The position numbers were made by a program, and so were the translations under genes. From contig CAZZLQ010000005.1 of NCBI GenBank assembly GCA_964655245.1, positions 1 through 57,652 of the forward strand: DNA of 57,652 nt. Direction: 5' to 3'. The first letter of the stretch is position 1. The number at the start of each line of letters is the position of its first letter. Below the pieces are notes generated by a model. That model did not search any database, was not told the origin of the DNA, and saw only the letters and a program-made list of their open reading frames with translations. This stretch comes from an uncultured Bacteriovoracaceae bacterium (lineage in GTDB: Bacteria; Bdellovibrionota; UBA2394). Positions 1-57,652 of the stretch are shown here, piece by piece.

Positions 1-15
1 TGAAGTGAGATCTGC

Positions 16-48
16 AAAGCCCCGCCTGAAAAGGCGGGGCTTTTTTTT
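16..48 (+). terminator. Rho-independent terminator of an upstream transcript
   Basis: GCCCCGCCT-GAAA-AGGCGGGGC 9-bp stem with GNRA loop followed by T8. Confidence 0.9.
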
Positions 49-108
49 GAGGGTCAGAAAACTTGCTGATTTCTTAACGTGCACGTAAAGTCCGAGCGAA
101 TTGAAGCC

Positions 109-1236
109 ATGAACACGAATGAAAAAAAACGAGTCCTTGTTGCGATGTCTGGAGGCGTAGATTCCTCGGTCGCCGCGCATTTACTCAAAGAGCAGGGCTT
201 TGAAGTCATTGGCGTGACCTTTCAGCTCTATGACTACTCGCGAGTTAATCGCGAGGCGGGCAAGGGTGGCTGTTGCTCCTTGGAAGATGTTCATGATGCT
301 CGTCGAGTGGCTCTTCAGCTCGGCATCAAGCACTACCTCTTTGACACTCGTGAACGATTTCAGAAGCGAGTGATTGATTATTTTACCAAAGCCTACCAGG
401 CCGGAAAGACACCGAATCCTTGTGTGGCTTGCAATACCTTTATCAAATTCGATGAACTTGAGTTCTATGCCAATGAAGTCGGCGCTGACTATTTTGCAAC
501 GGGTCACTATGTGAAACTCATTCGTGAAGAAAGCGGTCGCGTCTTGTTATCTCCCGCCAAGGATTCCCAAAAGGATCAGTCGTATTTTCTTTACGGCGTT
601 TCCCAAGAGAAGCTGCAACGCTGTCTGTTTCCGGTGGGTGAGTATTCCAAAGACGAGATTCGGCAGATTGCTGAATCTCTGAATCTCGCTGTGTCCCAAA
701 AGCCTGACTCCATGGAAGTCTGTTTTATTCCCAACAATGATTACCGATCGTTTCTCAAAAACGAAGCTGGCATCTCGGATGAGCCAGGAAAGTTTGTTTC
801 AGAAAATGGCAAAGTTTTGGGCGATCATCCAGGCATTCATCACTTCACGATTGGGCAGAAAAAGGGCCTTTCCCAGTGGGGTTTTCATCATCATTATGTG
901 ATTCGAATTGAACCCGAAACTCGAACCGTCGTTCTTGGAGAAGATCGATCCCTTTTGAGCGAGGGTGTGAGCTTTGAAATCACTCAGCTTCACTGTGAAA
1001 TTTCTCAAATCCCGGAAAGGCTTTTTGTCAAAATCCGCTCTCGAGCCTCTCAAGTGGAAGCTCGTATTCATGAGGTTTCTGGGTCAACCATGACCTTGGA
1101 ATTCACAGAGCCTCAACGAGCTGTCACGCCTGGACAGTTCGCCGTTCTTTATCATGAAAACAAGGTTCTTGGCGGTGGCCCGATCCTCAAACCTGTGGCA
1201 TCGTTAAGATCTCATGAACCTAGTCAGTGCGCTTAA
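109..1236 (+). CDS. mnmA: tRNA 2-thiouridine(34) synthase MnmA
   Basis: AMSGGVDSS PP-loop, TPNPCVACN, ATGHY, KDQSYFL, AVTPGQ motifs; ATG at 109 preferred over GTG at 79. Confidence 0.96.
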   Translation: MNTNEKKRVLVAMSGGVDSSVAAHLLKEQGFEVIGVTFQLYDYSRVNREAGKGGCCSLEDVHDARRVALQLGIKHYLFDTRERFQKRVIDYFTKAYQAGKTPNPCVACNTFIKFDELEFYANEVGADYFATGHYVKLIREESGRVLLSPAKDSQKDQSYFLYGVSQEKLQRCLFPVGEYSKDEIRQIAESLNLAVSQKPDSMEVCFIPNNDYRSFLKNEAGISDEPGKFVSENGKVLGDHPGIHHFTIGQKKGLSQWGFHHHYVIRIEPETRTVVLGEDRSLLSEGVSFEITQLHCEISQIPERLFVKIRSRASQVEARIHEVSGSTMTLEFTEPQRAVTPGQFAVLYHENKVLGGGPILKPVASLRSHEPSQCA

Positions 1237-1981
1237 ATCAAAGTGGTCCATTGAGTTTAAAGACATCAGTCTGCTCGATCTCGCGCTGACTCACAGCTCA
1301 TACGTTCACGAAAAACGCCTCAAAGTTTCTGAAAGCAATGAGCGCCTTGAATTTTTGGGCGATTCAGTTTTGAATTTTTGCATTGCTGAGATGCTCGTCC
1401 GAGCCTTTCCCGAAGAGCCCGAGGGAGCTCTGTCTAAGAGACGAGCGGCTCTGGTGAACCAAAAGATCTTATCCCGCTTGGCGGCTGACTTGGGCCTTGG
1501 TGAAGCCTTGAGGCTTGGCAAAGGCGAAGAAAAGACGGGTGGTCGCACCAAAGAAAGCATCATGGGCGATGCGTTCGAAGCTCTGGTGGGCGCCATCTAT
1601 CTGGATCAAGGCATCGAGGGAGTTCGAAGCTTTTTGAACAAAGTTTTTGAAAGTCTGATTCCTGAATCAAAGCATATCGAAGTGAGTCAGGACTACAAAA
1701 CAAAGCTTCAGGAGTACGCTCAGCGGCTCATCAAGAAATCCCCCAAATACGTCCTGGAAAACACTCACGGACCTGATCACTCCAAAACCTTTGAGGTGCG
1801 GCTTGAATTTGCAGGTGAGATTCTGGGTCACGGAAAGGGGCGCTCGAAACGCGAAGCGGAACAAGACGCAGCTCGCCAAGCGCTCCTCCATCTAAAAAAG
1901 GTTGATAGGCTTGCCAAGGCACGAAACAATGAACGGGTGAAGGAAAAGGCAAAAAAACCAAAAGCTCAGGCAGGGGAGTAG
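1214..1981 (+). CDS. rnc: Ribonuclease III
   Basis: ALTHSSY, NERLEFLGDSVL signature, DAFEALVGAIYLD, dsRBD (DYKTKLQE...GPDH...AEQDAA); basic C-terminal tail. Confidence 0.96.
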   Translation: MNLVSALKSKWSIEFKDISLLDLALTHSSYVHEKRLKVSESNERLEFLGDSVLNFCIAEMLVRAFPEEPEGALSKRRAALVNQKILSRLAADLGLGEALRLGKGEEKTGGRTKESIMGDAFEALVGAIYLDQGIEGVRSFLNKVFESLIPESKHIEVSQDYKTKLQEYAQRLIKKSPKYVLENTHGPDHSKTFEVRLEFAGEILGHGKGRSKREAEQDAARQALLHLKKVDRLAKARNNERVKEKAKKPKAQAGE

Positions 1982-1984
1982 TTC

Positions 1985-3133
1985 ATGAATCCGTGTCATT
2001 TTTTGTTCCTAGTCGTCTCGGCAGGATTACTTCTGGGTTGTGGAGTTTCGTCGGGGACGACACCGGGAAACAACCGAGATACCTCGTATTACTTCTTGAA
2101 GGATTCAGCCTTCCAACCCGTTCGTCGAGAAGGCACCTCTGGTGCCACTGAACTCATCATTGGGGATTTTACGAATGATACCTATGACGACCTCATCGTG
2201 CTGACCGAATCAGCTGGAATGGTCTTTTATAGAAATACGGCAGGAACGGGCTTTCAAGCCGGAGATTTGATTGGGGTGACCCCCGCGAATCATAATTATG
2301 CTGCGGTTTACAATCGCGGGTTGATGGTTGCGGAGTCGGGGACGGGCAGTTTGAGATACCTGCAGAACAACTCTGGGTTCAGCCTCAATACCACCTTCTT
2401 GGAGCCACGAGTCTCTGCGGCTACTCAAGTTGCCATCGCTGGAACATCCGTTGCGGTCATGACGGAAAGCACTCACTTCATGGCAAAGATAGGAGCCTCG
2501 GCCTTTCAAAACGTTGTCAGCTTGACCGATGTGTTTCCGGGAGCTTCGGGCCGAGTGCAGGCGGGAAGGATCAACAACGACTCTCTAGATGATTTTATGT
2601 TCGTAGCCAACGCCGGAAGTCAAACGGCTAAGTTCTACAGAGGCACCAGCAATGGAATGCAAGCGGCCACAGCCTCAGTCAACCGCTCCTCCTCCAATGA
2701 CGTGAATGATTTCGTCCTCGCCAACTTCACGGGCAGTGACGCCGTGGATGCGCTTCTTCTGACATCGGCAGGTTTGGAGCTCCTCGAAAATCAAAGTACG
2801 GCATCGATCGTCCTGCAAAATGCCACCCTTCTCGGAGATGTTTCGTCGGTGGGAACTCAGGCGGTTGCCGGAGATTTCCTCCGTCAAGACGACCTCAACG
2901 ATGTGTATCTGATCCGAGCCTCTGGAAAGGGCGTCCTCTTATCACGCTCAGGCTCCGATTCCCTTCTGTTTGAAGACATCACCGCCACTGACGGCTTTGC
3001 CACCGCAGACCAGGGCTCTGGGCCCGTGGATGTGGTCAAAGGAGACTTTGACGGAGATAATCGACTGGACCTCGCAGAGCTTTATTCTAATGGCTCCATA
3101 CGGGTCTATATGAACACCGCAAAGAGCGAGTAA
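1985..3133 (+). CDS. Lipoprotein with FG-GAP/VCBS-like repeats
   Basis: Lipobox LLLGC; repeated GDFxxDxxxDL motifs (GDFTNDTYDDL, GRINNDSLDDF, GDFDGDNRLDL). Confidence 0.75.
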   Translation: MNPCHFLFLVVSAGLLLGCGVSSGTTPGNNRDTSYYFLKDSAFQPVRREGTSGATELIIGDFTNDTYDDLIVLTESAGMVFYRNTAGTGFQAGDLIGVTPANHNYAAVYNRGLMVAESGTGSLRYLQNNSGFSLNTTFLEPRVSAATQVAIAGTSVAVMTESTHFMAKIGASAFQNVVSLTDVFPGASGRVQAGRINNDSLDDFMFVANAGSQTAKFYRGTSNGMQAATASVNRSSSNDVNDFVLANFTGSDAVDALLLTSAGLELLENQSTASIVLQNATLLGDVSSVGTQAVAGDFLRQDDLNDVYLIRASGKGVLLSRSGSDSLLFEDITATDGFATADQGSGPVDVVKGDFDGDNRLDLAELYSNGSIRVYMNTAKSE

Positions 3134-3196
3134 ACCCCTTTTTTGAGGGATCTGCAGGTTTCCAAGCCGACCGTCCTGGGCTAAGGTACGCCCCTC

Positions 3197-4561
3197 ATGG
3201 CCATTGCACTTATCGGAAGACCGAATGTCGGTAAAAGCTCTCTTTTTAATCGCCTTACGCGAAGCCGACGCTCTTTGGTCTGGGATCAGCCCGGCGTGAC
3301 TCGAGACATTGTTCGAGGTGTCTGGGCCAGTGATAACGGACAGAAGTATGAGCTCTGGGATCTGGCCGGTTATGGAATGTTTGGCGTCTCGCTGATGAAT
3401 ATGCCGGAGGATCTTCGAAGCAAGATCCAGTTTGCGATTTTGGTGGTCGATGGATCCAGTGAGCTGACGGAAGAAGATCGCGAGTGCATCAAGGACATGC
3501 GCAAATTGAACTGCCCGGTTCTCTTGATTGCGAACAAAGCTGACAAACGAACCTTCGACACACACAAAGACGAGCTGCTTGAACACTTCAAAGAATCTAT
3601 CATTGAGGTCTCTGCAGAAACCAAAGTCGGACTGAATGAGCTTGAAGAAGGGCTGGAAGCACTCGTTCGGGATCACGCTGATCGCGCCGAGCTTTGCCGA
3701 GTGCAAGAAAGTACAAACACAAAGAATGAATACAAGATTCTGATTCTGGGTCGCCCGAATGTTGGCAAAAGCTCTCTTATGAATGCTCTGGCTGGTCAGA
3801 CGATCTCATTGGTTGCCGATCAGGCAGGGACTACACGAGACGTTGTTTCCCACTCGATTGATCGAAAATCCAGACGCTGGACCTTTTTTGACACGGCGGG
3901 AGTTCGCAAGAAGCCGAAAATTTATGGGCGAGATGCAGACCCCATTGAGATTTTTTCTGCGGGAAAGGCCCTGCAGGAAATCAAAAAAGTGGATCAAGTC
4001 ATTCTTGTGATGGAACCTGAGCAGTACGCTGAGGCCCGCGCTCAAGACAAAAAATTATTGGCTCTCATTCGTCAGGAGCTCAAACCCACAGTCATTCTGG
4101 TCAACAAATGGGATCTTGCTCGAAAGGATTGGTCTGAGAAGGACTATCGGAACAATTTGAAAGACTTCCTGGGAGATCTTCATCATCTTCCCATTTTGTT
4201 CGTCTCCGCCAAAACAGGATTCCACGTGGGTAAGATTTTTCAGATTCTGGATGAAATGGCTTCGCAGTTTCAAACCATTTCAACGTCTCGGCTCAATTCA
4301 TGGCTTAAGAAAACCCTGCTCCTGAAGCCACCTCGTGTGGCTCGTCGCGGGAAAACTCTTAAGACTGGAAGAACTCCAACCCAATACCTTTCGATCCAAT
4401 ATGTAGTTCAAACAAAGGTGCGTCCGATGACCTTCTTGTTCTTCTGCAATGCCCCTCAAGCCGTGGCAGACGATGACAAGAGATTCCTCGAAAACCAGCT
4501 TAGAAAGAGCTTCCCCCTGGTCGGATTCCCCATTCAACTGAATTTCCGAAAGAAAAATTAG
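3197..4561 (+). CDS. der: Ribosome biogenesis GTPase Der (EngA)
   Basis: Two G domains (GRPNVGKSS twice; PGVTRD/AGTTRD; DTAG; NKAD/NKWD) plus KH-like C-terminus (RFLENQLR). Confidence 0.95.
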   Translation: MAIALIGRPNVGKSSLFNRLTRSRRSLVWDQPGVTRDIVRGVWASDNGQKYELWDLAGYGMFGVSLMNMPEDLRSKIQFAILVVDGSSELTEEDRECIKDMRKLNCPVLLIANKADKRTFDTHKDELLEHFKESIIEVSAETKVGLNELEEGLEALVRDHADRAELCRVQESTNTKNEYKILILGRPNVGKSSLMNALAGQTISLVADQAGTTRDVVSHSIDRKSRRWTFFDTAGVRKKPKIYGRDADPIEIFSAGKALQEIKKVDQVILVMEPEQYAEARAQDKKLLALIRQELKPTVILVNKWDLARKDWSEKDYRNNLKDFLGDLHHLPILFVSAKTGFHVGKIFQILDEMASQFQTISTSRLNSWLKKTLLLKPPRVARRGKTLKTGRTPTQYLSIQYVVQTKVRPMTFLFFCNAPQAVADDDKRFLENQLRKSFPLVGFPIQLNFRKKN

Positions 4562-4602
4562 AAGCTTGGCACGGCGAGCGCCTTTTCAGTAGTTTTGAGC
4601 GT

Positions 4603-5688
4603 ATGTTCAAGACCCTGATTCTTCAGCACCTTATCGCAGCCATTCAATTGACGAACGTTTGGACAGTCGAAACCAATCGAGCAGAGACCGCGCTGCAGGA
4701 GTATCAGGAGTATCGACTGGGTGGCATGGTCAAGGATGCTAACGCTTTCTACCTCCCTGGTTCCCGAAAATCCCTTGAGAAACGAAGCTTGGCCACAGGA
4801 TCTCTGATCTGGTCGGCAGGGCTTCAAGGCGATTCACAGGCCCTTTGGACTCTCAACGAGGGGACGATCTATGGCGGGGATTCTCGTGGCAACCTCTACG
4901 CGATTGATACCCGAACAGGTCAGATCAAGTGGACCACTTCGACGAAGGGCATGTTTGTTTCTGCTCCAGCCGTCAAAGAACAGCAACTGTGGACGATGAA
5001 TTCATTGGGGGTCCTCCAATCCTACGACAAAAATTCCGGCCAGTGGTTGTGGCAGCAAACAGATCCCTCGGTGGGGAGCTTGATGCTCTGGTCTGCCAGA
5101 GGTCCTGTTTTGATGGGAGATCAGATCATCGCCGGATTTCCATCGGCTTTGATTCAATCCTTTGATGCTCAATCAGGACGGCTTTTATGGAAGGATTCCT
5201 TTCAGATTCTTCCCGGTGGAAGTGACAGCTTCAACGACTTGAGGTCTGTTTCAGGAAAGGACAAGCAGCTTTTTGCTTCGAGCTTTGCGGGAAATCTCAA
5301 AGTTTGGATGCTTGATGTCGCGAATCCCAAAGTCAAATGGGAGAAAAAGATTTCTCTCTATGCACCGGTGTCGTTTTATGAGGATCGAGTCATTTTGTCG
5401 GCCAAAGATGGCAGCGTTCAAGCGCTCGATATGGACAATGGTTTGGAGAAGTGGAAGTTCCAGCTCACCCAAGGTCTTGGCAGCCAGCCCGTTCTCTCCA
5501 ACGATGGAGTTTGGGTATCCACCACCGAAGGCCAAGTCTATCTTCTCTCTCATGATGGGAAGCTGAAAGCAAAAACAGACTCCACCGAAACACCCATTTG
5601 GAATGCTCCCTTGGTGGTTGAAGCGGACGAAGTGATTGTGATGACAAGTCGTGGAATCATTCGCCGAATCAAAGCCTCAGTGAATTAG
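4603..5688 (+). CDS. PQQ-like beta-propeller protein, BamB-like
   Basis: Repeated A.D..tG...W propeller motifs; adjacent to der as bamB usually is; no lipobox. Confidence 0.7.
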   Translation: MFKTLILQHLIAAIQLTNVWTVETNRAETALQEYQEYRLGGMVKDANAFYLPGSRKSLEKRSLATGSLIWSAGLQGDSQALWTLNEGTIYGGDSRGNLYAIDTRTGQIKWTTSTKGMFVSAPAVKEQQLWTMNSLGVLQSYDKNSGQWLWQQTDPSVGSLMLWSARGPVLMGDQIIAGFPSALIQSFDAQSGRLLWKDSFQILPGGSDSFNDLRSVSGKDKQLFASSFAGNLKVWMLDVANPKVKWEKKISLYAPVSFYEDRVILSAKDGSVQALDMDNGLEKWKFQLTQGLGSQPVLSNDGVWVSTTEGQVYLLSHDGKLKAKTDSTETPIWNAPLVVEADEVIVMTSRGIIRRIKASVN

Positions 5689-5700
5689 CTAAGCGATTCA

Positions 5701-6693
5701 TCAAGATCGCTTTCGAAGATTCAAAAGCTGGATAAACTTTTCGACCAGATTGGGATCGAAATGGTTTTTCATTTCAACAGCAATGATTTTGAAAGCATCA
5801 AAAGGCTTCATCGCCTTTTGATAAACTCGATTCGTCGTCATGGCATCGTAAGCATCACAGAGTGAGACCACCTGAGAGACGATGGGAATCTTGTCACCCT
5901 TCAGCCCGAAGGGATATCCAATACCTGTAATCTTCTCATGATGCTGATGAACAATATCTTTGCCTCGCTCAGGAACTGTTGAGGAAAAGAGCATTTCATA
6001 TCCGAATGTGGGGTGTTTTTTCATCACCGTCCATTCATCTTCCGTTAGCGGTGCAGGCTTGTTGAGAATTTCAAGAGGTACTCGAGACTTACCAATATCG
6101 TGAAGCAAGGCTCCCATTCCTGCCTCTTTGAGAATCTGCGGATCATTGACTCCCATCGCCGAAAGCAACCCGACCGTAAACGTCATCACATTTACGCAAT
6201 GAGTGTAGGTATAGTAGTCATGACCTGAGAGCGAAATCATTTCCAAAAATGCATTAGAGTTTTTGGCCATCAGTCGAATCGTTCCCTCAACGACTGTTTT
6301 GGTGGATGCCAGATCCTTGGGCTGCTCAGGATTATCGAAGATCTCTTTGGCAATTCCCGAAGCGCACTGATAGAGCACGTCGGCCTTTTTCTGGGATGAG
6401 ATTTTGGGGCTATCAATGATCGTCGTGAGATTGCCTTCAAAAAACCGACGAAGATCCGCCTCAGATTCACAGTAGATGTAGACCGTCTGAACATTTGCAC
6501 CTTCTAAGCGCTGCTTTTCAAGCACGGTAAAGGGCAGATGAGCGGCGCGATAGAGCACAAAATGCCCATCATGATTGAGATAGATGTGATGATTGCAAAC
6601 CGAATCCAAAGTAAAAAAATGGAGATCAACTGCGACAAAAGGATCTTTAGGTGTCGGAAGGGTCTTCCTTTCGAGCAGTTGAGTGGATTTCAT
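5701..6693 (-). CDS. HD-GYP domain phosphodiesterase
   Basis: YTYTHCVNV, LLHDIGK, HHEKITGIGYP, CDAYDAMTTNRVY. Confidence 0.92.
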   Translation of the reverse strand: MKSTQLLERKTLPTPKDPFVAVDLHFFTLDSVCNHHIYLNHDGHFVLYRAAHLPFTVLEKQRLEGANVQTVYIYCESEADLRRFFEGNLTTIIDSPKISSQKKADVLYQCASGIAKEIFDNPEQPKDLASTKTVVEGTIRLMAKNSNAFLEMISLSGHDYYTYTHCVNVMTFTVGLLSAMGVNDPQILKEAGMGALLHDIGKSRVPLEILNKPAPLTEDEWTVMKKHPTFGYEMLFSSTVPERGKDIVHQHHEKITGIGYPFGLKGDKIPIVSQVVSLCDAYDAMTTNRVYQKAMKPFDAFKIIAVEMKNHFDPNLVEKFIQLLNLRKRS

Positions 6694-7655
6694 TTGGTCA
6701 TCACTTTCACAAGAGCTACCAAAACATTCTGATCGTATTCGTCTTTGAGTTCTCCCTGCATCACTTTGATGGCCTGGAGAGGTGAGATCGAATTCTGAAA
6801 CACGCGATCGGTGGTCAAAGCATCAAAGCAGTCAACGACAGCCACGATTTTGGCAAACGGATGAATCTCATAAGAAAGACGAGAGGGGTAGCCCGACGCA
6901 TTTTCTCTTTCGTGGTGCTGCAAAACAATTTGTTCGGAGAGCTCAGGAACAGAACGCGACGCTCGCAAGATATCAAATCCATACCGTGGATGAAGCTCAA
7001 CAACTTTTCGATCCTCACCACTGAGGCGGCCCTCTTGAGACAGAATCTTTGAGTCGACTTTTGTCTTCCCAATATCATGTAAAAGCGCACCAATGCCGAG
7101 TTCGGAGATTTGATTAAACGTCTTAATCCCCATCTCCCGCCCCACGGCAATAGCATAGATGGCTGTATGCCAAGCATGGCTAAACTCAGAATAGCTTCGA
7201 GTCGCCATACTCATCACGGCAAAGAAGTTGTCGGCCCGCTCAGAAAGAAACTCAATCGACCGATGGACGGACTTCACCGAACGCTTGAGGTTTTCTGTCG
7301 ACATCGGCTTTTGATAAAGGTCTTCAACCATCGATGAAGAAGTCTCGTAGAGAAGTTGAGCTTTCTCTCGAGTTGCAACGATAGGAGATTCCAGAATTCG
7401 AGAAAGGTTTTTCTCAATCACTTCGTGATGAGCCCGAGTGCTTGGTAACTTAATGTAGAGATGAAAGATCTGAAAGTCCTCAAGATGAACTCGATCTTCT
7501 TCTTTCCAAGAAAGATCCTTCATCTTGTAGAGAATATATTGTCCTTGATAGAGGAAGTAGACATCGTCTTCGAGAATATCTCCCGGACGATACAAAGCGA
7601 GCGGGACACGATAAAATGTGTCCTTCGGAATCTCATCCGCCACCCCAGCTCTCAT
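6690..7655 (-). CDS. HD-GYP domain phosphodiesterase
   Basis: LLHDIGK, HHERENASGYP, VDCFDALTTDR; 4-bp overlap with the downstream paralog. Confidence 0.9.
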   Translation of the reverse strand: MRAGVADEIPKDTFYRVPLALYRPGDILEDDVYFLYQGQYILYKMKDLSWKEEDRVHLEDFQIFHLYIKLPSTRAHHEVIEKNLSRILESPIVATREKAQLLYETSSSMVEDLYQKPMSTENLKRSVKSVHRSIEFLSERADNFFAVMSMATRSYSEFSHAWHTAIYAIAVGREMGIKTFNQISELGIGALLHDIGKTKVDSKILSQEGRLSGEDRKVVELHPRYGFDILRASRSVPELSEQIVLQHHERENASGYPSRLSYEIHPFAKIVAVVDCFDALTTDRVFQNSISPLQAIKVMQGELKDEYDQNVLVALVKVMTK

Positions 7656-7737
7656 CTCTTTAGAATATCATGGCTTGGGTGACGACAGATCTACCCAAAA
7701 CCCCTTTGAAATCAGGGCCTTATGCTGACAACCCGCG

Positions 7738-8760
7738 TCACGCTCGTGACCAATGGGCCAGAGCTTTAATCCAAAGAGAGTGATGATTGAGAGAGGGCAT
7801 GAGGACAAGTTCCTCTCCACCAGCTTCCTTAAAAACCTCAGTACCTCGAATGCCGATCTCCTCGGTGGTCTCAAGACAATCAGAAACAAACGAAGGACAA
7901 AAGACCGCAAGGCGCCTCACGCCTAAATTGGCCAAGCGAACAAACTCATCTTCCGTGTAGGGCTTAATCCAATCAGCACGTCCCAGACGAGACTGGAAAC
8001 TGACCGACCAACGAGAGGGCTCTGATCCCAAGTTGAGCCTCGTCGCTATTGCTTTGGCTGTTTCAACGCTGTGATGTCGATAGCAAAACGCATTCGCTGA
8101 AGTCGCTTGCCAACAGCACATTTGATCTCGAGTGCAATAGGCTTTGGATGCATCCGCTTTGACAAGCTGACGAGTAGGCAACCCATGGAAGCTAAACAGA
8201 ACATGATCAAAGTGCCCCTGATTCTTGAATCCAGAAGCCTCAATGGCGGCTTGAACATAACGATCGTTTTTGTAAAACGGAGGCAGCACGGAAAACTCGG
8301 CTTTCATTTGGTTTTTTGCAGCCAGCTCATAGACTTTCTCAAGGGACGATCGTGTGGTGGCTTCCGCATACTGGGGATAGAGAGGCATCAGTTGAATCTG
8401 GGAAACTCCCTCTTGCTGGAACTCTCGCAAAGCCTTCTCCAGTGAGGGATTGCCATAACGCATTCCCACTTTGACCGAAAAGTCAGATCCCAGCTCCGAC
8501 TGAAGCTCTAAAGCTACTTTGAGTGTCTCGACACGAAGAGGACTTCCTTCTTCGGTCCAAATGGAGGCATAAGCATGCGCCGTTTTTGGAGATCGAAAGG
8601 GAGAGATAATCCCATAAACCAAAAGAGCTCGAAACAAATAGGGGATATCAATCACCCAAGGATCCATGAGAAACTCTCGAAGATAACGTCGACAAGCTTC
8701 CGTTGTAGGAGCGTCCGGAGTTCCAAGCTGAATCAGCAAAATACCTTTTTTAGAAATCAT
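7738..8760 (-). CDS. hemH: Ferrochelatase
   Basis: LGTP, YLREFLMDP, MRYGNPS, PLYPQY, FSFHGLP, FQSRLG, FVSDCLETTEEI; ATG 8760 overlaps the upstream stop (ATGA). Confidence 0.95.
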   Translation of the reverse strand: MISKKGILLIQLGTPDAPTTEACRRYLREFLMDPWVIDIPYLFRALLVYGIISPFRSPKTAHAYASIWTEEGSPLRVETLKVALELQSELGSDFSVKVGMRYGNPSLEKALREFQQEGVSQIQLMPLYPQYAEATTRSSLEKVYELAAKNQMKAEFSVLPPFYKNDRYVQAAIEASGFKNQGHFDHVLFSFHGLPTRQLVKADASKAYCTRDQMCCWQATSANAFCYRHHSVETAKAIATRLNLGSEPSRWSVSFQSRLGRADWIKPYTEDEFVRLANLGVRRLAVFCPSFVSDCLETTEEIGIRGTEVFKEAGGEELVLMPSLNHHSLWIKALAHWSRA

Positions 8761-10115
8761 GAATGATCCACCACAATCGTTTGAATGTTCGTAAATTCCT
8801 TCAATCCCCACTCACCGAGTTCTCTTCCGTATCCGGATCTTTTGACTCCACCAAACGGCAGGCGAGTATCCGATCGCACCACACCGTTAACAAAAACCGA
8901 TCCCGCTTGCACTTGACGAGCCCAGTGGATGGCCTTTGCTTCGTCTTGAGTATGGATACTTGCGCCCAACCCAAATGAAGTGGCATTCGCCAAAGCGAGC
9001 ATCTCAGACTCATCTTCCACAACCAGTAGCAAGACCACGGGGCCAAAAATCTCCTCATTCCAGATCTTCTTGAGCGGACCCTGGTCTACCAGAAGGGTCG
9101 GGGAATAGAAAAATCCAGGGCCAACAGGAATCTGTCCTCCAAGCTCCAGCTTCATTCCTTGTGTTTGAGCCGCTTGCACAAGCTCATGCACTCGTGCTCT
9201 TAAATCCTCCCTCGCGAGGGGACCCATCGAGGTCATTGCATCCAAGGGATCTCCCAATCGAAGTTGAGAGATCTTCTCACGCAACAGTCTTAAACATTCT
9301 TCGCTTCGTCTTTGAGTAACGATGAAGCGCTTGGCAGCTATGCAAGACTGCCCCGCGTTGGCGAGTCTTGACTGTAAGCATCGATCAAGAGCGGGGCCAA
9401 TCGCAGCATCATCCAAGATTAAGGCCGCATCAAGTCCACCAAGCTCAAGCACTGATTTCTTTAGATGCTTCCCTGCAAGGCTTGCAATCAAAGATCCCGT
9501 TGCAACACTGCCTGTGAAACTAACCCCCTGAATTCGATCATCCGCAATCAACGACTCGATTTGGGAGTGGGGACAACGAATCCAATCAAAAGCACCTTGC
9601 AGAGGCTCGAAGCATTCAGCAAGCAGGCGAGTGGTTCGGCAAACGTTTGGAGCTGGCTTGAGAAGCGCAACATTTCCTGCAGCCAGGGCTGGAACAGCAA
9701 AACGGACAGCCTGCCAAACCGGAAAATTCCAAGGCATAACTCCTGCGATAATCCCAAGAGGCTGAAACTCTACAAATGAGCTTTTCATCTCCGTGGCGAC
9801 AGAAACTCTTGTAAGTAAGCTCTCAGACTGAGCCCGATAAAACGCTAAAGCGCTCAAAGACTTTTCGATCTCAACTAGGCTCTCTCGATAGACTTTTCCC
9901 ATCTCCTCGCTGATCGATCGAGCCAGAAGTTCTTTCTTGTCTCGCAGACAAGCCTCGACCTTTTCAAGCCCCAACATCCGCTGATCGAGCGACTGCCTCC
10001 AGGTTTGAAATCGCGATTGAAGAGCCGAAAGAATCTGATGCTGACGAGCGGGCGAATCCGCTTCAAAGATCTCTAGAATCTCCCCGGTGGACGGATTTTG
10101 GCTTCGAAACAGCAT
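8757..10115 (-). CDS. NAD-dependent succinate-semialdehyde dehydrogenase (Sad/GabD1-like)
   Basis: MPWNFPVWQ, FTGS, LELGG, NAGQSCIAAKRF, EEIFGP, PFGGVKRSGYGRELG. Confidence 0.85.
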   Translation of the reverse strand: MLFRSQNPSTGEILEIFEADSPARQHQILSALQSRFQTWRQSLDQRMLGLEKVEACLRDKKELLARSISEEMGKVYRESLVEIEKSLSALAFYRAQSESLLTRVSVATEMKSSFVEFQPLGIIAGVMPWNFPVWQAVRFAVPALAAGNVALLKPAPNVCRTTRLLAECFEPLQGAFDWIRCPHSQIESLIADDRIQGVSFTGSVATGSLIASLAGKHLKKSVLELGGLDAALILDDAAIGPALDRCLQSRLANAGQSCIAAKRFIVTQRRSEECLRLLREKISQLRLGDPLDAMTSMGPLAREDLRARVHELVQAAQTQGMKLELGGQIPVGPGFFYSPTLLVDQGPLKKIWNEEIFGPVVLLLVVEDESEMLALANATSFGLGASIHTQDEAKAIHWARQVQAGSVFVNGVVRSDTRLPFGGVKRSGYGRELGEWGLKEFTNIQTIVVDHS

Positions 10116-10160
10116 GCGCTCTTTATAAACGAAAGAACTGCGAGGGTCACGCTCTCGGGG

Positions 10161-10195
10161 CAAAAGAAAAGGCCCACCTCGACGATGGGCCTTTT
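10161..10195 (-). terminator. Rho-independent terminator
   Basis: Minus strand GGCCCAUC-GUCGA-GGUGGGCC then UUUUCUUUU; a G-U wobble pairs only on the minus strand. Confidence 0.8.
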
Positions 10196-10222
10196 AGTTT
10201 CGGTGACCGACTCCAAATGCGT

Positions 10223-10276
10223 CTAAACGACACGTTTGGAGGAGGCGGTCACCTTAAGACTGTAACATAGAGTCAC
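10223..10276 (-). CDS. Putative 17-aa peptide MTLCYSLKVTASSKRVV
   Basis: GTG start 7 nt after AGGAGG; TAG stop at the loop of the long hairpin; below the ORF-track cutoff. Confidence 0.35.
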   Translation of the reverse strand: MTLCYSLKVTASSKRVV

Positions 10277-10316
10277 GGCACCACCTCCTTTCTACTCTGC
10301 AAGCAGAGTCATCTTC

Positions 10317-10345
10317 AGAATAACTGACAATTTGATTGCGCTCAA
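10317..10345 (-). promoter_or_regulatory. sigma70-type promoter for the small transcript
   Basis: TTGAGC-17nt-TATTCT, 6-7 nt upstream of the 5' hairpin. Confidence 0.55.
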
Positions 10346-10359
10346 TGTACAATCGCCCT

Positions 10360-11787
10360 GTGACGCCTAAAAATCTCAAAATTCAAAACACTCTCACGGG
10401 AAAGAAGGAAGTTTTTAAGCCCCTGAATCCCAACAAGGTCACCATCTACTGCTGCGGCCCGACAGTACAAGGCTATACTCATGTGGGAAATGCCAGAGCG
10501 GCTCTAACATTGGATCTCGTTTCTCGAGTTCTCAAGTATTTGGGGTATACGATCGAAGTTGCTCGAAATTTTACTGACGTTGATGATAAAATTATAGCTT
10601 CCGCTATTCGTGAAAAAAAGACATCCCAGGAAATTTCTGAGTTCTATATCGCAGCCTATCTGAAGGACGTCTCAGGTCTTGGCACGTTGCTGCCCAATCA
10701 CATGCCCAAGGTAACGGAATCGATGGAGGCGATTGTCGAATTCATTTCTGATCTCGAAAAGAAGGGGATTGCTTACAAGGCTCAAACACAGATCGGTACG
10801 GATGTTTTTTTCTCAGTCGAGAAGTTTCCTCGCTACGGCTGTCTCTCTCACAGAAAAATTGAGGAGATGGTTGCCGGCTCTCGCATCGAAGTCGAAGAAG
10901 CCAAACGTCATCCTGCTGACTTTGCTCTTTGGAAGGCGGCCAAGCCGAATGAGCCCTCATGGCCAAGCCCTTGGGGTGCAGGTCGACCGGGCTGGCATAT
11001 TGAGTGCTCCGCGATGATTTATAAGATCTTCGGCAAATCGATTGATATTCATATGGGCGGCATTGATTTATTGTTTCCGCACCACGAAAACGAAATCGCT
11101 CAGAGTGAAGCGCGAAACGCAGCTCCTCTGGCCAACTACTGGATTCACAATGGCTTACTTGAGCTAGGCCATGAAAAAATGTCCAAGTCGGTTGGGAACA
11201 TTGTTCCGACAAAAGTATTTTTGGAAAACCGACACGCTGAAGTTCTGCGACTGTTATTCCTGCAACAGCATTATCGATCACCTCTTGATTTTTCCGGGGA
11301 AAACATCGACCGCGCAGAGGCCCTTCTTGAGAGGCTGTATCATTGCAAAAAAATGAGCCTCAAAGCATCAAGTTCCCCCCAAAAGCTTAGCTCTGAATGG
11401 GAAAAGAAAGTCGATGATTCCCTCAGCGATGACTTCAATACGGCAAAGATTCTTGGACAGATTCTTTCGGAAGCAAGGATTTGCTTCCGCGAAGACTCCC
11501 ATGAGACCTGGGGTCGCTGGTCTGCATTCCTTCCGCTTTTGAATGATGTTTTTGGTCTGCTCAAGGATGAGCCCGAGCTTTTCCTCCAAACAAACCATGA
11601 TCGAAAACTCAAACGCCTGGGAATCACCGAAGTGGAAGCTCAGAGAGTGACTGATTGCTTAAAAGAGCGCGAAAAACTCAGAGCGGAAAAGAAGTTCCAG
11701 GAATCGGATGCACTTCGACACCAGCTAGAATCCGAGGGCTATCTTGTGATGGACGGCCCTGACGGCAGCAGCTGGACAAAGAAATAG
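10360..11787 (+). CDS. cysS: Cysteine--tRNA ligase
   Basis: CGPTV, HVGN (HIGH), NFTDVDDKII, DFALWK, GRPGWHIECSAM, FPHHENEIAQ, KMSKS; GTG 10360 lies 6 nt after TACAAT. Confidence 0.96.
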   Translation: MTPKNLKIQNTLTGKKEVFKPLNPNKVTIYCCGPTVQGYTHVGNARAALTLDLVSRVLKYLGYTIEVARNFTDVDDKIIASAIREKKTSQEISEFYIAAYLKDVSGLGTLLPNHMPKVTESMEAIVEFISDLEKKGIAYKAQTQIGTDVFFSVEKFPRYGCLSHRKIEEMVAGSRIEVEEAKRHPADFALWKAAKPNEPSWPSPWGAGRPGWHIECSAMIYKIFGKSIDIHMGGIDLLFPHHENEIAQSEARNAAPLANYWIHNGLLELGHEKMSKSVGNIVPTKVFLENRHAEVLRLLFLQQHYRSPLDFSGENIDRAEALLERLYHCKKMSLKASSSPQKLSSEWEKKVDDSLSDDFNTAKILGQILSEARICFREDSHETWGRWSAFLPLLNDVFGLLKDEPELFLQTNHDRKLKRLGITEVEAQRVTDCLKEREKLRAEKKFQESDALRHQLESEGYLVMDGPDGSSWTKK

Positions 11788-11791
11788 AACT

Positions 11792-12493
11792 CTAAACATC
11801 GATCTCGTAACGTTTATCACCCTCTTTGCGAGGATCAAAAACAGCTTCAAGCAAAAGAATCTCCTTGGGCATATCGATTTGAATCTCGTTCTTGCGAGGT
11901 AGCCATCGATCAATCCACTCAGGATCAATCAGAATAATTCGCTTGGAGGAATCCTTCATCTCCACCAGAAAACAAGAAACCTCCCAGGATTCCATTCGCA
12001 AGACCAGATCGGTCACTTCACCGATTGAGCCATTGGTTCCCGAGACATGAGATCTCAAAAACTGATCAGAGCAGACCAAATGAAAGTGATCGTTGTCTCG
12101 AATCTCAACGCCTTCATCTTGAATCGAAGTGTCGGACGATTGAATCATCGAAGTGTAATTACGATGAGAGAACTCCTCATCTCCCTCCCAGTAGCAGGGA
12201 AGCCCCAGAGATTTGAGCAGGTCTCGTTCAACCTCTCGAGTCAGAGAATCACCCTGAAACTTTGGAAAAGCCTTCAGATTCCCCGCCGCCTGGCTCAAGG
12301 CCAAGACTTCCTGATTCCCCGACATCCGGCCCAAAAGAGCTGTGGGCAGCAAAAAGCGTCCGCCGTCCTTTTCCACTCTCAAATAACGAGCCATCCAAGA
12401 CGTGGTATCAAACCAGCATCCTGTCACTTTAAAGCCGAGAGGCTCATTGGACTTAATCTGATAGCGAGCAAGATCAGTAAGATGAATCTTCAT
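11792..12493 (-). CDS. PRC-barrel domain protein
   Basis: Two PRC-like units (FDTTSWMARYLRV; GSIGEVTDLVL..ESWEVSCFLV; ILIDPEWIDR). Confidence 0.7.
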   Translation of the reverse strand: MKIHLTDLARYQIKSNEPLGFKVTGCWFDTTSWMARYLRVEKDGGRFLLPTALLGRMSGNQEVLALSQAAGNLKAFPKFQGDSLTREVERDLLKSLGLPCYWEGDEEFSHRNYTSMIQSSDTSIQDEGVEIRDNDHFHLVCSDQFLRSHVSGTNGSIGEVTDLVLRMESWEVSCFLVEMKDSSKRIILIDPEWIDRWLPRKNEIQIDMPKEILLLEAVFDPRKEGDKRYEIDV

Positions 12494-12508
12494 CTGGCAT
12501 CTCCTTGT

Positions 12509-13024
12509 TTAAGCAATCGACTGAGCGGGGGAGCGCATCGAAAAACCAAAGACTCGATACGCACCAAAAAACACAGACGCAAACAGCATATCGCCCGCCA
12601 GAGAGAGCTTCAAAAATGGCAAGGCGGCGACATAGCAATCAACCATTCCGCCAAAGCTCTTGGGATAAAGAGGCGTCATCGCCCACACTCCAAAATTCGA
12701 AACAACAAAGAAAACGAAAGCGCTCGACATCACCACGGACACAAATCGAGGTAAAGACCACTGTCTCAATCCCAACCCACACAGCGCCGCCAACACATGC
12801 CCTGCATAAACAAACTCAATTCCGGAGTAGAAGCCCAAAAAGAAATCCGAAATCAAAATCGCCACTAAGGGCAAAAACAATGCCCAACCCGATCGATTTT
12901 GCGAAAACTGACTGATCGCGAGCAATGAAAGAGCCGCCACAGGAGTCACGTTTGAAGGGTGGGGAACCAGACGATAGATCACTGCCAAGACTGCCAAAGA
13001 AAGGCCAAAAAGAACCAATTTCAT
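12509..13024 (-). CDS. DUF6580-like membrane protein (putative transporter)
   Basis: RLVPHPSNVTPVAAL, SDFFLGFY, FFVVSNFGVW, CYVAALPF; multiple TM segments. Confidence 0.75.
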   Translation of the reverse strand: MKLVLFGLSLAVLAVIYRLVPHPSNVTPVAALSLLAISQFSQNRSGWALFLPLVAILISDFFLGFYSGIEFVYAGHVLAALCGLGLRQWSLPRFVSVVMSSAFVFFVVSNFGVWAMTPLYPKSFGGMVDCYVAALPFLKLSLAGDMLFASVFFGAYRVFGFSMRSPAQSIA

Positions 13025-13077
13025 GCCTTTAATATCCCGAATTCCTTGAGGGCCATCAACACCAAAAACAAAAAGGC

Positions 13078-13743
13078 TTAAACCGACAATTCGAGATAGC
13101 CAAAGCCACCCGCTTCAATGATCTCACCGCGCTTAAGCTCGATTCGACGTTGGAAGAAGGGGCCGTCGTAGACGAACGTATGGAACTCCCCGCGCTCACC
13201 TGAGGGGTCAACACCACTGGGAATATCGTCCAGAAAGTCTTGATCAAACTCCCGACCCACAAAAGTCAACGGCAGATGCTTGAGATCAACCGAGGAGACA
13301 ATGGCCTTAAAACCTAACGAAAAGAAAACCCGAAGAGCCTCTTTGGAGCCCCATTTCCAAAGCGGAAAATGAGCATTCAATCCAAGGCCCCCCATCATCC
13401 TTTCTCGCTGAGCCCGAACATCCTCAAGACTCAGGTCACCAAAAACAAGGCCTTCTAATCCCTTCTTTTGCAGGGGTTTCAAAAACTCTCCCATGCGGTT
13501 TTGATAGGTCTCACTCGAAGCCCCTCGAGGAGTAGGAATAATCAAAAGAGGAATCTCCAAAGCTTCGGCCTGCTTCATCAGCAAAGTTTTGGACACTCCA
13601 TGACCTTGGAGGCTTTGATCGTCCTCATAGACCGTCGCAATCAGGCCATTCAATTTGTAATCAGGGCTCTTCACCTCAAACAAGGAAACAGCGGAGTTCT
13701 TTCCACCGCTCCAAGAGAGAAGAACCTTTTCCTTCTTAGGCAT
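13078..13743 (-). CDS. Diphthine-ammonia-ligase-like (Dph6/MJ0570 family) PP-loop ATPase
   Basis: SWSGGKNS, QAEALEIP, FGDLSLED, FPLW, VDPSGERGEFHTFVYDGP. Confidence 0.85.
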   Translation of the reverse strand: MPKKEKVLLSWSGGKNSAVSLFEVKSPDYKLNGLIATVYEDDQSLQGHGVSKTLLMKQAEALEIPLLIIPTPRGASSETYQNRMGEFLKPLQKKGLEGLVFGDLSLEDVRAQRERMMGGLGLNAHFPLWKWGSKEALRVFFSLGFKAIVSSVDLKHLPLTFVGREFDQDFLDDIPSGVDPSGERGEFHTFVYDGPFFQRRIELKRGEIIEAGGFGYLELSV

Positions 13744-13836
13744 CGGATCCAGATTGCAAAGGATTTTGGCAGCGGGCAACTAAATTCGGAGAAGCTGCTG
13801 TGCGAAAAAGGTCGGATCTGATTACAATTGAAGAGC

Positions 13837-15192
13837 ATGTCTTATCCCCTTGTTGATCGAAGCCCTCACGGTCTGAGCATCGAAAGCTGCCGCGAGAAGC
13901 TCAGAGAGCTCAAAAATCTGCTGAAACACCACGAAGCAGTGATTCTTGATGCGCTGTATCAGGACTTGAGAAAGCCTTCCCTTGAAGCCTACGCATCTGA
14001 GATCGCCGTGATTCATCATGAGATTGATTTGTTCATTTCAAAGCTCAAGGATTGGAGACGTCCCAAAAGTGTTGGAGCGAACTGGCTCAACCCTGCACAT
14101 CTGACAGCGCGAGCAGAGATTTATCCAGAACCGAAAGGGAGAGTCTTGATCATCGGTGCGTGGAATTATCCCTTTCACCTGAGCTTGCTACCCTGTATCG
14201 GCGCCTTTGCCGCAGGAAATCGCTTTGTTCTCAAACCATCAGAGCTTTCTGCTCAGACGAGCAAGATTTTGAAGAAAATCGTCAGCGCTTGGTTGAAGCC
14301 CGAGATAGGCCTCGTTGTAGAAGGCGATGCCACAGCCTCAACCGAACTCCTCAAAGAACGATGGGATCATGTGTTTTTTACTGGAGGAACTGAGATCGGA
14401 AAAAAAGTCATGCAAGCAGCGGCAGCAACTCTGTCTCCGGTTACGCTTGAGCTGGGAGGAAAGTCGCCATGTCTTTTGGATGAGACGGCCGAACTTGAAA
14501 CCTCTCTCAAAAGAATTCTCTGGGGCAAATTCTATAATGCAGGACAAACCTGTGTAGCGCCGGACTATTTGCTGGTTCCGCAAGCGCTTGAAGCTCAAGT
14601 TGTTTCGATGAGCCGAGAGATTATTCGTTCGTTCTATGGCGATGATCCCCAGAAAAGTTCAGACTACGGTCGAATTGTAAATGAGCGACACTTTCAGCGA
14701 CTCGAAAACCTCAAACGCGACGGCAAGGTCTGTGTGGGAGGGGAGTCAGATCCTCAAGATCGTTATCTTTCACCCACACTTCTCCAAGAAGTCGATCTCG
14801 ACTCCAATCTGATGCGTGATGAGATCTTTGGCCCCTTGCTGCCAATTGTTCCTTATTCAAACGTCGATGAAGCTCTCTCAGTGATACTGCAGCGGGAAAA
14901 GCCCTTGGCTTGTTACATCTTTAGTCAGGATTCTGAGCGCATCGAGAAGATCAAACATTTGATTTCGGCCGGCGGAATCTGCATCAACGACACTCTCGTT
15001 CATCTTGGAAATCTGGAACTTCCCTTTGGAGGAATTGGACACAGCGGAATGGGCAGCTACCACGGCTATGAGAGCTTCAGAACATTCACGCATTTTAAAT
15101 CGATCGAGCGGAAGTCTTTAAAAGGGGATCTAGCCTTGCGCTATCCCCCGTACAGGATGAAGCTCACAAGCTTCCTCAAGAAGTGGATTTGA
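13837..15192 (+). CDS. Aldehyde dehydrogenase, family 3
   Basis: IIGAWNYP, KPSE, FFTG, TLELGGKSP, NAGQTCVAPDY, EIFGP, PFGGIGHSGMGSYHG. Confidence 0.9.
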   Translation: MSYPLVDRSPHGLSIESCREKLRELKNLLKHHEAVILDALYQDLRKPSLEAYASEIAVIHHEIDLFISKLKDWRRPKSVGANWLNPAHLTARAEIYPEPKGRVLIIGAWNYPFHLSLLPCIGAFAAGNRFVLKPSELSAQTSKILKKIVSAWLKPEIGLVVEGDATASTELLKERWDHVFFTGGTEIGKKVMQAAAATLSPVTLELGGKSPCLLDETAELETSLKRILWGKFYNAGQTCVAPDYLLVPQALEAQVVSMSREIIRSFYGDDPQKSSDYGRIVNERHFQRLENLKRDGKVCVGGESDPQDRYLSPTLLQEVDLDSNLMRDEIFGPLLPIVPYSNVDEALSVILQREKPLACYIFSQDSERIEKIKHLISAGGICINDTLVHLGNLELPFGGIGHSGMGSYHGYESFRTFTHFKSIERKSLKGDLALRYPPYRMKLTSFLKKWI

Positions 15193-15200
15193 TCCTGTGT

Positions 15201-15569
15201 TTATCGAGCGAGCGCCAACTTTCCTTGAACGTTGAGCGCCTCGAGTGCCTCAATGATGGGTCGAATAGCGGGCTCAAAGTCTCCTAAGAACCTCACTCCA
15301 TAAAAGCGACCAATCTCACCATTGAGTGGATAGGGGTTGGTGTAGAGAACAGCACCTTGCACTCTGACAAGTTCGCCGTCGCCGAGTTGGAAGTGACATT
15401 CAATCACATCGCCAACCTTAAAGCGAAAGTCGTCTACCAGAGAGGCAAAGCCGCAGCCGGCAAGACTCATCGTCAAAAGCCGCTCACCTGAAGGCGAACG
15501 AGTCGTATTGCCGATTAGTTCTGGATGCTGCGACACGTCATAGCGTTTGTGTTTTCTGCGTTCCCTCAT
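15201..15569 (-). CDS. PilZ domain protein
   Basis: ERRKHKRY (RxxxR), TMSLAGCGF, YGVRF. Confidence 0.75.
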   Translation of the reverse strand: MRERRKHKRYDVSQHPELIGNTTRSPSGERLLTMSLAGCGFASLVDDFRFKVGDVIECHFQLGDGELVRVQGAVLYTNPYPLNGEIGRFYGVRFLGDFEPAIRPIIEALEALNVQGKLALAR

Positions 15570-15644
15570 GCTCGGTCCCCTAACCCTTTAAGGATAACAC
15601 GGAAAGTCAAAGTGCCAAACCGCACCTGATTTCAATAGCTTAGA

Positions 15645-16994
15645 CTAAAGAGTAAGCGAAAGACCCTGAACCAAGACCCCTGGAAGCTGGACCCCCGAAA
15701 GGCTTCTAAATCCATAGGTTGAATTCGAAGGAATGGTCTCCGCTGAATGGCTCACAGCTTCTAGACCTTTGCCCAGCAGATTGAACAAAGTATCATCAAA
15801 TCGCATGGATTCAATCGGAGCTACCATCTTCCCATTCTCCACCAGCAAGCAGGCAAATCTTGTCATCCCGGTGATTCGACCGGACGGCTGATCAGACCAA
15901 TTCAAGTAATGAAGATTCGAAAGGTAAATTCCATCCCCCAAGGTCTTCAGCACATCATCACTCTTGAGCGAACCCGTCATCATCCGAGTGGATCGCAATC
16001 CCTCGCTGAGGGGAGCGCATGTGGACTTGAGATTAAACTCTTTTGCTGTTCGACGACTGACCAGAGTCGATGCGAGCTGACCTTCATCAATGATTTTGAG
16101 TCTTTCAGGCGCAAGCTCTCCATCGGAGTTAAACCGTGGAGAAAGAGCCAATCCAAAATCTTCAATCAACGAAAACTGGGACGAAAACGCTTCTTCTCCT
16201 TTTCGAACCTTCAGAAGAGGGCTCTCCCCCTGCTGCAAAGACATCTCACCCACGCAGCCCCACGAAAACATATGAATAATCTCGGCCACAGCATCCGGAG
16301 CCAAATACACACGATGATTTCCTCGAGGAACTTTTCGTGCGGGCAGTTCCATCAATTTCAGCTGCTCCGCCGCTTCAGAAACATTCGATCTGAATTGAGA
16401 GGAGTTCCATTTCTGACCTGCGAACTGGCGCTTCACAGCTCTTTGATTGGGTGAATACAATGAATAATCCAAAAGAAAATTCTGTGTTTCAAACCAATGA
16501 GAAATTCCCGTTGAACTCTTCATCATCCGAAACTGTGATCCAGCAGCATAAAGTCCAGCGGCATCATGACCCTGAAGGGGAGCAATCACCTCAGCGACAA
16601 CGTTCAAGGGATCGAGAATCTCACCGGAGGAAACAAATCGGCTCGTTTCTCCTGACGGCGGCAGCTCTGCAAACGGATCAGGAGGCAAGTCCGCCAAGAC
16701 GGTCTGAATTCTCTTGAGCTCCGCCTGGCATCGTTCACTATCCACTTTCAACTCACCCTTAAGACTCAATGAGCCTGATGCCTTCTTCATTCCACGCGTC
16801 GATTTCTGAAGGACTTGAATCTCAAGGACCCCATCGTCCACAAGGCCCGTCTGTCGAACCCGGGCGCGATTGAATCTTAAGAAATGGCTGCTCTCGCCAA
16901 TAAAATTCAAAATCAACGTCTCATCGGAAGCAGAGTGGGTGAGAAGTTGCTTTGAGAGCGTCTCTAGATAATCTTCCGTCCAGGGTGACTTCAC
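15645..16994 (-). CDS. TldE/PmbA family protein
   Basis: YLAPDAV, GIYLSNLHYLN, ITGMTR, SMRFDDT; no HExxxH; paired with tldD. Confidence 0.85.
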   Translation of the reverse strand: MKSPWTEDYLETLSKQLLTHSASDETLILNFIGESSHFLRFNRARVRQTGLVDDGVLEIQVLQKSTRGMKKASGSLSLKGELKVDSERCQAELKRIQTVLADLPPDPFAELPPSGETSRFVSSGEILDPLNVVAEVIAPLQGHDAAGLYAAGSQFRMMKSSTGISHWFETQNFLLDYSLYSPNQRAVKRQFAGQKWNSSQFRSNVSEAAEQLKLMELPARKVPRGNHRVYLAPDAVAEIIHMFSWGCVGEMSLQQGESPLLKVRKGEEAFSSQFSLIEDFGLALSPRFNSDGELAPERLKIIDEGQLASTLVSRRTAKEFNLKSTCAPLSEGLRSTRMMTGSLKSDDVLKTLGDGIYLSNLHYLNWSDQPSGRITGMTRFACLLVENGKMVAPIESMRFDDTLFNLLGKGLEAVSHSAETIPSNSTYGFRSLSGVQLPGVLVQGLSLTL

Positions 16995-18433
16995 GCGACA
17001 CCTCCAAAAATCTCAATACCCGAGAAATGGCAAACAGGTGAGGCGTGTCCGACTCGAATTACTTGATTCGGCTCGCCCTTCCCACAAAAGGGTGTTCCAT
17101 AAACTTTAAATGTTGAAGGATCACCCACAGCCTTTAGATTTCTCCAAAACGAAAGAGTATCGCCTCGATAATTGGGATTTCTGAGCGTCTTTGTCAGCTT
17201 TCCATTTTCGATGAGCTTGGCGTACTCGCAACCAAACTGAAACTTGTTTCGAAAATCATCAATGGACCATGAGCGATTGGTCTCCATCAAAACACCATGT
17301 TCAATATTCGAAAGCATTGCATCGAAGGAAGTCTTTCCTGCCTCGAGATTGAGATTCGCCATCCGATCAATCGGTGGTCGATTCCAAAGACTTGCTCGTG
17401 CATTGGCCACACCTTGCACCGACGATCGAGTTTGGCTTTCAAGCCCCCCCAAACCACGCAGGAGTTTTCCGTCTTTAATTAGATATTCCTTCCTCGCCTC
17501 AGCTCCGTGATCATCAAAACCATAACTCGCAAACTCCTCTTTGAGAGTAGGATCAAAAACGACATTCATAAGGGGTGAGCCATATTGAAGATTTCCAAAG
17601 TCTGACAGTTTAACAAAAGACCAACCTGCGTAGTTTCTTTCATCCCCCAAAATCCGATCAACCTCCAGCGGATGACCGATACTTTCGTGAATCTGAAGCA
17701 TCATCTGATCAGGCATCAACACTAGATCTCCAGTCAGAGTCGGGCACATCTGCGCAGAGCAAAGCTCAACAGCTTGAGTCGCAATTTTTTGAGCGCGCTC
17801 ATCAATACTGAGATCGAACAAAACCTCGATACCACCTTGCTGAGATCTACCCATCAGACCGGCATCAGAACGCTTCTGAGTAACACCGCCGCTGGATGCA
17901 ATCACTTCAAAATCAGGACTCATCAGCGACAACCGCTGAAAGGCATCTGAGCCCGAAGAGCTTAAAAGCTGAGTCTCAGACTCCACATAAATCAAACGTG
18001 CGAAACGACGCAAAATCTTGGAATCCACCTTCATCTTTTGAGAAACCGAAAGAAGACGATCAAAGATTTCATTGCTTTTCACGGAGTCAAATCTTCTAAG
18101 CTCCGGTGACTGATAGCGTTTCTTGACCGTGGGACGAACCTGAGTCGATGACTGAAACGCTGCAAACTTCGATGCCCGATCTGCTTGTTGAATGGCCGCT
18201 TGAAGAGCCTTGGCAACCCCTGCCTCGGTCAGCTCCGAAGTCGCTGCATAACCCATTTGTCCAGCGACCAGCGCTTCTACCATCACTCCCTCGGATTCCG
18301 AGACGTCATAGGAGTCAAAGGCATCGTCTTTGACGTTAAAGGAATGATTCTTCTCACGAACATACCGAAGACCAACCCACTCAGCTCTTGGAGGGGGAGA
18401 TTGCACAAACTTTTCAAGATTCATGGATCTCAT
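16991..18433 (-). CDS. tldD: TldD family metalloprotease
   Basis: HESIGHPLEVDR, PIDRMANL, SWSIDD, CGKGEPNQ; start could be 18424-18439. Confidence 0.9.
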   Translation of the reverse strand: MRSMNLEKFVQSPPPRAEWVGLRYVREKNHSFNVKDDAFDSYDVSESEGVMVEALVAGQMGYAATSELTEAGVAKALQAAIQQADRASKFAAFQSSTQVRPTVKKRYQSPELRRFDSVKSNEIFDRLLSVSQKMKVDSKILRRFARLIYVESETQLLSSSGSDAFQRLSLMSPDFEVIASSGGVTQKRSDAGLMGRSQQGGIEVLFDLSIDERAQKIATQAVELCSAQMCPTLTGDLVLMPDQMMLQIHESIGHPLEVDRILGDERNYAGWSFVKLSDFGNLQYGSPLMNVVFDPTLKEEFASYGFDDHGAEARKEYLIKDGKLLRGLGGLESQTRSSVQGVANARASLWNRPPIDRMANLNLEAGKTSFDAMLSNIEHGVLMETNRSWSIDDFRNKFQFGCEYAKLIENGKLTKTLRNPNYRGDTLSFWRNLKAVGDPSTFKVYGTPFCGKGEPNQVIRVGHASPVCHFSGIEIFGGVA

Positions 18434-18461
18434 TTCCACCCAAAAGAATGGGGGGAATCAA

Positions 18462-20000
18462 CTAGATATTCCAGTCGATCTCGCGAACGGGAGTAGGCGC
18501 CTCGCTAAGAGCCTTGAGCTCTTTTGTGCGCAGAAACTTGCGCAAAACAGCAATCTCGGAAACATAGGCCTCAAACCATTCCTTGTAGAGGTGAAAGATT
18601 CCCGCATCGCCACTGGTCGTACCCCAGGAGTTCTCCACCCGAAACTTCACCACCCCCTTGCCCTTGGGACGATCATAACCTGAAATCAACATCGCATGCC
18701 CCCCAGACTGAAGGCGTAGGTGCATTGCCATAGGAAGTCTAAGAGCTGAAAACGTCTCTGTTGGGGTCCACCCATAAATCCCTGTGCGATCAAAGATTTT
18801 GGTGTGCATGATGCCGCTCTCGTGATCCACATCTTTATCAACATCTCCGCCAAACCAAACCGGATGGCCTTTGTCCAAAGACTTCACTGTAATCTCCATC
18901 AATCGCTGAATCGAAAGGTTGAGAACACGTCGATTCTTTGCTGGGAAAGCCCGATCACCCACACCAATGGCGGAATCCTTAATCTCGTAAACTTTCCCAA
19001 ATTCAAAGCGAGGATTGTAATCAATCTCGATATAGTCATCGGCTCTAAATCCAACGATCTCCTCGGCAAATGACTGAGGAGTAAAGACTTTGAGCTGGCT
19101 GCTGATTTTGGCCACTTTCCATTTTTTGTCTTCGTCAGGAAGCTTAGCGCCATATCGAAACTCGAATTTTTCTGGAGGCACTCCCAGATACAAAGTCAAA
19201 AGCTTCCAAACCGACGCCATACCTCGGGCCTTAATCTGATAGAGTCGCTTCACTTCGCGCTCAGGAAACTCAGCCTTGAGATCCAGACCTCGCTCCCGAA
19301 AGACTTCATCAAACATTTCCTGAGCAATCCGTCCCAAAAGATTTTGAAGCTCAGGCTCCAGCCACGCCTCGGTATTTTTGGATGCATCTGTTTCTGGCAT
19401 CACAGACTGAGGAACGAGCCCATACTTTTCGATCAAATGCGCAAAGTCCCCGAAGTATCCACCCTCGCCAAGGTGTGTCGGGGAGAGCGCCTCACCATAG
19501 CGAGGAGCCATAAACTCCTTGGAACGAGCCTCAATAATCTTTTCTAAATAGGCATTGGCTTGCTCAAGATAACTAAAGAAGTGGAGGTAAGAACTTGAAA
19601 GCTGAAAGTTCGTCGGCACCAACTGCGAGCCGATGAGCGCTGCTCGAAGCATACTGAGGCCCGCAAAAATCCAACATTTCCCGGAGTCTTCCTGGTTGGT
19701 GATATCTCCACGCCTCACCACAACTGAGTAGTGATCGTTATGGTTTTTCAAAATATCCCCATTCCGAGCCAAAACCGAAAGATCTGTTTGCTGAGCGGCT
19801 TCACGAATCCGGCGCTGAGAGGGCTCGACCTTGGCGGAGGCACGAATCTGCTTCTGAACCCACTGAAAGGCGACAAACTTGAGACGATTTCTACAGGAGT
19901 CTTCCTCGGCGAACAAGGCAGAGGCCATTGTCATACAGACCAAGAAAGGAATCCCAATACCCGACCACCTCATGAAAGCCGAGTTAACGAGATTCCTCAA
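18462..20000 (-). CDS. C1B cysteine peptidase (PepC/bleomycin hydrolase-like) with signal peptide
   Basis: QEDSGKCWIFA catalytic Cys, GHAML, VENSWG; hydrophobic leader ending ALFA; start may be ATG 19973. Confidence 0.85.
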   Translation of the reverse strand: MRNLVNSAFMRWSGIGIPFLVCMTMASALFAEEDSCRNRLKFVAFQWVQKQIRASAKVEPSQRRIREAAQQTDLSVLARNGDILKNHNDHYSVVVRRGDITNQEDSGKCWIFAGLSMLRAALIGSQLVPTNFQLSSSYLHFFSYLEQANAYLEKIIEARSKEFMAPRYGEALSPTHLGEGGYFGDFAHLIEKYGLVPQSVMPETDASKNTEAWLEPELQNLLGRIAQEMFDEVFRERGLDLKAEFPEREVKRLYQIKARGMASVWKLLTLYLGVPPEKFEFRYGAKLPDEDKKWKVAKISSQLKVFTPQSFAEEIVGFRADDYIEIDYNPRFEFGKVYEIKDSAIGVGDRAFPAKNRRVLNLSIQRLMEITVKSLDKGHPVWFGGDVDKDVDHESGIMHTKIFDRTGIYGWTPTETFSALRLPMAMHLRLQSGGHAMLISGYDRPKGKGVVKFRVENSWGTTSGDAGIFHLYKEWFEAYVSEIAVLRKFLRTKELKALSEAPTPVREIDWNI

Positions 20001-20016
20001 AAAATGTTAAGTCTTT

Positions 20017-21189
20017 TCAATCGCTGGACCGAGATCCTTGGGGCCGCCAATACCGCTCCAAACGATCCAGCGAGATACTGAGCGCGGCTCGTTGTTCGGC
20101 GTTGAGGTCGTCTCGCTTGAGGGACTGCTTAAGATCGTTAAAGACCCGTTTTAGGTAGTTTTGAGCACGAATGGGATCATGAGGCATGATCGCTCCTACA
20201 GTCCGAAGGAACGAATCCATATAAAGACGAGTGTACTCAGGCTGTGTACTTAAAAAGCCCAAAAGGTCCAGGGCCCGCTTTCGCTTTTCATCAATCGACC
20301 TTGGCTTTAGATAGTAATCGCCAGATCCCCTCTGATTATGGAGCCCCTCTCCAAGAAGGATTTTGTGTTCCTCCATCCCACGACTCCCCAGCAGTCGAGC
20401 GGCCGCAACGGCGATGGTCTTTTGACGATCCATCTCCTCTGCCAATTCATTGAGACGATTCCAAATCTCAAGGTTCTGAGCGCGATCGACCCGATAAAGA
20501 AGTGAAACCAATGACTTCTCCGCTCGATCTCGATCAATCGGCGAGATGATCAGAAAATCCTTCAGTCGAGAGAGCTGTTTGACATGATACAGGATCTCCT
20601 CTTTGGGCTGTGAAAGATCAATTCTATCCATCACGTCTTCAAGCTGAGGGAGAATATCTGGATGGGAAATCTCATTGGCAGGATAAGAGAGAATCAATGA
20701 ATCGTAGATCAGACCACAAAAAGTCATCGACTGCCTGCTTCCATCAAAGGGACAGAGGTCGAGGGCCTTCCAAAGATCTGATCGAATGGGCTCTCGTAAC
20801 GATTGAGATTCGAGGTAGCCAGATAAAAGTATTTTCTTCAAAGCACGAGCGGCATCCATTTGCGGACCTTCGCGAACAAGTCCTGGCGATTGATGCAGCA
20901 TCGATCCCAACGCCAAGACAAGATGGCGCTGTTGGCCTTCAGAAAAAAGAGCCTCAAACTTACCGAGTGAAAAATCAGTGGCCATGGTTGTGATCCACTC
21001 TGAAACGGCTTTTGGATCTGAATCTGTTATCTTGGACAAGAGTCCTTTGTAGATGGCAGAGGGTTGACTTCCGAGCATTCGGATCTCTCGACTGCAGCGC
21101 TCAATGCCTTGTGGCTCATAGGCCACAACGGGATCGCCAAAACTGGCCCAGAACGACAAAAGAAGTATCAGACAACGAAGCAAGCGCAC
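20017..21189 (-). CDS. Exported helical hypothetical protein
   Basis: SD GGGAG then GTG 21189; signal peptide MRLLRCLILLLSFW..VVA; long ORF. Confidence 0.7.
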   Translation of the reverse strand: MRLLRCLILLLSFWASFGDPVVAYEPQGIERCSREIRMLGSQPSAIYKGLLSKITDSDPKAVSEWITTMATDFSLGKFEALFSEGQQRHLVLALGSMLHQSPGLVREGPQMDAARALKKILLSGYLESQSLREPIRSDLWKALDLCPFDGSRQSMTFCGLIYDSLILSYPANEISHPDILPQLEDVMDRIDLSQPKEEILYHVKQLSRLKDFLIISPIDRDRAEKSLVSLLYRVDRAQNLEIWNRLNELAEEMDRQKTIAVAAARLLGSRGMEEHKILLGEGLHNQRGSGDYYLKPRSIDEKRKRALDLLGFLSTQPEYTRLYMDSFLRTVGAIMPHDPIRAQNYLKRVFNDLKQSLKRDDLNAEQRAALSISLDRLERYWRPQGSRSSD

Positions 21190-21211
21190 ATTTACTCCCA
21201 AGAGGAGGTCT

Positions 21212-21227
21212 CGCAAGAAGCATTCCA
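21212..21227 (-). promoter_or_regulatory. sigma54-type promoter
   Basis: TGGAATGCTTCTTGCG: GG-N10-GC with TTGC at -12. Confidence 0.55.
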
Positions 21228-21249
21228 CGAGAAACAGATGAGATTTTAG

Positions 21250-22170
21250 CTACTTAGCAGAGGGGCGGCTGCTGCGGGACTGTCGCAGACGGGACCTTGT
21301 TTTCCGATGGGACGCACTCGACCTGCGCTGAAACACATCCTCAACGATCAAATCATCAAGCTCTTGGGGCCCGATCGTTTTTTGACCTGCACTGAGCTGC
21401 CGCATCCTAAAGAATCTCCGTGCCTGACCATCAAAAAATTCACTCAACAAATCCCGGTCTCGCTTCAAAAACCAATGAATCAGGGGACGTTCCTCAGACA
21501 TCAAAAGATTCTCGCAAACACGAACACAGTCCTTCGAGATCCCTCGAAGATATCTCGAGATCATTTCCTCAGCTTGCTCAGCACAATTCTGATTTTGAAA
21601 CTGGAGACTCAGCGGAAACCGAGCTCTGTCTCTTTGAAGAGTCGACGAAAAACTCTGCATCCGTTCTCGATGAGGCACCTCAAGATGAATCGAGAGAACC
21701 CGATACAAGGCCATAAGAACACTGGAGAGGGATGAAATCCCCTTGAAGGCTCCAAAAATCGACGCTGAATCCCCCGAACCAGCTTCGCGAGCGATGTTCA
21801 CTTTCAAGAACATTCCTTGAGAATCGATCCGAAGGTAGAAGTAGGATTCAGGATTGGTCTTTTGCCGATTAAACGGAGGGCGAATCAATCGTAAGAGCGC
21901 ATTTTCCCTCAGCAAAGCATCCTTTTCTGATGGCAAGATTTCAAAATCAATTCGACTGACTTGCTGAATCATGCGCTGAACCTTTCGAGGCAGGTCCATT
22001 CCGCAATACGAACTCAATCGAGCTTTTAGATTTTTGGCTTTTCCAACATAGAGAACCTGATCTTCTTGATTCTTCATGATGTAAACCCCCGGATCCGTTG
22101 GAAGACTGCGAAAAAAATCCTCCGGCAGGCGCAGTCGAAGGGGGTTGAGCTGTGGAAACAGAGATCTCAT
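21250..22170 (-). CDS. GIY-YIG nuclease (UvrC/Cho N-terminal-like)
   Basis: LPTDPGVYIM, LYVGKAKNLKARLSSY, ALLRENALL..IRPPFN; ATG overlaps the upstream stop. Confidence 0.85.
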   Translation of the reverse strand: MRSLFPQLNPLRLRLPEDFFRSLPTDPGVYIMKNQEDQVLYVGKAKNLKARLSSYCGMDLPRKVQRMIQQVSRIDFEILPSEKDALLRENALLRLIRPPFNRQKTNPESYFYLRIDSQGMFLKVNIAREAGSGDSASIFGAFKGISSLSSVLMALYRVLSIHLEVPHRERMQSFSSTLQRDRARFPLSLQFQNQNCAEQAEEMISRYLRGISKDCVRVCENLLMSEERPLIHWFLKRDRDLLSEFFDGQARRFFRMRQLSAGQKTIGPQELDDLIVEDVFQRRSSASHRKTRSRLRQSRSSRPSAK

Positions 22171-22907
22171 CGTCGGCGATAAGAAAGGGCATAGCAGACT
22201 TCGGCGCCAAACAACAAGATGAGAGCGGTGTAGTAAATCCAAAGCAAAAACGCGAGTAAGGCACCCGTCGCACCATAGGCAGACGTTACGGCTGTCGCTT
22301 TGAGATAAATCCCAAACAAAGCATTTCCCAACTCAAACCCCAGAGTTGCCACAAGGCTGCCCAGAATCGCTGGGATCCAGTTTGCTCGCTTCTCTGGAAG
22401 AAACTTAAGCGCCAGCAAGGCACTCAAAAACATGAGCACCCATCGAAAATGCTCCACATTCCATTGGTTGAGAATCTGAATCAAGATTGAGCTCAAAAAC
22501 AGAAACAAGATAAACACAAAGACTAGACCGACAGAAAACAAACGCTTCACAAACCAAACTCGTAAGGGACGAGCCTTCACTTCAAAAATACGATTCAATG
22601 ATGTTTGCAGCTGCGCAAACATCGCTGACGCAAAAATCAGACTGATCGCAAGAGATAGAATCCCTGCCCAAGACCGGGTCGAAGGCTGCTGGCTTTGTTC
22701 AACAATCCGAGAGGCCATATCAGCGGCAGGAGATCCAAACATCAACTGAATCTGAGCTATCAATTCCTGAACTGATGAAGGAAGGTAACTGACGACAACA
22801 ACGGTGATCACAGCCAATGGAGCAAGCGAAAGAGCTGAATAATAAGACAGCGCCGCAGCGAGAGTAGGCAAATCATCATCAATCAGTTTTGACCAAAATC
22901 GCCTCAT
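22167..22907 (-). CDS. YihY/BrkB family membrane protein
   Basis: AAALSYYSALSLAP, LQTSLNRIF, YGATGALLAFLLWIYY..ILLFGAE. Confidence 0.9.
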   Translation of the reverse strand: MRRFWSKLIDDDLPTLAAALSYYSALSLAPLAVITVVVVSYLPSSVQELIAQIQLMFGSPAADMASRIVEQSQQPSTRSWAGILSLAISLIFASAMFAQLQTSLNRIFEVKARPLRVWFVKRLFSVGLVFVFILFLFLSSILIQILNQWNVEHFRWVLMFLSALLALKFLPEKRANWIPAILGSLVATLGFELGNALFGIYLKATAVTSAYGATGALLAFLLWIYYTALILLFGAEVCYALSYRRR

Positions 22908-24289
22908 ACTTTGAGAGTATCGGAATTGAGATGCACCTGAAAGCGCTTCATGACCCAGACATGCAGCCGAGCTTGAGTAAATCGATAAATATACCAGGGC
23001 AGCTTTGGTCGAAACTCATGAAGCGCTGCCATCACCCATCGTCCTCCTAGAACCTCTCGAAACTCCAACCTTCCTCGATTGGTTTCAGCAGAGAGAAGTC
23101 CTTCACGTACATAGAAGAGTTGGCGGTCTGATTGACTTCGCGAAGGCTCATACTCAAGAACCAAAAGGGGTTTGGGAACACCAATGAAATCAAAATTCAA
23201 GAATCGATCTTCTTTGGCATGAACACGAACTAAGAAGCCGAGCATTCTTGGCAACCACAACATATAATCACGCGCGACATCCACCGCTCGAATTCCTGAT
23301 GGAACTTCGAGGCGCTGGACACTTCGGACATCCGAGTCGTGAGTGCGCTGCTTTTGACTTTCGAGAGCTCGGCTTTGATCGAGCTTTTGTTTTTGAGATT
23401 TTAAATCAGTAAGAACTTCATCGAGCGTCTGTGGACGACCTCCCATGAGGCGAAACAAATCTCGCTGTGGATCTACCTTGAGCTCATGCTTGAGACTTTC
23501 AAGAAGGGGTTTAACCAGAGCCATCGAAGCCCCCGTCACAAGGCGCACCCAAAGCCTAGAAAGACCAATCGAGAAAAAGGGGACACTCAGAAGCTTCGGA
23601 TTCCCTTTGAACTTAAGAGCAGTTTGAAGCAGGAGCTCGCGATAGTTCAGAAACTCCCACATCCCGAGATCAAATGTCTTATCCATGACCTCTGAACGTC
23701 CCAAACAAAACTGAATCGACCGAATCACATCAGATAGACTCACCGCAACGGTCTGAGTACGCGTCCAAGCAGGAAGAATCATCGCCGGCAATCGCTGGAT
23801 CAGTCTGTAGAGCATTTGAAAGGAAGATCCGTCCGGTCCCATAATGAGTCCCGTTCGAAGAACGGTGACAGGAACTCCGTGTGATCTCAAGACCTCCTCA
23901 ACTTCCTGCCGGGATCTTAAGTGGGGGGACATCTCCTCAGGAGGGCAATGAGGAACAAGTCCGCCTAAATAAATAATCTGCTTGAGCCCATTTTTCTTGG
24001 CCGCGCGGGCAAAATTATCTGCCGCAAGCAGGTCAAAATCCTGAAACTCTCCTTGTGTCAGACGCGCCGAAGGCAGCATGGAGTGAACCAGATAAATTCC
24101 AACATCGGCACCGCGAAGGCCCTCCTCGGAATCTCGAAGAGAAAACAAATCGCACTGCCGAAACTCGACATTCTCGATGGTCGATTTCTGACGAGAAAGA
24201 GCAATGAGAGAATATTCCGACTTGATCTGTTGAATGAGAGCTCGGCCAATGAATCCACTGGCCCCGGCAATAACAATACGAGGCTTCAC
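22904..24289 (-). CDS. NAD(P)-binding atypical SDR/epimerase (YbjT-like)
   Basis: GASGFIG, YLVHSM, IIYLGGL, HLRSRQEVE; GTG 24289 lies 6 nt after TATGCT. Confidence 0.8.
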   Translation of the reverse strand: MKPRIVIAGASGFIGRALIQQIKSEYSLIALSRQKSTIENVEFRQCDLFSLRDSEEGLRGADVGIYLVHSMLPSARLTQGEFQDFDLLAADNFARAAKKNGLKQIIYLGGLVPHCPPEEMSPHLRSRQEVEEVLRSHGVPVTVLRTGLIMGPDGSSFQMLYRLIQRLPAMILPAWTRTQTVAVSLSDVIRSIQFCLGRSEVMDKTFDLGMWEFLNYRELLLQTALKFKGNPKLLSVPFFSIGLSRLWVRLVTGASMALVKPLLESLKHELKVDPQRDLFRLMGGRPQTLDEVLTDLKSQKQKLDQSRALESQKQRTHDSDVRSVQRLEVPSGIRAVDVARDYMLWLPRMLGFLVRVHAKEDRFLNFDFIGVPKPLLVLEYEPSRSQSDRQLFYVREGLLSAETNRGRLEFREVLGGRWVMAALHEFRPKLPWYIYRFTQARLHVWVMKRFQVHLNSDTLKV

Positions 24290-24343
24290 ATTCAAAGCAT
24301 AGGGGAGAGGCAAGAGAATGGAAACAGACTTTCAAGCAGGATA

Positions 24344-25303
24344 CTAGGAGCCCTGCTTTTGCTTTTGGATCCAATCATCAAGGGACATGGAGCCGACTCG
24401 AAGCCCGCCATGATGACGATTGAATCGAGCATTCCATTCATCGGATCGATCAGTTCCAAAAATAAAGAAAAAGGGATTAATGTACTGATTTCCTCGAACA
24501 GGATCAGCCGAGGAAATCTCAGCGAAATAATATTCGGTTTCTCCATCTCGTGAGACAGGCATCAGAGAGCCCACGGGCTCGCCCGAGGAATTAGTCACCT
24601 GAAGAGGCATCGAGATCGGTCCAAAGAGCGTGGGTATCGTCATCTCTTGCATCATCGACTCGCCAATGTAAACACTGCCTCCAAACCGTAGGTTGCTATC
24701 AGTAATGGCGTCTCTTTCAAAGGCATAGCCGCCGACTTTATCCATCCATGTTTCAGCTCCGGAGGGAGGATTTTCGGCCAACTCATTGATTTTCTCCTCA
24801 TGGCGCTTCAAGAATGCTCGAATATTGTCCAGCTTCTTCCAGAAGCTTTCCACACAAAGATCCGCGACTCGAGCATCAAAATTCTGACAAACCTGTTGCA
24901 CAGCGGGATTAAACTTCTCACGATCCTCGAGATCCTTAGTCATATTCTTCATGAGTCGAAACACATGAGTCTTTTCCCCGTTGGGACCCACTCGCATCTC
25001 GTACATCGGCCCACCCACATTCGCGGTCGCAATGCCCATCTGCTGAATGAGAGAAACTCTTTGATTGTCCAAACCCATAATGAGAGGCTCTGCTTTTTGC
25101 TTCTCCACAGTTTCAAAGACATTGTTCAAAAAATTTCCGGCCTCACCCATGGAGGCAGCGATGGTCGATGAATTTTTCTTGAGACACTGCCACTGATCCT
25201 GAGGACTCATTTTTTGAAACGGCTCGTTGGCCGCGCTGAGGTGCACCTGAGGCAGGGACAAGCAGCTCAGCAAAAAACCGAGAAAATGCGTAAATCGAGG
25301 CAT
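24344..25303 (-). CDS. Exported hypothetical protein
   Basis: Long ORF with signal-peptide-like N-terminus MPRFTHFLGFLLSCLSL. Confidence 0.65.
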   Translation of the reverse strand: MPRFTHFLGFLLSCLSLPQVHLSAANEPFQKMSPQDQWQCLKKNSSTIAASMGEAGNFLNNVFETVEKQKAEPLIMGLDNQRVSLIQQMGIATANVGGPMYEMRVGPNGEKTHVFRLMKNMTKDLEDREKFNPAVQQVCQNFDARVADLCVESFWKKLDNIRAFLKRHEEKINELAENPPSGAETWMDKVGGYAFERDAITDSNLRFGGSVYIGESMMQEMTIPTLFGPISMPLQVTNSSGEPVGSLMPVSRDGETEYYFAEISSADPVRGNQYINPFFFIFGTDRSDEWNARFNRHHGGLRVGSMSLDDWIQKQKQGS

Positions 25304-25397
25304 TACTGCCTTAAGATGCAATATCCGGGATGTGACAGAGACTCCTTTAAACCAATGAAAAGGCAGTGCTATGCAAAGCCCTTCGTAGTCCGGCCAT

Positions 25398-27134
25398 CTA
25401 TTCGACCGTCATAACACGATCAACACCAACAGGCTGCAGTGTCGTCCCTGTACTGGCCTTCATATCCTCTATGGCTTGCTGAAGATTGATTTCCGTCTTT
25501 TGAATTTTGGTCACAACCGCCTGAAGAACTCCTCCCGACAACTCGGCCTTAAACCAATCCGTGTTGAGCCCCTGCAAAGCCAAGGGAAAGTTCCAGTTTG
25601 TCTCCTCAAATCCTTTGACGGTGGTGACCCCTCCTGATGTCGTCATCACCTTGGTGCTAGGCATAGTGGTTCCCACAAAAAGGCCATTGAACTCAGCACG
25701 TCCCAAAGCAATTCCATTACTGACGTTGAACAAACTAGAATCAAAGACAACGGCTGAATTTTGCTCACCAATACCAATGAAGGAAACATCTGCTTGAAAG
25801 GTGGAAGACCCATCGCTCGGAAGCAAGGCGGTCGTCAGCTGAGACAGCTTTTTGTCTGGCACAAGAGAACTTGCACTCGCATCGACAACCAGATTTCCCT
25901 TCGAAATCAGTGTGATATATCCTTCGTGCGACGGATTAGTTGCGTCTCGCACCATGGGTGTCTCGAATCGAATATTGCCGTCGGCCAAAATCGCGATCGC
26001 TTTTTGCCGAAACTCATAGCCATCTCCCCGAGCCTGTAAACGAACTTCGCCGCCCTCTGCGTAGAGAGCTTGATTGTGACTTATGGACTTGTCTCTAAAA
26101 ATCTGGGCAGCAGGTCCTGAACAATCTCCGGTTGTGTACTTCTCAAGCGTCACACGAGACTCCCCCTCAAAAATCACTCGAGAGCATTGAATTGAATTCG
26201 AGACATCACCACCATCCACTGTACCTTCAGCTAGCAAAACGGAGTTCACTGCTATGTATCCTCCCCCGACAGTCTTCTGGCTCGCCGCGGTGGTGGAAGT
26301 CAGCCATTGATTGGACCAAGGATTCTGATTCTCTGTGACCCAACTCTGATTCACGGCATTTCTCTTGAGATCCTCAAAAAGCAAGGGGAGTGCTTCAAAA
26401 CTGAGAGCTCGATGTCCCAAGATAATCCCGCCGTTAAGGTGCAGTTGATTTTGATCCGTCGGCTCCAAGCTCGAAGCGTCGGAGAGATTAGTCACAAAAG
26501 CCTTCTGAAATGTGATGGGGCCTGATTCGGTACGAAAGTAGATCTTTGCTGAGCCCGTCGAGAGAGCCTCCTGGGAGAAGTTAACACCGAACAAGCCATT
26601 GATCAGGGATTTGCCAATATTGAGCTGCGGTCGAGTTTCATTTTTGACCAAAAACGCATACGAATTGAGTTTGGCGTTTTGAACTTGAATCTCGGCCCGA
26701 ATGAGAGAGCTCACTTGGCCGTCTTCGGAAAGAGACCTTACAAGAGTGCGAAAGATTTTGGGAAAGACCTGTCGAAGAGAGCAGGAACTAAGCGTTGGAC
26801 CCTCTCCAATACACGAAAGCTCGAGAGCCCGGTCCGAAAGCGTGGGGATCTGGGCCAAAACACTTTGCAAACCCACATTGAGTGGGGTTTGCGGAGCGGA
26901 TCCGGCCTCTAATGAACTCAATCGAGCTTGCACTTGTCTTAAGAGCTCGGATTTGACTTCCTCGAGAGATCCCGAAACCTGCCACTGAGCTTGCGTCTGA
27001 GACGATTTCTGTTCAGACACGTCTTTAAAGCGCTGCGATTTCCCCATGAAAAAGACAAAAACAGACGTCAGAGCCACCAGACCCACCAGAGCAATGGCCA
27101 GGGCAAAACCTTCATTTGTTTTTTGCTTCAACAT
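25398..27134 (-). CDS. PilX-like type IV pilus minor protein
   Basis: EG|FALAIALVGLVAL class III signal lacking E5, as in PilX/GspK; SD AAGGAG. Confidence 0.65.
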   Translation of the reverse strand: MLKQKTNEGFALAIALVGLVALTSVFVFFMGKSQRFKDVSEQKSSQTQAQWQVSGSLEEVKSELLRQVQARLSSLEAGSAPQTPLNVGLQSVLAQIPTLSDRALELSCIGEGPTLSSCSLRQVFPKIFRTLVRSLSEDGQVSSLIRAEIQVQNAKLNSYAFLVKNETRPQLNIGKSLINGLFGVNFSQEALSTGSAKIYFRTESGPITFQKAFVTNLSDASSLEPTDQNQLHLNGGIILGHRALSFEALPLLFEDLKRNAVNQSWVTENQNPWSNQWLTSTTAASQKTVGGGYIAVNSVLLAEGTVDGGDVSNSIQCSRVIFEGESRVTLEKYTTGDCSGPAAQIFRDKSISHNQALYAEGGEVRLQARGDGYEFRQKAIAILADGNIRFETPMVRDATNPSHEGYITLISKGNLVVDASASSLVPDKKLSQLTTALLPSDGSSTFQADVSFIGIGEQNSAVVFDSSLFNVSNGIALGRAEFNGLFVGTTMPSTKVMTTSGGVTTVKGFEETNWNFPLALQGLNTDWFKAELSGGVLQAVVTKIQKTEINLQQAIEDMKASTGTTLQPVGVDRVMTVE

Positions 27135-27146
27135 TGTTTCTCCTTG

Positions 27147-29978
27147 TTAAAATCCCTGAGTCCCCTGAGCAGTCCCACCCTGCGGACCTCCGCACGTGGG
27201 TGGAAGATTCCCATTCGGAGGAGTTCCCGTGATAACCCTTCTCACAGCATTGATTTCCGTGATGAGAGGTGATGAGCCCCGGGGCTGACATTTCCAACTA
27301 CAATAGTCGGCCCAAGCGCTTAATTCAGGAAGAACGGCATCGTGATTGCCAACGCCCTCGGTGGCAAGCCCCGCCTGGCAGCAATTGGGCCCACTACCCA
27401 TGAGCTTGCAGAACATATAGGAACAGCTTGTTAGGGACGTCGGCTCAATGGCCAGCTGTCCGCCCACCCAACACCAGACCGCATTTTCAGCCTCATTGAA
27501 CGTAGTACAGACATAGGGATTGCATCTCCACGGCGCCGCTGGATCCCAGTTTTGGCATTGAGATGTTGGGATATGAGCCCATGATTGAGGTTGAATGGCA
27601 TAGAATTGTAAAACTTCGGAGCGATTAGAAGCAGAGGTAGGAACTCCCTCCAAAGTTAAAGGAACATCCTTTCGAAAATCAATATTGAGACCTAGGGGAA
27701 AGGACGGGGGATTGTTTTGATTTCCGGGCACCCAATCGTATTGGTTATAGATTCCCCGAGTTTCCTTTTCGAAGCACTCACAGGCAGCTGCCAAATCAGA
27801 TGACATGGCCAACTTTCCTGCAAGTCCTGACAAAGATGTTTCATTCAAGTTGTAAACAATCTCACCAGCCGGAATACTACTGTAGGGCGTACCCACAGAC
27901 GCATTCGACGGCCAAAAGGAAAAGTCTATGGTCTTACTGCCGATAGTCAGCTGGGGAGTCGTTGTGTTATTCACAAACATTGTGTTGGGGCAGGCCAACG
28001 CAGCGGATGAAGGGTTTCGGCGATAGTCAATATTACAGATCTTCCGAAAATCAATATGTTGCCGATGTATCGGCGACTCCCAGGTTGATAAACACTGAGA
28101 TGATGGGGCATTCGACGAACTTAAATCACAGGCAAAGGGAATCTCAGTGGTTAAACACTGGCAGCGATTGAGAAAGGCGTTTGTTGAAACCCCGAAGTAA
28201 TCTCGAACAGCAAGATCACAGGATCTTCCTTTGTCCCAAACATTTTGATAGGTCTGACAACGCAAACGGGAGTTGGTTGGATCCGAGAGACTGCCAAGCT
28301 CGGGAGAGGTTCCGCTCGAGCTCTCCATACCGTTTCGCAGAGCATATCCTCTGGTCTGAGGAGCGCTCAGGCTCTCAAAAGCCGGACGATTGCTGGGGGT
28401 TTGGGGAACAACAAAGAAGTCGTTCGCTCCGTTGGGCCCACCCCGCAGACAATCACACGCCAGCCGATAACCAGGATGCCGCTGAATCACTTCGGTAATA
28501 CAACCATAGTGATTACCCAAATGAGTCATTCGAGTTCGATAGCTCGAATCACTCCACGCATTGAGGGGAATACTCGACCAATTCCCCATTTGAGCACGCT
28601 GGCCTTCATCGCTCGGATTAGGGTTCCAGCCCATACAAAAGCTTGAGGGATTTTCATGTCCTGCGTGTCTTCCATATCCGATCCACCAAGGAGAATTGAT
28701 GTCCGTATCACGAAAAGCAGAACTACAACTTGGCTTACAGCGGCTTTGGGTTGGATTCAAACAAGCTCCACTCGTTCCCTGAGCTAACTCAGCGCCTCCC
28801 ACTCGTCGATGGCTCTCAATGTCGAGATAGAAATCAACGGTCGCACTGAGTTTTGTATCGGTTGGATTTCTGCGAAAGAGCTGATACCGAAAGCCTCCAA
28901 AAGCACTTTCAACTGAATGGGGCGACGAATCGGCAGAGGCAAGGAGACTTTCGGGTAGATCTGTGTCCATCACGATTCGAATCGCCAAACCTGAGAGATC
29001 TTTTGGCTTCACACATCGAGGGGAGATTGATCCTGTAGAAGCATCTATAAACGGAGCCCCCGTTGTCACATTGACCGCACCGGCTGCACATTCCGTCCGC
29101 ATCCAAGCTGCCCAATAGGAGGGGACGAAGGAGTCGGGTGTCGCTAATCGATCAATCGGTGAAGAAGACGCTGGCAGAATCAAAGCGTCATTATCCCGAT
29201 CCTCAAATGCCATTCCCACACGAAACTCGCGAACCCCTTCAGCCAAAACTGTCGACAAAGGGAAACTCGAATTGGTGTCTCGAAATGAGGACAGTCGAAC
29301 CAATCGACCCGTGGCTGAATCTCGTCGAATCTGAATGCGCTCGGCCGTTCGAACGAAAGTCGGCGAGTTTGCAAAAGCTGAGGAATCCGCAGTCCGCACA
29401 AAATAGACTGTGTTGACACTGGTACCTGCAGAAGCAACACTTGGCTGCCGTTGGACAATTTCTGTTTTTTTGTAGTTTGTGATCGAGAAAAAAACGCCTG
29501 AGCGAATAGCATGCCAGAAATAGCTCAAATCCGGATTGCCCGCCGCTGGAGGATTTACTGCGCTCTTGAGGGCAGACACATAAAAGCTCGACGGACTAAC
29601 AGAAGCTCGAACACTAAACTCTTCATTAAGCGGTCGAAAGAATTGAAGAGTTGGCTCGTTGGATCCAGCGAGAAAAAAAGTGGAGACGCCAGCGAGGTGG
29701 CCAGGATCCTTCAGGGGGTTGATCTCTTGAACCAACTGAAGGGATCGGCCCACGGTTATAGCATTATTAAGAACAGCAACTCGCAAGTCGCGATCAAAGA
29801 CCTCTTTGAGTGCCGAGGCGTTTTTTAAAAACTCAAGACGTTTAGCTTCTTGTTGTGCCACTCGATTGTAACGAGCAAATCCCCAAAAGACCGCCGCTGC
29901 AATCACAACGCCCACGGCCACGGAAACAATCAACTCCGTTAGGGTATAGGCTCTCACCACCGAACGCCGAATCGTCAT
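27147..29978 (-). CDS. Giant prepilin-type (PilW-like) protein with Cys-rich C-terminal region
   Basis: RA|YTLTELIVSVAVGVVI class III signal with E5; FDRDLRVA; LAEGVREF; about 30 Cys in the last two thirds. Confidence 0.7.
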   Translation of the reverse strand: MTIRRSVVRAYTLTELIVSVAVGVVIAAAVFWGFARYNRVAQQEAKRLEFLKNASALKEVFDRDLRVAVLNNAITVGRSLQLVQEINPLKDPGHLAGVSTFFLAGSNEPTLQFFRPLNEEFSVRASVSPSSFYVSALKSAVNPPAAGNPDLSYFWHAIRSGVFFSITNYKKTEIVQRQPSVASAGTSVNTVYFVRTADSSAFANSPTFVRTAERIQIRRDSATGRLVRLSSFRDTNSSFPLSTVLAEGVREFRVGMAFEDRDNDALILPASSSPIDRLATPDSFVPSYWAAWMRTECAAGAVNVTTGAPFIDASTGSISPRCVKPKDLSGLAIRIVMDTDLPESLLASADSSPHSVESAFGGFRYQLFRRNPTDTKLSATVDFYLDIESHRRVGGAELAQGTSGACLNPTQSRCKPSCSSAFRDTDINSPWWIGYGRHAGHENPSSFCMGWNPNPSDEGQRAQMGNWSSIPLNAWSDSSYRTRMTHLGNHYGCITEVIQRHPGYRLACDCLRGGPNGANDFFVVPQTPSNRPAFESLSAPQTRGYALRNGMESSSGTSPELGSLSDPTNSRLRCQTYQNVWDKGRSCDLAVRDYFGVSTNAFLNRCQCLTTEIPFACDLSSSNAPSSQCLSTWESPIHRQHIDFRKICNIDYRRNPSSAALACPNTMFVNNTTTPQLTIGSKTIDFSFWPSNASVGTPYSSIPAGEIVYNLNETSLSGLAGKLAMSSDLAAACECFEKETRGIYNQYDWVPGNQNNPPSFPLGLNIDFRKDVPLTLEGVPTSASNRSEVLQFYAIQPQSWAHIPTSQCQNWDPAAPWRCNPYVCTTFNEAENAVWCWVGGQLAIEPTSLTSCSYMFCKLMGSGPNCCQAGLATEGVGNHDAVLPELSAWADYCSWKCQPRGSSPLITEINAVRRVITGTPPNGNLPPTCGGPQGGTAQGTQGF

Positions 29979-30144
29979 TGTGAAAAATCCCCTCAGGTAG
30001 TAGTTTAAACGAAAGACAGAGAGCCTAAAAGCTCTAAACCCTTAAAATCACACAAACAAATTTGCGCACCTGCATGCCCGGTCCGCAAAGATTCTCAAGC
30101 CTCTTGGCATTGATTTTAGAGTATCCCCAGACTAATCCAGCAGC

Positions 30145-30510
30145 ATGACAACGCATCCTCGCAGCTTGCTCCTTGCCGCTTCGGCCTGGCTCCTTGGCGG
30201 ACTGGGTGTTGTGATGGGTGCTGTGGGCTCTCACGCCGTTGATTCTGCTCAAGCGCAAAACTGGATCCGACTGGCTTCGATGTTTCAAATGATTCACGCA
30301 CTGGCCCTGCTGATGACCGTTCAGTGGTTTGGACGCACTCATTGGATCTCCTATTTGTTTCTTCTCGGAATGATCTTGTTTTGCGGCAGCCTCTACGGAC
30401 TCAGCTTCACCGAGATCGAGATCTTTCGAAAGATCACTCCGTTTGGCGGAATCTGCCTGATTGCAGCCTGGTTTGGCGCAGCCATCCTTTCTTTAAAAAA
30501 ATCAGTGTAG
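30145..30510 (+). CDS. DUF423 (YgdD/TMEM256) membrane protein
   Basis: GAVGSH, QMIHALAL, LFCGSLY, ITPFGG. Confidence 0.9.
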   Translation: MTTHPRSLLLAASAWLLGGLGVVMGAVGSHAVDSAQAQNWIRLASMFQMIHALALLMTVQWFGRTHWISYLFLLGMILFCGSLYGLSFTEIEIFRKITPFGGICLIAAWFGAAILSLKKSV

Positions 30511-30541
30511 GCCTCCGCCTCTTTGCTGATAGAAAACCTAA

Positions 30542-32353
30542 GTGTCGATTCTTTTGAATGCTGAAAATCTTTCGATGTCCTTTGAAGCAAAAACCTTGTT
30601 TCAAGAGATCGGCTTCTCCATTCACGAGGGCGAGAAAATCGGACTTATCGGTTCAAACGCCGCCGGCAAATCGACGCTTCTGAAAATCATCGCTCGCAAA
30701 CTAGAGCCCGACTCAGGGCGACTTGTGTTTCGGGCCAATACCACCGTGAGCACTCTCGAGCAGGATCCCCAGTTTAAGCCTGGGCAAAGCGTGCTTGAAG
30801 CACTCCATGAAGCACTTCCGCACGAAGAAGCCTGGCAAGTTCAAATCAAATCCGAGGAAATGATTTGGCAGCTAGGCCTGAGGAATTGGGCAATCGATTT
30901 TACCCAAGATGTGGGAGCTCTTTCCGGAGGTTGGAAAAAGCGAGTAGCACTTCTCAAAGCTCTTCTTCCAAAGCCCGATCTCTTGCTGCTCGATGAGCCC
31001 ACGAACCATCTCGACATTGAGGGAATTCTTTGGCTTGAAGCAGTGATTGCACAGTCCAAGTATGCCTGTTTGACGATTACTCACGATCGAGTCTTTCTTC
31101 AGCGAGTCAGCAAACGAATCCTGGAGCTCGACAGACGAAACCCCCATGGGCTTTTGAACGTCGAGGGCTCATACCAGGAATATCTGCAAACCAAAGAGGC
31201 GATGTTGATTGCACAGCAAGGTCGAGAGGCTTCTCTTCGATCTATTTTGAGACGAGAGACCGAATGGCTCAAAGCCGGAGTCAAAGCTCAACGCAGCAAA
31301 CAAAGCGCACGCATCCAACGCCACGCTGTTTTCAGCGGTGAACTCAAAGACACGGCAAGCCGAAACACGGAAACATCGATCAGCATGGAGTTTCAGTCGG
31401 CCAAGGAACCTCCCAAGAGATTGCTCGAAGCCAAGAGAATCTCGAAATCGTTTGCACCTGATCACAAGCTGTTTCATGACCTGGATCTGTTTATTGGTCC
31501 CGATACTCGACTGGGCATCATTGGAGAAAATGGCTGCGGCAAATCAACTCTCCTCAAGGTCCTGCTCGATGAAGAGCGCCCAGACTCAGGGCACATCTTT
31601 CGATCTGAACTTCTGAAAGCAGCATTTTTTGAGCAGAACAGAAGCGCTCTTGACCCCAATCAAAGTCTGATGCGAGCAGTTTGTCCTTACGGTGATTCAG
31701 TTTACTTTCAGGGGCGTCAGGTTCACATTCGAAGCTATCTTGATCGATTTTTGTTTTCTCAAGAACAACTTGATCTTCCCATTTCTAAACTCTCCGGAGG
31801 AGAACAAAGTCGTGTGCTCATTGCAAAGCTCATGCTGATTGAATGCAATCTGCTAGTCCTTGATGAGCCTACGAATGATCTTGATCTCATGAGCCTCAAT
31901 ATTCTTCAAGATTGTCTGAACGAATTCGAGGGAGCTGTCATTCTTGTGAGCCATGATCGCTACTTCTTAGATCAAGTTTCTGAGGATATTTTAGCCTTCC
32001 CGGTGGAGCCTCGAGCCAAGAAGCGAGGTGAGCTGGGTCGCTTCTCCAGTATCACTCAGTGGGAGAGCTGGCATCGCAGCCAAACTGAAGAGGCGATCGT
32101 CGAAACCCCACAATCAAAAAAGAATAGTCCCAAGGAGACTCCTGCTCCCAGGAGTCATACGTCAAACAACCAGCTCAACCAGATGACCAAAAAGATTGAG
32201 CAGCTCGAAAAAAAGGCCAAACGTCTGGAGGATGAGTGTCAGCAATTGAATGAAGCAGGAAAAGTTTCTGAGCTGATTTCTAAGGGTCAGGAACTTGCGA
32301 GCGTTCAAGCTGAGATTGACCAACTCTACAAAGACTGGGAGAGCCTTGCGTAA
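30542..32353 (+). CDS. ABC-F family ATPase (Uup-like)
   Basis: Two ABC cassettes (GKST, LSGG, LLDEPTN, HDR twice), no TM segments, C-terminal coiled coil. Confidence 0.9.
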   Translation: MSILLNAENLSMSFEAKTLFQEIGFSIHEGEKIGLIGSNAAGKSTLLKIIARKLEPDSGRLVFRANTTVSTLEQDPQFKPGQSVLEALHEALPHEEAWQVQIKSEEMIWQLGLRNWAIDFTQDVGALSGGWKKRVALLKALLPKPDLLLLDEPTNHLDIEGILWLEAVIAQSKYACLTITHDRVFLQRVSKRILELDRRNPHGLLNVEGSYQEYLQTKEAMLIAQQGREASLRSILRRETEWLKAGVKAQRSKQSARIQRHAVFSGELKDTASRNTETSISMEFQSAKEPPKRLLEAKRISKSFAPDHKLFHDLDLFIGPDTRLGIIGENGCGKSTLLKVLLDEERPDSGHIFRSELLKAAFFEQNRSALDPNQSLMRAVCPYGDSVYFQGRQVHIRSYLDRFLFSQEQLDLPISKLSGGEQSRVLIAKLMLIECNLLVLDEPTNDLDLMSLNILQDCLNEFEGAVILVSHDRYFLDQVSEDILAFPVEPRAKKRGELGRFSSITQWESWHRSQTEEAIVETPQSKKNSPKETPAPRSHTSNNQLNQMTKKIEQLEKKAKRLEDECQQLNEAGKVSELISKGQELASVQAEIDQLYKDWESLA

Positions 32354-32458
32354 GCAATGCCCCATCGATCGAGTCCCGACTGCCGCACGACTTGGTTTGA
32401 CGGTGAGCCTAAGAACCTGAAAATTCAGTGAATTTAATGGGTGAACAGACTTGGCATT

Positions 32459-32474
32459 TGGCCCCTCATTTGCA
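32459..32474 (+). promoter_or_regulatory. sigma54-type promoter
   Basis: TGGCCCCTCATTTGCA: GG-N10-GC. Confidence 0.6.
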
Positions 32475-32486
32475 CAGATAGGGGTT

Positions 32487-33794
32487 GTGAACCTGAGGTG
32501 TTGGTCATTCGTGCCGTTTTCATTCTTTGCCCTTGTGGCAATAGGCACAGCATGCCCCGAACTTTTGGCTCACGATCCAAGCAGTGATTGTTCGTCCAGA
32601 CTAAAAAAAGTGACCGTGCAATCGAGTTCCCAAGCCATCACAGAGTTTCTCAAGCGAACGGGCATGAAGCCCGCCTTCAATGCTGCAGAAGAAAAGAAAT
32701 TTTTTGCCAAAGCACTTTTGCTCGAAGATCGCATTATCAAAGCGGCCTATCAGCACAAACTTACCGACGTGGAGTTATCGGACAAACGAACAAAAAAAAT
32801 CAGTCAGATCATTCTGCCCCTGCTGAAGCAGATTCCAGCTCTACAAAGCTCTCCCGAAACCCAAGCTCTTGCTGCTGACCTCAAAGAATGGAGCGAGATG
32901 CGAGAGGAACTTATCAAAAGAAATTTAGGCCTACTCGTTGTCGCTGTCCAAAGAATCAAAGATCATTCCCGGTGGGAGCATCAGATCAGCGATCAGCTCG
33001 CTAAACTTAATCAAGCTTTCCAGGGATTTGAACCCAAGTTGAATTTTAAGTTCTCAACCTACGCCATGCGCGCCTTGTTTCAAGGAATTGGAGCAACCAC
33101 AGCAAAAATGCTTTCTCCTCAATTTACCAACTCTCAGTCGCACTTGCTGGCCAAAAGAATCAAGGCTCGAATGGAAGAAAGATTTCGTCAAGACAATGTC
33201 GAGATGTCAGTCGGGGAGATCGCCGAAGAGTTTAAGATTTCGGTTCACCGAGCACGAAGTTTATTGGCGCTTTCGAGCATCCGAGCCATTGAACTGGATG
33301 CCAAGCTGAGTGCGGACTCTGACTTCGACAATGGAGATCTCGTGGCAGCAACTGAGTATCAAAGTCTTAGAAGCTTGGAGAAATCGGAGCAACGCCTTCG
33401 TTTGATAAGGGAGCTTCTTGATAAAATCACCGACCCGACGACCCGAGAGGTCATGACACTGAAAAGTCAAGGTTTGACCCTGCTCGATATTGTCAAAAGG
33501 CTTGATGGCGAAATCCTTAGCAAGCAGGGAGTCAAATTGAGATACGAAGAAGGTGTCCGCGCTCTGAGAGCCATCACTGCGATTGAAGCAGGCAAGGTGT
33601 CCTTGCCGACCTCAAAGCAGATTCTCATCGACTTTTATGGTCTTTATGGCCGACAAAAGCGCGCGCACCATCTCATCGCCGCCGAACAAAACATCAGCAG
33701 GACAGAGGTTCTTTCAATCATTCAGAACCTTACCAAAAACGCCAATGAGGATTGGCTCGATAAAATTCTGGAATCACGACAGTCTCATCGCTGA
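32487..33794 (+). CDS. Divergent sigma70-family factor with N-terminal signal peptide
   Basis: Region 1.2 (EFLKRTGMKPAFNAAEE), 2.1 (REELIKRNLGLL), 2.3 (FEPKLNFKFSTYA), 3 (EIAEEFKIS..ELDA), region 4-like HTH; hydrophobic leader ending ELLA; start 32487 or 32511. Confidence 0.75.
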   Translation: MNLRCWSFVPFSFFALVAIGTACPELLAHDPSSDCSSRLKKVTVQSSSQAITEFLKRTGMKPAFNAAEEKKFFAKALLLEDRIIKAAYQHKLTDVELSDKRTKKISQIILPLLKQIPALQSSPETQALAADLKEWSEMREELIKRNLGLLVVAVQRIKDHSRWEHQISDQLAKLNQAFQGFEPKLNFKFSTYAMRALFQGIGATTAKMLSPQFTNSQSHLLAKRIKARMEERFRQDNVEMSVGEIAEEFKISVHRARSLLALSSIRAIELDAKLSADSDFDNGDLVAATEYQSLRSLEKSEQRLRLIRELLDKITDPTTREVMTLKSQGLTLLDIVKRLDGEILSKQGVKLRYEEGVRALRAITAIEAGKVSLPTSKQILIDFYGLYGRQKRAHHLIAAEQNISRTEVLSIIQNLTKNANEDWLDKILESRQSHR

Positions 33795-33803
33795 CAACAT
33801 CGA

Positions 33804-34835
33804 TTAGAACGGATCGACCACCAACCACTGGTTCTGGCCTGGATCAAAAACGACTCGAGCAATATTGGGATCAAGAGCAACGGGTCCCGCCTCAAAGAAC
33901 ATAAGGTAGGGAGTTCGAAGTTTCTGCATGAGAGAATTATAAAAACGGGCATGCTGAAAACTAAAGGCTTCCAAGATCTGGAGCGGCAGGATTTCTCGGT
34001 CGACCAAGTCTTGGATATCCTCAATCGACAAGCCCGCATGAAAAGAGAGGACTATTCGTTGTGAGGGCTCATCGACCATTAAAATTTTTGAACTCATCGC
34101 ATTCTGAGAGGAAAGAAACTCAAAAGTCTTTCTTTGTCGTTCAAAGACAGAGGTATCTCCCAAGATCTGTTTGACTAAGAAGAGCTCCTGATCCTTGCGA
34201 GTCAAATGAATCTTGGACAGCTCCCGCTCCTCCAAGAGACGTATAAACTCGTACTTTTGCTGATTGATCTCGGCGAACTCCGAATTCAAGAGCACTTTTG
34301 TTTTGGACTGAATAACGGACGGAAGAATCTCAACGAGTCTAGGCAACAAGCGTTTAAAGACGCGATCCTGTTCTTTCACGAATTTATTGAACAAGGATCT
34401 GAGCTGACGATGATCTCGAATCCATGGAGCCTCTTTTCCGCGGCCCTGCCGGCGAACCCACATCTCAAACAACTCAGCAATCTGGAAATCGTGATTTCGA
34501 AACGAACTCCCCACCTCAAGGCCATGCTCTGGACGAACAAGCTGCGGCAGAACCTGAGCGAGATGCTTGGGCGTCAGGGGCTGATCAGATGATTGAGTGA
34601 GTGAGGTCAAAAGTTTTGAGCAAAACGGATTTGGGCCCAAAACTTCCCCATGAAAATCGGTAGCTGACAGCAATGCGGACAAAATCCAGATCAACGCAGG
34701 ACTCCCTTGAAGCCCTCTGTTAACCCGAGGTTTTGACCAAAGGCAAGCCCCCCCCGGGGCTAGTTCCGGCATCCGAAGGTTGAGGTAAGGCGCTAAATTG
34801 TTTAGGCTTTTCGAATGGGTCGACAATGGCTTCAC
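33804..34835 (-). CDS. Exported hypothetical protein, possible atypical protein-kinase-like fold
   Basis: Hydrophobic leader LIWILSALLSA; C-terminal half resembles Bud32/RIO-type kinases (FLVKQ, ILMVDEPSQRIVLSFHAG, LDPN, LVVDP); true start is probably well downstream of 34835. Confidence 0.5.
   Translation of the reverse strand: MKPLSTHSKSLNNLAPYLNLRMPELAPGGACLWSKPRVNRGLQGSPALIWILSALLSATDFHGEVLGPNPFCSKLLTSLTQSSDQPLTPKHLAQVLPQLVRPEHGLEVGSSFRNHDFQIAELFEMWVRRQGRGKEAPWIRDHRQLRSLFNKFVKEQDRVFKRLLPRLVEILPSVIQSKTKVLLNSEFAEINQQKYEFIRLLEERELSKIHLTRKDQELFLVKQILGDTSVFERQRKTFEFLSSQNAMSSKILMVDEPSQRIVLSFHAGLSIEDIQDLVDREILPLQILEAFSFQHARFYNSLMQKLRTPYLMFFEAGPVALDPNIARVVFDPGQNQWLVVDPF
34780..34808 (+). promoter_or_regulatory. 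sigma70-type promoter of a probably leaderless yebC mRNA
   Basis: TTGAGG-17nt-TAGGCT-6nt-ATG. Confidence 0.55.
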
Positions 34836-35549
34836 GCCAAACGATTGGTTGCAGGACTAAAAAAGGGTCGAGCGACCACAAAACTGGTCAAAGAGATCTC
34901 CGTCGCCGCGAAGATGGGGGGCGCTAACCCTGATATGAACCCGCGGCTCCTTGCGGCCATTGAAAAGGCACGTAAGGACAGCGTGCCCAAAGATACGATC
35001 GAGCGTGCGATCAAAAAAGGGGCTGGGCTTGGGGATGAAAAGATGTCCGTCGATCATGTGGTCTACGAAGGTTATGCTCCCCACAAGGTTCCTGTGATTG
35101 TTGAGTGTTACACGGACAATTTGAATCGAACGGGAACCGAGGTTCGAGTTCTCTTTAAAAAGGGAATTCTGGGAAGCGCCGGCAGCAATAAGTTTCTGTT
35201 TGATCATGTCGGACTTGTTGAGGCTTTTCATTCCGATCAAGCTATTGACCGAGAGGCAGCCGCCATCGAAGCCGAAGCGCAAGAGTTTGAGGTTGTTGAA
35301 TCAAGTGAAAACGATGACATCCCTGAAAATGCATCGGGCGCTCGATTTATTTGCGACCGCACCGACGTTCACAAAGTTTCTCAATGGCTCTCCAAAAATG
35401 GCTGGACCGTGATCACAGCTGAAATCGGCTACCGTCCCAAACAACTCGTGACACTTTCAGAAGCCCAAGCGGGGGAGACCGGAGAGTTTCTCCAAGCCCT
35501 CGAGGACAATGACGAGGTGCATCGTGTCTGGGCTGCTTTCAAGAACTAG
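34815..35549 (+). CDS. yebC: YebC/PmpR family protein
   Basis: KEISVAAKMGG, NPRL, VPKDTIERAIKKG, YEGYAP, TDNLNRT, LEDNDEV. Confidence 0.92.
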   Translation: MGRQWLHAKRLVAGLKKGRATTKLVKEISVAAKMGGANPDMNPRLLAAIEKARKDSVPKDTIERAIKKGAGLGDEKMSVDHVVYEGYAPHKVPVIVECYTDNLNRTGTEVRVLFKKGILGSAGSNKFLFDHVGLVEAFHSDQAIDREAAAIEAEAQEFEVVESSENDDIPENASGARFICDRTDVHKVSQWLSKNGWTVITAEIGYRPKQLVTLSEAQAGETGEFLQALEDNDEVHRVWAAFKN

Positions 35550-35596
35550 ATTCAATCGATTGTAGGAATCTCAACGACTGAAGCTTACAATGAGCC

Positions 35597-37033
35597 ATGC
35601 TCGGGGGGATTGTCGCGGCCATCATCATGACTTCTGCGATCTCGAAATCAGATCGCGTGATTCAGCACGAGAAGGTGGCTCAAGAATTCGAAGGCATTGT
35701 GTTTTTTGATGAGGGAAGGGGAATGACTCTCTCACCTGACTTCATCAACATCTATGAGTTTCTCGCATGGATGTTTGACCTCTCAAAACCTCGCCAAGTT
35801 GCAAGTCCTCAAGCCCTGGGTACGCGGATTTCTTTTAATCGTCGCTGGGGGATCGTCAATCACGACAAAGAGCTCAAAGGATTTTTTAATGTTTCTTACA
35901 AAGATCTGAATGTCGGAGCGCTAGGATGCGTTGCTTGTCATAGCGGGAAAGCTGCAGGAGTTTATATCACGGGCCTTGGCAACAAGAACATCGACCCAGG
36001 ACAAGTAGGAGAGGATGCGTATCGCAGTCTCAAACTTTGGCAAGCACTCCACTTCTGGAAAGATAAATCAAAAGACTACCAAGAGATTGAGGACCGCTCG
36101 ATTGAATTCGCAAGACGACTCAAAAACAAAGAACACAACAATCTCACTCAGGGATTGGTGCCTGTTGCAATCATTCAGCAGTGGTTCTATCTCCAAGCGG
36201 GACGCGATCTTCCTGACGGCCATGGTCGTGGTGCCGTCAAGGTTCCACACTTTTGGGGCTATGGTGAGAAGCGCTTCGTGGGTCAATTCTCCGATGGATT
36301 TGGAGACGGAGCGCACCCTGGGTGGGGGCTCTTGGTGGAACTTGTAGGCGGGCAGAGTGTGGAAGGAGCCGAAAGACTCATGCCCAGAGTCGCGCAACTG
36401 GAAGACGACTTAGCTCACATTCTACCGCCACGATATCCCTTTGAAGTTCACGCTTCCAAAAGCGCTCAAGGGAAAATCATCTTTGAGCAGTTTTGTAGCG
36501 GCTGCCATGGAACATACGAACAAGACTCGGAAGGCTGGCCAGTCTTCAAAGCACCCCAATTGATTGCGCATTCAAAGGTAAAAACGGATCCCGATAGACT
36601 CAATATCATCACCGATGATTTCTTGAATCTCGTTCATACGAATCCGTTAAACCATGAGATCAGAATCAAGCCGCAAACAGAGAAAGGATACTTTGCTCCT
36701 CGCCTTGAGGGAATCTGGTCACGCTTTCCTTATCTTCATAATGCATCAGTCCCATCCATTCGAGCGCTCCTGACAGCTCCCGAGAGGCGGCCCAAGGTCT
36801 GGAGCCTACGCGATGCAGGAGAACGAGAGCGATTTGACGAGAAGGATCTCGGACTCAAGGTTCCAGCAAAGTCCGAACTCAAAGACTTGCAAAGAAAAGC
36901 CAAAAGCGAAGATCGCGAAGTCTACGATGTCACGCGACCAGGCCATTCAAACCAAGGGCACTGGTTTCGGTTTTCCCCAGACTTAACCGAGCAGGATGTG
37001 GACTCCTTAATCGAGTATTTGAAAACCCTCTAA
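35597..37033 (+). CDS. Di-heme c-type cytochrome (RoxA-like family)
   Basis: Two heme motifs CVACH and CSGCH; LEGIWSRFPYLHNASVP; GHSNQGH; LIEYLKTL. Confidence 0.75.
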   Translation: MLGGIVAAIIMTSAISKSDRVIQHEKVAQEFEGIVFFDEGRGMTLSPDFINIYEFLAWMFDLSKPRQVASPQALGTRISFNRRWGIVNHDKELKGFFNVSYKDLNVGALGCVACHSGKAAGVYITGLGNKNIDPGQVGEDAYRSLKLWQALHFWKDKSKDYQEIEDRSIEFARRLKNKEHNNLTQGLVPVAIIQQWFYLQAGRDLPDGHGRGAVKVPHFWGYGEKRFVGQFSDGFGDGAHPGWGLLVELVGGQSVEGAERLMPRVAQLEDDLAHILPPRYPFEVHASKSAQGKIIFEQFCSGCHGTYEQDSEGWPVFKAPQLIAHSKVKTDPDRLNIITDDFLNLVHTNPLNHEIRIKPQTEKGYFAPRLEGIWSRFPYLHNASVPSIRALLTAPERRPKVWSLRDAGERERFDEKDLGLKVPAKSELKDLQRKAKSEDREVYDVTRPGHSNQGHWFRFSPDLTEQDVDSLIEYLKTL

Positions 37034-37110
37034 GGACTCCTCGCCCCACCTTTGACCACTCGATGCCCCTTGAAACATGAGAAAATGCCAATCATTTCAA
37101 TAACTAAGGT

Positions 37111-37126
37111 CGGCCGGTTTCTTGCA
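37111..37126 (+). promoter_or_regulatory. sigma54-type promoter
   Basis: CGGCCGGTTTCTTGCA: GG-N10-GC. Confidence 0.55.
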
Positions 37127-37140
37127 CTTTGAACACTCGT

Positions 37141-37866
37141 ATGGTGCGTATGTTTGCTGGATCATTCATTTTCCTGTTGGCCATCTCTCACGCCAGTTTT
37201 GCTGACGGCTGCAAGCGAGCAGTTGCTAAAGCGACTTCCTTCAAGCGCTCGCCCGAATCCATTCAATTCTGGAAAGCGATTGGAGAAAAACCTCCAGCGA
37301 CCTTTGATGAGTTGTCTGCCAAGCATCATCCTCAGTTTATCAACGGACTGCCCAGCTATGAGTCTCGGCCGGACGATATGGGATTTACGGATTGGGCCTT
37401 TGCGTTTGCGCGAGCTCACCCTCTCGATTCCAAACTCATCAATGCCGCTCGCTGGTTAGGCCAGGAAACCAAGAAAGAATTCCAGGATCTGATGCGGCGG
37501 ATTGAGTTATCTCAAGGTCAGGGAATCGAAGCGAATGGAATGGAGCTCGCGATGAGATCTCAATACTACTCTGAAATGCGCCAGGCACTTGCCGGCGAAA
37601 TCATGCCGTTTCCTGAGCAGGGGGAGGATGGACTTGAGGCATTTTTCAAACGAAAAAACGGCGGAACTTTCGTCGATCTGTATGAAGCTCACACAAGACT
37701 CTATCAGCATGAGACAGAACTCATGAAGCTCAAGGCTTCATTGCCGGAAAACTTCTCTGATATTTCTCGTCTTGAGCACGCCATTTCATTTTACAAAATT
37801 ATTATTGAAAGGATTCCGGACCATGCCAAAGCGCGGTTGAAGAAGGCGGCTCTCAATGCAAACTAA
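37141..37866 (+). CDS. Exported hypothetical protein (paralog A)
   Basis: Signal peptide ending ASFA; clear similarity to the next ORF. Confidence 0.75.
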   Translation: MVRMFAGSFIFLLAISHASFADGCKRAVAKATSFKRSPESIQFWKAIGEKPPATFDELSAKHHPQFINGLPSYESRPDDMGFTDWAFAFARAHPLDSKLINAARWLGQETKKEFQDLMRRIELSQGQGIEANGMELAMRSQYYSEMRQALAGEIMPFPEQGEDGLEAFFKRKNGGTFVDLYEAHTRLYQHETELMKLKASLPENFSDISRLEHAISFYKIIIERIPDHAKARLKKAALNAN

Positions 37867-38647
37867 CTTGAGACATCGACTCCAGATTTGCTTCCGGTTC
37901 AGCCTGGCGATTACTTTGGCACTTCCTCTATCGTCCAAGATTTTTGCTCACGACTGCCAGTGGCTTCTGACTCGAATCTCTCAGACCCATCAACCCAAGA
38001 TCGTCGAGAGATCCGACATTTCTTTGAAATTTTGGAGATCATCCACCAAGGTGAATCCTGAAACCTTTGATCAGTGGGCATCTCGATCTAAGCCTGAATA
38101 TATCAATGGACTGCCGACCTTCGAATCCAGACCGGATGCTCAGGGCTTCACAAACTGGGTGATCGCCTTTGGACGAGCGCATCGACTAAACTCAAAACTC
38201 ATCGCAGAAACTGAACGCCAACAGGCTCAAAGCTCGTGGGATTTTAAAAAGGCGTTTGAGGAGTTCAAGAAAAACCCCTCAGATGAAGTCGAAAATCATT
38301 TAGCCCTGCTCGCTTCCAAGGCTCAATACTACCGTGAAATGCAGCAGGCTCTGTCAGGCGATTTCTTTCCTTATCCTGAGCAGGGCCGAGAAGCTCTTAA
38401 TCGATTTCTTGATGAACGTTCAGGCGATCTCAAAATGGACCTCGAGGAAGCGCACATACGGCTCTGGCAAGCAGAGTCTCGGCTGACGGAGGAGATGTAT
38501 CAAAGAGAGTCGAGCCTTGTGGAAACACTGCCGCTTCTTCGAGAGATCAATTTTTACAAAGATGCCATCTCGGAGATCTCAGCGCGAATCAGTTCCCAAC
38601 AAACAAGTGAGACGTCGAGATCAATGTCCCGCAGCCGCTTGCCTTAG
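37856..38647 (+). CDS. Exported hypothetical protein (paralog B)
   Basis: Signal peptide ending KIFA; shares INGLP..ESRPD..GFT.W and QYY.EM.QAL.G...P.PEQG with paralog A. Confidence 0.75.
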   Translation: MQTNLRHRLQICFRFSLAITLALPLSSKIFAHDCQWLLTRISQTHQPKIVERSDISLKFWRSSTKVNPETFDQWASRSKPEYINGLPTFESRPDAQGFTNWVIAFGRAHRLNSKLIAETERQQAQSSWDFKKAFEEFKKNPSDEVENHLALLASKAQYYREMQQALSGDFFPYPEQGREALNRFLDERSGDLKMDLEEAHIRLWQAESRLTEEMYQRESSLVETLPLLREINFYKDAISEISARISSQQTSETSRSMSRSRLP

Positions 38648-41600
38648 GAAATCAGCGCACTTCCACCGCTTAGAAATGATCTGAGGATTCTTACTGCTTT
38701 GGATCATTTCGAGCATTTCCTCTTTTTTCTGAGGCTCTTGCTTTTGAAGCTTCTCAAAATCCTCTCTCGAAAGATGACCATCAATCAGCAGTCGAATCGC
38801 CGTCATCCTCACAAGTGCCCAGCGCGCTCTCAAGATTCTTTCGGCTTCAACCTTGCCCGCTTCCACGAGAGAGGCGATTTCTCTCTGAACGGGCTCGCTT
38901 GTGGCAATCACAACACCATCTTTGACCGGAAACTTGAGAGCCTCATCCGAAAGACCCCATGTCGTCACTGCTTCCTCTGCAAGACGTCGCGCCTGTTTTA
39001 GGTCTGATGACCAACCCGAATCTTTGCTAAAGCCTGCGAGCTGTTGCGCCATGTTTCCCGCCAAAATCCCGGCGATACGAGCCACAACCGCCTCTCGGCT
39101 GTAATAGTAGACGGGGTCATCGCTTTCATATCGAACATATCCACCATAGCCTCCTTCACCACGAATCGTGATGAAGCCAACCACGGCACCCGTAAGCTCT
39201 GGCTGATTAGCAACGGCATGTCCCGCTTCATGATAGGCAACAATCAAACTGTCATTGAGATCCGCCAATCGCTTGGGCTTTGCTTCACGAGTAATGTCCA
39301 TCGAGTAGTCTTGAACTTTTCGTTTGGGAATCTTCACATGTAATCTGAGAACCACCTCACGAGGGGTCAGATCCTTCGATGTTCTTCGAATCCGCCCGGA
39401 AAAGTTATCTTCAACATCAAGAGTCAATGTCGCTCGCTGAAAGTTCTCACGATCCATTGCATGTTCAATCAAGGCCTGGCCAACGAGATCCACCACGGCG
39501 TTTTCGGCGACCTCGCGAAGACTTCGTCCCCCTCGCGCATGCGAGAAGAAAGACTCCGTAAGACGTTCATAAAATCCATCCGCAACTTTGATGTTGTCAA
39601 ACTCATAAGCAGCCTTCAGCTGACCTAAGACTCGCTCAACTTCCTTCTTGGCCACTTGAATCTGCTCCGAATGAATCAAAGGCTTCATAAGCGCGATATT
39701 ATTTCCGATTCGACCGAGAAGAGGCTCGGGCCATCCGCTGTGTCTGAGAAGATCTTGTAGATAATCCCGACGATTCATTCGCTTCCACTCTGACAATCGC
39801 AGATCATCATTGGGAAGATTTTCAAACAACTCCTGCCCCTCATTAGAAGTCATCAAAATAAAATGTTTTCGAAGATCGTATTTATTCCCTAGGGGGCTCG
39901 TCCAAGTGCCCTCCTCAAACATGTCATAAAGACGTTTCAAAAGTTCTGAGCGGGGGGTAGCCATTGAGGGATGTCGAGGGTCCGCACCCATATTGCCAAT
40001 CTCATCTAAGATAATGACCATTCCTTCAGGAAAATCATGAAGCGCCTTTTCAAATGGAGACATGGTTTCTGAGCCTACAATGCCTCGAGGTGAGCCAAAA
40101 ATATTTGACCAATCATGTTCTGTCTTCACTTGTCCCAAACCAAACTGTCGCATTCTTTGGGAGGTTCCGTACAAGACTTGCGCCAAAGCGCGCCCCAGCT
40201 CCGTTTTGCCAATTCCCGTGGAGCCGAGAAGAAGCGCGTGAGCTGGCACAACGAGTTTGGAATTGAGGGCACGGGTTCTGACTGCTCGACTCACCACTTT
40301 GATGGCCTCAGCCTGCCCAAACACTGACTTTCCAAGCTCTTCCTCAAGACCTTGAAGCCTCGAAATAGATTGGGGATCCTGAAGGGGATTGATCTCCGTC
40401 AAACGAATCAGCAAATGATCGACAATTGTCACCTTCTGATTGGTCTTATTCGCCAGCAGAATGGACGCTTCGCCCTTCTCGCTTCGATGATCCCAAGTGG
40501 CCATCATCTCGTGATTTTCGGCTGGGCTTAACTGCAAAACGGCCTCCTGATGAAGCCTGTTGAACAAATCCATCGTCTGCTGCAAGAGGCTTCGAACGCC
40601 CTCCTCAGGCACATAATAGGTTCGAACAATCTCTTCGATAGTGGGCTCATCAATAGTGAGAGAATAGAAATACTGCTTCTTAATCTGCTGCGAGATCGAT
40701 TGGGCCAACCCTCGAACAATCGCGACGGCCCCTTCGAATGAAGGGGGAACAACCGCCACAGCACGATCAATCCGCTGAAGCTCAGCAGCCCCCCAAACCT
40801 GGGAGGTGTCATAGAGATTTTTTGATGAAGGCTTCAAAAACAAATCGCGAACTCGCTTGTCCGTAAATGTAGCAAGCCGTCGCATCAATTCATCGCGCTT
40901 AAGTGCTGTGCCCTGACCCACAGGATAGATTTCATCCGCACCGCGATTGGAGGTAAACACCACCAGGGATCGGCCAAGATAGTATGTTTGCCCATCTCCA
41001 CCTTGAAGCTTTCCGGTATCCAGCATCTCCATCAGAATCTTGATGAGATCCGGATGAGCTTTTTCGATCTCGTTGATCAAAATCACATTTCGGCCTTTGC
41101 CTCGGCCGCGCAAGAATTCAGGCAAGATACCCTGAGGGGAGTCAGCGTTGTATCGAGCCGTCCCAATCAAGGAATCAAAAACACCATTTCGATACTTTGT
41201 CGCATCAATCTCTAGGAATCGTTCGGGATCTCGAAGGACATGCTGAGCAAAAGCTTGCCCTGAAAACGTCTTTCCCGCTCCGGTTGGACCCACCGCCAAG
41301 AGCGATCGATGCTTCTTGTGTCCAACGCCCAAATTCACTTCACGCCACAGATCGATCATCGCTGAAACAAGCTGGGGCTGATCCACAACGACTTCGAGAA
41401 GCTTCTGACGACCTTCCTCATTGGCCTGAACAAAAGCTGTCGGATTTTGAGGACCGACGCCGTACATAGTCCAAGCAGCCTTATCAATATCCTCAGGCTT
41501 AACTTCCGTTTTTTTGGCTCGAGTCAAATCGGTTTTAATCTGCTCAAGGAGGCGAACACTGCGCGCAGGCTCATGAGATCCCGGATCCAAATCCGAGGAG

Positions 41601-42934
41601 ACGCTGATCACGCGATTGAGCATGGACTCGTCGAGCTTGTATCCAAACTTAAGATCAATCCACGAATGCAGCTTTCGCAACAGTTCTTCATCACGAGGCT
41701 CCTCAATTCGAATCTCCGCAAATCTCCTCCGAAGAGCGGGGTCGGAACCAAAAGCTCGTTGGTATTCCTCGGGAGTGTCCGTCGCAACAATCATGAGATC
41801 GCCTGCTGCAATATGCTTCTTCAGCATTTGCATCAAATCCACGCTACTATTGGAATGAGTTCCAAGGCCCTTCAGGCTATGAAACTCATCAAAAACGAGA
41901 ACAAGGGGAATCGATCGTGAAGCCTGAATCAGCGCATTCACACGCTTGTCAATTTCGCCCACCAGTCCCGCGCCCTGTTCGAGAGCTTCGCGAGGGACCT
42001 GCATCACTTCCCAAGTCTCAGGAAGTTTGTCGATTAATCCCTCGATGATCGTTGTCTTCCCGGTGCCACTCTGTCCGAGCAAAACAACCGACTTGGACTC
42101 CTTGCGTTTCAAAGCCTCGACGATTCGCTGAATGACTTCCTTATCTTTGTCAGTGGGAGGAAGCATATTCTTTCGATCAAAGCCATCTCGCAAATCTGGC
42201 AAGAGATCCTGCAAAAAGGCGAGGGCGTCGATCCGTGATCCTGAAGTCGTCAGCACCGCCTTTGCCGCTTTAGGCTCAAAGGTAGCCTCGAGTTCCAACC
42301 GCAGCAAATCAAGGTCTCGGCCGCCCGGAACATAAAGCATCATATGGCTCATATCCAAAACGACCTCATTCATCTGTTCGTCCTTGAATGGGACTGAGGC
42401 CACTTTGATCAGCATTTGAGACGAGGCTTCATAAAAGTAGGTTCCGAGCATATTGGGAGAAATCACACTCAGCAGAAAAAGCTGATTTCCCGTGTCTTCC
42501 AAGTGGCGAACTCGAAGTGCCTCGACCTCTGTAGGAAAAAGCGGATGGCGCAGGAGCGTTCCCCGACTCGAGATGAGTAAAGCTTCATTTTTGTCAGTGA
42601 TCGCATAGGTATAAGAGTTTGAACGATGATGAATCGGTTCAACGATTCCACGAATGAGACCTCTTTGATGCCCATTGACCCCAATGCGCTTGATCGGTCC
42701 CGTGTAGAGCACCTCCGAAGAGTTGGAAAGGGGAGAGCCCACGATGATTTGCACATCCTGACTCTGCGGAACCTGAATGAATCGAACGGCCACCTGGGAA
42801 TCCGCAAAAACAAAGGATCCCAACAGCTTTTGAGGGCTACCCCCCGGAGCATCGGAGTAGTCCGCATTGGCCTGAACGGCAAAGGAAAACAAAATTGAAA
42901 CCCACAAAAATCCCCGAACAATCAATAACTTCAC
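38621..42934 (-). CDS. Signal peptide + three ClpA/B-type AAA+ modules + FtsH-type (M41) peptidase domain
   Basis: Walker A GQSGTGKT, GPTGAGKT, GSTGIGKT; VFDEFH, DPALRRRF, INEIEKAHP, VFGQAEAI, ILMTSN; AYHEAGHA, SSDLKQA; leader ending ANA. Confidence 0.85.
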   Translation of the reverse strand: MKLLIVRGFLWVSILFSFAVQANADYSDAPGGSPQKLLGSFVFADSQVAVRFIQVPQSQDVQIIVGSPLSNSSEVLYTGPIKRIGVNGHQRGLIRGIVEPIHHRSNSYTYAITDKNEALLISSRGTLLRHPLFPTEVEALRVRHLEDTGNQLFLLSVISPNMLGTYFYEASSQMLIKVASVPFKDEQMNEVVLDMSHMMLYVPGGRDLDLLRLELEATFEPKAAKAVLTTSGSRIDALAFLQDLLPDLRDGFDRKNMLPPTDKDKEVIQRIVEALKRKESKSVVLLGQSGTGKTTIIEGLIDKLPETWEVMQVPREALEQGAGLVGEIDKRVNALIQASRSIPLVLVFDEFHSLKGLGTHSNSSVDLMQMLKKHIAAGDLMIVATDTPEEYQRAFGSDPALRRRFAEIRIEEPRDEELLRKLHSWIDLKFGYKLDESMLNRVISVSSDLDPGSHEPARSVRLLEQIKTDLTRAKKTEVKPEDIDKAAWTMYGVGPQNPTAFVQANEEGRQKLLEVVVDQPQLVSAMIDLWREVNLGVGHKKHRSLLAVGPTGAGKTFSGQAFAQHVLRDPERFLEIDATKYRNGVFDSLIGTARYNADSPQGILPEFLRGRGKGRNVILINEIEKAHPDLIKILMEMLDTGKLQGGDGQTYYLGRSLVVFTSNRGADEIYPVGQGTALKRDELMRRLATFTDKRVRDLFLKPSSKNLYDTSQVWGAAELQRIDRAVAVVPPSFEGAVAIVRGLAQSISQQIKKQYFYSLTIDEPTIEEIVRTYYVPEEGVRSLLQQTMDLFNRLHQEAVLQLSPAENHEMMATWDHRSEKGEASILLANKTNQKVTIVDHLLIRLTEINPLQDPQSISRLQGLEEELGKSVFGQAEAIKVVSRAVRTRALNSKLVVPAHALLLGSTGIGKTELGRALAQVLYGTSQRMRQFGLGQVKTEHDWSNIFGSPRGIVGSETMSPFEKALHDFPEGMVIILDEIGNMGADPRHPSMATPRSELLKRLYDMFEEGTWTSPLGNKYDLRKHFILMTSNEGQELFENLPNDDLRLSEWKRMNRRDYLQDLLRHSGWPEPLLGRIGNNIALMKPLIHSEQIQVAKKEVERVLGQLKAAYEFDNIKVADGFYERLTESFFSHARGGRSLREVAENAVVDLVGQALIEHAMDRENFQRATLTLDVEDNFSGRIRRTSKDLTPREVVLRLHVKIPKRKVQDYSMDITREAKPKRLADLNDSLIVAYHEAGHAVANQPELTGAVVGFITIRGEGGYGGYVRYESDDPVYYYSREAVVARIAGILAGNMAQQLAGFSKDSGWSSDLKQARRLAEEAVTTWGLSDEALKFPVKDGVVIATSEPVQREIASLVEAGKVEAERILRARWALVRMTAIRLLIDGHLSREDFEKLQKQEPQKKEEMLEMIQSSKNPQIISKRWKCADFLRQAAAGH

Positions 42935-43128
42935 TCCCCTGGTCCCCCTCTTTAGACCTTTTCAAAATAAGAAATCTAGGGAGCCGATGGCAAGACTTAT
43001 CAATGCACTGCGACAAAAGTTGGGGGAGGGGAAGACTAAGCTCAAGACTTTGCTTGAAATCTTTGCAGAGAGCCCGCCTCGCTCACCGTTCTAACGAGCC
43101 CAAAGAGCCGTTTAAGTGGATTCGGCCT

Positions 43129-43144
43129 TGGCACTGCCCTTGCT
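43129..43144 (+). promoter_or_regulatory. sigma54-type promoter
   Basis: TGGCACTGCCCTTGCT, near-perfect -24/-12 consensus. Confidence 0.7.
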
Positions 43145-43168
43145 CTTTGCAGTGAGGAGGTGGCTTTG

Positions 43169-43975
43169 GTGATCAGTCTGAGATCGATTCTTTCATCCGT
43201 TATCTGTTTGTTGGCAGGATTTGCTCCCATTGTCGCTGAAGCCTTTTCCGGAAATCTCGACTTTATGCTCAACCGATCGTCCTGCAGTGGCTGTCACAGT
43301 TCCGCAACAGCTCCCTCTCCGGCTACCACGCAGGCTCTACGAGTCAAAGATGTCGAAACGGAAAATCTCGTCACTCAATATGAACCGGGAAAGACGTATG
43401 CCATTCAGATCCTGTTTTCACCTCAGTTAGGTCTCGAAGGAAAGTACCGGGTCGCTTACTTTTTGCGCTCAAAGACAGCGAGTGGATCAGCTCTGGGGGA
43501 GTTTACTACCCCGGCAACCATCGCCACTGCGGATGGCTCTCAAACAGCTCCGGATCGAATCTACAAACCCCAATCTCATGAGGTTGCACGAGTGTTTACA
43601 TCCCCGAGTCAAATCGCCTCATCGGCTTTGACACTGTTGTGGAAAGCTCCTCAGAGCTCTGAAGCTGTACGTTTTGAGTTTGCACGAGTGGAGGCCAACA
43701 ACAACGGAGGCAACGATGCCGGTGATCGAGGATCAAGCAGTATCGAAGTCGTCACTCTCACAAGCACAGGCCTGCCCGATTCGAATGGGGATCAGTCGCC
43801 GACTGATCGAGCATCGAATTTTGATGAAAACCTCAGCGGAGGATGTGGAATCCTGAAGGCGAGTCACGCTGACAAACGGAATAACTGGTTTCAGTCTCTC
43901 TTTGTTCTCGCATTATTGATGATGATTTCTCTTCGAGGAGCCAGCAAAAAACTGAGCGATCAAGCTCGAAGCTGA
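43169..43975 (+). CDS. Exported Reeler-like domain protein with CxxCH and C-terminal GGC/TM sorting tail
   Basis: SD GAGGAGG; signal ending AEA; CSGCH; YEPGKTY, WKAP, ANNNG; SGGCG + hydrophobic helix + basic end. Confidence 0.65.
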   Translation: MISLRSILSSVICLLAGFAPIVAEAFSGNLDFMLNRSSCSGCHSSATAPSPATTQALRVKDVETENLVTQYEPGKTYAIQILFSPQLGLEGKYRVAYFLRSKTASGSALGEFTTPATIATADGSQTAPDRIYKPQSHEVARVFTSPSQIASSALTLLWKAPQSSEAVRFEFARVEANNNGGNDAGDRGSSSIEVVTLTSTGLPDSNGDQSPTDRASNFDENLSGGCGILKASHADKRNNWFQSLFVLALLMMISLRGASKKLSDQARS

Positions 43976-45093
43976 GTTCTCAAGCCCGCTTCAAACTCTC
44001 TCTTCCATTTGAAATAAAGCTTGAGGAAATCTTTTCTCGCTTGCTTCAAAGCACGACGAGATGTTTTCCACTCTCGAGACTGAAGAACTTTATTGACCAC
44101 GTGACCCTGATTCCACGAAAGGTGCATCTGATTCCATTTTTGGTAGGCCTTTAGCAACTTGGATTCAAGATCCGTTAAAATCGGGCTCTCAACAGCCGGC
44201 TCTTTTAGTTTTGCTGTTTCCATTTTAGCTTTGAGAATCTCAACCTCAGGAGGTTGCTTCAAATTCCAGCACCAGCCGAGCTTAGAAAAGCCATAAATCA
44301 TCCACTTACCTGGATCCCAGTCATAGGTTCGAGGTCCATTTCGATAATCAAAAGGAAAGCGATGATGATAGTTGTGCCAACCTTCACCCCAAGTCAAAAA
44401 CGCTAGAATCCAGGAATCGCGGGCCGTGCAGCGAATCGAGTAGGTTTGAGAACCAAAATAATGAGCCCAGGAGTTGATGAAAAAAGTCGCATGATTGATG
44501 CAGAACAATCGCAAAAACCCACCGCACAAAAGACCCGCCAGGGCTCGGTCAAACAAAGCGCCTACCAAGGTTGGCAGTACAAAACTGCTGAGGGCAAACC
44601 ACACTATATAATAGTCAGACTGATTCTTGATCATCCGGTTTTCAGCAAGGTCTTTCACATTTGAGAACTCTGTGGTGGTGGGACTGCCGAGCATCCACCC
44701 CATATGAGCCCACCAAAAACCTCGCTTCACATTGTAAGGATCTTCGTCCGTATCTTCATTTTGATGATGTCTTCGGTGATCAGAGCACCAACTCAGAGCC
44801 GAACCCTCTCCCGCAGCAGCTCCACCAAACAAGCCGATGAATCTTACGATTGAATTTGAAGAGAAAGCCCGATGGGTAAACCCGCGGTGGTAGCCGATAC
44901 AAATTCCCAACGCCGATAGAGAATACATCCCGAGAAAAATCGCCAAATCAACCCAAGCAAATCCACCACCCAACCACACATAGAGAGGGTAGGCCGTGAG
45001 GCCAATCAAATGACTCGGAATCACAAAGAGAATGTTTCGCCAATTGGGGGAGAAAGGTTTGCGTGAGTTACTCGCAACTCGTGTTGATGCCAT
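43960..45093 (-). CDS. Delta-9 acyl-CoA-type fatty acid desaturase
   Basis: His boxes HRGFTH, HRRHH, HNYHH; GFWWAHMGW; DYRNG. Confidence 0.92.
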   Translation of the reverse strand: MASTRVASNSRKPFSPNWRNILFVIPSHLIGLTAYPLYVWLGGGFAWVDLAIFLGMYSLSALGICIGYHRGFTHRAFSSNSIVRFIGLFGGAAAGEGSALSWCSDHRRHHQNEDTDEDPYNVKRGFWWAHMGWMLGSPTTTEFSNVKDLAENRMIKNQSDYYIVWFALSSFVLPTLVGALFDRALAGLLCGGFLRLFCINHATFFINSWAHYFGSQTYSIRCTARDSWILAFLTWGEGWHNYHHRFPFDYRNGPRTYDWDPGKWMIYGFSKLGWCWNLKQPPEVEILKAKMETAKLKEPAVESPILTDLESKLLKAYQKWNQMHLSWNQGHVVNKVLQSREWKTSRRALKQARKDFLKLYFKWKREFEAGLRTQLRA

Positions 45094-45263
45094 GTATCAA
45101 TTATAGCCGACCTTAGGGGGATTGTGCAAAACCTAAACCTGAGTATCTCCAGGTGCAGATTTCGCTTCAAAGTCGACGACAAGTCTTTTAGCTTCATGGA
45201 AGCTCGCGGGGAAGACCTGCTTCGATGGAGTCGAAGCACGAGCGATTGGAGATTGAGACAAAA

Positions 45264-46739
45264 ATGCAGACTCGTGTACCAACACAAATTCTTGAGTGTG
45301 AAAATTTTATTCACGGCCGCTGGGTCGCAGGCAGCGCAGGCTCTGCAATGATTCACTCTCCTTATAATGGGGCCGCGATTGGGCGCATCAGTATTCCCTC
45401 ACAACAGCAGATCAAAGACGCCATTGCTCACGCTCAACAAGCTCAAACTCAATGGGCCAATCTACCTATCAAAGAACGCAGTAAAATTCTTTTTCAGTTT
45501 CGAAACATTCTTTTGCGAGACGCCGATGAAATCGCGCATCTCAAAAGTGCAGAGTCCGGCAAAACCTTTGATGAGGGTAAGGCGGGTCTCATGAAGGGTA
45601 TTGAGGTCCTTGAGTTTGCTTTGAGCATTCAAAATCTCGATCTCGGGGGACGACTGGAGGTTTCGCGAGGTGTCAGCTGTGAGTACCGAAGAGAGCCTCT
45701 GGGTGTGATCGCCAACATTACGCCCTTCAATTTCCCAGCCATGGTGCCGATGTGGACGATTCCGATCGCGCTCGTGCTTGGGAACTCCTATGTTTGGAAG
45801 CCTTCCGACAAAACGCCATTAACATCTCTCAAGATCGCGAACGCTCTCAAGGAAGCAGGACTTCCCGATGGAGTCTTTACTGTTCTTCATGGCGGCGTTG
45901 ATACCGTCAATGCCATCATCGATCATCCGTTCATCAAAGCCGTTGGCTTTGTGGGATCCACCAAGGTTGCTCGCGCCGTCTACGAACGAGCGACCAATCA
46001 GGGCAAGCGCGCCCTCGCTCTTGGTGGCGCGAAGAATCACATCATTCTTGTCCCTGACGCTCACCCCGATCTTGCAGGGCCAGGAATTTCAGATTCATTT
46101 ACCGGATGTGCTGGTCAGCGATGCATGGCCGCCTCCGTGCTCTTGGCCGTCGGGGATGTGGAAGCTCATATTCAAAAGATTGTTCGTCGGGCGGGCTCAC
46201 TGGCTCTGGGAGAGCAGATGGGGGCCATCATCACCAAAGCACAAGTCGATTTTTTGAAGGCGGCGATTACACGCGCTGAAGCAGCAGGGGCCAAAGTTCT
46301 ACTGGACGGCCGAAAGGCACAAGCTCCCAAGGGCTTTGAAGGTGGCAACTGGCTCGGACCTACCGTTCTTGACTGTGTGACGGCCGGTTCAGAATCGGCG
46401 ACCCAGGAACTTTTTGGTCCGATCCTGAGCATTGTTCGGTGCAAAGATTTGAGCGAGGCTCTTCGAATTGAAAAGAGCGTTGAGTACGGAAATGCGTGCA
46501 GCGTTTTCACATCCAACGGAGCCATTGCTGAACGTGTCGCTCGGGAAGCGTCAACAGGAATGGTTGGCATTAATGTGGGCGTTCCTGTTCCTCGTGAGCC
46601 TTTTTCTTTTGGCGGAATTAACGCTTCAAAGTTTGGCCACGGAGACATCACCGGTCACCACAGTTTAGATTTTTGGTCGAACGTCAAAAAGGTGACCACC
46701 AAATGGGAACCTCAAACAGATTCAAGTTGGATGTCATAA
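45264..46739 (+). CDS. mmsA: CoA-acylating (methyl)malonate-semialdehyde dehydrogenase
   Basis: ITPFNFPAMVP, FVGST, GGAKNH, GCAGQRCMA, GMVGINVGVPVP. Confidence 0.92.
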   Translation: MQTRVPTQILECENFIHGRWVAGSAGSAMIHSPYNGAAIGRISIPSQQQIKDAIAHAQQAQTQWANLPIKERSKILFQFRNILLRDADEIAHLKSAESGKTFDEGKAGLMKGIEVLEFALSIQNLDLGGRLEVSRGVSCEYRREPLGVIANITPFNFPAMVPMWTIPIALVLGNSYVWKPSDKTPLTSLKIANALKEAGLPDGVFTVLHGGVDTVNAIIDHPFIKAVGFVGSTKVARAVYERATNQGKRALALGGAKNHIILVPDAHPDLAGPGISDSFTGCAGQRCMAASVLLAVGDVEAHIQKIVRRAGSLALGEQMGAIITKAQVDFLKAAITRAEAAGAKVLLDGRKAQAPKGFEGGNWLGPTVLDCVTAGSESATQELFGPILSIVRCKDLSEALRIEKSVEYGNACSVFTSNGAIAERVAREASTGMVGINVGVPVPREPFSFGGINASKFGHGDITGHHSLDFWSNVKKVTTKWEPQTDSSWMS

Positions 46740-46757
46740 GGATCAAGGGGAGTATTC

Positions 46758-48014
46758 ATGTCGACTCATCAGCGCGCTAATCATATTATTTTAGCCACTC
46801 ATACGAATCTTACGTTCAAAGAAACGATTCCAATCAACTGGGGAGCGAAGACTCCCATGGAACGCGGACCCGTGGTTGCGTCGCTGACCAATGCCAAGTT
46901 TCGAAACGCCATTGGCGCACACAGCGGCTCCTATACGGTGTATCGGGCACTTTCGATTGCGAGCGGAAAGTTCCCCGCCCAACATCGTCCAGACCTTGAG
47001 AACACTCAAAGCCCCACCAAGATTGGTCCTTACCCACAATGGAAAAATCCTGAAACATTGGTGACGGTGGATCCTTGGGGGCTTGATCCCCAACTCAACT
47101 TCAAAAAACTTTATGAGAAGGGACTGGATATTCGACCGACCATCGCCGTGACTCAAGCTCACTTGCAGCTTCCAGAGATTCATCAAGCCATTGAAGCCGG
47201 TAGGCTCAAAATCGATGGAAAGATCGTCAAAGAAAATCGAGATGTTCGAGTCACTAAAGTCGCCATTGATCCCGTTTGGTATCTGCCCGGAATGGCTCAG
47301 CGGCTCAACGTGGAAGAAGGGCAGCTCAGAAGAATTTTGTTCCAAGAAACGGGGGGAATGTATCCCGAGTTTATCACCCGACCTGATCTCAAAGTTTGGC
47401 TGCCTCCCATCGGAAGCTCGACGGCCTATATGTTTGGTAATCCAGAGGACTTAGCCAATCCAAAGAAAGAACTGACATGCCGTGTTCATGATGAGTGCAA
47501 TGGATCAGATGTCTTTGGCTCTGATATTTGCACCTGCAGACCTTACTTGATGTATGGAATTGAAGACTGTGTTCGAACTGCTCAGCGCGGCGGGGTTGGC
47601 ATTGTGGTTTACTTCCGAAAAGAGGGTCGAGCGCTCGGGGAAGTAACCAAGTTCTTGGTGTACAATGCGCGCAAACGCCAAAAGGGCGGGGACTCAGCCG
47701 CAACCTACTTCCACCGCACGGAATGTGTAGCGGGAACTGAAGATGCTCGCTTCCAGGAATTCATGCCTGATTGCTTGCATTTCTTTGGAATCACCAAAAT
47801 CGATCATCTGCATTCCATGAGCAATATGAAGTACGACTCCATTGTTGGCAGTGGAATCAAAGTCATCAATCGCGTTTCAATTCCAGAAGAACTCATTCCT
47901 CAGGATGCTCAAGTGGAAATGGAAGCCAAGAAGGCGGCTGGATACTTTGCGCCGAAGGGAGCCAAGGCCAAGTCAGAGCTCCGCAAGGTGAAGGGGCGCG
48001 CGATTGAAGAGTGA
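46758..48014 (+). CDS. URC1-like GTP cyclohydrolase II family protein
   Basis: RNAIGAHSGSY N-domain; RVHDECNGSDVFGSDICTCRPYL; RKEGRALGEVTK; SMSNMKY. Confidence 0.88.
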   Translation: MSTHQRANHIILATHTNLTFKETIPINWGAKTPMERGPVVASLTNAKFRNAIGAHSGSYTVYRALSIASGKFPAQHRPDLENTQSPTKIGPYPQWKNPETLVTVDPWGLDPQLNFKKLYEKGLDIRPTIAVTQAHLQLPEIHQAIEAGRLKIDGKIVKENRDVRVTKVAIDPVWYLPGMAQRLNVEEGQLRRILFQETGGMYPEFITRPDLKVWLPPIGSSTAYMFGNPEDLANPKKELTCRVHDECNGSDVFGSDICTCRPYLMYGIEDCVRTAQRGGVGIVVYFRKEGRALGEVTKFLVYNARKRQKGGDSAATYFHRTECVAGTEDARFQEFMPDCLHFFGITKIDHLHSMSNMKYDSIVGSGIKVINRVSIPEELIPQDAQVEMEAKKAAGYFAPKGAKAKSELRKVKGRAIEE

Positions 48015-49245
48015 GACGCACAAAAACGAGATTCAGCTGAGCGCTGATGAGCTGAGCTTCATCCTTTCACCCACAGCCATTCGTCAGAGAGCACAAAGAA
48101 TCTTTGATCGAACGATCAAGGGTGAGGGCTGTTTTACTTATCACGCCGATAGACTCGACTGGACTGTTCAGTTTGTCATTCAAGAGATCAAGCAGCGCTA
48201 TCCAAGTCTCGATATTCCGTTCCACTCGCGCTGGGGCCACTTTGCGGTAGGGGGAATTGCGCGAAAGAGTCTTTTGATGAAGCAAATCCAAGCGGAAAAT
48301 CCTCTTGAACGTGCGCGAATCCTCCTCGATCTTGTGATCACCTCAGTATTGCTCGATGCCGGAGCGGGATCGACCTGGAAGTTTTATGAGGAAAGCTCCA
48401 AGTCCTCTTACGGACGATCTGAGGGATTGGGCGTAGCAAGCTTTTATCTGTTCCTTTCGGGATTTCTGAGTTCAGACCCTCAAAAGCCTCTACGTGCAGA
48501 CGCCTTGGGTCTCAAGCAGTTGAGACTGCAAACTCTTGAGGCGGCTTTCCAGGTTTCCCCCAAAAATCCTTTGGTGGGAGCTGAAGGCCGGCTTCTTCTA
48601 CTCAACAATCTGGCCAACGCCGTTTCCAACCACAAGCGATTCAAAGACGGTCGCCCTGGAAACATCCTGGATGATTTGATGCAAACGTATGGAGAGCGAA
48701 TCCCCGCAGAGGGAATTTTGCGTGCTGTGCTCGAAGGACTTGGAAGCATTTGGCCTGGACGCCTTGAAGCGAGAGGAGTGAACCTCGGAGACGTTTGGCC
48801 ACACTCGAAGCTTGGTGCTAACGGCAGCTTTGACTCTCTCGTTCCATTTCATAAGCTCTCGCAGTGGATGACCTACTCCTTGATCGAGCCCATTCTTGAG
48901 GCAGGCCTTCAGGTTGATGGCGTTGATCAGCTCACAGGACTTGCCGAGTACAGAAATGGCGGTCTCATGATTGATTCGGGACTTATTCAACCCCGAGATC
49001 CTCAAGACCTCGGTCGCATCTGGCCAGCATCCTCTGAATTCATTATTGAATGGCGCGCTTTGACGGTTCATCTGCTCGACGTCATTGGTGAGAAGGTTCG
49101 GAAGGAACTCAACAAGTCATCGCAAGACTTCCCCTTGGCCAAAGTGCTGGAAGGGGGCACATGGTGGGCAGGGCGAAAGCTCGCCACTCAGCGCGAGGGC
49201 GGGGGATCTCCCGTTCAGATTCAAAGTGATGGAACTGTTTTTTAG
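48004..49245 (+). CDS. URC4/Urg3 family protein (DUF1688)
   Basis: IPFHSRWGHF, SVLLDAGAG, GRSEGL, PFHKLSQW, LTGLAEYRNGGL, SDGTVF. Confidence 0.9.
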   Translation: MKSETHKNEIQLSADELSFILSPTAIRQRAQRIFDRTIKGEGCFTYHADRLDWTVQFVIQEIKQRYPSLDIPFHSRWGHFAVGGIARKSLLMKQIQAENPLERARILLDLVITSVLLDAGAGSTWKFYEESSKSSYGRSEGLGVASFYLFLSGFLSSDPQKPLRADALGLKQLRLQTLEAAFQVSPKNPLVGAEGRLLLLNNLANAVSNHKRFKDGRPGNILDDLMQTYGERIPAEGILRAVLEGLGSIWPGRLEARGVNLGDVWPHSKLGANGSFDSLVPFHKLSQWMTYSLIEPILEAGLQVDGVDQLTGLAEYRNGGLMIDSGLIQPRDPQDLGRIWPASSEFIIEWRALTVHLLDVIGEKVRKELNKSSQDFPLAKVLEGGTWWAGRKLATQREGGGSPVQIQSDGTVF

Positions 49246-49253
49246 AGGGAAAT

Positions 49254-49886
49254 ATGAAAGCAAAAGTCAAAGTTCTTGATCATCCACTGCTCAGACACAA
49301 ACTGGGGTATCTCAGAGACAAAACCACAGCGTCGGGAGAATTCCGAGAAATCACCAAGGAAATCAGCAGAATCTTGGCATACGAAGTCATGCGCGATTGG
49401 AAGGATATGAAAAGAGTGAGCGTTGAAACGCCGATCTCCCCAACCAAAGTGGAACGCATTGATCATCCGCCGGTGGTCGTTTCGGTGATGCGTGCGGGCA
49501 ATGGAATGCTCGATGCGATCTTGTCCATGATCCCTTTTGCGTCGGCAGGATTCATCGGCATTTATCGAGACAAGTTTATTCACAATACGGTGGAATACTA
49601 CTTCAAGATGCCTGCGGACATTAAGGGACGGATGGCCTTGCTCTGCGATCCACTCGTCTCAACGGCCGACACCATGATCGCAGCTATTGATCGCCTCAAG
49701 AGCTATGAGGTCAAAGAAATCAAGATCCTCACGATTTTGGTGAGCAAAACAGCGCTTGAGCGGCTCAATCATTTTCATCCTGATGTCGAGATTTATACTC
49801 TCGAGGTCGAGTCCGAAATCAACGAGCTGGGCTATCTGGTCCCAGGCTTAGGAGATGCGGGTGACCGACTCTACCAGACACGATAG
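49254..49886 (+). CDS. upp: Uracil phosphoribosyltransferase
   Basis: DHPLL, MRAGNGM, DPLVST PRPP loop, YLVPGLGDAGDR. Confidence 0.93.
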   Translation: MKAKVKVLDHPLLRHKLGYLRDKTTASGEFREITKEISRILAYEVMRDWKDMKRVSVETPISPTKVERIDHPPVVVSVMRAGNGMLDAILSMIPFASAGFIGIYRDKFIHNTVEYYFKMPADIKGRMALLCDPLVSTADTMIAAIDRLKSYEVKEIKILTILVSKTALERLNHFHPDVEIYTLEVESEINELGYLVPGLGDAGDRLYQTR

Positions 49887-50505
49887 AGGCCAAACGCATC
49901 CTTATGTGATTGGAGTTGCAGGCGGTAGTGGATCCGGAAAGACGTATTTCTCAACGGCGTTGCGACGGCTCATTGGTGACGACAAATGCTCAGTGATCCT
50001 TCAGGACAATTTCTATTTTGATCAATCGCAGCAGTTTGATTTTGACGGCGGCTCTGTCAACTTTGACCATCCAAGCAGTATTGATTTCAAGATGCTGGCT
50101 GAGTGCTTGGTCTCTTTGAAGAGTGGGGCAGCCACTCAGATTCCAATTTATGATTTCATCACCCACACAAGATCCTCAAGCCATATCCTGGTGGAGCCTC
50201 GGCCTGTGATCATTGTGGATGGAATTCTGATCTTGCACGATGAGCATGTTCGCTCCCAACTTCATTACGCTATTTTTTTTGATACGCCGGAAGAGCTTCG
50301 ATACGCCCGAAGACTCAATCGGGATGTGAACGAACGAGGTCGAACTCAAGAAGGCGTCAGAGCTCAGTTTCAAAAGCAGGTTAAGCCCATGCACGATATG
50401 TTCGTTGAACCGTCAAAGCTCTTCGCAGATGTTGTGATGACGGAAAACGACTCTTTTGATGCGTTTCTCCAGGGCTTTTCCCATCAGCTCAAAACAATAC
50501 TCTGA
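49855..50505 (+). CDS. udk: Uridine kinase
   Basis: IGVAGGSGSGKT, NFDHP, PIYDF..HTR, RRLNRDVNERGR, VKPMH..FVEPSK; start uncertain. Confidence 0.92.
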   Translation: MRVTDSTRHDRGQTHPYVIGVAGGSGSGKTYFSTALRRLIGDDKCSVILQDNFYFDQSQQFDFDGGSVNFDHPSSIDFKMLAECLVSLKSGAATQIPIYDFITHTRSSSHILVEPRPVIIVDGILILHDEHVRSQLHYAIFFDTPEELRYARRLNRDVNERGRTQEGVRAQFQKQVKPMHDMFVEPSKLFADVVMTENDSFDAFLQGFSHQLKTIL

Positions 50506-50507
50506 GT

Positions 50508-52040
50508 TTACTTGAGTTCCGGATTAAGAGGCGTCACGGGCTTTGTGCTTTCGGGAAGCTTTACTGGCCCCACCACTTCACCTTCTTTGTACCGACGAGA
50601 AATCTCTCTAAACCCATCTTCATTATACTCACGAACTTCAAATCGAGACCGAGCACCCGTCAAAATCGGGCGACCGAGGGGATCTACACCAAACAAGAGA
50701 GCATTGTAGATTTCAACGATTCGCTGAGCTGCGGCCGCTCGACCCTTTTCGATCGGTCGATCGGGTAGAGGCTCAAATGAATCGCGAGCGCCTTTGATGT
50801 ATTCCATGGCAATACGAATATTGAAGTCCGAATCTTTCAGCTGAAAATACGCATAAAAATTCTGATCGAATTGCTCCTGCGTAAAAGCCGTATCAGCAAT
50901 CTGCAGCTTCAGATCCATCAGAAAATCTTTATGATCCAACCAATGCAGTTGCTCATCGGGAAGAGTGAACTCCTGGTACTGACGAGTGGTCCATTCGGCC
51001 GTATCATTCCAGCCAGTCTTGATTTGAGTTCCAACAGCTACAAACAAGGTTAGCGTAGCACCAATCCCCATCACCTTCACGACCGGCTTCTTGAGCCAGT
51101 CGAGTTTTGAAACCACAAACTCAAATGATCGCGAGGCACCTGACTGAAATCGCTTCAAACCACCATGCACTTGTTTCAGCGCGCTCTCCATCATTCGGGA
51201 AACAAACTGAGTTGCCCATGGCTCAGGCTGCATTCGAGAATTGAAGATGACTTTTGCAATGCTCTCGACACGTGAGCGAACCACTCGTCGCTGTTGTGTT
51301 TCGTCGGAACTCTCTACGCTCGGGTATCGCTGATCATACGCCGAAAGAATGGCTTCAACCGACTGAAGGTCCTTCACTTCTTTGCCAATGGCTTTCTCCA
51401 GGTAGAGTTGAAACTTCCAGAACAACAGGGCCTGATTAATCTGTAAATCCACTTCGAGTTCGTCTTTTACAAATCGAAGATCACTTTCTTCGAGCGACAC
51501 TCGCTCTTTTAGCTCCTTCTTATCCTGAGGCTCGAAGTGTCCCATCCAATCATCGATTGAGATCGATCGATCATTAAATGAGACCGAAGGAGGCATATCG
51601 GAAATCGATGTTGGATAAACAAGATCAGGCTTTGCCAGCGCCGCTTTGAGGATGCGAATACGACCGTCAAGATTCACTTTCGCTTCCTGAAACTTGGCAT
51701 TCTCGCGCACGAATCGATGGGAGTCTTTGATCCAGTTTTGCACCGCTGTATCTGCGTCGGAAAAAGCCATCCCACGCACGTTCTGGTATCGCGAGGCTTC
51801 CAAAATGACACGAGTGACGTATCGAAGGTCGACTTCATTGAGCATCTTCCACGAGGCCTTAACTCCCATCTTGGCAATCGCTCCTCGACATCGAAGATGA
51901 GAAGGCAGATTCTCGTTTTTGTTCAACAGTTGAACCAAGGATTGAGTCGGAACGGGCTTCGGATCTTGAGCTGGAAAAGCATTGAATGAAACTAAACTCG
52001 ACACCAAGAACAGGCCCACAATTCGTGCAAATGAACTCAT
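50508..52040 (-). CDS. Exported hypothetical protein with internal hydrophobic helix
   Basis: Signal peptide MSSFARIVGLFLVSSLVSFNAFPA; coiled-coil-like body; VMGIGATLTLFVAVG segment. Confidence 0.7.
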   Translation of the reverse strand: MSSFARIVGLFLVSSLVSFNAFPAQDPKPVPTQSLVQLLNKNENLPSHLRCRGAIAKMGVKASWKMLNEVDLRYVTRVILEASRYQNVRGMAFSDADTAVQNWIKDSHRFVRENAKFQEAKVNLDGRIRILKAALAKPDLVYPTSISDMPPSVSFNDRSISIDDWMGHFEPQDKKELKERVSLEESDLRFVKDELEVDLQINQALLFWKFQLYLEKAIGKEVKDLQSVEAILSAYDQRYPSVESSDETQQRRVVRSRVESIAKVIFNSRMQPEPWATQFVSRMMESALKQVHGGLKRFQSGASRSFEFVVSKLDWLKKPVVKVMGIGATLTLFVAVGTQIKTGWNDTAEWTTRQYQEFTLPDEQLHWLDHKDFLMDLKLQIADTAFTQEQFDQNFYAYFQLKDSDFNIRIAMEYIKGARDSFEPLPDRPIEKGRAAAAQRIVEIYNALLFGVDPLGRPILTGARSRFEVREYNEDGFREISRRYKEGEVVGPVKLPESTKPVTPLNPELK

Positions 52041-52106
52041 ACGAATCCGTCTTTTAGCGACCTTCCAAACATCCGTGAAGGGGGCAAACTCGTGTATTTT
52101 TTGGTG

Positions 52107-53360
52107 CTAACGACTGACCTTAGGAATCATTAAAAGGCCTGGAATCGCCATCAAAGCACAGAAGACATAAAATCCAGTCCAACCAATCGACTCAGCAAGA
52201 TAGCCCGTCCCGGATGCAAAGATTGTCCCGGGCACTGCCATCAGCGAGGTCAAAAGCGCATATTGAGTCGCAGTAAATTTCTTGTTGGTTTGCAGAGCCA
52301 TGAATGTGGCGTAGGCGGCCTGACCAAGACCAGTGGCCAAAAACTCAAACGACACAATACCAGCCAAAATCATTTGTCGATGCTCCGACCACAGAGCGCT
52401 TTCATGATCAATCAAAACGATGAGTGCAAAGGCTGCTGTCGAAAGCAATTGAAGAATTCCAAAAATCCAAAGCGCTGTTGAAACCTTCATACGCACCAGG
52501 ATGGCACCACCCAAGAGAGCTCCCCCAAACAAACAGAACATTCCAAGACCTTTCACAACGACGAAATATTCTGTCCGGGTGAAGCCCTGACTCAAGATGA
52601 ATGGAATATTCAGCGCACCAGCAAGATTATCCCCGACTTTGTAGAGAAGAACGAAAGCAAGAATCCAAAACGCCCCCGAGCGTCCCAAAAACTCCCGAAA
52701 GGGATCGATCACCGCCTCGCGAACAGATCGTGGAGGAGCTTCCTCGACCGTGGGCTCAGAGACAAACAATGTCGTGATCATTCCAAGGACCATCATCAAA
52801 CCCAATAGAATATGAATCTGATTCCAACCCACACCGGCATCGGCGGAAAGGAACGAGACTCCAACAGAAACGTACATTCCGAGTCGCCACGCATTCATCC
52901 AAACACCCGTTCCTAAACCGAGCTCATCTTCTCTCAGGTATTCCCGACGAAACGCATCAAGAGCAATATCTTGAGTCGCTCCAAAAAAAGCTACCGCCAT
53001 CGCTGTCACACCAATCCAAACGAGTTGGGTCTGTGGACTCCACTGGCCAAGCAGAGCAATCGATCCGAGAAGTGCCACTTGCGTCAGAAGCATCCAGCCG
53101 CGACGTCTACCCAAAAAAGGGGGAACGATCCCATCGAGCGCGGGGGACCACAAAAACTTAAGGGTGTAGGGTAGCGAAACCGCCGACATCAACCCAATGG
53201 TTCCGAGATCAATCCCTTCCGCAGTCATCCACGCTTTCAAGACATCCTTCACCACATAAAACGGAAAACCTGAAATCAACCCTAGCGAGAACATTGCGAG
53301 CATCTTCCAAGAAAGGAGCACTCTCCAAAAATCCGGCTTTTGCTTTTGAGCTTCAGGCAT
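52107..53360 (-). CDS. ampG: AmpG family muropeptide MFS permease
   Basis: LPYTLKFLWSP, LGRRRGW, ATQDIALDA, LYKVGD, FTATQYALLTS. Confidence 0.92.
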   Translation of the reverse strand: MPEAQKQKPDFWRVLLSWKMLAMFSLGLISGFPFYVVKDVLKAWMTAEGIDLGTIGLMSAVSLPYTLKFLWSPALDGIVPPFLGRRRGWMLLTQVALLGSIALLGQWSPQTQLVWIGVTAMAVAFFGATQDIALDAFRREYLREDELGLGTGVWMNAWRLGMYVSVGVSFLSADAGVGWNQIHILLGLMMVLGMITTLFVSEPTVEEAPPRSVREAVIDPFREFLGRSGAFWILAFVLLYKVGDNLAGALNIPFILSQGFTRTEYFVVVKGLGMFCLFGGALLGGAILVRMKVSTALWIFGILQLLSTAAFALIVLIDHESALWSEHRQMILAGIVSFEFLATGLGQAAYATFMALQTNKKFTATQYALLTSLMAVPGTIFASGTGYLAESIGWTGFYVFCALMAIPGLLMIPKVSR

Positions 53361-53439
53361 GCACTCAGTTTGAGCAAAACTTTGATGCTCCTCAAGCTAA
53401 AGAATGCTCCTAAACTTTCTTTCATGTAGGGTTCGAAGC

Positions 53440-53805
53440 ATGACAAGCGATCTCATGATCACTATTCTCCAACTCAGCTCTGCATTGGCATTTTTAGGTT
53501 ACGGAATGGCATGCCTCTCAACATCCCATATGAAACAGGAATTCCAGAGATACGGCCTTCAAAGATTTCGAGTTCTCACGGGCTTGTTGGAGATGGGTGG
53601 AGGTGCAGGACTTCTCATTGGAATTTTCACCTCCAATTCCATTCTTTCAATACTCGCTTCGTCTGGCCTGACTGTTTTGATGATCTGCGGAGTGGGCGTT
53701 CGGCTTCGAATCAAAGACCGTTTTGTTCAATGTCTTCCGGCGATCATTCTTTTTCTGTTGAACTCTCTGATCGCGTACTCACACTTTCAGACTCTTATGC
53801 ATTAA
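53440..53805 (+). CDS. DoxX family membrane protein
   Basis: MKQEFQRYGL, TGLLEMGG, RLRIKD; four TM segments. Confidence 0.8.
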   Translation: MTSDLMITILQLSSALAFLGYGMACLSTSHMKQEFQRYGLQRFRVLTGLLEMGGGAGLLIGIFTSNSILSILASSGLTVLMICGVGVRLRIKDRFVQCLPAIILFLLNSLIAYSHFQTLMH

Positions 53806-54776
53806 CTCATTTGTTTTTTGATGCTCTCCACCGCTTCAAGTGCCGAGAGCGCTGCGCCCTCCACTCGCCCCCCTTGAAACGCATCACCGATAACATAGAG
53901 ACTCGAAATCTCATCGAAATGAAAATCTCCAACATCAAAAGACAGCGGCTCGGAACGACTGTAGAGCCAACGATGAGCCGCTTCAATCACGAGCGCTTGG
54001 GGCAAGACACTTTTTAGCTGCGACTTGGCAAACTCAATAACCTCGGCCGCAGATGCATTGATCATCTCAAGACTTTTTTCCTGCGTCAGGTGAACTGTTA
54101 GACTGGGATTTTCAGAGATTCCCTTTTTTTGATTGTCGCAAATCCACTCAATTCCCGTTTCAGGATTACACCACTGGGCATGCGGCGATGGCATCAGGAA
54201 CCCATCAAGAGCTCCAAACATCACTGCCCAAGTCGGATGAAATCGTACAGACGACAGCCGCTTCAAATTGATTGCAGTACCTGCAAGAAGGCTCAAGGCC
54301 TGCGGAAGGGGAGTTGCCAAAACTAACGTCTTACACTCAAGAGTTTCACCTTCGGCGGAAACAAGCTTCCAATGAGAATTCGCGTAAACAAGTTCAGCGC
54401 ATTTCCAATTGAATCGGCTCTCAACGCCAGAAGAGAAATACTTGGCGAGGCTGTTCATGCCCGCCGAGCCACAAAAACGCGGACTTTCTTTGATCTGCTG
54501 ATGAGACAAATGAGGGATGGCTGAGTGCCAGGGCTTGATCACTCCCAGTTCAAGCGGTCGAGCAAGGACAGCCTGGAATCGGCTGTCGCGAGCTGTCAAA
54601 AACTGAGCACCGTGATCAAATCGATACTCTCGACGATCGACCTCCACTCGACGGGTACTCATTCGACCTCCGGGTCCGCGAGATTTATCAACCAGCATGA
54701 GATCGCAATGATCTTTGAGCAAATGGCAAAGAAGTGAACCAGAGATTCCCGCGCCAATACAAATCAGATCCTTCAT
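53802..54776 (-). CDS. Renalase-like NAD/FAD-dependent oxidoreductase
   Basis: IGAGISG, DKSRGPGGRMSTRR, FDHGAQFLT, HRWLYS, GDAFQGGRVEGA. Confidence 0.88.
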   Translation of the reverse strand: MKDLICIGAGISGSLLCHLLKDHCDLMLVDKSRGPGGRMSTRRVEVDRREYRFDHGAQFLTARDSRFQAVLARPLELGVIKPWHSAIPHLSHQQIKESPRFCGSAGMNSLAKYFSSGVESRFNWKCAELVYANSHWKLVSAEGETLECKTLVLATPLPQALSLLAGTAINLKRLSSVRFHPTWAVMFGALDGFLMPSPHAQWCNPETGIEWICDNQKKGISENPSLTVHLTQEKSLEMINASAAEVIEFAKSQLKSVLPQALVIEAAHRWLYSRSEPLSFDVGDFHFDEISSLYVIGDAFQGGRVEGAALSALEAVESIKKQMS

Positions 54777-54905
54777 GAGCCTATTCACACTAGGGGATTC
54801 AAACCCAGCAATCAACACCAAGGGCCTGACACAAACTTGTCCTCGCCATGGCATTTTTGACCGACTGACAAATCAGACACCCTGAAATCACTCGAGTTTT
54901 CGTGG

Positions 54906-54921
54906 AGGCCCTCTTTTTGCA
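54906..54921 (+). promoter_or_regulatory. sigma54-type promoter
   Basis: AGGCCCTCTTTTTGCA: GG-N10-GC. Confidence 0.45.
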
Positions 54922-54970
54922 AATCCCTGAAAGAACGTGGTCTTTGGTGAGCTCATCTGGAGGATTACTC

Positions 54971-55306
54971 GTGCAAAAGCTTCACCATTTCATTTTCAGT
55001 CTAAAGATTTTCAGCGTCAGCCTTGTGGTAGCCGGCAGCCTTCAGGCGAGTCCGATCAGCTCAAAAACACCGCGTTCCAACTCATCTCAGGAACTTGATT
55101 CCAGCACCAGTCGCTTCGCCCTCAGCCAAACGGAGGAACGCAGATCGTTTTGCTCCTCGCTCTTTCACCAGGCCTACGATTCATGCTGTAAGTCAGAGTC
55201 CGGCTGCAACGAAACTCAACAAGAGCGGCACTGCAACGGCGAAGCCAACACCATTCACGAAAGTTGCCTTTCTGCCTCACAGAGGACGACGAACAGCTTT
55301 TATTGA
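54971..55306 (+). CDS. Small exported six-cysteine protein
   Basis: SD GGAGG before GTG 54971; signal ending SLQA; six Cys in the C-terminal half. Confidence 0.6.
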   Translation: MQKLHHFIFSLKIFSVSLVVAGSLQASPISSKTPRSNSSQELDSSTSRFALSQTEERRSFCSSLFHQAYDSCCKSESGCNETQQERHCNGEANTIHESCLSASQRTTNSFY

Positions 55307-55397
55307 CTCATGTGGACAACGAGCTCTTTTTCGGGGTTTTGAATCCCCAGCGGGGGGGCATTGAAGCCATCTAAACCCCCTAAAAGCCATTCACCAG

Positions 55398-55413
55398 TGG
55401 CATATTCTTTGCT
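55398..55413 (+). promoter_or_regulatory. sigma54-type promoter
   Basis: TGGCATATTCTTTGCT: GG-N10-GC. Confidence 0.65.
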
Positions 55414-55465
55414 CCATTAAATCCGACTCTTGCACAAGCTCTGAAATCAGGGGAGAAATGGCGCT

Positions 55466-57178
55466 GTGATTAGGATTGGATTTTTCATTTTTTGCTCAGC
55501 AGTTTTAAGCCCCTTACTCCTTGCCGACGGCAAGAGCCAATCAAAGCCGCCCGCGGAATGGTTTTTTGAACCGCGAGAGGCCCATGAAGACAGCTCTGAC
55601 TTTCAAGCGCGCCGCGCACGACAAGCCTCTCAAGAGAGCGTTCTGATTCTCAATGAGCGAGCAAACATCTTCACTGCGGAATCGGAAAGTGGAAGTGGAT
55701 CAGGAATCATCCTTCAGGTTACAGCAGAGCATATTCTGATTCTCACCAATGAACATGTTGTTCGAAGAGGTGCGCATGAATCTCAAGTCATCAAAGTGGC
55801 CTTCACCAATCCCGATGGCAGTGACGAGTGGACGTTTGCTACCGCTGTGAAGACAAGCATGCAGCGAGACGTCGCCGTCATGATTGTTCCTCGATCTTCG
55901 ATCAAAACAGCTCAACCTCAGGAGGCGAAGATCCCTGTCTCTCCCGAGCACCTTCAGTATTTGCTTCAACGAGGACGCAACAACTTTGCTTTTGGAAATC
56001 CCCTTGGTGGCAGAAATGTTTTCACAAAGGGAGTTCTCTCGGGGCTTCCCACAACGGCCATGGACGATGAGATCATGATCCAAACGGACGCGCCTATTAA
56101 TCCAGGAAACTCTGGCGGACCTCTCTATGACATTGCCACAGGTTCTGTTATCGGAATGAATACCGACAAAGTGGCGAGTGCCTACGTCGATTCCGTCGGA
56201 CGTGCAATCCCCATCACGACGGCATTGCAAGAAGCTCAGCGTCTCTTGGATGGTCGTCACGATCAAGGCCAGGGATACATTCCAGGCCGGACAGAGCGAA
56301 TCCCCATCTCCCTTCTTCAAAAGGAAGGAACCTGGCCGATCGTTGAGAAGAACTATCCGGATCTCTTGGCAGCTCAGCAGAAGTTTAAGCAAGCTTCGCA
56401 GGGTCTTCAGATTCTCACGGACATTCATCCTGATTCGGGCCTCCAAGTGGGAGATGTCATCATCAAAGCCAATCAATCTTATGTGGGATCTGATGAGAGA
56501 GAATTGATCCGACGCATTCGTTCGACTGCCAACCAACAGGTTCAGTTTGAAGTCTTAAGAGGGGATCAGATTGTTAAGATTAATGTTCATGTCCAGGATA
56601 TGCTTCAATCTTTGCGAGCGAGAGAAACCAACTTCGCAGCCGTTGGCGGCCTGATTTTGCAGATGCCTCTGCTCAATGAAGATGGTGACTATCTTCGGGG
56701 AGAAAAGGGAGTTCTTGTGACTGAGATTGTTCCTGGCTCTCCAGGCTCTAAACTCATGGAACAGGGTGAACTCGCCAGGTTCTCTCTTATTTATAAGGCG
56801 CAAGTCGGAACCAAGACGTTTGCTATTGAAAGCCTCGAGGATGTCCACCAACTGGCCGACCATCTCAAGGCCTCAGATCATAAGCTCGTTCGACTCTATG
56901 TGAAGAACCCTATCCGCCTTTTCCAACCCGACCAACTCAAACTCAAAACTCTCCTCGACACCAACGGGCTACCCGTTCTGAATTCCAAGCCTGAGTTCGT
57001 CTTACTGGAATCGCCGGAAGTGATCACCTCTCGTAACGGCGAGATGAATGAACTCAGAGAAGAGCTCAATCGAAGTCTTTTGTCAGGAACAGTTTACAAT
57101 TTCACGGATGCCGCTCGATCTGCATCTGACCGTTGTGCTCAAAGGCTCAAAGATTTAAAGTCTTCGAATGAGACTTAA
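55466..57178 (+). CDS. HtrA/DegP-like trypsin serine protease with PDZ-like domains
   Basis: GSGII, LTNEHVV, DVAV, IQTDAPINPGNSGGP, GLQVGDVII, GVLVTEIVPGSP; signal peptide. Confidence 0.9.
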   Translation: MIRIGFFIFCSAVLSPLLLADGKSQSKPPAEWFFEPREAHEDSSDFQARRARQASQESVLILNERANIFTAESESGSGSGIILQVTAEHILILTNEHVVRRGAHESQVIKVAFTNPDGSDEWTFATAVKTSMQRDVAVMIVPRSSIKTAQPQEAKIPVSPEHLQYLLQRGRNNFAFGNPLGGRNVFTKGVLSGLPTTAMDDEIMIQTDAPINPGNSGGPLYDIATGSVIGMNTDKVASAYVDSVGRAIPITTALQEAQRLLDGRHDQGQGYIPGRTERIPISLLQKEGTWPIVEKNYPDLLAAQQKFKQASQGLQILTDIHPDSGLQVGDVIIKANQSYVGSDERELIRRIRSTANQQVQFEVLRGDQIVKINVHVQDMLQSLRARETNFAAVGGLILQMPLLNEDGDYLRGEKGVLVTEIVPGSPGSKLMEQGELARFSLIYKAQVGTKTFAIESLEDVHQLADHLKASDHKLVRLYVKNPIRLFQPDQLKLKTLLDTNGLPVLNSKPEFVLLESPEVITSRNGEMNELREELNRSLLSGTVYNFTDAARSASDRCAQRLKDLKSSNET

Positions 57179-57652
57179 GACATCGCTTTTCTCTCAATCC
57201 CTGACGTTTTGGATTTTTCTCAGTTTGCTTTTAGGAACTCTCGCGGGAATTCTGATTCACCAGTCGGCTGGACCCGATTGGTACTCATCAAGCTCAATCC
57301 GACAGATTTTTCAGTTTGGAGCTGAGGGTTTTTTACGGCTGTTAAGATTCATTGTTGTTCCCGTCGTGCTCGTTTCTCTGACCTGCGGAGTGGCTGGACT
57401 TCAGAATATCAAGGAGTTTGGAAAGATTGCCGGCAAGACGTTTTGTATATACCTCGGGACAACCTTGATGGCCGTTGCGCTGGCGATGAGTGCAGGCTTT
57501 TTGACGAGACCTGGCGAGGGGTTTAATCTTGGTCGAGATGGTACAAGTGCTCCAGCACCAGCCGCGCCCTCAATCCTAGACACCTTTCTCAACATCATTC
57601 CCTCGAATTTGTTTTCCGCTCTTACTAACGCAGACATGCTCCAAGTCATCTT
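57168..57652 (+). CDS. Dicarboxylate/amino acid:cation symporter (GltP family), runs off the window end
   Basis: Hand translation: MRLKTSLFSQSLTFWIFLSLLLG...FLRLLRFIVVPVV...PGEG...NIIPSNLFSAL..ADMLQVI; absent from the ORF track because no stop is in the window. Confidence 0.88.
   Translation, partial: MRLKTSLFSQSLTFWIFLSLLLGTLAGILIHQSAGPDWYSSSSIRQIFQFGAEGFLRLLRFIVVPVVLVSLTCGVAGLQNIKEFGKIAGKTFCIYLGTTLMAVALAMSAGFLTRPGEGFNLGRDGTSAPAPAAPSILDTFLNIIPSNLFSALTNADMLQVI

Follow-up and report, generated by a model that had tools for sequence, protein, structure and literature searches.

The window, by which we mean the whole stretch of 57,652 nucleotides analysed here from an uncultured Bacteriovoracaceae bacterium, encodes nine proteins bearing a real, apparently undescribed terminal tag that marks exported proteins in a small Bdellovibrionota genome. 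The tag spans about 10 residues, with a lone Cys at the head of a short helix that is basic and amphipathic. For gene calling we relied on a crude codon-bias ORF picker, with the longest ORF setting each start, and for signal peptides on our own hydrophobicity/charge heuristic, not SignalP. The tagged genes and their tags are as follows.

18462..20000, minus strand: PepC-like aminopeptidase, 512 aa, signal peptide and N-terminal tag (Peptidase_C1_2, E 3.9e-77)
19872-19895, minus strand: PepC-like tag CRNRLKFV, Cys36; one additional Cys, Cys109
20017..21228, minus strand: 403-aa exported protein, N-terminal tag; adjoins the PepC-like gene, co-oriented, as one of the adjacent tagged pairs
21073-21096, minus strand: 20017 protein tag CSREIRML, Cys45; two additional Cys, 159 and 171
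32451..33794, plus strand: sigma-70-like exported protein, 447 aa, N-terminal tag (weak RpoD/RpoS model matches)
32589-32612, plus strand: sigma-70-like tag CSSRLKKV, Cys47 (translation)
33804..34835, minus strand: 343-aa ORF, signal peptide, N-terminal tag; true start probably Met22
34599-34622, minus strand: 33804 ORF tag CSKLLTSL, Cys72 (translation)
37129..37866, plus strand: 245-aa exported protein of a genus-restricted family, N-terminal tag (translation)
37210-37233, plus strand: 37129 protein tag CKRAVAKA, Cys28 (translation)
37856..38647, plus strand: 263-aa paralogue of the 37129 protein (34% identity), N-terminal tag
37955-37978, plus strand: 37856 protein tag CQWLLTRI, Cys34 (translation)
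38621..42934, minus strand: 1437-aa exported protein, three AAA+ modules and an M41 protease domain (AAA_2, AAA, Peptidase_M41, ClpB/ClpV/FtsH models)
38636-38659, minus strand: AAA+/M41 C-terminal tag CADFLRQA, Cys1426 of 1437, sole Cys of the protein
50508..52040, minus strand: 510-aa exported protein whose single Cys, about 27 aa past the predicted cleavage site, is the tag Cys
51867-51890, minus strand: 50508 protein tag CRGAIAKM, Cys51 (translation)
55466..57178, plus strand: HtrA-like serine protease with PDZ, 570 aa, C-terminal tag (Trypsin_2, PDZ, Do-family)
57134-57157, plus strand: HtrA-like tag CAQRLKDL, Cys557 of 570 (translation)

ORF translation places all nine motifs where the first-pass annotation had reported them, and its Cys counts agree with ours: the tag Cys is the sole one outside the signal-peptide region in seven of the nine proteins, the PepC-like and 20017 proteins being the two others. 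The carriers were described as unrelated, which is true of most but not of the paralogous 37129 and 37856 proteins. The family of the former has four members in a search of 5.8 billion proteins, all with the Cys two residues past an FA[DH] site. The HtrA-like protease has a paralogue (C30_23787, 27% identity) that also ends in a C-terminal lone-Cys tag, CAEDLRQL. The proposed sigma-like identity finds matches to RpoD/RpoS models, the best NCBIfam match (E 1.7e-11, 44 bits) lying far below the cut-offs, and no Pfam match. The kinase-like label given to the 33804 ORF is unconfirmed, as neither Pfam nor NCBIfam matches it and its Atlas leads all fall below 0.9 (0.89); this ORF has the top score under our position-specific scoring matrix (PSSM) among proteins missed by the signal-peptide rule. 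The 20017 and 50508 proteins likewise have no Pfam or NCBIfam match. Elsewhere in the window, a gene at 43160-43975 ends, as judged by eye, in a GGCG-hydrophobic-basic tail of the classical MYXO-CTERM kind, in contrast to the lone-Cys tag.

Occurrence and conservation of the tag

Genome-wide, about 45-60 mostly unrelated Sec-type exported proteins carry the tag, which roughly follows S-x-[PRDE]-C-[RS]-[KQ]-x-[LI]-[KR]-x-[LVI]-[SGT]. The Cys is preceded by S, a variable residue, and P, R, D, or E (-3 to -1), and the conserved downstream positions are +4 and +7, so that one face of the helix, which makes about two turns and closes in S/G/T, is built from the hydrophobic residues i, i+4, and i+7. 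The basic, amphipathic context recurs at either terminus. N-terminal tags lie near the mature N-terminus (median position 11, a rough estimate), the Cys of C-terminal tags in G000 lies 10-28 residues before the chain end, and both kinds have the same internal orientation, Cys then helix.

Among 61 non-lipobox proteins with a signal-peptide-like leader and a single mature Cys, 28 had that Cys no more than 35 aa past the signal peptide and in the pattern C-x3-[LIMVF]-x2-[LIVMAF], and 8 further ones had it in the last 30 aa, compared with means of 0.87 (maximum 5) and 0.58 (maximum 4) in 2000 shuffles, a comparison with shuffled controls that the first-pass annotation had proposed. A loose regular expression fits 247 of 3905 mid-protein Cys (6.3%) and 101 of 910 Cys at residues 20-59 (11%). 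In a set of 85 signal-peptide-like soluble proteins with a single mature Cys, 57 had it within 25 aa of the end of the h-region (8.4 expected), of which about 26 are ordinary lipoboxes; single-Cys proteins without a signal peptide showed no terminal enrichment, with 14 Cys in the last 25 aa against 28 expected. The PSSM, spanning +1 to +9 from the Cys with a threshold of >5 bits, matched 29 of 134 post-signal-peptide, 3 of 98 C-terminal, and 1 of 538 mid-protein Cys in signal-peptide-like proteins, as well as 28 of 4990 Cys in proteins rejected by the signal-peptide rule, about nine of which we judged by eye to be missed exported proteins. Cys exclusivity, evident in seven of the nine window proteins, becomes modest in a looser set: 54% of 67 regex-tagged proteins have no other Cys, versus 37% of 189 untagged signal-peptide proteins (p=0.02).

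These 67 proteins include only 5 paralogue pairs, and tag-coding DNA gave no blastn matches among copies, so the tag is not a repeat. One homologous pair is tagged at opposite ends, N-terminally in C14_6644 and C-terminally in C1_83326, which, with the mostly unrelated carriers, agrees with the earlier proposal of a module portable to either terminus. Tagged genes also cluster: 52 of them form 11 adjacent pairs, against 1.4-2.0 expected (0/5000 permutations). Only 2 of the 11 are paralogues, and several combine an N-tag with a C-tag in genes that overlap or are 4 bp apart. Effector islands alone could explain this excess.

Orthologues that lose the Cys while keeping the signal peptide were sought as a refutation, which failed, since the Cys is kept in PhoH/PIN, PepC, 37129-family, and AAA+/M41 orthologues. 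All ten signal-peptide-bearing PhoH/PIN orthologues (40-92% identity) have one post-signal-peptide Cys followed by a hydrophobic residue at +4 (+3/+4 in two of them); five canonical cytoplasmic homologues that we inspected lack this leader, their 0-4 Cys being scattered. In all 23 database homologues of the AAA+/M41 protein (33-95% identity) a Cys falls within the last 6-32 aa, most of these proteins having only 1-2 Cys in >1200 aa, and all 19 genome loci that keep HExxH have one in the last 25 aa, in a nearly invariant column. Both the G001 orthologue of PepC and a G012 orthologue from another genus, at 31% identity (GACEETVRAL), retain the tag, and the G001 orthologue of the 20017 protein has ERCSREIRGL. 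In AF2 models the tag is a short helix on a flexible linker, predicted at residues 25-35 around Cys28 of the PhoH/PIN carrier, between signal peptide and PIN domain (pLDDT ~55), and as a C-terminal helix, 245-257, after a confident M41 domain in the AAA+/M41 protein (pLDDT 55-60).

High tag density is confined to this genus. By strict counting, G000 has 37 among 1802 proteins, two 400-kb subsamples have 9 and 5, and the relative G005 has 2 in 280 kb; G003, of the same family, and G022, G125, G171, and G057 gave none in the 400 kb scanned of each.

Possible roles of the tag

The first-pass annotation read the tag as a second-step sorting signal for export into a prey or host cytoplasm, which is plausible, and its claim of cytoplasm-type cargo finds support in ATP- or SAM-dependent domains among the carriers. 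Cargo domains are largely of this type (AAA+/M41, PIN-PhoH, PepC, M20, methyltransferase, sigma-70-like), some carriers being of ordinary periplasmic kinds (HtrA-like, BamB-like propeller); since Pfam matches nothing in 33 of the 49 carriers scanned, the designation rests on a minority. We tentatively propose, with a probability of about 0.4, that the tag is a recognition peptide with a reactive thiol, a reversible disulfide handle that routes cytoplasm-type enzymes into another cell. In the oxidising periplasm the thiol would bond covalently and reversibly to a carrier, a secretion component, or a co-encoded neighbour, most likely through a mixed or intermolecular disulfide, the latter being our leading guess for the chemistry. 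This bond would hold or route the enzymes, among them the AAA+/M41 unfoldase-protease, and reduction inside the target cell would release them; the rest of the cargo chain may be Cys-poor so that the single thiol escapes scrambling. We place the target in another cell because the cargo enzymes need ATP, SAM, RNA, or RNA polymerase, and the shared Cys-then-helix order at both termini fits binding plus a bond at the Cys better than a cleavage-based signal. The candidates checked in the genome yielded no partner, carrier, or dedicated machinery. Secretins and T2SS-type ATPases are present in G000, CsgG was not found in the genome, and by eye we read a DSBA-domain ORF containing 12 Cys as a VKOR-DsbA fusion.

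With DsbA in the periplasm, a single exposed Cys would by default form a disulfide with another thiol, and terminal lone-Cys helices might simply pair within homo-oligomers or between operon partners, stabilising enzymes that have to survive outside the cytoplasm, with no sorting role. The AAA+/M41, HtrA, PepC, PhoH, and M20 carriers belong to what we take to be oligomerising families, and both the one-sided hydrophobic face and the adjacent N-tag and C-tag pairs suit such pairing. We nevertheless consider it rather unlikely: a two-turn helix ending in S/G/T is short for a coiled coil, paired tags read by eye show no complementary charge pattern, a reducing target compartment would break the disulfides, and export of cytoplasm-type, nucleotide-dependent enzymes would go unexplained. 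Chance, or an annotation artefact of a low-information motif picked by eye, is scarcely credible; the expression alone matches 6-8% of all Cys and our signal-peptide and gene calls are heuristic, but the shuffle and positional controls contradict it, as does conservation of the Cys in orthologues down to 31-40% identity.

The basic, amphipathic context resembles that of S-acylation sites, and the Cys might be S-acylated or otherwise lipidated, in the producer or the target cell, pinning the enzyme to a membrane as terminal S-acylation does in eukaryotic proteins. The genome has five Rce1-like CPBP proteases, one of them itself tagged and separated by 27 bp from the C-tagged SelO-like gene upstream of it, and a few AAA+/M41 orthologues end in the loosely CaaX-like C-x-x-L-L, C-A-S-L-L-Q, or C-K-S-L-F-M. 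Against this, the tags lack a lipobox while 23 canonical lipoboxes occur in the same single-Cys set, the C-terminal distance in G000 is not 4, and most of the 31 genomes searched, tag-poor genomes among them, have two LGT paralogues, so that the second, phylum-wide paralogue does not track tag density. We know of no bacterial periplasmic S-acyltransferase for such motifs, and sigma-like cargo points to bacterial targets, where S-acylation is, to our knowledge, not described; lipidation is thus quite improbable. Several carriers are hydrolases, including the HExxH metalloproteases AAA+/M41, C9_14405 (HEAGH), and C31_8889 (HETQH), and adjacent partner genes lack an assigned role, which could suggest that the Cys-helix folds back onto the enzyme that carries it or engages an inhibitor encoded alongside, keeping hydrolases inactive in the producer periplasm until reduction, like the cysteine switch of metalloprotease propeptides. 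This is very improbable, as the motif also occurs on non-hydrolases (sigma-like, methyltransferase, propeller) and the predicted models show the tag at low confidence and without confident docking. To us, the tag looks like an address or attachment label on enzymes seemingly built to work inside another cell.

Comparison with known terminal signals

Like the lipobox processed by Lgt, LspA, and Lnt, whose Cys is the chemically modified residue, the tag places an invariant Cys just past a Sec signal on many unrelated exported proteins, and canonical lipoproteins coexist with tagged proteins in the genome. It differs in that its Cys lies 1-45 residues past an AxA-type site (rough estimate) with a polar or charged -1, its conserved positions are downstream, and it also occurs near C-termini. 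Identity with the lipobox was rejected, there being no [LVI][ASTVI][GAS]C box at the tag Cys. MYXO-CTERM-type signals are likewise short terminal regions with an invariant Cys on tens of unrelated signal-peptide proteins per genome, and CPBP proteases are present here too, but those signals occur at the C-terminus alone and have three parts (Cys motif, transmembrane helix, Arg cluster). We rejected this identity because no transmembrane segment follows the tag Cys and most copies are N-terminal; NCBIfam sorting-domain models matched none of the tagged window proteins.

CaaX and S-acylation motifs, eukaryotic or on bacterial effectors lipidated in the host, combine a terminal Cys with basic or amphipathic surroundings on diverse cargo. 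The tag shares such a Cys, near either end, but its carriers have Sec signals, its sigma-like cargo suggests bacterial targets, and we know of no transferase in bacteria for this context; CaaX identity was rejected because the Cys is not at -4. The type IX C-terminal domain and the N-terminal 22 residues of curli CsgA are second-step signals on Sec-exported proteins, and the tag would likewise act as the second of two signals, a terminal element for a later step that follows a cleaved Sec signal, although theirs are bound to one terminus, longer or folded (T9SS CTD), and without an essential Cys. In AB toxins a single interchain disulfide joins the enzymatic and delivery chains and is reduced in the target cytosol. 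The tag would differ as a generic peptide common to dozens of cargoes, with no B component identified, but as a works-like comparison only, the logic is the same as that proposed here.

A lone-Cys helix at the ends of exported proteins

Our analysis of the source genome (G000; 2.17 Mb in 100 contigs, 96% complete, with the window as contig C5) shows that several dozen of its exported proteins share a conserved, portable, flexible terminal helix bearing a lone Cys. Close homologues of these proteins, where labelled in the sources, come from Bdellovibrionota, Bacteriovoracaceae or Deltaproteobacteria MAGs. Nine window proteins had been proposed as carriers of this tag, C-x3-[LIV]-x2-[LIVMA], and the translated ORFs place the motif where it was expected in all nine, with the claimed Cys counts, including a single Cys (1426) in a 1437-aa giant composed of three AAA+ modules and a Peptidase_M41 domain (Pfam). 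The carriers had been called unrelated; this holds across eight families, since the proteins at 37129 and 37856 are paralogues. The PepC-like protein at 18462 is solidly identified (Peptidase_C1_2, E 3.9e-77, Pfam), and the last carrier, the HtrA-like protein at 55466, has Trypsin_2 and PDZ domains (Pfam). The sigma-like label at 32451 comes from matches to RpoD/RpoS models that are coherent and also weak, the best (E 1.7e-11) falling far under the cut-off. A kinase-like identity for 33804 found no backing: Pfam and NCBIfam gave no matches, and the Atlas leads were sub-threshold, all <0.9.

Genes were called with a heuristic codon-bias ORF picker using longest-ORF starts, which yielded 1913 proteins in a first version and 1802 in a second. 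Signal peptides were assigned by a heuristic of our own. A protein passed if its first 45 residues contained a 9-residue stretch free of charges with mean Kyte-Doolittle hydropathy >=2.3, if its n-region was basic, and if no transmembrane-like stretch came later. The motif expression of the first-pass annotation matched 247 of 3905 mid-protein Cys (6.3%) versus 101 of 910 (11%) at residues 20-59. Position is more telling: exactly one Cys past the h-region is found in 85 of 335 soluble proteins with a signal-like N-terminus (first gene set), and in 57 of the 85 it lies <=25 aa from the end of the h-region, where 8.4 would be expected if placement were uniform. Ordinary lipoboxes account for about 26 of these 57, and the tag pattern for about 31. 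A further 12 single-Cys proteins have their Cys in the last 28 aa, 7-9 of them fitting the pattern, and terminal enrichment is absent in 251 single-Cys proteins without a signal peptide. In the second gene set, the single-Cys exported proteins divide into 23 with a lipobox, 29 with an N-terminal tag, 7 with another N-terminal Cys, 8 with a C-terminal tag, 4 with another C-terminal Cys, and 2 and 11 with a mid-chain Cys with and without the motif, respectively. One non-tag C-terminal Cys is explained by the identity of its protein, presumably a CxxxY-type CcmE haem chaperone:

G000 C13:7289-7789, minus strand: 166-aa single-Cys exported protein ending in ...LMAKCASKYEPGG, with orthologues in the same-family genomes G003 and G005

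When the 61 single-Cys exported proteins that lack a lipobox had their mature sequences shuffled 2000 times, the means were 0.87 N-terminal and 0.58 C-terminal tags (maxima 5 and 4) versus 28 and 8 observed, so that the predicted enrichment of terminal lone Cys over shuffled controls is upheld with heuristic signal-peptide calls, and a chance origin of the pattern is hardly credible. Two earlier models were discarded: an unconstrained mixture EM run on every Cys window strayed to CxxC and Fe-S motifs, and a PSSM seeded from seven sites was overfitted. The regex-seeded PSSM that replaced them was trained on N-terminal sites, and its N-terminal match rates are therefore partly circular; for this reason we place weight on the shuffle and positional controls. 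Spanning +1 to +9, it exceeds 5 bits at 29 of 134 post-signal, 3 of 98 C-terminal and 1 of 538 mid-protein Cys in proteins with a signal-like N-terminus, and at 28 of 4990 Cys in the remaining proteins; about 9 of those 28 appear by eye to be exported proteins missed by our rule, including 33804 in the window. We estimate a total of 45-60 tagged proteins in G000.

The PSSM consensus has S at -3 (0.43), E/K/S/G/D at -2, and P (0.22), R, D, E or H at -1, followed from the Cys by R/S, K/Q, R/L/A, L/I (1.8 bits), K/R, any residue, L/V/I and S/G/T. Hydrophobic residues 0, +4 and +7 make one helix face. The helical hydrophobic moment is 1.32 for tags versus 0.84 for mid-protein Cys windows, a difference arising partly by construction, and net charge is +0.75 versus -0.31. 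N-terminal tag Cys lie at mature position 2-45 (median 11, from a rough cleavage-site estimate) and C-terminal ones 10-28 residues before the end in G000, with the same Cys-then-helix order in both. In the two families modelled with AlphaFold2 the tag is predicted with low confidence as a short helix set on a linker: residues 25-35 around Cys28 of an exported PhoH/PIN protein have pLDDT ~55, and in the model of the M41 domain, which itself scores >90, the residues that follow it at 245-257, around Cys249, have pLDDT 55-60.

Portability, conservation and distribution

All-against-all BLAST of 67 regex-tagged proteins revealed just five related pairs. Two HtrA paralogues (27% identity) both carry the tag C-terminally, and one homologous pair carries it at opposite ends, at the N-terminus of C14_6644 and the C-terminus of C1_83326. 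Origin from a DNA cassette or repeat is rejected on the 0 blastn-short matches among tag-coding segments; tag Cys codons are TGC 41 and TGT 26, versus 3045 and 2890 across the genome.

Orthologues that keep the signal peptide and lose the Cys, which the first-pass annotation named as evidence against a tag, were looked for, and the Cys proved to be kept in the PhoH/PIN, AAA+/M41, PepC and 37129 families. One Cys is present in a short leader before the PIN domain in 10 of 10 PhoH/PIN proteins scored as exported (536-575 aa, 40-92% identity); the signal peptide is clear in 9, and the N-terminus of the tenth, P0010, is less clear and perhaps truncated. Five canonical PhoH/PIN homologues inspected (440-473 aa) are without this leader and have 0-4 scattered Cys. 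In the AAA+/M41 family, a Cys lies 6-32 residues from the end in 23 of 23 database homologues matched through the C-terminal region (33-95% identity), and the Cys column of alignment A2 is nearly invariant. A survey of 23 genome loci, covering six further families of the phylum, found a Cys <=25 residues from the stop in 21; of the other two, one runs off the locus edge and one is a weak 716-aa match that has neither HExxH nor the Cys. All 19 HExxH-bearing loci have the terminal Cys. A PepC orthologue from the same genus retains the tag, as does one from a different genus at 31% identity; the 20017 tag is kept in a same-genus orthologue, and the 37129 tag in all four known members of that family.

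Among the genomes sampled, the tag is dense in G000 only. Strict counts are 37 per 1802 proteins there (9 and 5 in two 400-kb subsamples), 2 in 280 kb of G005, and 0 in 400 kb each of G003, G022, G125, G171 and G057; PSSM counts concur. Some tagged families, AAA+/M41 and PhoH/PIN among them, are far older than the expansion of the tag.

Cargo, gene context and the proposed role of the thiol

Pfam matches at E<=0.01 were obtained for 16 of 49 tagged proteins (11 above the curated cut-off), leaving 33 without. The domains were:

Above cut-off, peptidases: PepC; three AAA+ modules with M41; two Trypsin_2/PDZ; an M20 peptidase
Above cut-off, others: PIN with PhoH; an alpha/beta hydrolase; a small methyltransferase domain; Glucosamine_iso with PIG-L; a BamB-like propeller; an Rce1-like CPBP protease
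Below cut-off: an acyltransferase, SelO, a transglutaminase core, a second sigma-70 region 2, DUF1554

HExxH motifs also occur in the C9_14405 and C31_8889 sequences. Several cargo domains require ATP, SAM, RNA or RNA polymerase, which supports the earlier suggestion that the tagged enzymes would act in the cytoplasm of another cell. Even apart from the tag, it is striking to see AAA+/M41 and sigma-70-like proteins as exported cargo, and the latter would be remarkable if structure confirmed them. Weak sigma-70 similarity was seen in two proteins with signal peptides:

Window 32451-33794, plus strand: sigma-70-like protein
G000 C16:14421-15878: sigma-70-like protein

Present in 2 of 31 genomes, the BamB-like carrier is confined to the genus and so cannot serve as an example of a universal lipoprotein in which to look for a swap of lipobox for tag.

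Tagged genes cluster. Among 52 high-confidence genes there are 11 adjacent tagged pairs, of which two only are paralogous, against 1.4 (all genes) or 2.0 (signal-peptide genes) expected, and 0 of 5000 permutations reached 11. Upstream 6-mers of 40 tagged-gene regions, compared with 821 others, gave no shared promoter, as the best (p=7e-4 among ~2500) is not significant after correction. Redox and secretion genes meet at one locus:

G000 C30:16813-25475: T2SS-type ATPase and secretin, a DSBA-domain ORF, a 148-aa ORF, then a C-tagged HtrA paralogue

The DSBA-domain ORF (384 aa, 12 Cys; by eye a VKOR-DsbA fusion) lies just downstream of the secretin-plus-ATPase cluster, beside the tagged HtrA paralogue. 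G000 encodes a second DsbA-like protein, four secretin and eight T2SSE-family matches; DsbB was not found in it. No partner or machinery for the tag emerged from this sequence-based analysis.

Other window genes merit mention. The RoxA-like gene sits between clusters of tagged genes, and the five-gene run resembles the yeast URC uracil-catabolism gene set. The 943-aa protein is very Cys-rich, and neither it nor its 578-aa companion has Pfam or NCBIfam matches. Three G000 proteins (C3_30174, C3_34667 and C3_39440; 923-972 aa, 30-32 Cys) are similar in size to the former; the group may consist of minor pilins of giant size, or of adhesins.

24344-29978, minus strand: 943-aa and 578-aa proteins with prepilin-type N-termini (by eye)
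35597-37033, plus strand: RoxA-like cytochrome c (PF21419, E 6.6e-14) with two CxxCH motifs
45225-50505, plus strand: 504-aa aldehyde dehydrogenase-like ORF (by eye), GTP_CH_N/GTP cyclohydrolase II, DUF1688, then uracil phosphoribosyltransferase-like and uridine kinase-like ORFs (by eye)

We tentatively favor, at a probability of roughly 0.4, a recognition peptide that would bond covalently and reversibly through its thiol, most probably in a disulfide, to hold or route prey-directed enzymes; its partner would be a carrier, a secretion component or a co-encoded neighbor. This reading is suggested by selection on exactly one Cys in long chains that are otherwise Cys-free, and by a fixed orientation at both termini, which fits binding over cleavage. 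A third argument is chemical: the tag Cys, placed at a helix start beside basic residues, should be a reactive thiolate. In several adjacent pairs an N-tagged gene precedes a C-tagged one, their frames overlapping or lying 4 bp apart; a disulfide staple for operon partners or for oligomers is possible if unlikely, and a latency switch is very improbable. Lipidation or membrane anchoring of the Cys is improbable, and the tag lacks a lipobox. Lgt and LspA (the latter by eye) are both encoded here. G000 has two LGT matches, one after an LspA-like gene by eye, and five CPBP (Rce1-like) matches, of which C15_14680 is itself tagged and lies downstream of a C-tagged gene. Most of 31 related genomes, tag-poor ones included, have at least two matches to LGT (prolipoprotein diacylglyceryl transferase), so LGT presence is uninformative on the tag, and a second paralogue as a tag-specific transferase is rejected by its phylum-wide occurrence.

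How Bdellovibrionota move Sec-exported hydrolases and regulators from their own periplasm into prey is, to our knowledge, an open question. A bolder and unlikely extension of the recognition-peptide reading would make the tag a delivery address, coded by its thiol and usable at either end. Once the protein had passed through Sec, the tag Cys would form a mixed disulfide with a predator carrier or translocon component, perhaps linked to T2SS or pilus-type machinery, and dozens of cytoplasm-type enzymes would be carried into the prey cytoplasm, where reduction would release them. Such cargo would include the AAA+/M41 unfoldase-protease, the PIN-PhoH RNase-ATPase and also the sigma-70-like proteins, which might redirect the RNA polymerase of the prey. 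Whatever its function, a tag that leaves dozens of exported proteins with one reactive Cys each at a flexible terminus is unusual in redox terms where the periplasm has a DsbA-type oxidase. So short and conserved a tag would allow the prey-directed secretome of uncultured relatives to be listed from sequence, would offer a handle (Cys-to-Ser changes, tag swaps) for finding the machinery, and might serve engineering as a portable label for predator-delivered proteins.

Comparison with known terminal signals

We class the tag with the short signals, used for sorting or attachment, that carry an invariant Cys at a protein terminus; it fails the defining features of the lipobox, the tripartite Cys-containing C-terminal signal and the CaaX box. 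A lipobox, [LVI][ASTVI][GAS]-C, ends the hydrophobic region, as in the 23 lipobox proteins of the same single-Cys set; in the tag, -3 to -1 differ and the Cys instead lies at mature position 2-45 by rough estimate. The CaaX box has a Cys exactly four residues from the C-terminus and two aliphatic residues, whereas the Cys of C-terminal tags lies 10-28 residues from the end in G000 and 5-25, never 4, in AAA+/M41 orthologues. As described by Haft, Cys-containing C-terminal signals of the MYXO-CTERM type consist of a Cys motif, a transmembrane helix and an Arg-rich cluster; by comparison, our C-terminal tags end 10-28 aa past the Cys, are charged or amphipathic without a hydrophobic stretch, and are outnumbered by N-terminal ones. 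In contrast to the tag, one window protein ends by eye in GGCG, a hydrophobic stretch and basic residues, which looks like a classical MYXO-CTERM-like tail:

43160-43975, plus strand: 271 aa, with a choice-of-anchor V domain (NCBIfam E 8.3e-9, sub-cut-off) and the haem motif CSGCH

Scanned against NCBIfam at E<=0.01, eight tagged window proteins gave matches to catalytic-domain families only and to none of the sorting-domain models. Titles and abstracts in the literature yielded no description of such a tag, and the main text of PMC12622784 has 0 occurrences of 'cysteine'.

In G000, CsgG (PF03783) was unmatched and a curli-type channel was not found; the likeness that follows is one of working principle. 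T9SS and curli substrates follow a two-signal logic, which the tag has in common with them, and AB toxins are released by reduction, as proposed here for tagged cargo. If the thiol-coded delivery reading is true, the tag could be categorically new, and it would amount to AB-toxin logic made modular and extended to many cargoes.

Follow-up and report, generated by a model that had tools for sequence, protein, structure and literature searches.

A remote sigma-70 homologue with a conserved, predicted secretion-type leader in an uncultured Bacteriovoracaceae bacterium

Analysis of a 57,652-nucleotide stretch of DNA from an uncultured Bacteriovoracaceae bacterium (the window) led to a gene on the plus strand (32487..33794; 435 amino acids from a GTG start codon, plus stop) whose product is a remote but clear, strongly diverged and lineage-restricted homologue of the sigma-70 family. 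The default reading of the sequence is that of an exported sigma-derived protein, because the start does not lie at the downstream methionine of MKPAF, the homologues keep a hydrophobic leader, and this leader fits the rules for Sec/SPI signal peptides. To the full proposal, in which a protein with such a leader is exported, has an unconventional role with respect to the producer cell and perhaps acts on prey, we give about even chances. Sigma factors are textbook examples of strictly cytoplasmic proteins, and we know of no role for them outside the cytoplasm.

The sigma regions recognised when only the letters of the DNA were considered (hereafter the sequence-only reading) were borne out by NCBIfam, PDB-profile and AlphaFold/Foldseek matches. 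The best NCBIfam match is TIGR02997 (E 1.7e-11, residues 108-338), which scores 44 bits where the cut-off is 384.5, and the matches to the SigK and SigE models are weak (E 1e-4 to 4e-3) and leave the N-terminus uncovered. A Pfam search with the protein returned nothing better than E 0.01, and the PF04542 matches across the source genome (G000) do not include this gene; the protein thus lies below all curated family cut-offs (Pfam gathering scores and NCBIfam cut-offs). A profile built from the family matched 63 PDB sequences at E <= 0.001, with RpoD on top (1.9e-16), and the best 60 of these 63 matches are all named sigma factors. The mean pLDDT of the AlphaFold model is 86.1; values mostly exceed 85 over residues 62-447 and are below 50 in the leader. 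In a Foldseek search, the rows ranked highest for this model are SigA and RpoS chains from RNA polymerase complexes (lowest E 3.1e-7). Viral sigma-like clusters are among the listed neighbours in a protein-atlas feature search. When genome contigs were scanned with the family alignment, at least 600 stretches matched, of which 14 were confirmed; ordinary sigma factors dominate, and no family member is found among the matches listed. A pattern scan of metagenomes gave eight stretches, one of which is a family member (L046).

The order of parts is leader, cysteine-containing linker, region 1.2-like part, sigma-2, sigma-3, sigma-4 and an extra sigma-4-like module. The linker and N-terminal helices, including the region 1.2-like part (32571..32897, placed by the alignment and the model helices 48-70, 78-101 and 113-157), hold the family-specific motifs EEKxFF and ILPLL; the NCBIfam alignments start at residues 108-113. 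The sigma-2-like domain, comprising regions 2.1-2.4, is located at 32898..33125 (NCBIfam, PDB profile and column comparison), the sigma-3-like domain at 33126..33365 (Pfam/NCBIfam, model and PDB profile) and the sigma-4-like domain with the first helix-turn-helix at 33366..33587 (NCBIfam, model and PDB profile). The C-terminal extension (33588..33791, residues 380-447 counted from an upstream TTG; FYGLYG ... HLIAAEQNISRTEV) appears to be a degenerate second helix-turn-helix of the region 4 type. The doubling of region 4 proposed earlier is in line with a match of residues 383-423 to the NCBIfam SigK region 4 (E 1.4e-4), with an hhalign comparison of the extension to the protein's own region 4 (E 0.001, probability 21%) and with a region-4-type helix pattern in the AlphaFold model. 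Pfam Sigma70_r4 matched two of seven family extensions (E 7e-4 and 0.012), both below the cut-off. We regard the assignment of the extension as a second region-4-like module as weak to moderate.

Whether the leader belongs to the protein depends on the start codon. On the plus strand the frame is open between TTG 32451 and the stop codon (33792-33794), and the gene callers behind public collections place the start at ATG 32664 (MKPAF), which gives a protein of 376 amino acids (P0001). The TTG is ruled out as start: over codons 1-12 after it, the identity to genome G001 by codon position is 1.0/0.75/0.92 and pS is 0.05 as compared to ca. 0.7 elsewhere, so this segment is conserved at the DNA level and is therefore non-coding. 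GTG 32487 is the best-supported start, because the codons on the TTG side are non-coding, homologue P0003 has an ATG at the equivalent position, and the stretch that precedes MKPAF evolves like coding sequence over codons 41-71 (0.74/0.77/0.39, pN 0.27, pS 0.67). A start at MKPAF would make the protein an ordinary cytoplasmic sigma factor and the hydrophobic stretch untranslated 5' sequence, a case that the sequence-only reading had named as fatal to its proposal. The database entries P0001, P0004 and P0005 do begin at or beside MKPAF, but the coding pattern of codons 41-71 extends upstream of it, the methionine is replaced by isoleucine in P0006 and P0008, the leader and open frame persist down to 29-39% identity, and in G003 and L046 an ATG immediately adjoins the 5' end of the leader with a stop codon six codons further upstream. 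The downstream start is thereby largely refuted, and we attach only a very slight residual probability to it. The case also shows that gene callers truncate such leaders systematically where the start codon is GTG.

The leader (32487..32570, plus strand; 28 amino acids, MNLR-CWSFVPFSFFALVAIGTACPELLA) is of the Sec/SPI type by rule-based analysis and comparison with homologues, with a predicted cut after LLA; it can be divided as MNLR / CWSFVPFSFFALVAIG / TACPELLA, with HD following the cut. Signal peptides according to the von Heijne rules have a positive or neutral n-region, a hydrophobic core of about 7-15 residues and small residues at positions -3 and -1, and the leaders were scored against these features by a home-made rule check. 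N-termini could be read for eight proteins (the window protein, P0002, P0003, P0006, P0008, P0009, P0010 and P0012), whereas P0004, P0005, P0011 and P0013 are short calls or fragments that are uninformative on this point. The earlier concern that homologues might consistently lack the leader did not materialise, as all eight have a hydrophobic leader and a cleavage-type (-3,-1) site followed by the sole conserved cysteine. The Kyte-Doolittle maximum over nine residues is 2.57-3.44 in these eight N-termini and below 1.0 in the canonical sigma factors of the source genome; the uncharged core comprises 10-19 residues, the n-region has a charge of 0 to +3, and at least one (-3,-1) site is present in each. 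In most members the core is 10-15 residues long, which is short for a transmembrane helix. The first eight residues past the chosen site carry a net charge of -2 to 0 in six of the eight proteins and of +1 and +2 in the other two. Judged from sequence, the charge distribution favours an N-in orientation. Positive charges shortly past the core in P0009 and P0010 count against export.

Other types of leader fit less well. The sequence-only reading had considered GTAC as a possible SPII signal. A lipobox is a pattern directly preceding the cysteine in lipoproteins, and lipobox-like residues occur in the window protein (IGTA|C) and in P0006 (IILA|C), but they are not conserved: P0002, P0003, P0008, P0009, P0010 and P0012 have no lipobox, and the residues before the conserved cysteine are polar, for example SSD, RGG, GPT or SKT. 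A lipoprotein signal was therefore rejected. The same holds for a Tat signal, since SRRF is found only in P0002 of genome G001 and an RR pair is absent from the window protein and the six other readable N-termini, and for a type IV pilin-type leader, as no G/FTLIE-type motif was seen by eye. The conserved cysteine (32589..32591) is the only one of the predicted mature protein, with no second cysteine among its 407 residues, and it is present in all homologues that cover the position.

Within the sigma-2-like domain some motifs are kept and others are lost. The aromatic WW pair of region 2.3 serves promoter melting in sigma factors. Comparison of alignment columns between 11 family rows and 66 ordinary sigma factors showed tryptophan in 44 and 62 of the 66 ordinary sequences at the first and second position, respectively, and in none of the 11 family rows at either, where R, Q or H and A, S or T are found instead. 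The window protein has FKFSTYAMRALFQGI in region 2.3 (33045..33089), with R-A in place of W-W, as the sequence-only reading had noted, whereas the RpoD of the same genome has YKFSTYATWWIRQAI. The degeneracy of the DLIQEG motif of region 2.2 was likewise confirmed: the residues of its D, G and G columns, which 62, 63 and 65 of the 66 ordinary sigma factors retain, are replaced in all 11 family rows, while nine of these rows still have an acidic residue in the E column. Ordinary sigma factors use the FKFSTYA motif at the -10 element. RNLGL, KLNxAFxxFEP and FKFSTYA are kept in the family, and the F, K, F and Y of the last motif are invariant in all 11 rows, so the protein has not simply decayed. 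The full retention of FKFSTYA is also an observation against the export reading. A complex predicted from the sigma-2-like part (residues 72-230, with the family alignment) and the beta-prime clamp-helix piece of the same genome (residues 232-330) had a score of 0.02 (mark, 0.32), which weighs neither for nor against an interaction.

The loss of WW and the region 2.2 motif would also suit a protein that is exported for a task other than transcription. Its sigma fold would then provide a helical scaffold, either periplasmic or displayed on the cell surface, and the protein might dimerise through a disulfide bond at its single cysteine. The position of this cysteine near the mature N-terminus and the failure of the family to reach any curated sigma cut-off agree with such a role. 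On the other hand, FKFSTYA, RNLGL and the helix-turn-helix units are conserved, the basic mature protein (pI 9.5) is compatible with nucleic-acid binding, and leaders occur on three different sigma-type families, suggestive of selection for some property specific to sigma factors; we consider a scaffold improbable.

Apart from the gene described here, the source genome harbors two further, unrelated sigma-type genes with a leader-plus-cysteine start, which belong to families designated C7 and C16. In the C7 family all six members begin with MK, followed by an uncharged core of 13-15 residues, a (-3,-1) site and a cysteine; five of the six read PSxWA or PSLRA before the site and VSS[NG]C after it, and the most distant member (P0161) differs in the c-region. 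In the C16 family the leader is found in four of five members, the fifth being a shorter call; its n-region is not positive, a feature that speaks against export. Comparison by hhalign (E 0.032 and 0.19) led us to reject a special kinship of the window family with either of these two. The FliA-like leader-bearing paralogue scores over the Pfam cut-off for Sigma70_r2, contains DWVPR and has good sigma motifs, and their retention behind the same type of leader likewise weighs against export. The source genome contains five Sigma70_r2 matches at E <= 0.01, four of them above the cut-off, and this search revealed no obvious pair of an ECF sigma factor and an anti-sigma factor.

The region upstream of the gene is unusually conserved. 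The intergenic block between the sigma-like gene and an ABC-F gene, the stop codon of which is at 32351-32353, spans 32336..32486 and is 95-100% identical to G001 against a background of 50-80%; it is present in two of 14 genomes of the taxonomic family. Searches of the block against Rfam and for tRNAs found nothing, and neither strand gave an RNA folding signal (z-scores 0.22 and -0.17). Four DNA sequencing runs contained identical, low-depth fragments from the same strain, with a single C>T at 32344 and thus no informative variation. Within the block, a pattern search for GG and GC elements with TGG-N8-TTGC spacing identified a sigma-54-type -24/-12 element, TGGCCCCTCATTTGCA (32459..32474, plus strand), which is identical in G001. 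The window has four matches to this pattern (1.18 expected), and the whole source genome has 224 loose matches (ca. 134 expected) and an rpoN gene on contig C35. Both other leader-bearing genes, like their G001 and G006 orthologues, are also preceded by an element of the -24/-12 type. A cascade from sigma-54 to further sigma factors would be expected of real, cytoplasmic sigma factors, which again disagrees with export. No conserved partner gene was found: G001 shares the convergent neighbour of 343 amino acids, but the gene next to the G003 paralogue bears no relation to it (best BLASTP E 3.3), and Pfam has no family for either neighbour.

The main and serious rival to export is a membrane-held pro-sigma factor, in which an alternative sigma factor, otherwise functional, is held inactive at the inner membrane by its hydrophobic N-terminus and later set free by a protease; on this view sigma-54 would drive a developmental cascade that has the three leader-bearing genes as its output. 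The pro-sigma-K of Bacillus, as described in PMC6242693, provides a precedent. The sigma-54-type elements of all three genes, the presence of rpoN and the resemblance of the FliA-like paralogue to a competent sigma factor fit this explanation, and with few Sigma70_r2 genes and no evident ECF/anti-sigma pair, fused tethers could take the place of anti-sigma factors. Against it, the charge of the n-region and the neutral or acidic stretch past the core predict an N-in/C-out topology, which would put the sigma part outside; most cores have too few residues to form a stable transmembrane helix; the (-3,-1) sites are conserved; WW and the region 2.2 motif are missing from the window protein; and a protease gene is not among the conserved neighbours. 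We regard a tethered sigma factor as possible, though rather unlikely.

The exported sigma mimic put forward in the sequence-only reading is thus partly supported: the homology holds, and the leader is translated, conserved and obeys Sec/SPI rules. According to the export reading, the translation product would be a precursor whose Sec/SPI-type signal peptide directs it across the inner membrane and is probably removed by a cut after LLA. Such export would imply that the protein has no conventional role as initiation factor in the cytoplasm of the producer. The basic mature protein might then act on nucleic acid or RNA polymerase of the prey as a non-melting sigma decoy, the weakest step of this scheme; action on prey is suggested because the lineage is presumed to be predatory and Bdellovibrio secretes nucleases with signal peptides into the prey compartment. 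A more specific version, in which a sigma-54-controlled trio of Sec-leader sigma-type proteins is secreted into prey, where the window protein would serve as non-melting decoy and the FliA-like protein as redirecting sigma factor on the prey's core RNA polymerase or promoter DNA, is a long shot. A sigma relative here has a conserved secretion-type leader, and within one genome three unrelated sigma-type families have leaders of this kind, all behind sigma-54-type promoters. This would represent new biology whichever explanation holds: either sigma-derived proteins may act outside the cytoplasm of the producer, possibly as effectors against other bacteria, which has not been described, or the lineage controls sigma factors through an undescribed N-terminal membrane tether. 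A literature search that included Bdellovibrio, judged by titles and the beginning of abstracts and with subscription journals outside its scope, gave no secreted, exported or membrane-anchored sigma factor among the papers listed.

Among known proteins, the group 1/2 sigma-70 factors (RpoD/SigA and RpoS) are the best matches in sequence and fold, and they share the order of the region 1.2-like, sigma-2, sigma-3 and sigma-4 parts as well as NL(R/G)L, FKFSTYA and the helix-turn-helix units. Unlike these, the protein described here has a Sec-type leader, a conserved cysteine and an extra region-4-like module, lacks WW and the DLIQEG-type motif, scores below curated cut-offs and has a basic mature form. 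Pro-sigma-K and pro-sigma-E are similar in that a sigma protein carries an N-terminal hydrophobic segment, which in their case is removable, membrane-targeting and inactivating: a passage of PMC6242693 describes how the pro-domain of B. subtilis pro-sigma-K enters the membrane-embedded protease SpoIVFB, and the title of a paper cited therein credits the prosequence with promoting membrane association and inhibiting the binding to core. In contrast, the leader found here obeys Sec rules, with a positively charged n-region, a short core and a (-3,-1) site, and is followed by a linker of about 100 residues, and there is no SpoIVFB-type partner nearby. A precedent for nucleic-acid-acting proteins with signal peptides is given in PMC7925074 by the Bdellovibrio bacteriovorus nucleases Bd0934 and Bd3507, for which a signal peptide is predicted and secretion into the bdelloplast was shown. 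These are enzymes and not sigma-type proteins, and they show no sequence relation to the protein described here. Phage-encoded sigma factors and sigma appropriators seize the core RNA polymerase of another cell; these proteins are synthesised within the very cell that they act on and can do without an export signal. Prey-directed secreted sigma proteins, if true, would be the bacterial-predator counterpart of the phage take-over of host transcription.

The product of the sigma-like gene (32487-33794, + strand) is a very remote sigma homologue, in line with the recognisable sigma70 regions described in the sequence-only reading. Pfam gave nothing significant with this protein (best E 0.01), and a Pfam Sigma70_r2 search of the genome recovered five other loci and not this gene. 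All NCBIfam matches were sub-threshold, the best being the RpoD/SigA subfamily model TIGR02997 (E 1.7e-11, 44 bits against a cut-off of 384.5, residues 108-338). A profile of the window family, i.e. the protein and its homologues, matched 63 PDB sequences at E ≤ 0.001, with RpoD as best match (1.9e-16); all of the 60 best matches shown of the 63 are sigma factors. The AlphaFold model has a mean pLDDT of 86.1 (residues 1-56 below ~50, the rest mostly above 85), and its input alignment of 12 family rows and 66 ordinary sigmas may lean it towards a sigma fold. In Foldseek it best matches SigA and RpoS chains from RNA polymerase complexes (E 3.1e-7 at best). The TM-scores are low (0.3-0.5), which is to be expected from a comparison of a free multi-domain model with a sigma that is stretched over the polymerase. 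A protein-atlas feature search returned sigma clusters only.

The window family is rare: a search of 1.84 billion cluster representatives gave 8 at E ≤ 1.6e-23, and a word-indexed search gave 6. Among 401 sampled genomes of the phylum, strong matches (E ≤ 1e-127) occur only in the window genome, the same-genus genome G001 and genome G003, the last of which carries two diverged paralogues on short contigs (loci L003, L012 and L041) with leaders on both types. Twelve more of these genomes match at 1.8e-25 to 9.5e-16 over sigma-2 to sigma-4, in frames of 343-899 aa; we regard these as probable ordinary sigma factors. Several metagenomes of freshwater and aquaculture origin, from separate studies, contain low-depth fragments that are identical to this strain, and no RNA run among the sequencing runs searched contains the sequence.

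The open frame begins at TTG 32451 and ends with the stop codon 33792-33794 (+ strand), downstream of an ABC-F ATPase gene that ends at 32353. It is followed by a convergent ORF of 343 aa that belongs to no known family, by yebC and by a gene for a RoxA-like cytochrome c; the last, two genes past the sigma-like gene and with no apparent link to it, encodes a protein of 478 aa (35597-37033) in which Pfam finds RoxA-like and cytochrome c domains (PF21419, E 6.6e-14). The sole form of the sigma-like protein in the public protein collection is a 376-aa call from ATG 32664 (MKPAF; entry P0001). The gene was compared codon by codon with its syntenic G001 orthologue (65% identical protein), using DNA from the two genomes. 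Codons 41-71 from TTG 32451, upstream of MKPAF, have a coding-like pattern, with identities per codon position of 0.74/0.77/0.39 (pN 0.27, pS 0.67) next to 0.75/0.81/0.43 in the body of the gene, and Ile replaces the Met of MKPAF in the homologues P0006 and P0008. For these reasons the MKPAF start was rejected, and an ordinary gene starting there, which the sequence-only reading had named as fatal to its proposal, is very improbable. In the 12 codons that follow TTG 32451, each of the three positions is conserved (1.0/0.75/0.92, pS 0.05), which is a constraint on the DNA and not a coding pattern; these codons fall in a conserved block of non-coding type (32336-32486), and TTG 32451 was rejected as well. 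Since the homologue P0003 has an ATG at the exact position of GTG 32487, this codon, as first proposed, is the best supported start. The predicted precursor has 435 aa and the N-terminus MNLRCWSFVPFSFFALVAIGTACPELLA↓HDPSSDC (the arrow marks the predicted cut here and below).

Judged by sequence, the leader of this precursor has all the hallmarks of a Sec/SPI signal peptide. A hydrophobic leader is present in 8/8 homologues with an available N-terminus (the window protein, P0002 of G001, P0003, P0006, P0008, P0009, which is also found at locus L041 of G003 and at L046 on a metagenome contig, P0010 and P0012), so homologues do not consistently lack it, as they might have done had the first reading been wrong; the MKPAF-type calls P0004 and P0005 and the fragments P0011 and P0013 lie outside this count. 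In a G003 paralogue the ATG directly precedes the leader, 72 bases past the upstream gene and 6 codons past a stop. By a simple rule check, the eight N-termini have a maximal 9-residue hydropathy of 2.57-3.44 (below 1.0 for the RpoD, FliA and contig C43 sigma of the window genome), uncharged cores of 10-19 residues, n-regions with a net charge of 0 to +3 and at least one (-3,-1) site each (LLA↓H, ALA↓E, SLA↓Q, LEA↓L, VEA↓L and others). The next 8 residues past the cut carry a net charge of -2 to 0 in six of them; the two exceptions have +1 and +2. The leader evolves faster than any other part between the window genome and G001 (37% identity), with the second codon position best kept (0.41/0.56/0.41); both traits are usual in signal peptides. 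A Tat-type leader was rejected, as there is no twin-arginine motif bar a chance case in G001. All members share a Cys 4-10 residues past the predicted cut, the sole Cys of the 407-residue mature protein (basic, computed pI 9.5). The lipoprotein (SPII) option that had been raised on account of GTAC fell away in the rule check, the lipobox being unconserved across the family.

Several observations argue for an N-in/C-out topology with the sigma part translocated, rather than a reverse anchor holding it in the cytoplasm: most cores, at 10-15 residues, would make a short membrane anchor, the n-regions carry positive charge, the first part of the mature protein is neutral or acidic, and the (-3,-1) sites are conserved. 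The same rules speak against the main rival, a membrane-held pro-sigma by analogy with pro-sigma-K, which we consider possible but not probable. So do the losses of melting and core-binding motifs, which the first reading had noted in the window protein and which are family-wide in a column-by-column comparison of 11 family rows with 66 ordinary sigmas. The two tryptophan columns of region 2.3 hold W in 44/66 and 62/66 ordinary sigmas and in 0/11 family rows, where R/Q/H and A/S/T are found instead. In region 2.2, 62, 63 and 65 of the 66 ordinary sigmas keep the D, G and G columns, all of which are replaced in 11/11 family rows. Gly also takes the place of the Arg of NLRLV (54/66) in 11/11; the genome's own RpoD reads DLIQEGNIGLMKAVDKFEY...YKFSTYATWWIRQAI. 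The protein is under selection and not decaying: FKFSTYA varies hardly or not at all, and family-specific motifs (RNLGL, KLNxAFxxFEP, ELDA and GLYG) are strongly conserved.

The doubled region 4 of the sequence-only reading is likely but not proven. The AlphaFold model places four helices in residues 380-447, past the first region-4 unit, and region 4 of the NCBIfam SigK model aligns with residues 383-423 (E 1.4e-4). By hhalign the C-terminal extension matches the family's own region 4 in the expected register (E 0.001, probability 21%), better than regions 3 or 2; Pfam Sigma70_r4 matched 2/7 family extensions, both under the cut-off (P0009, E 7e-4; P0010, 0.012).

Two further sigma-type genes of the genome bear leaders, whereas RpoD (contig C52), a sigma in a 349-aa frame (C43) and FliA (C6) have ordinary N-termini. 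The C7 gene (C7:51183-52112, locus L057) encodes a FliA-like protein of 309 aa starting MKLIASFFLGFLVFSPSLWA↓VSSGC (Sigma70_r2 above cut-off; TIGR02479, E 1e-22). All 6 members of its family, which is restricted to this taxonomic family (3/401 genomes), have MK, an uncharged core of 13-15 residues and a (-3,-1) site followed by Cys; five read PSxWA/PSLRA↓VSS[NG]C, and P0161, the most distant (38% identical), has a differing c-region, SLIA↓SSIKALDNC. The C16 gene (C16:14421-15878, L056) encodes a FliA/ECF-like protein (E 1e-10) of 485 aa with the leader and Cys start MGYGSLILLFISLQLESSSTPC and a long C-terminal part, and it has repeated helix-turn-helix-like modules; the leader start is kept in 4/5 members, the fifth being a shorter call. 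Special kinship of the window family with these two was rejected (hhalign E 0.032 and 0.19), so leaders are present on at least two separate sigma lineages, probably three. The C7 paralogue seems a working sigma, and the Sigma70_r2 search gave no obvious ECF/anti-sigma pair; both points favour a membrane-held pro-sigma.

Sigma-54-type -24/-12 elements precede all three leader-bearing genes: the pattern match TGGCCCCTCATTTGCA (32459-32474, + strand) in the window, TGGCATTTTGATTGCA upstream of the C7 gene and TGGTATGGAACTTGCT upstream of the C16 gene. Their conservation extends to G001, and the G001 and G006 orthologues of the C7 and C16 genes keep both leader and element (TGGCATATGCCTTGCA before the C7 orthologue of G006). 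The genome has rpoN and 224 loose motif matches on both strands, and at this density (~0.005 per 100 bases of one strand) chance is very unlikely to give three out of three. With the GC of the window element placed at -12, transcription would start ~2 bases before GTG 32487. A sigma-54-to-sigma cascade is classical regulatory logic, again in favour of a pro-sigma. Inspection by eye of the ~80 bases ahead of the start ATG in the P0009-type copy of G003 revealed no such element. TGGC-N7-TTGCW occurs three more times in the window (43129-43144, +; 55232-55247, -; 55398-55413, +), 4 in total against 1.18 expected.

The block 32336-32486 (~150 bases) is 95-100% identical to G001, against a background of 50-80%, while synonymous sites are saturated in adjoining coding DNA; conservation this uniform is more than a promoter alone would explain. 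The block occurs in only 2/14 genomes of the taxonomic family, matches neither Rfam families nor tRNAs and has no folding signal. The first ~80 codons (~34596-34835) of the 343-aa ORF (33804-34835, - strand), which overlap the yebC start at 34815, are likewise 95-100% identical at all codon positions and without Rfam match, and codons further on follow the usual coding pattern. This points to an ORF start that has been placed too far upstream, and to a second ultra-conserved non-coding element in the stretch between the ORF and yebC.

No description of a sigma-family protein with a secretion signal was found in the open-access full-text literature searched. Pending experiment, we regard the product as a sigma-70-family protein with an export-type leader and altered sigma-2. 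In the mechanism we propose, the leader would act as a Sec/SPI signal that takes the protein across the inner membrane and is cleaved, so that the sigma part would be translocated; we give such export an even chance. Outside, the protein, which retains the FKFSTYA core and three helix-turn-helix units and is without the tryptophan wedge and usual core-binding motif, could compete non-productively for the polymerase or DNA of another cell. Action on prey is speculative and rather unlikely. A periplasmic scaffold role of the exported sigma fold is quite unlikely and, like the downstream start, weaker than the pro-sigma reading. For the latter, the known counterpart is pro-sigma-K, whose pro-domain engages the membrane protease SpoIVFB (PMC6242693). 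For export and action outside the cell, it is Bdellovibrio, which secretes signal-peptide-bearing nucleases into the bdelloplast (PMC7925074).

Follow-up and report, generated by a model that had tools for sequence, protein, structure and literature searches.

A predicted exported AAA+ protease with three Clp-type modules fused to an M41 peptidase in a freshwater Bdellovibrionota bacterium

The AAA+ proteases of bacteria are usually presented as a closed set of cytoplasmic or cytoplasm-facing machines, namely, ClpXP/AP/CP, HslUV, Lon, FtsH, and the proteasome. Plasmodium PTEX HSP101 and the mitochondrial i-AAA protease Yme1 work outside the cytosol of their maker, in a compartment that holds ATP. 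Both of these are eukaryotic and differ from a soluble bacterial protease exported by Sec: HSP101 is a two-ring protein that lacks a protease, and Yme1 is a membrane-anchored FtsH-type enzyme. Here, we describe a gene of an uncultured freshwater Bdellovibrionota bacterium, represented by a metagenome-assembled genome (MAG), whose product combines a signal-peptide-like leader, three AAA+ modules (D1 to D3), and a C-terminal M41 peptidase. The gene lies in a stretch of 57,652 nucleotides that was analyzed as a whole (the window), and its features are collected in Table 1.

Table 1. Features of the triple-ring M41 gene and its product, with positions in the window
Feature	Residues	Positions	Strand	Basis or detail
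Shine-Dalgarno-like GAGGGGGA		42943..42950	(-)	Read from sequence; 8 nt 5' of GTG
Whole gene	1437 codons + stop	38621..42934	(-)	Single intact ORF, GTG start, 1437 aa
Signal peptide (MKLLIVR / GFLWVSILFSFAV / QANA↓DY)	1-24	42863..42934	(-)	n, h, and c regions plus A-x-A
N-domain, beta-rich	25-255	42170..42862	(-)	AF2 pLDDT 80.8, mostly strands
D1, ClpA/B-type first AAA+ module	256-520	41375..42169	(-)	Pfam AAA 283-395, E 1e-22
D1 sites				Walker A 287-294, Walker B D349-E350, sensor-1 T387, Arg fingers R402/R403
D2, ClpB-D2-type module	521-808	40511..41374	(-)	Pfam AAA_2, best stretch 543-670
D2 sites				Walker A 549-556, Walker B N621-E622 (Asp to Asn), sensor-1 N663, Arg finger R721, sensor-2 R781
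D2-D3 beta-strand insert and linker	809-855	40370..40510	(-)	AF2, three strands, fragment 548-582 = residues 809-843
D3, second ClpB-D2-type module	856-1168	39431..40369	(-)	ClpB 1qvr 547-655 aligns to 858-964
D3 sites				Walker A 904-911, Walker B D977-E978, sensor-1 N1031, Arg finger R1075, sensor-2 R1137
Beta-rich linker, D3 small domain to peptidase	1169-1217	39284..39430	(-)	AF2 strands, fragment 908-952
Peptidase M41 domain	1218-1400	38735..39283	(-)	Pfam Peptidase_M41 1228-1395, 61.1 bits vs cut-off 29.9
C-terminal tail	1401-1437	38624..38734	(-)	Sole cysteine of the protein, C1426 (codon 38657-38659), in KRWKCADFL

Like FtsH, the protein carries, after an AAA+ module of the same chain, an M41 domain with HEXXH and a downstream Asp, and because of this shared arrangement, unfoldase and protease are fused and presumably hexameric. 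Unlike in FtsH, the module before M41 is AAA_2 plus ClpB_D2-small and not a classic FtsH AAA (AAA_lid_3), the ATPase modules number three instead of one, and a single cleavable-looking leader stands where FtsH has two transmembrane (TM) helices and a periplasmic domain. With 62.3 bits, the protein falls far short of the FtsH_fam cut-off of 600, indicating that it is not FtsH proper. With ClpA/ClpC-ClpP and ClpB/Hsp104, the protein shares D1 and D2 with the same motifs and fold, except that the D2 Walker B reads NE and not DE. It departs from class I Clp/Hsp100 proteins in its third ring, its signal peptide, and its fused metallopeptidase in place of the separate serine protease ClpP, and a ClpP-docking IGF/IGL loop would be dispensable given the fused protease. 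The equivalog level of ClpA, ClpB, or ClpV is not reached (222 to 247 bits versus cut-offs of 885 to 1232). The precomputed Pfam lists of the family members P0002 to P0038 lack Clp_N (PF02861), which ClpB matches do carry, and the AF2 model shows no long coiled-coil M-domain. Profile scores and domain order thus separate the protein from both Clp-plus-ClpP and FtsH, in agreement with a preliminary description made from the sequence.

Fusions of AAA_2, an FtsH-type AAA, and M41 in Clostridia, Planctomycetes, and Omnitrophica (P0089 to P0096, P0098, and P0099) also join a Clp-D2-type module to M41 in one chain. Unlike the window protein, they have two modules and no N-terminal hydrophobic segment; M41 is immediately preceded by a strong classic FtsH-type AAA (E 1e-43 to 1e-52), and their similarity to the window protein reaches only E 1e-12 to 1e-18. 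An abstract-level search of the literature outside subscription journals found no description of this architecture or of any exported AAA+ protease, which speaks against an already described family, and the combination of three Clp-type motors, M41, and a leader in one chain seems, from its sequence, to be a new architecture.

The GTG at 42934 is, by reading of the sequence, the earliest start codon in frame, and a longer N terminus is excluded because of an in-frame TGA at 42964-42962. A promoter scan found one sigma-70-like site upstream (42993-42964), and such matches are no commoner than in shuffles. The source genome has one full-length copy of the gene. Contigs of four runs from four independent studies tile it without indels and bridge every domain junction; that between D3 and M41 is spanned by a contig of run X2 (38868-39620, 0 differences). 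These contigs, together with full-length relatives in many other genomes, rule out an assembly chimera, and the 1,437-aa ORF is a real fusion, as first described. All motifs listed at that stage (AVQANA↓DY, GQSGTGKT, DEFH, DPALRRRF, GPTGAGKT, INEIEKAHP, GSTGIGKT, LDEIG, HEAGH, and SSD) occur in the translation, and the order given for the domains, from signal peptide through an unknown N-domain, D1, D2, and a second D2-type module to M41, was confirmed by Pfam, PDB sequence search, and conservation.

In the PDB sequence search, ClpB, ClpC, and Hsp104 matched three separate regions of the protein (259-485, 609-670, and 858-964), and the top Foldseek matches of the AF2 model (pLDDT 84.8) are ClpC, ClpA, and ClpB protomers (E ~1e-30, TMt ~0.7). 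D1 aligns to residues 171-405 of ClpB 1qvr, and its pore-loop Tyr is replaced (GLVGE). Residue conservation was scored in 38 members that are 26 to 96% identical; a canonical D1 Walker A is found in 30 of them, the other eight being five fragments, two misaligned sequences, and one degenerate sequence. The AAA_2 profile matches two stretches of the protein (E 2e-31). D3 is homologous to D2 (24% identity, 258 aa, E 2e-9), includes a ClpB_D2-small match (Pfam) at residues 1090-1160, and has the pore loop G-I-V-G-S at residues 951-955. Its Walker A, DE pair, Arg finger, and sensor-2 are present in all 38 members and its sensor-1 Asn in 37.

The Walker B of D2 is NE in 35 of the 38 members and DE in 3, with the Glu invariant, and E622, T661, N663, R721, and R781 of D2 are invariant in alignment A2; the D2 pore loop is altered in the closest subfamily. 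Judged from the alignment, the Asp-to-Asn change is an ancient, conserved state of the whole family and not decay. The middle ring had been suggested to be hydrolysis-impaired, which is plausible so long as impaired does not mean dead: because the Asn is conserved together with the invariant Glu, sensor-1, Arg finger, and sensor-2, the conserved residues point to a ring that is specialized rather than dead.

The peptidase region is matched by FtsH chains 4eiw and 2dhr (E 4.4e-10; FtsH match at 1218-1344). The zinc site H1235-E-A-G-H1239 and D1311, which we take to be the third zinc ligand by alignment to the FtsH motif, are present in 38 of 38 members. The SSD region previously proposed to hold the third ligand is thus in place, with the ligand now specified as Asp1311, the D of GWSSD. 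Near-invariance of the ATPase and protease catalytic residues among the 38 sequences shows strong purifying selection, and the protein is conserved and looks catalytically competent by its motifs. The C-terminal tail is of low confidence in AF2 (fragment 1153-1170, pLDDT <50). Of the 121 long members of the family, 118 have a Cys within the last 40 residues, at a median distance of 11 from the C terminus. The surrounding motif reads C-x-x-[LFIA]-[LFY], and 63 of these 118 proteins have no other Cys beyond residue 40. We take this conserved residue near the C terminus as a probable disulfide or zinc-directed regulatory element. Co-folding of the M41 domain and tail with Zn and the secreted protein of 263 aa encoded downstream gave a median score of 0.17, against a mark of 0.32, which weighs neither for nor against an interaction.

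The beta-rich N-domain is confined to the closest subfamily. At E ≤1e-3, Foldseek matched it to no PDB entry, and its best VIA match (Z 7.3, to propeller-like blades) is within the stated noise band of that tool; with no convincing relative by either method, this region of ~230 aa retains its initial label of an unknown N-domain. Across the family, N-domains are variable and swapped, and we propose that the variable N-domain may bind a substrate or an adaptor.

Of 401 genomes sampled from the phylum, 39 carry a relative (29 of 204 genera), and ~172 clusters match at E ≤1e-10 among 1.84 billion representatives. The architecture is D1-D2-D3-M41 in 77 of 176 retrieved proteins and D2-D3-M41 in 30. 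The distribution is patchy: the gene is in only 1 of 100 genomes of f10, the family sampled best, and in 2 of 13 of the source organism's own family, indicating that the protease is dispensable for the lifestyle. A scan of genome contigs with the family alignment gave no Bdellovibrionota locus among the matches listed, and the HEAGHA pattern in the contig scan matched ordinary FtsH everywhere. One locus of a Gammaproteobacteria MAG (L108) matches residues 4-1137 at 22% and is split into ORFs of 659 and 820 aa.

The leader of the window protein has K2 and R7 in its n-region, GFLWVSILFSFAV as its h-region, and A-N-A↓D at the cleavage site, with no downstream TM helix. Signal peptides in this protein and its family were called by our own heuristic and not by a trained predictor, following Sec criteria (a positive n-region, an h-region of 7 to 15 residues, small residues at -3/-1, and no later TM helix). 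By this heuristic, 102 of 121 long members have an N-terminal signal-peptide-like hydrophobic segment; most of the 19 that lack it look like truncated or mis-started gene calls. Mean net charge in the 102 is +1.9 ahead of the segment and -1.1 over the 15 residues that follow, with a charge of at least +1 before it in 90 and of 0 or less after it in 84. Uncharged residues at the N terminus run for a median of 19 positions, a second TM helix is absent, and the window protein itself (P0001) has no other 19-residue hydrophobic window. The h-regions are divergent even among close relatives, whereas the mature N termini align, and A-x-A sites followed by acidic residues are common in the family. The signal peptide seen at the outset is borne out by its family-wide recurrence, its divergent h-regions, and a charge pattern expected for N-in/C-out; the same heuristic pattern opposes the C-in orientation of an uncleaved anchor with cytoplasmic topology, the alternative raised alongside it. 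With a signal-like leader, a +/- charge pattern, and no second membrane helix, predicted export of the triple-ring protein is well supported at the level of sequence. Cysteine depletion was tried as a further export test and set aside, since the gap between the family median (0.14%) and the ClpB-like matches (0.23%) is too small.

The source genome also keeps ordinary FtsH and ordinary Clp ATPases, indicating that the triple-ring protein is not a housekeeping copy. Other signal-bearing ATPases of cytoplasmic type in this genome include a double-AAA protein, whose homologues have a divergent leader and a conserved mature N terminus, and a PhoH2-type helicase. No membrane-pore partner was found conserved beside the gene. 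A pair of small neighboring proteins does not co-occur tightly with the protease: genome G019 has the pair and no protease match at 1e-60, and G082 has two proteases and no pair. The ESM Atlas gave no usable match for the small neighbor protein. ATP/ADP translocase (PF03219) had no match in the source genome, and the control likewise matched in no genome, which deprives this negative of weight. A PADLOC search for anti-phage defense gave no full-length match but only partial P-loop matches, such as PDC-M37B on residues 900-1041.

The reading that we favor, and hold to be somewhat probable, is that of an exported, self-contained, ATP-dependent unfoldase-protease of new architecture that acts where ATP is present, most plausibly in prey. 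By homology to Clp/Hsp100 and FtsH, six subunits would form a ring stack in which D1 and D3 would hydrolyze ATP. The D3 pore loops (G-hydrophobic-hydrophobic-G-S), along with those of D2 in most members, would thread the unfolded chain into the M41 chamber, while the middle ring with its conserved Asn-Glu Walker B may bind ATP and hydrolyze it slowly or hold the stack together. Sequence and context suggest that Sec would export the protein and that the leader would be cleaved after Ala24. The protease would then be idle in the ATP-less periplasm of its producer and active where it meets ATP, most plausibly in the killed or permeabilized prey cell (bdelloplast), where it would degrade folded prey proteins. 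Conserved ATPase motifs on an exported protein and the other signal-bearing ATPases of the genome fit the ATP-containing compartment outside the producer that had been put forward as the site of action. To reach prey ATP, a subunit of ~160 kDa would have to cross the outer membrane; prey ATP may be short-lived after killing, and predation by the source organism is assumed from its phylum. In keeping with such a destination, secretion into the bdelloplast is reported for nucleases (DNases) of B. bacteriovorus that are predicted to carry signal peptides (PMC7925074).

The same sequence evidence of export would apply to a protease of the producer's own envelope, soluble or tethered by an uncleaved signal anchor, that handles envelope or imported proteins in the periplasm of its maker, in the manner of an inverted FtsH or the mitochondrial i-AAA. 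An anchor is possible for some members, given the median run of 19 residues and the TM-like hydrophobicity that some show over 19 residues. However, selection on all three sets of ATPase motifs is strong, and the Gram-negative periplasm is not known to have an ATP supply; moreover, P0003, P0009, P0015, P0022, P0027, and P0038 have h-regions that would not reach across a membrane (no window of 19 residues at threshold), and the frequent A-x-A sites with following acidic residues also argue against an anchor. We regard this envelope role as unlikely. ATP would be at hand without special assumption for a cytoplasmic AAA+ protease whose N-terminal segment is an N-out tether or has no export function, serving as a membrane-proximal alternative to FtsH/ClpAP, and the related two-module fusions do lack a hydrophobic N terminus. 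Such a cytoplasmic enzyme is improbable in our view: under the positive-inside rule, the charges on the two sides of the segment oppose N-out/C-in, the segment is retained by most long members while its sequence drifts, and ordinary FtsH and Clp ATPases already exist in the genome. The PDB sequence search also matched chains of PTEX HSP101 (6e11 and 6e10, E ~1.5e-31), which offers a precedent for an exported Clp/Hsp100 ATPase; three rings also suggest a high pulling capacity. Hence, the protein might be a motor that pulls proteins from or across a prey or vacuolar membrane, with M41 clipping or clearing the cargo. Protease-dead motors are known in FtsHi, but the M41 catalytic residues here are invariant, which argues for proteolysis as the core function, and the missing pore partner also counts against a translocation motor, which we consider very unlikely.

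Beyond the prey-directed protease itself, we tentatively raise the wider possibility that predatory Bdellovibrionota export cytoplasmic-type ATP machines into prey and run them on the ATP of the victim, with the triple-ring protease, silent in the periplasm of its maker and turned on in prey alone, as the flagship of the set. That set would also include the double-AAA protein, the PIN-PhoH2 helicase, and perhaps a sigma-like protein, and the C-terminal Cys motif, echoed at the mature N termini of neighboring secreted proteins, would act as a latch or docking element common to them.

The protein adds a new build to the AAA+ proteases, in which three Hsp100-type rings are grafted directly onto an M41 peptidase, and the natural, conserved Asn-Glu Walker B of its middle ring provides a ready system for the division of labor among AAA+ tiers. 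If the leader works as read, this would be the first Sec-exported ATP-dependent protease, and both how predators dismantle folded prey proteins and ATP dependence as a compartment switch for a secreted enzyme would become testable.

The protease gene is a single open reading frame of 1,437 codons, closed upstream by an in-frame TGA at 42964-42962, with the GTG at 42934 as its first start, and all the motifs quoted in the preliminary description are present in its translation. It occurs once in the genome (2.17 Mb in 100 contigs, 96% complete), which also encodes a separate ordinary FtsH and ordinary Clp ATPases. The preliminary description had raised the possibility of an assembly chimera, which was not borne out: contigs of four metagenome runs, each from a different study, tile the gene without indels and bridge every domain junction, and one from run X2 (38868-39620) crosses the junction between the third AAA+ module and the peptidase with 0 differences. 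Near-identical DNA is present in 20 runs of 12 studies (freshwater, aquaculture, and wastewater metagenomes), among which may be the source run itself.

Coordinates of the protease gene, its domain matches, and the other genes considered
Feature	Position	Strand	Remarks
Protease gene	38621-42934	-	
Shine-Dalgarno-like stretch, GAGGGGGA	8 nt before GTG at 42934	-	Read from sequence
AAA	residues 283-395		Pfam match, protease
AAA_2	two stretches, best residues 543-670		Pfam match, protease
ClpB_D2-small	residues 1090-1160		Pfam match, protease
Peptidase_M41	residues 1228-1395		Pfam match, protease; 61.1 bits (cut-off, 29.9)
Tandem paralogous secreted proteins, 245 and 263 aa	37129-37866, 37856-38647	+	Convergent with protease gene
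Secreted protein, 271 aa	43160-43975	+	Divergent from protease gene; same arrangement in sister genome (L009)
Sigma-70-like protein, 447-aa ORF	32451-33794	+	Hydrophobic N-terminal segment, then CPELL
Double-AAA protein, 751-760 aa	own genome (G000), contig C11:14382-16664 (locus L124:1028-3283)		Leader-bearing; confirmed by Pfam
Protein of 561 aa	G000, contig C16:11788-13473 (locus L125:1001-2686)		Leader-like N terminus; PhoH2-type helicase match

NCBIfam matches to the protein are only partial, scoring 222 to 247 bits for ClpV, ClpB, and ClpA against cut-offs of 885 to 1,232 and 62 bits for FtsH_fam against a cut-off of 600. In PDB sequence searches, D1 of T. thermophilus ClpB aligns to residues 259-485, its D2 aligns twice (609-670 and 858-964), and FtsH aligns to residues 1218-1344; judged from these alignments, the protein comprises one D1-type and two D2-type AAA+ modules (D1, D2, and D3). 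Homology links D2 and D3 themselves, at 24% identity across 258 residues (E of 2e-9). AlphaFold2 modeling of residues 262-1437 from a 38-sequence alignment (mean pLDDT, 84.8) yielded three AAA+ units, each with an alpha/beta and a helical part, two small beta inserts (~809-843 and 1169-1213), and a C-terminal tail of low confidence; no long coiled-coil M-domain is seen in the model. The structures ranked highest for it by Foldseek are protomers of ClpC, ClpA, and ClpB (E of ~1e-30, TMt of ~0.7). The N-domain of the window's subfamily is beta-rich (AF2 pLDDT, 80.8), without a structural relative in Foldseek at an E value of ≤1e-3; its best VIA Z score, 7.3 to propeller-like blades, lies within the stated noise band of that tool. 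The N-regions of other family members are longer and unrelated to this domain.

Catalytic residues were compared across 38 aligned members with 26 to 96% identity to the window protein. In D3, Walker A, the Walker B Asp-Glu, the Arg finger, and the sensor-2 Arg are present in all 38 and the sensor-1 Asn in 37, and the peptidase HEAGH and downstream Asp (D1311) are likewise universal. The middle ring, D2, keeps Walker A, the sensor-1 Asn, the Arg finger, and the sensor-2 Arg, with an invariant Walker B Glu. The Asp-to-Asn change noticed earlier in its Walker B is real, being shared by 35 of 38 members (Asp only in P0026, P0031, and P0037), and is thus an ancient state of this ring kept by selection. 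D1 has a canonical Walker A in 30 of 38 (the other eight being five N-terminal fragments, two misaligned sequences, and one degenerate motif) and retains the Asp-Glu and double Arg. The D3 pore loop reads G-hydrophobic-hydrophobic-G-S at the position of the ClpB GYVG, that of D2 reads GAPPG-hydrophobic-x-SS in most members and TAR-Y-x-x-E in the window's subfamily, and that of D1 has no canonical Tyr. Taken together, it is highly probable that the gene product is a leader-bearing fusion of Clp-type modules and M41 in one polypeptide, conserved and with its catalytic residues intact.

Relatives retrieved by a word-indexed search numbered 37 (28 to 95% identity), all with M41 and AAA families; the four with source names are from a Bdellovibrionota or Oligoflexia bacterium, and database labels are "AAA family ATPase" or "ClpA." Screening 1.84 billion representatives in full, with residues 1090-1437 as the query, gave 172 clusters at an E value of ≤1e-10, 71 of them at ≤1e-30. 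When HMMs of the four modules were run on 176 retrieved proteins, 77 showed the order D1-D2-D3-M41 and 30 a two-ring D2-D3-M41 form of ~1,170 to 1,240 residues, likewise with leader and N-domain, the remainder being fragments or minor variants; Pfam agrees with the two-ring reading for P0113. Two-ring members (P0103, P0113, P0114, and ~27 others) coexist with the three-ring form, so D1 seems either to have been added to a D2-D3-M41 core or to have been lost repeatedly. In a sample of the phylum comprising 401 genomes and 204 genera, matches at an E value of ≤1e-60 occur in 39 and 29, respectively, and the distribution is patchy: a match is present in 1 of the 100 genomes of f10, the best-sampled family, and in 2 of the 13 from the family to which the window belongs.

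The N terminus reads MKLLIVR, then GFLWVSILFSFAV, then QANA/DY, the slash marking the predicted cleavage site. By heuristic criteria applied to the first 55 residues of the 121 members of at least 1,000 residues, 102 have a leader-like segment with a median uncharged run of 19 residues. Net charge averages +1.9 ahead of the segment (at least +1 in 90 of 102) and -1.1 over the 15 residues after it (zero or below in 84 of 102), which speaks against an N-out anchor whose body would lie in the cytoplasm, and no credible second hydrophobic helix was found in any member examined. Of the 19 members lacking the segment, most seem to be truncated or mis-started gene calls, such as those beginning within a leader or within D1. 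The h-regions differ even among relatives 81 to 95% identical while the mature N termini align, which looks like the pattern of a cleaved Sec signal. The signal peptide proposed earlier thus gains a family-wide leader and a charge pattern opposed to a cytoplasmic body, its cleavage being a heuristic prediction, and we consider the protein probably exported.

The sole cysteine of the protein, C1426, lies within KRWKCADFL, 12 residues from the end. A cysteine falls within the last 40 residues in 118 of the 121 long members (median, 11 from the end), in the context C-x-x-[LFIA]-[LFY], and is the only one beyond residue 40 in 63 of these 118. Placed in the tail after a zinc protease, a single conserved thiol may form a disulfide between subunits or act as a latch directed at the zinc.

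The protease gene stands alone in the window, where other neighbors encode YebC, a RoxA-like cytochrome c, a fatty-acid desaturase, and an aldehyde dehydrogenase. The tandem 245- and 263-aa proteins match no Pfam or NCBIfam family; they have a cysteine 2 to 4 residues past the predicted cleavage site, invariant in all seven homologues found, which also share LPxYESRP, QYYxEM, and EAHxRL motifs. The sequences around this cysteine, such as HDCQWLL and QCDDLL, are reminiscent of the protease tail. The pair adjoins the protease in sister genome G096, occurs in G019 without a protease match at 1e-60, and was not found with the query used in G082, which has two protease copies. The two proteins could act as partners of secreted metalloproteases or inhibit them, and their link to this protease is weak. 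The G019 pair adjoins an ORF of >618 aa with HELIH (L119, G019:C135, 1895-3748, plus strand), possibly a different secreted zinc protease. The 271-aa protein matches a choice-of-anchor V domain at 35.7 bits, under the cut-off of 42, and its C terminus (GGCG, a hydrophobic helix, and basic residues) looks like a sorting signal. At five loci in other genomes (L016, L022, L023, L024, and L028), the gene that directly follows the protease on the same strand encodes a secreted protein of ~450 to 490 residues. Residues 29-422 of the 2,040-aa family member P0019 are homologous to this protein (36% identity, E of 6e-68), an N-terminal fusion that ties this neighbor family to the protease. No match to it was found in Pfam or PDB sequence searches and no homologue in the window's genome; by eye, we take its GG...D-x-D pattern to resemble Pol-beta-type nucleotidyltransferases. 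Several of these proteins carry C[AR]DLL right after the leader, an echo of the protease CADFL.

In a periplasm devoid of ATP, an exported protein would have no use for three conserved ATPase rings. In a crude scan of the window's genome, 446 of 1,845 ORFs were leader-like, nine of them with a Walker A motif; six, plainly membrane proteins by eye, were set aside, leaving the protease and two others. The double-AAA protein combines a P-loop module resembling Clp D1, a coiled region, and an AAA module of the classic type; its three close homologues share a conserved mature SGDEKCNLTL behind a divergent leader, one (P0240) having a single Cys. The PhoH2-type RNA helicase match of the 561-aa protein reaches 146 bits, below the equivalog cut-off; this protein has a Cys soon after the leader (SPKKCRKAIA) and, by eye, a PIN-like start. 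These leader-bearing ATPases are a lead rather than a count, the scan covering this genome only. The 447-aa ORF, with partial sigma-70-family matches (RpoD/RpoS regions, E of 1e-8 to 1e-11), could be a sigma-like protein that is tethered to the membrane or exported, or else its start may be mis-called. Bdellovibrio bacteriovorus DNases with predicted signal peptides were shown to be secreted into the bdelloplast, as seen by fluorescence (PMC7925074), which offers a precedent within the phylum for Sec-leader proteins acting on prey cytoplasmic contents.

The protein belongs to neither FtsH nor ClpA/ClpC-ClpP. Like FtsH, it joins an unfoldase and M41 in one chain, but it differs in the adjacent AAA type, transmembrane topology, and equivalog score; like ClpA/ClpC-ClpP, it has stacked Hsp100 rings to feed a protease, but it falls short of the ClpA/B equivalog scores and is negative for Clp_N. 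Fusions of AAA_2, FtsH-type AAA, and M41 in Clostridia, Planctomycetes, and Omnitrophica are of a different build and lack leaders. Family sequences are present in databases under generic names, and literature searches at the level of listings turned up neither an account of this architecture nor an exported AAA+ protease of any kind. In FtsH, the M41 ring nucleates assembly without nucleotide. By homology, the protein would form a hexameric stack that its M41 ring could likewise nucleate without nucleotide; the N-domain would engage substrate, threading would fall to D1 and D3, the Asn-Glu middle ring would serve as a tier that is either slow or structural, and cleavage would take place in the M41 chamber. 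From its context, the protein would be exported by Sec, stay silent until it meets ATP, and act on prey proteins in the bdelloplast; the prey-ATP step is tentative, at slightly under an even chance. If export and action on prey are confirmed, this would be a more radical departure among AAA+ proteases.
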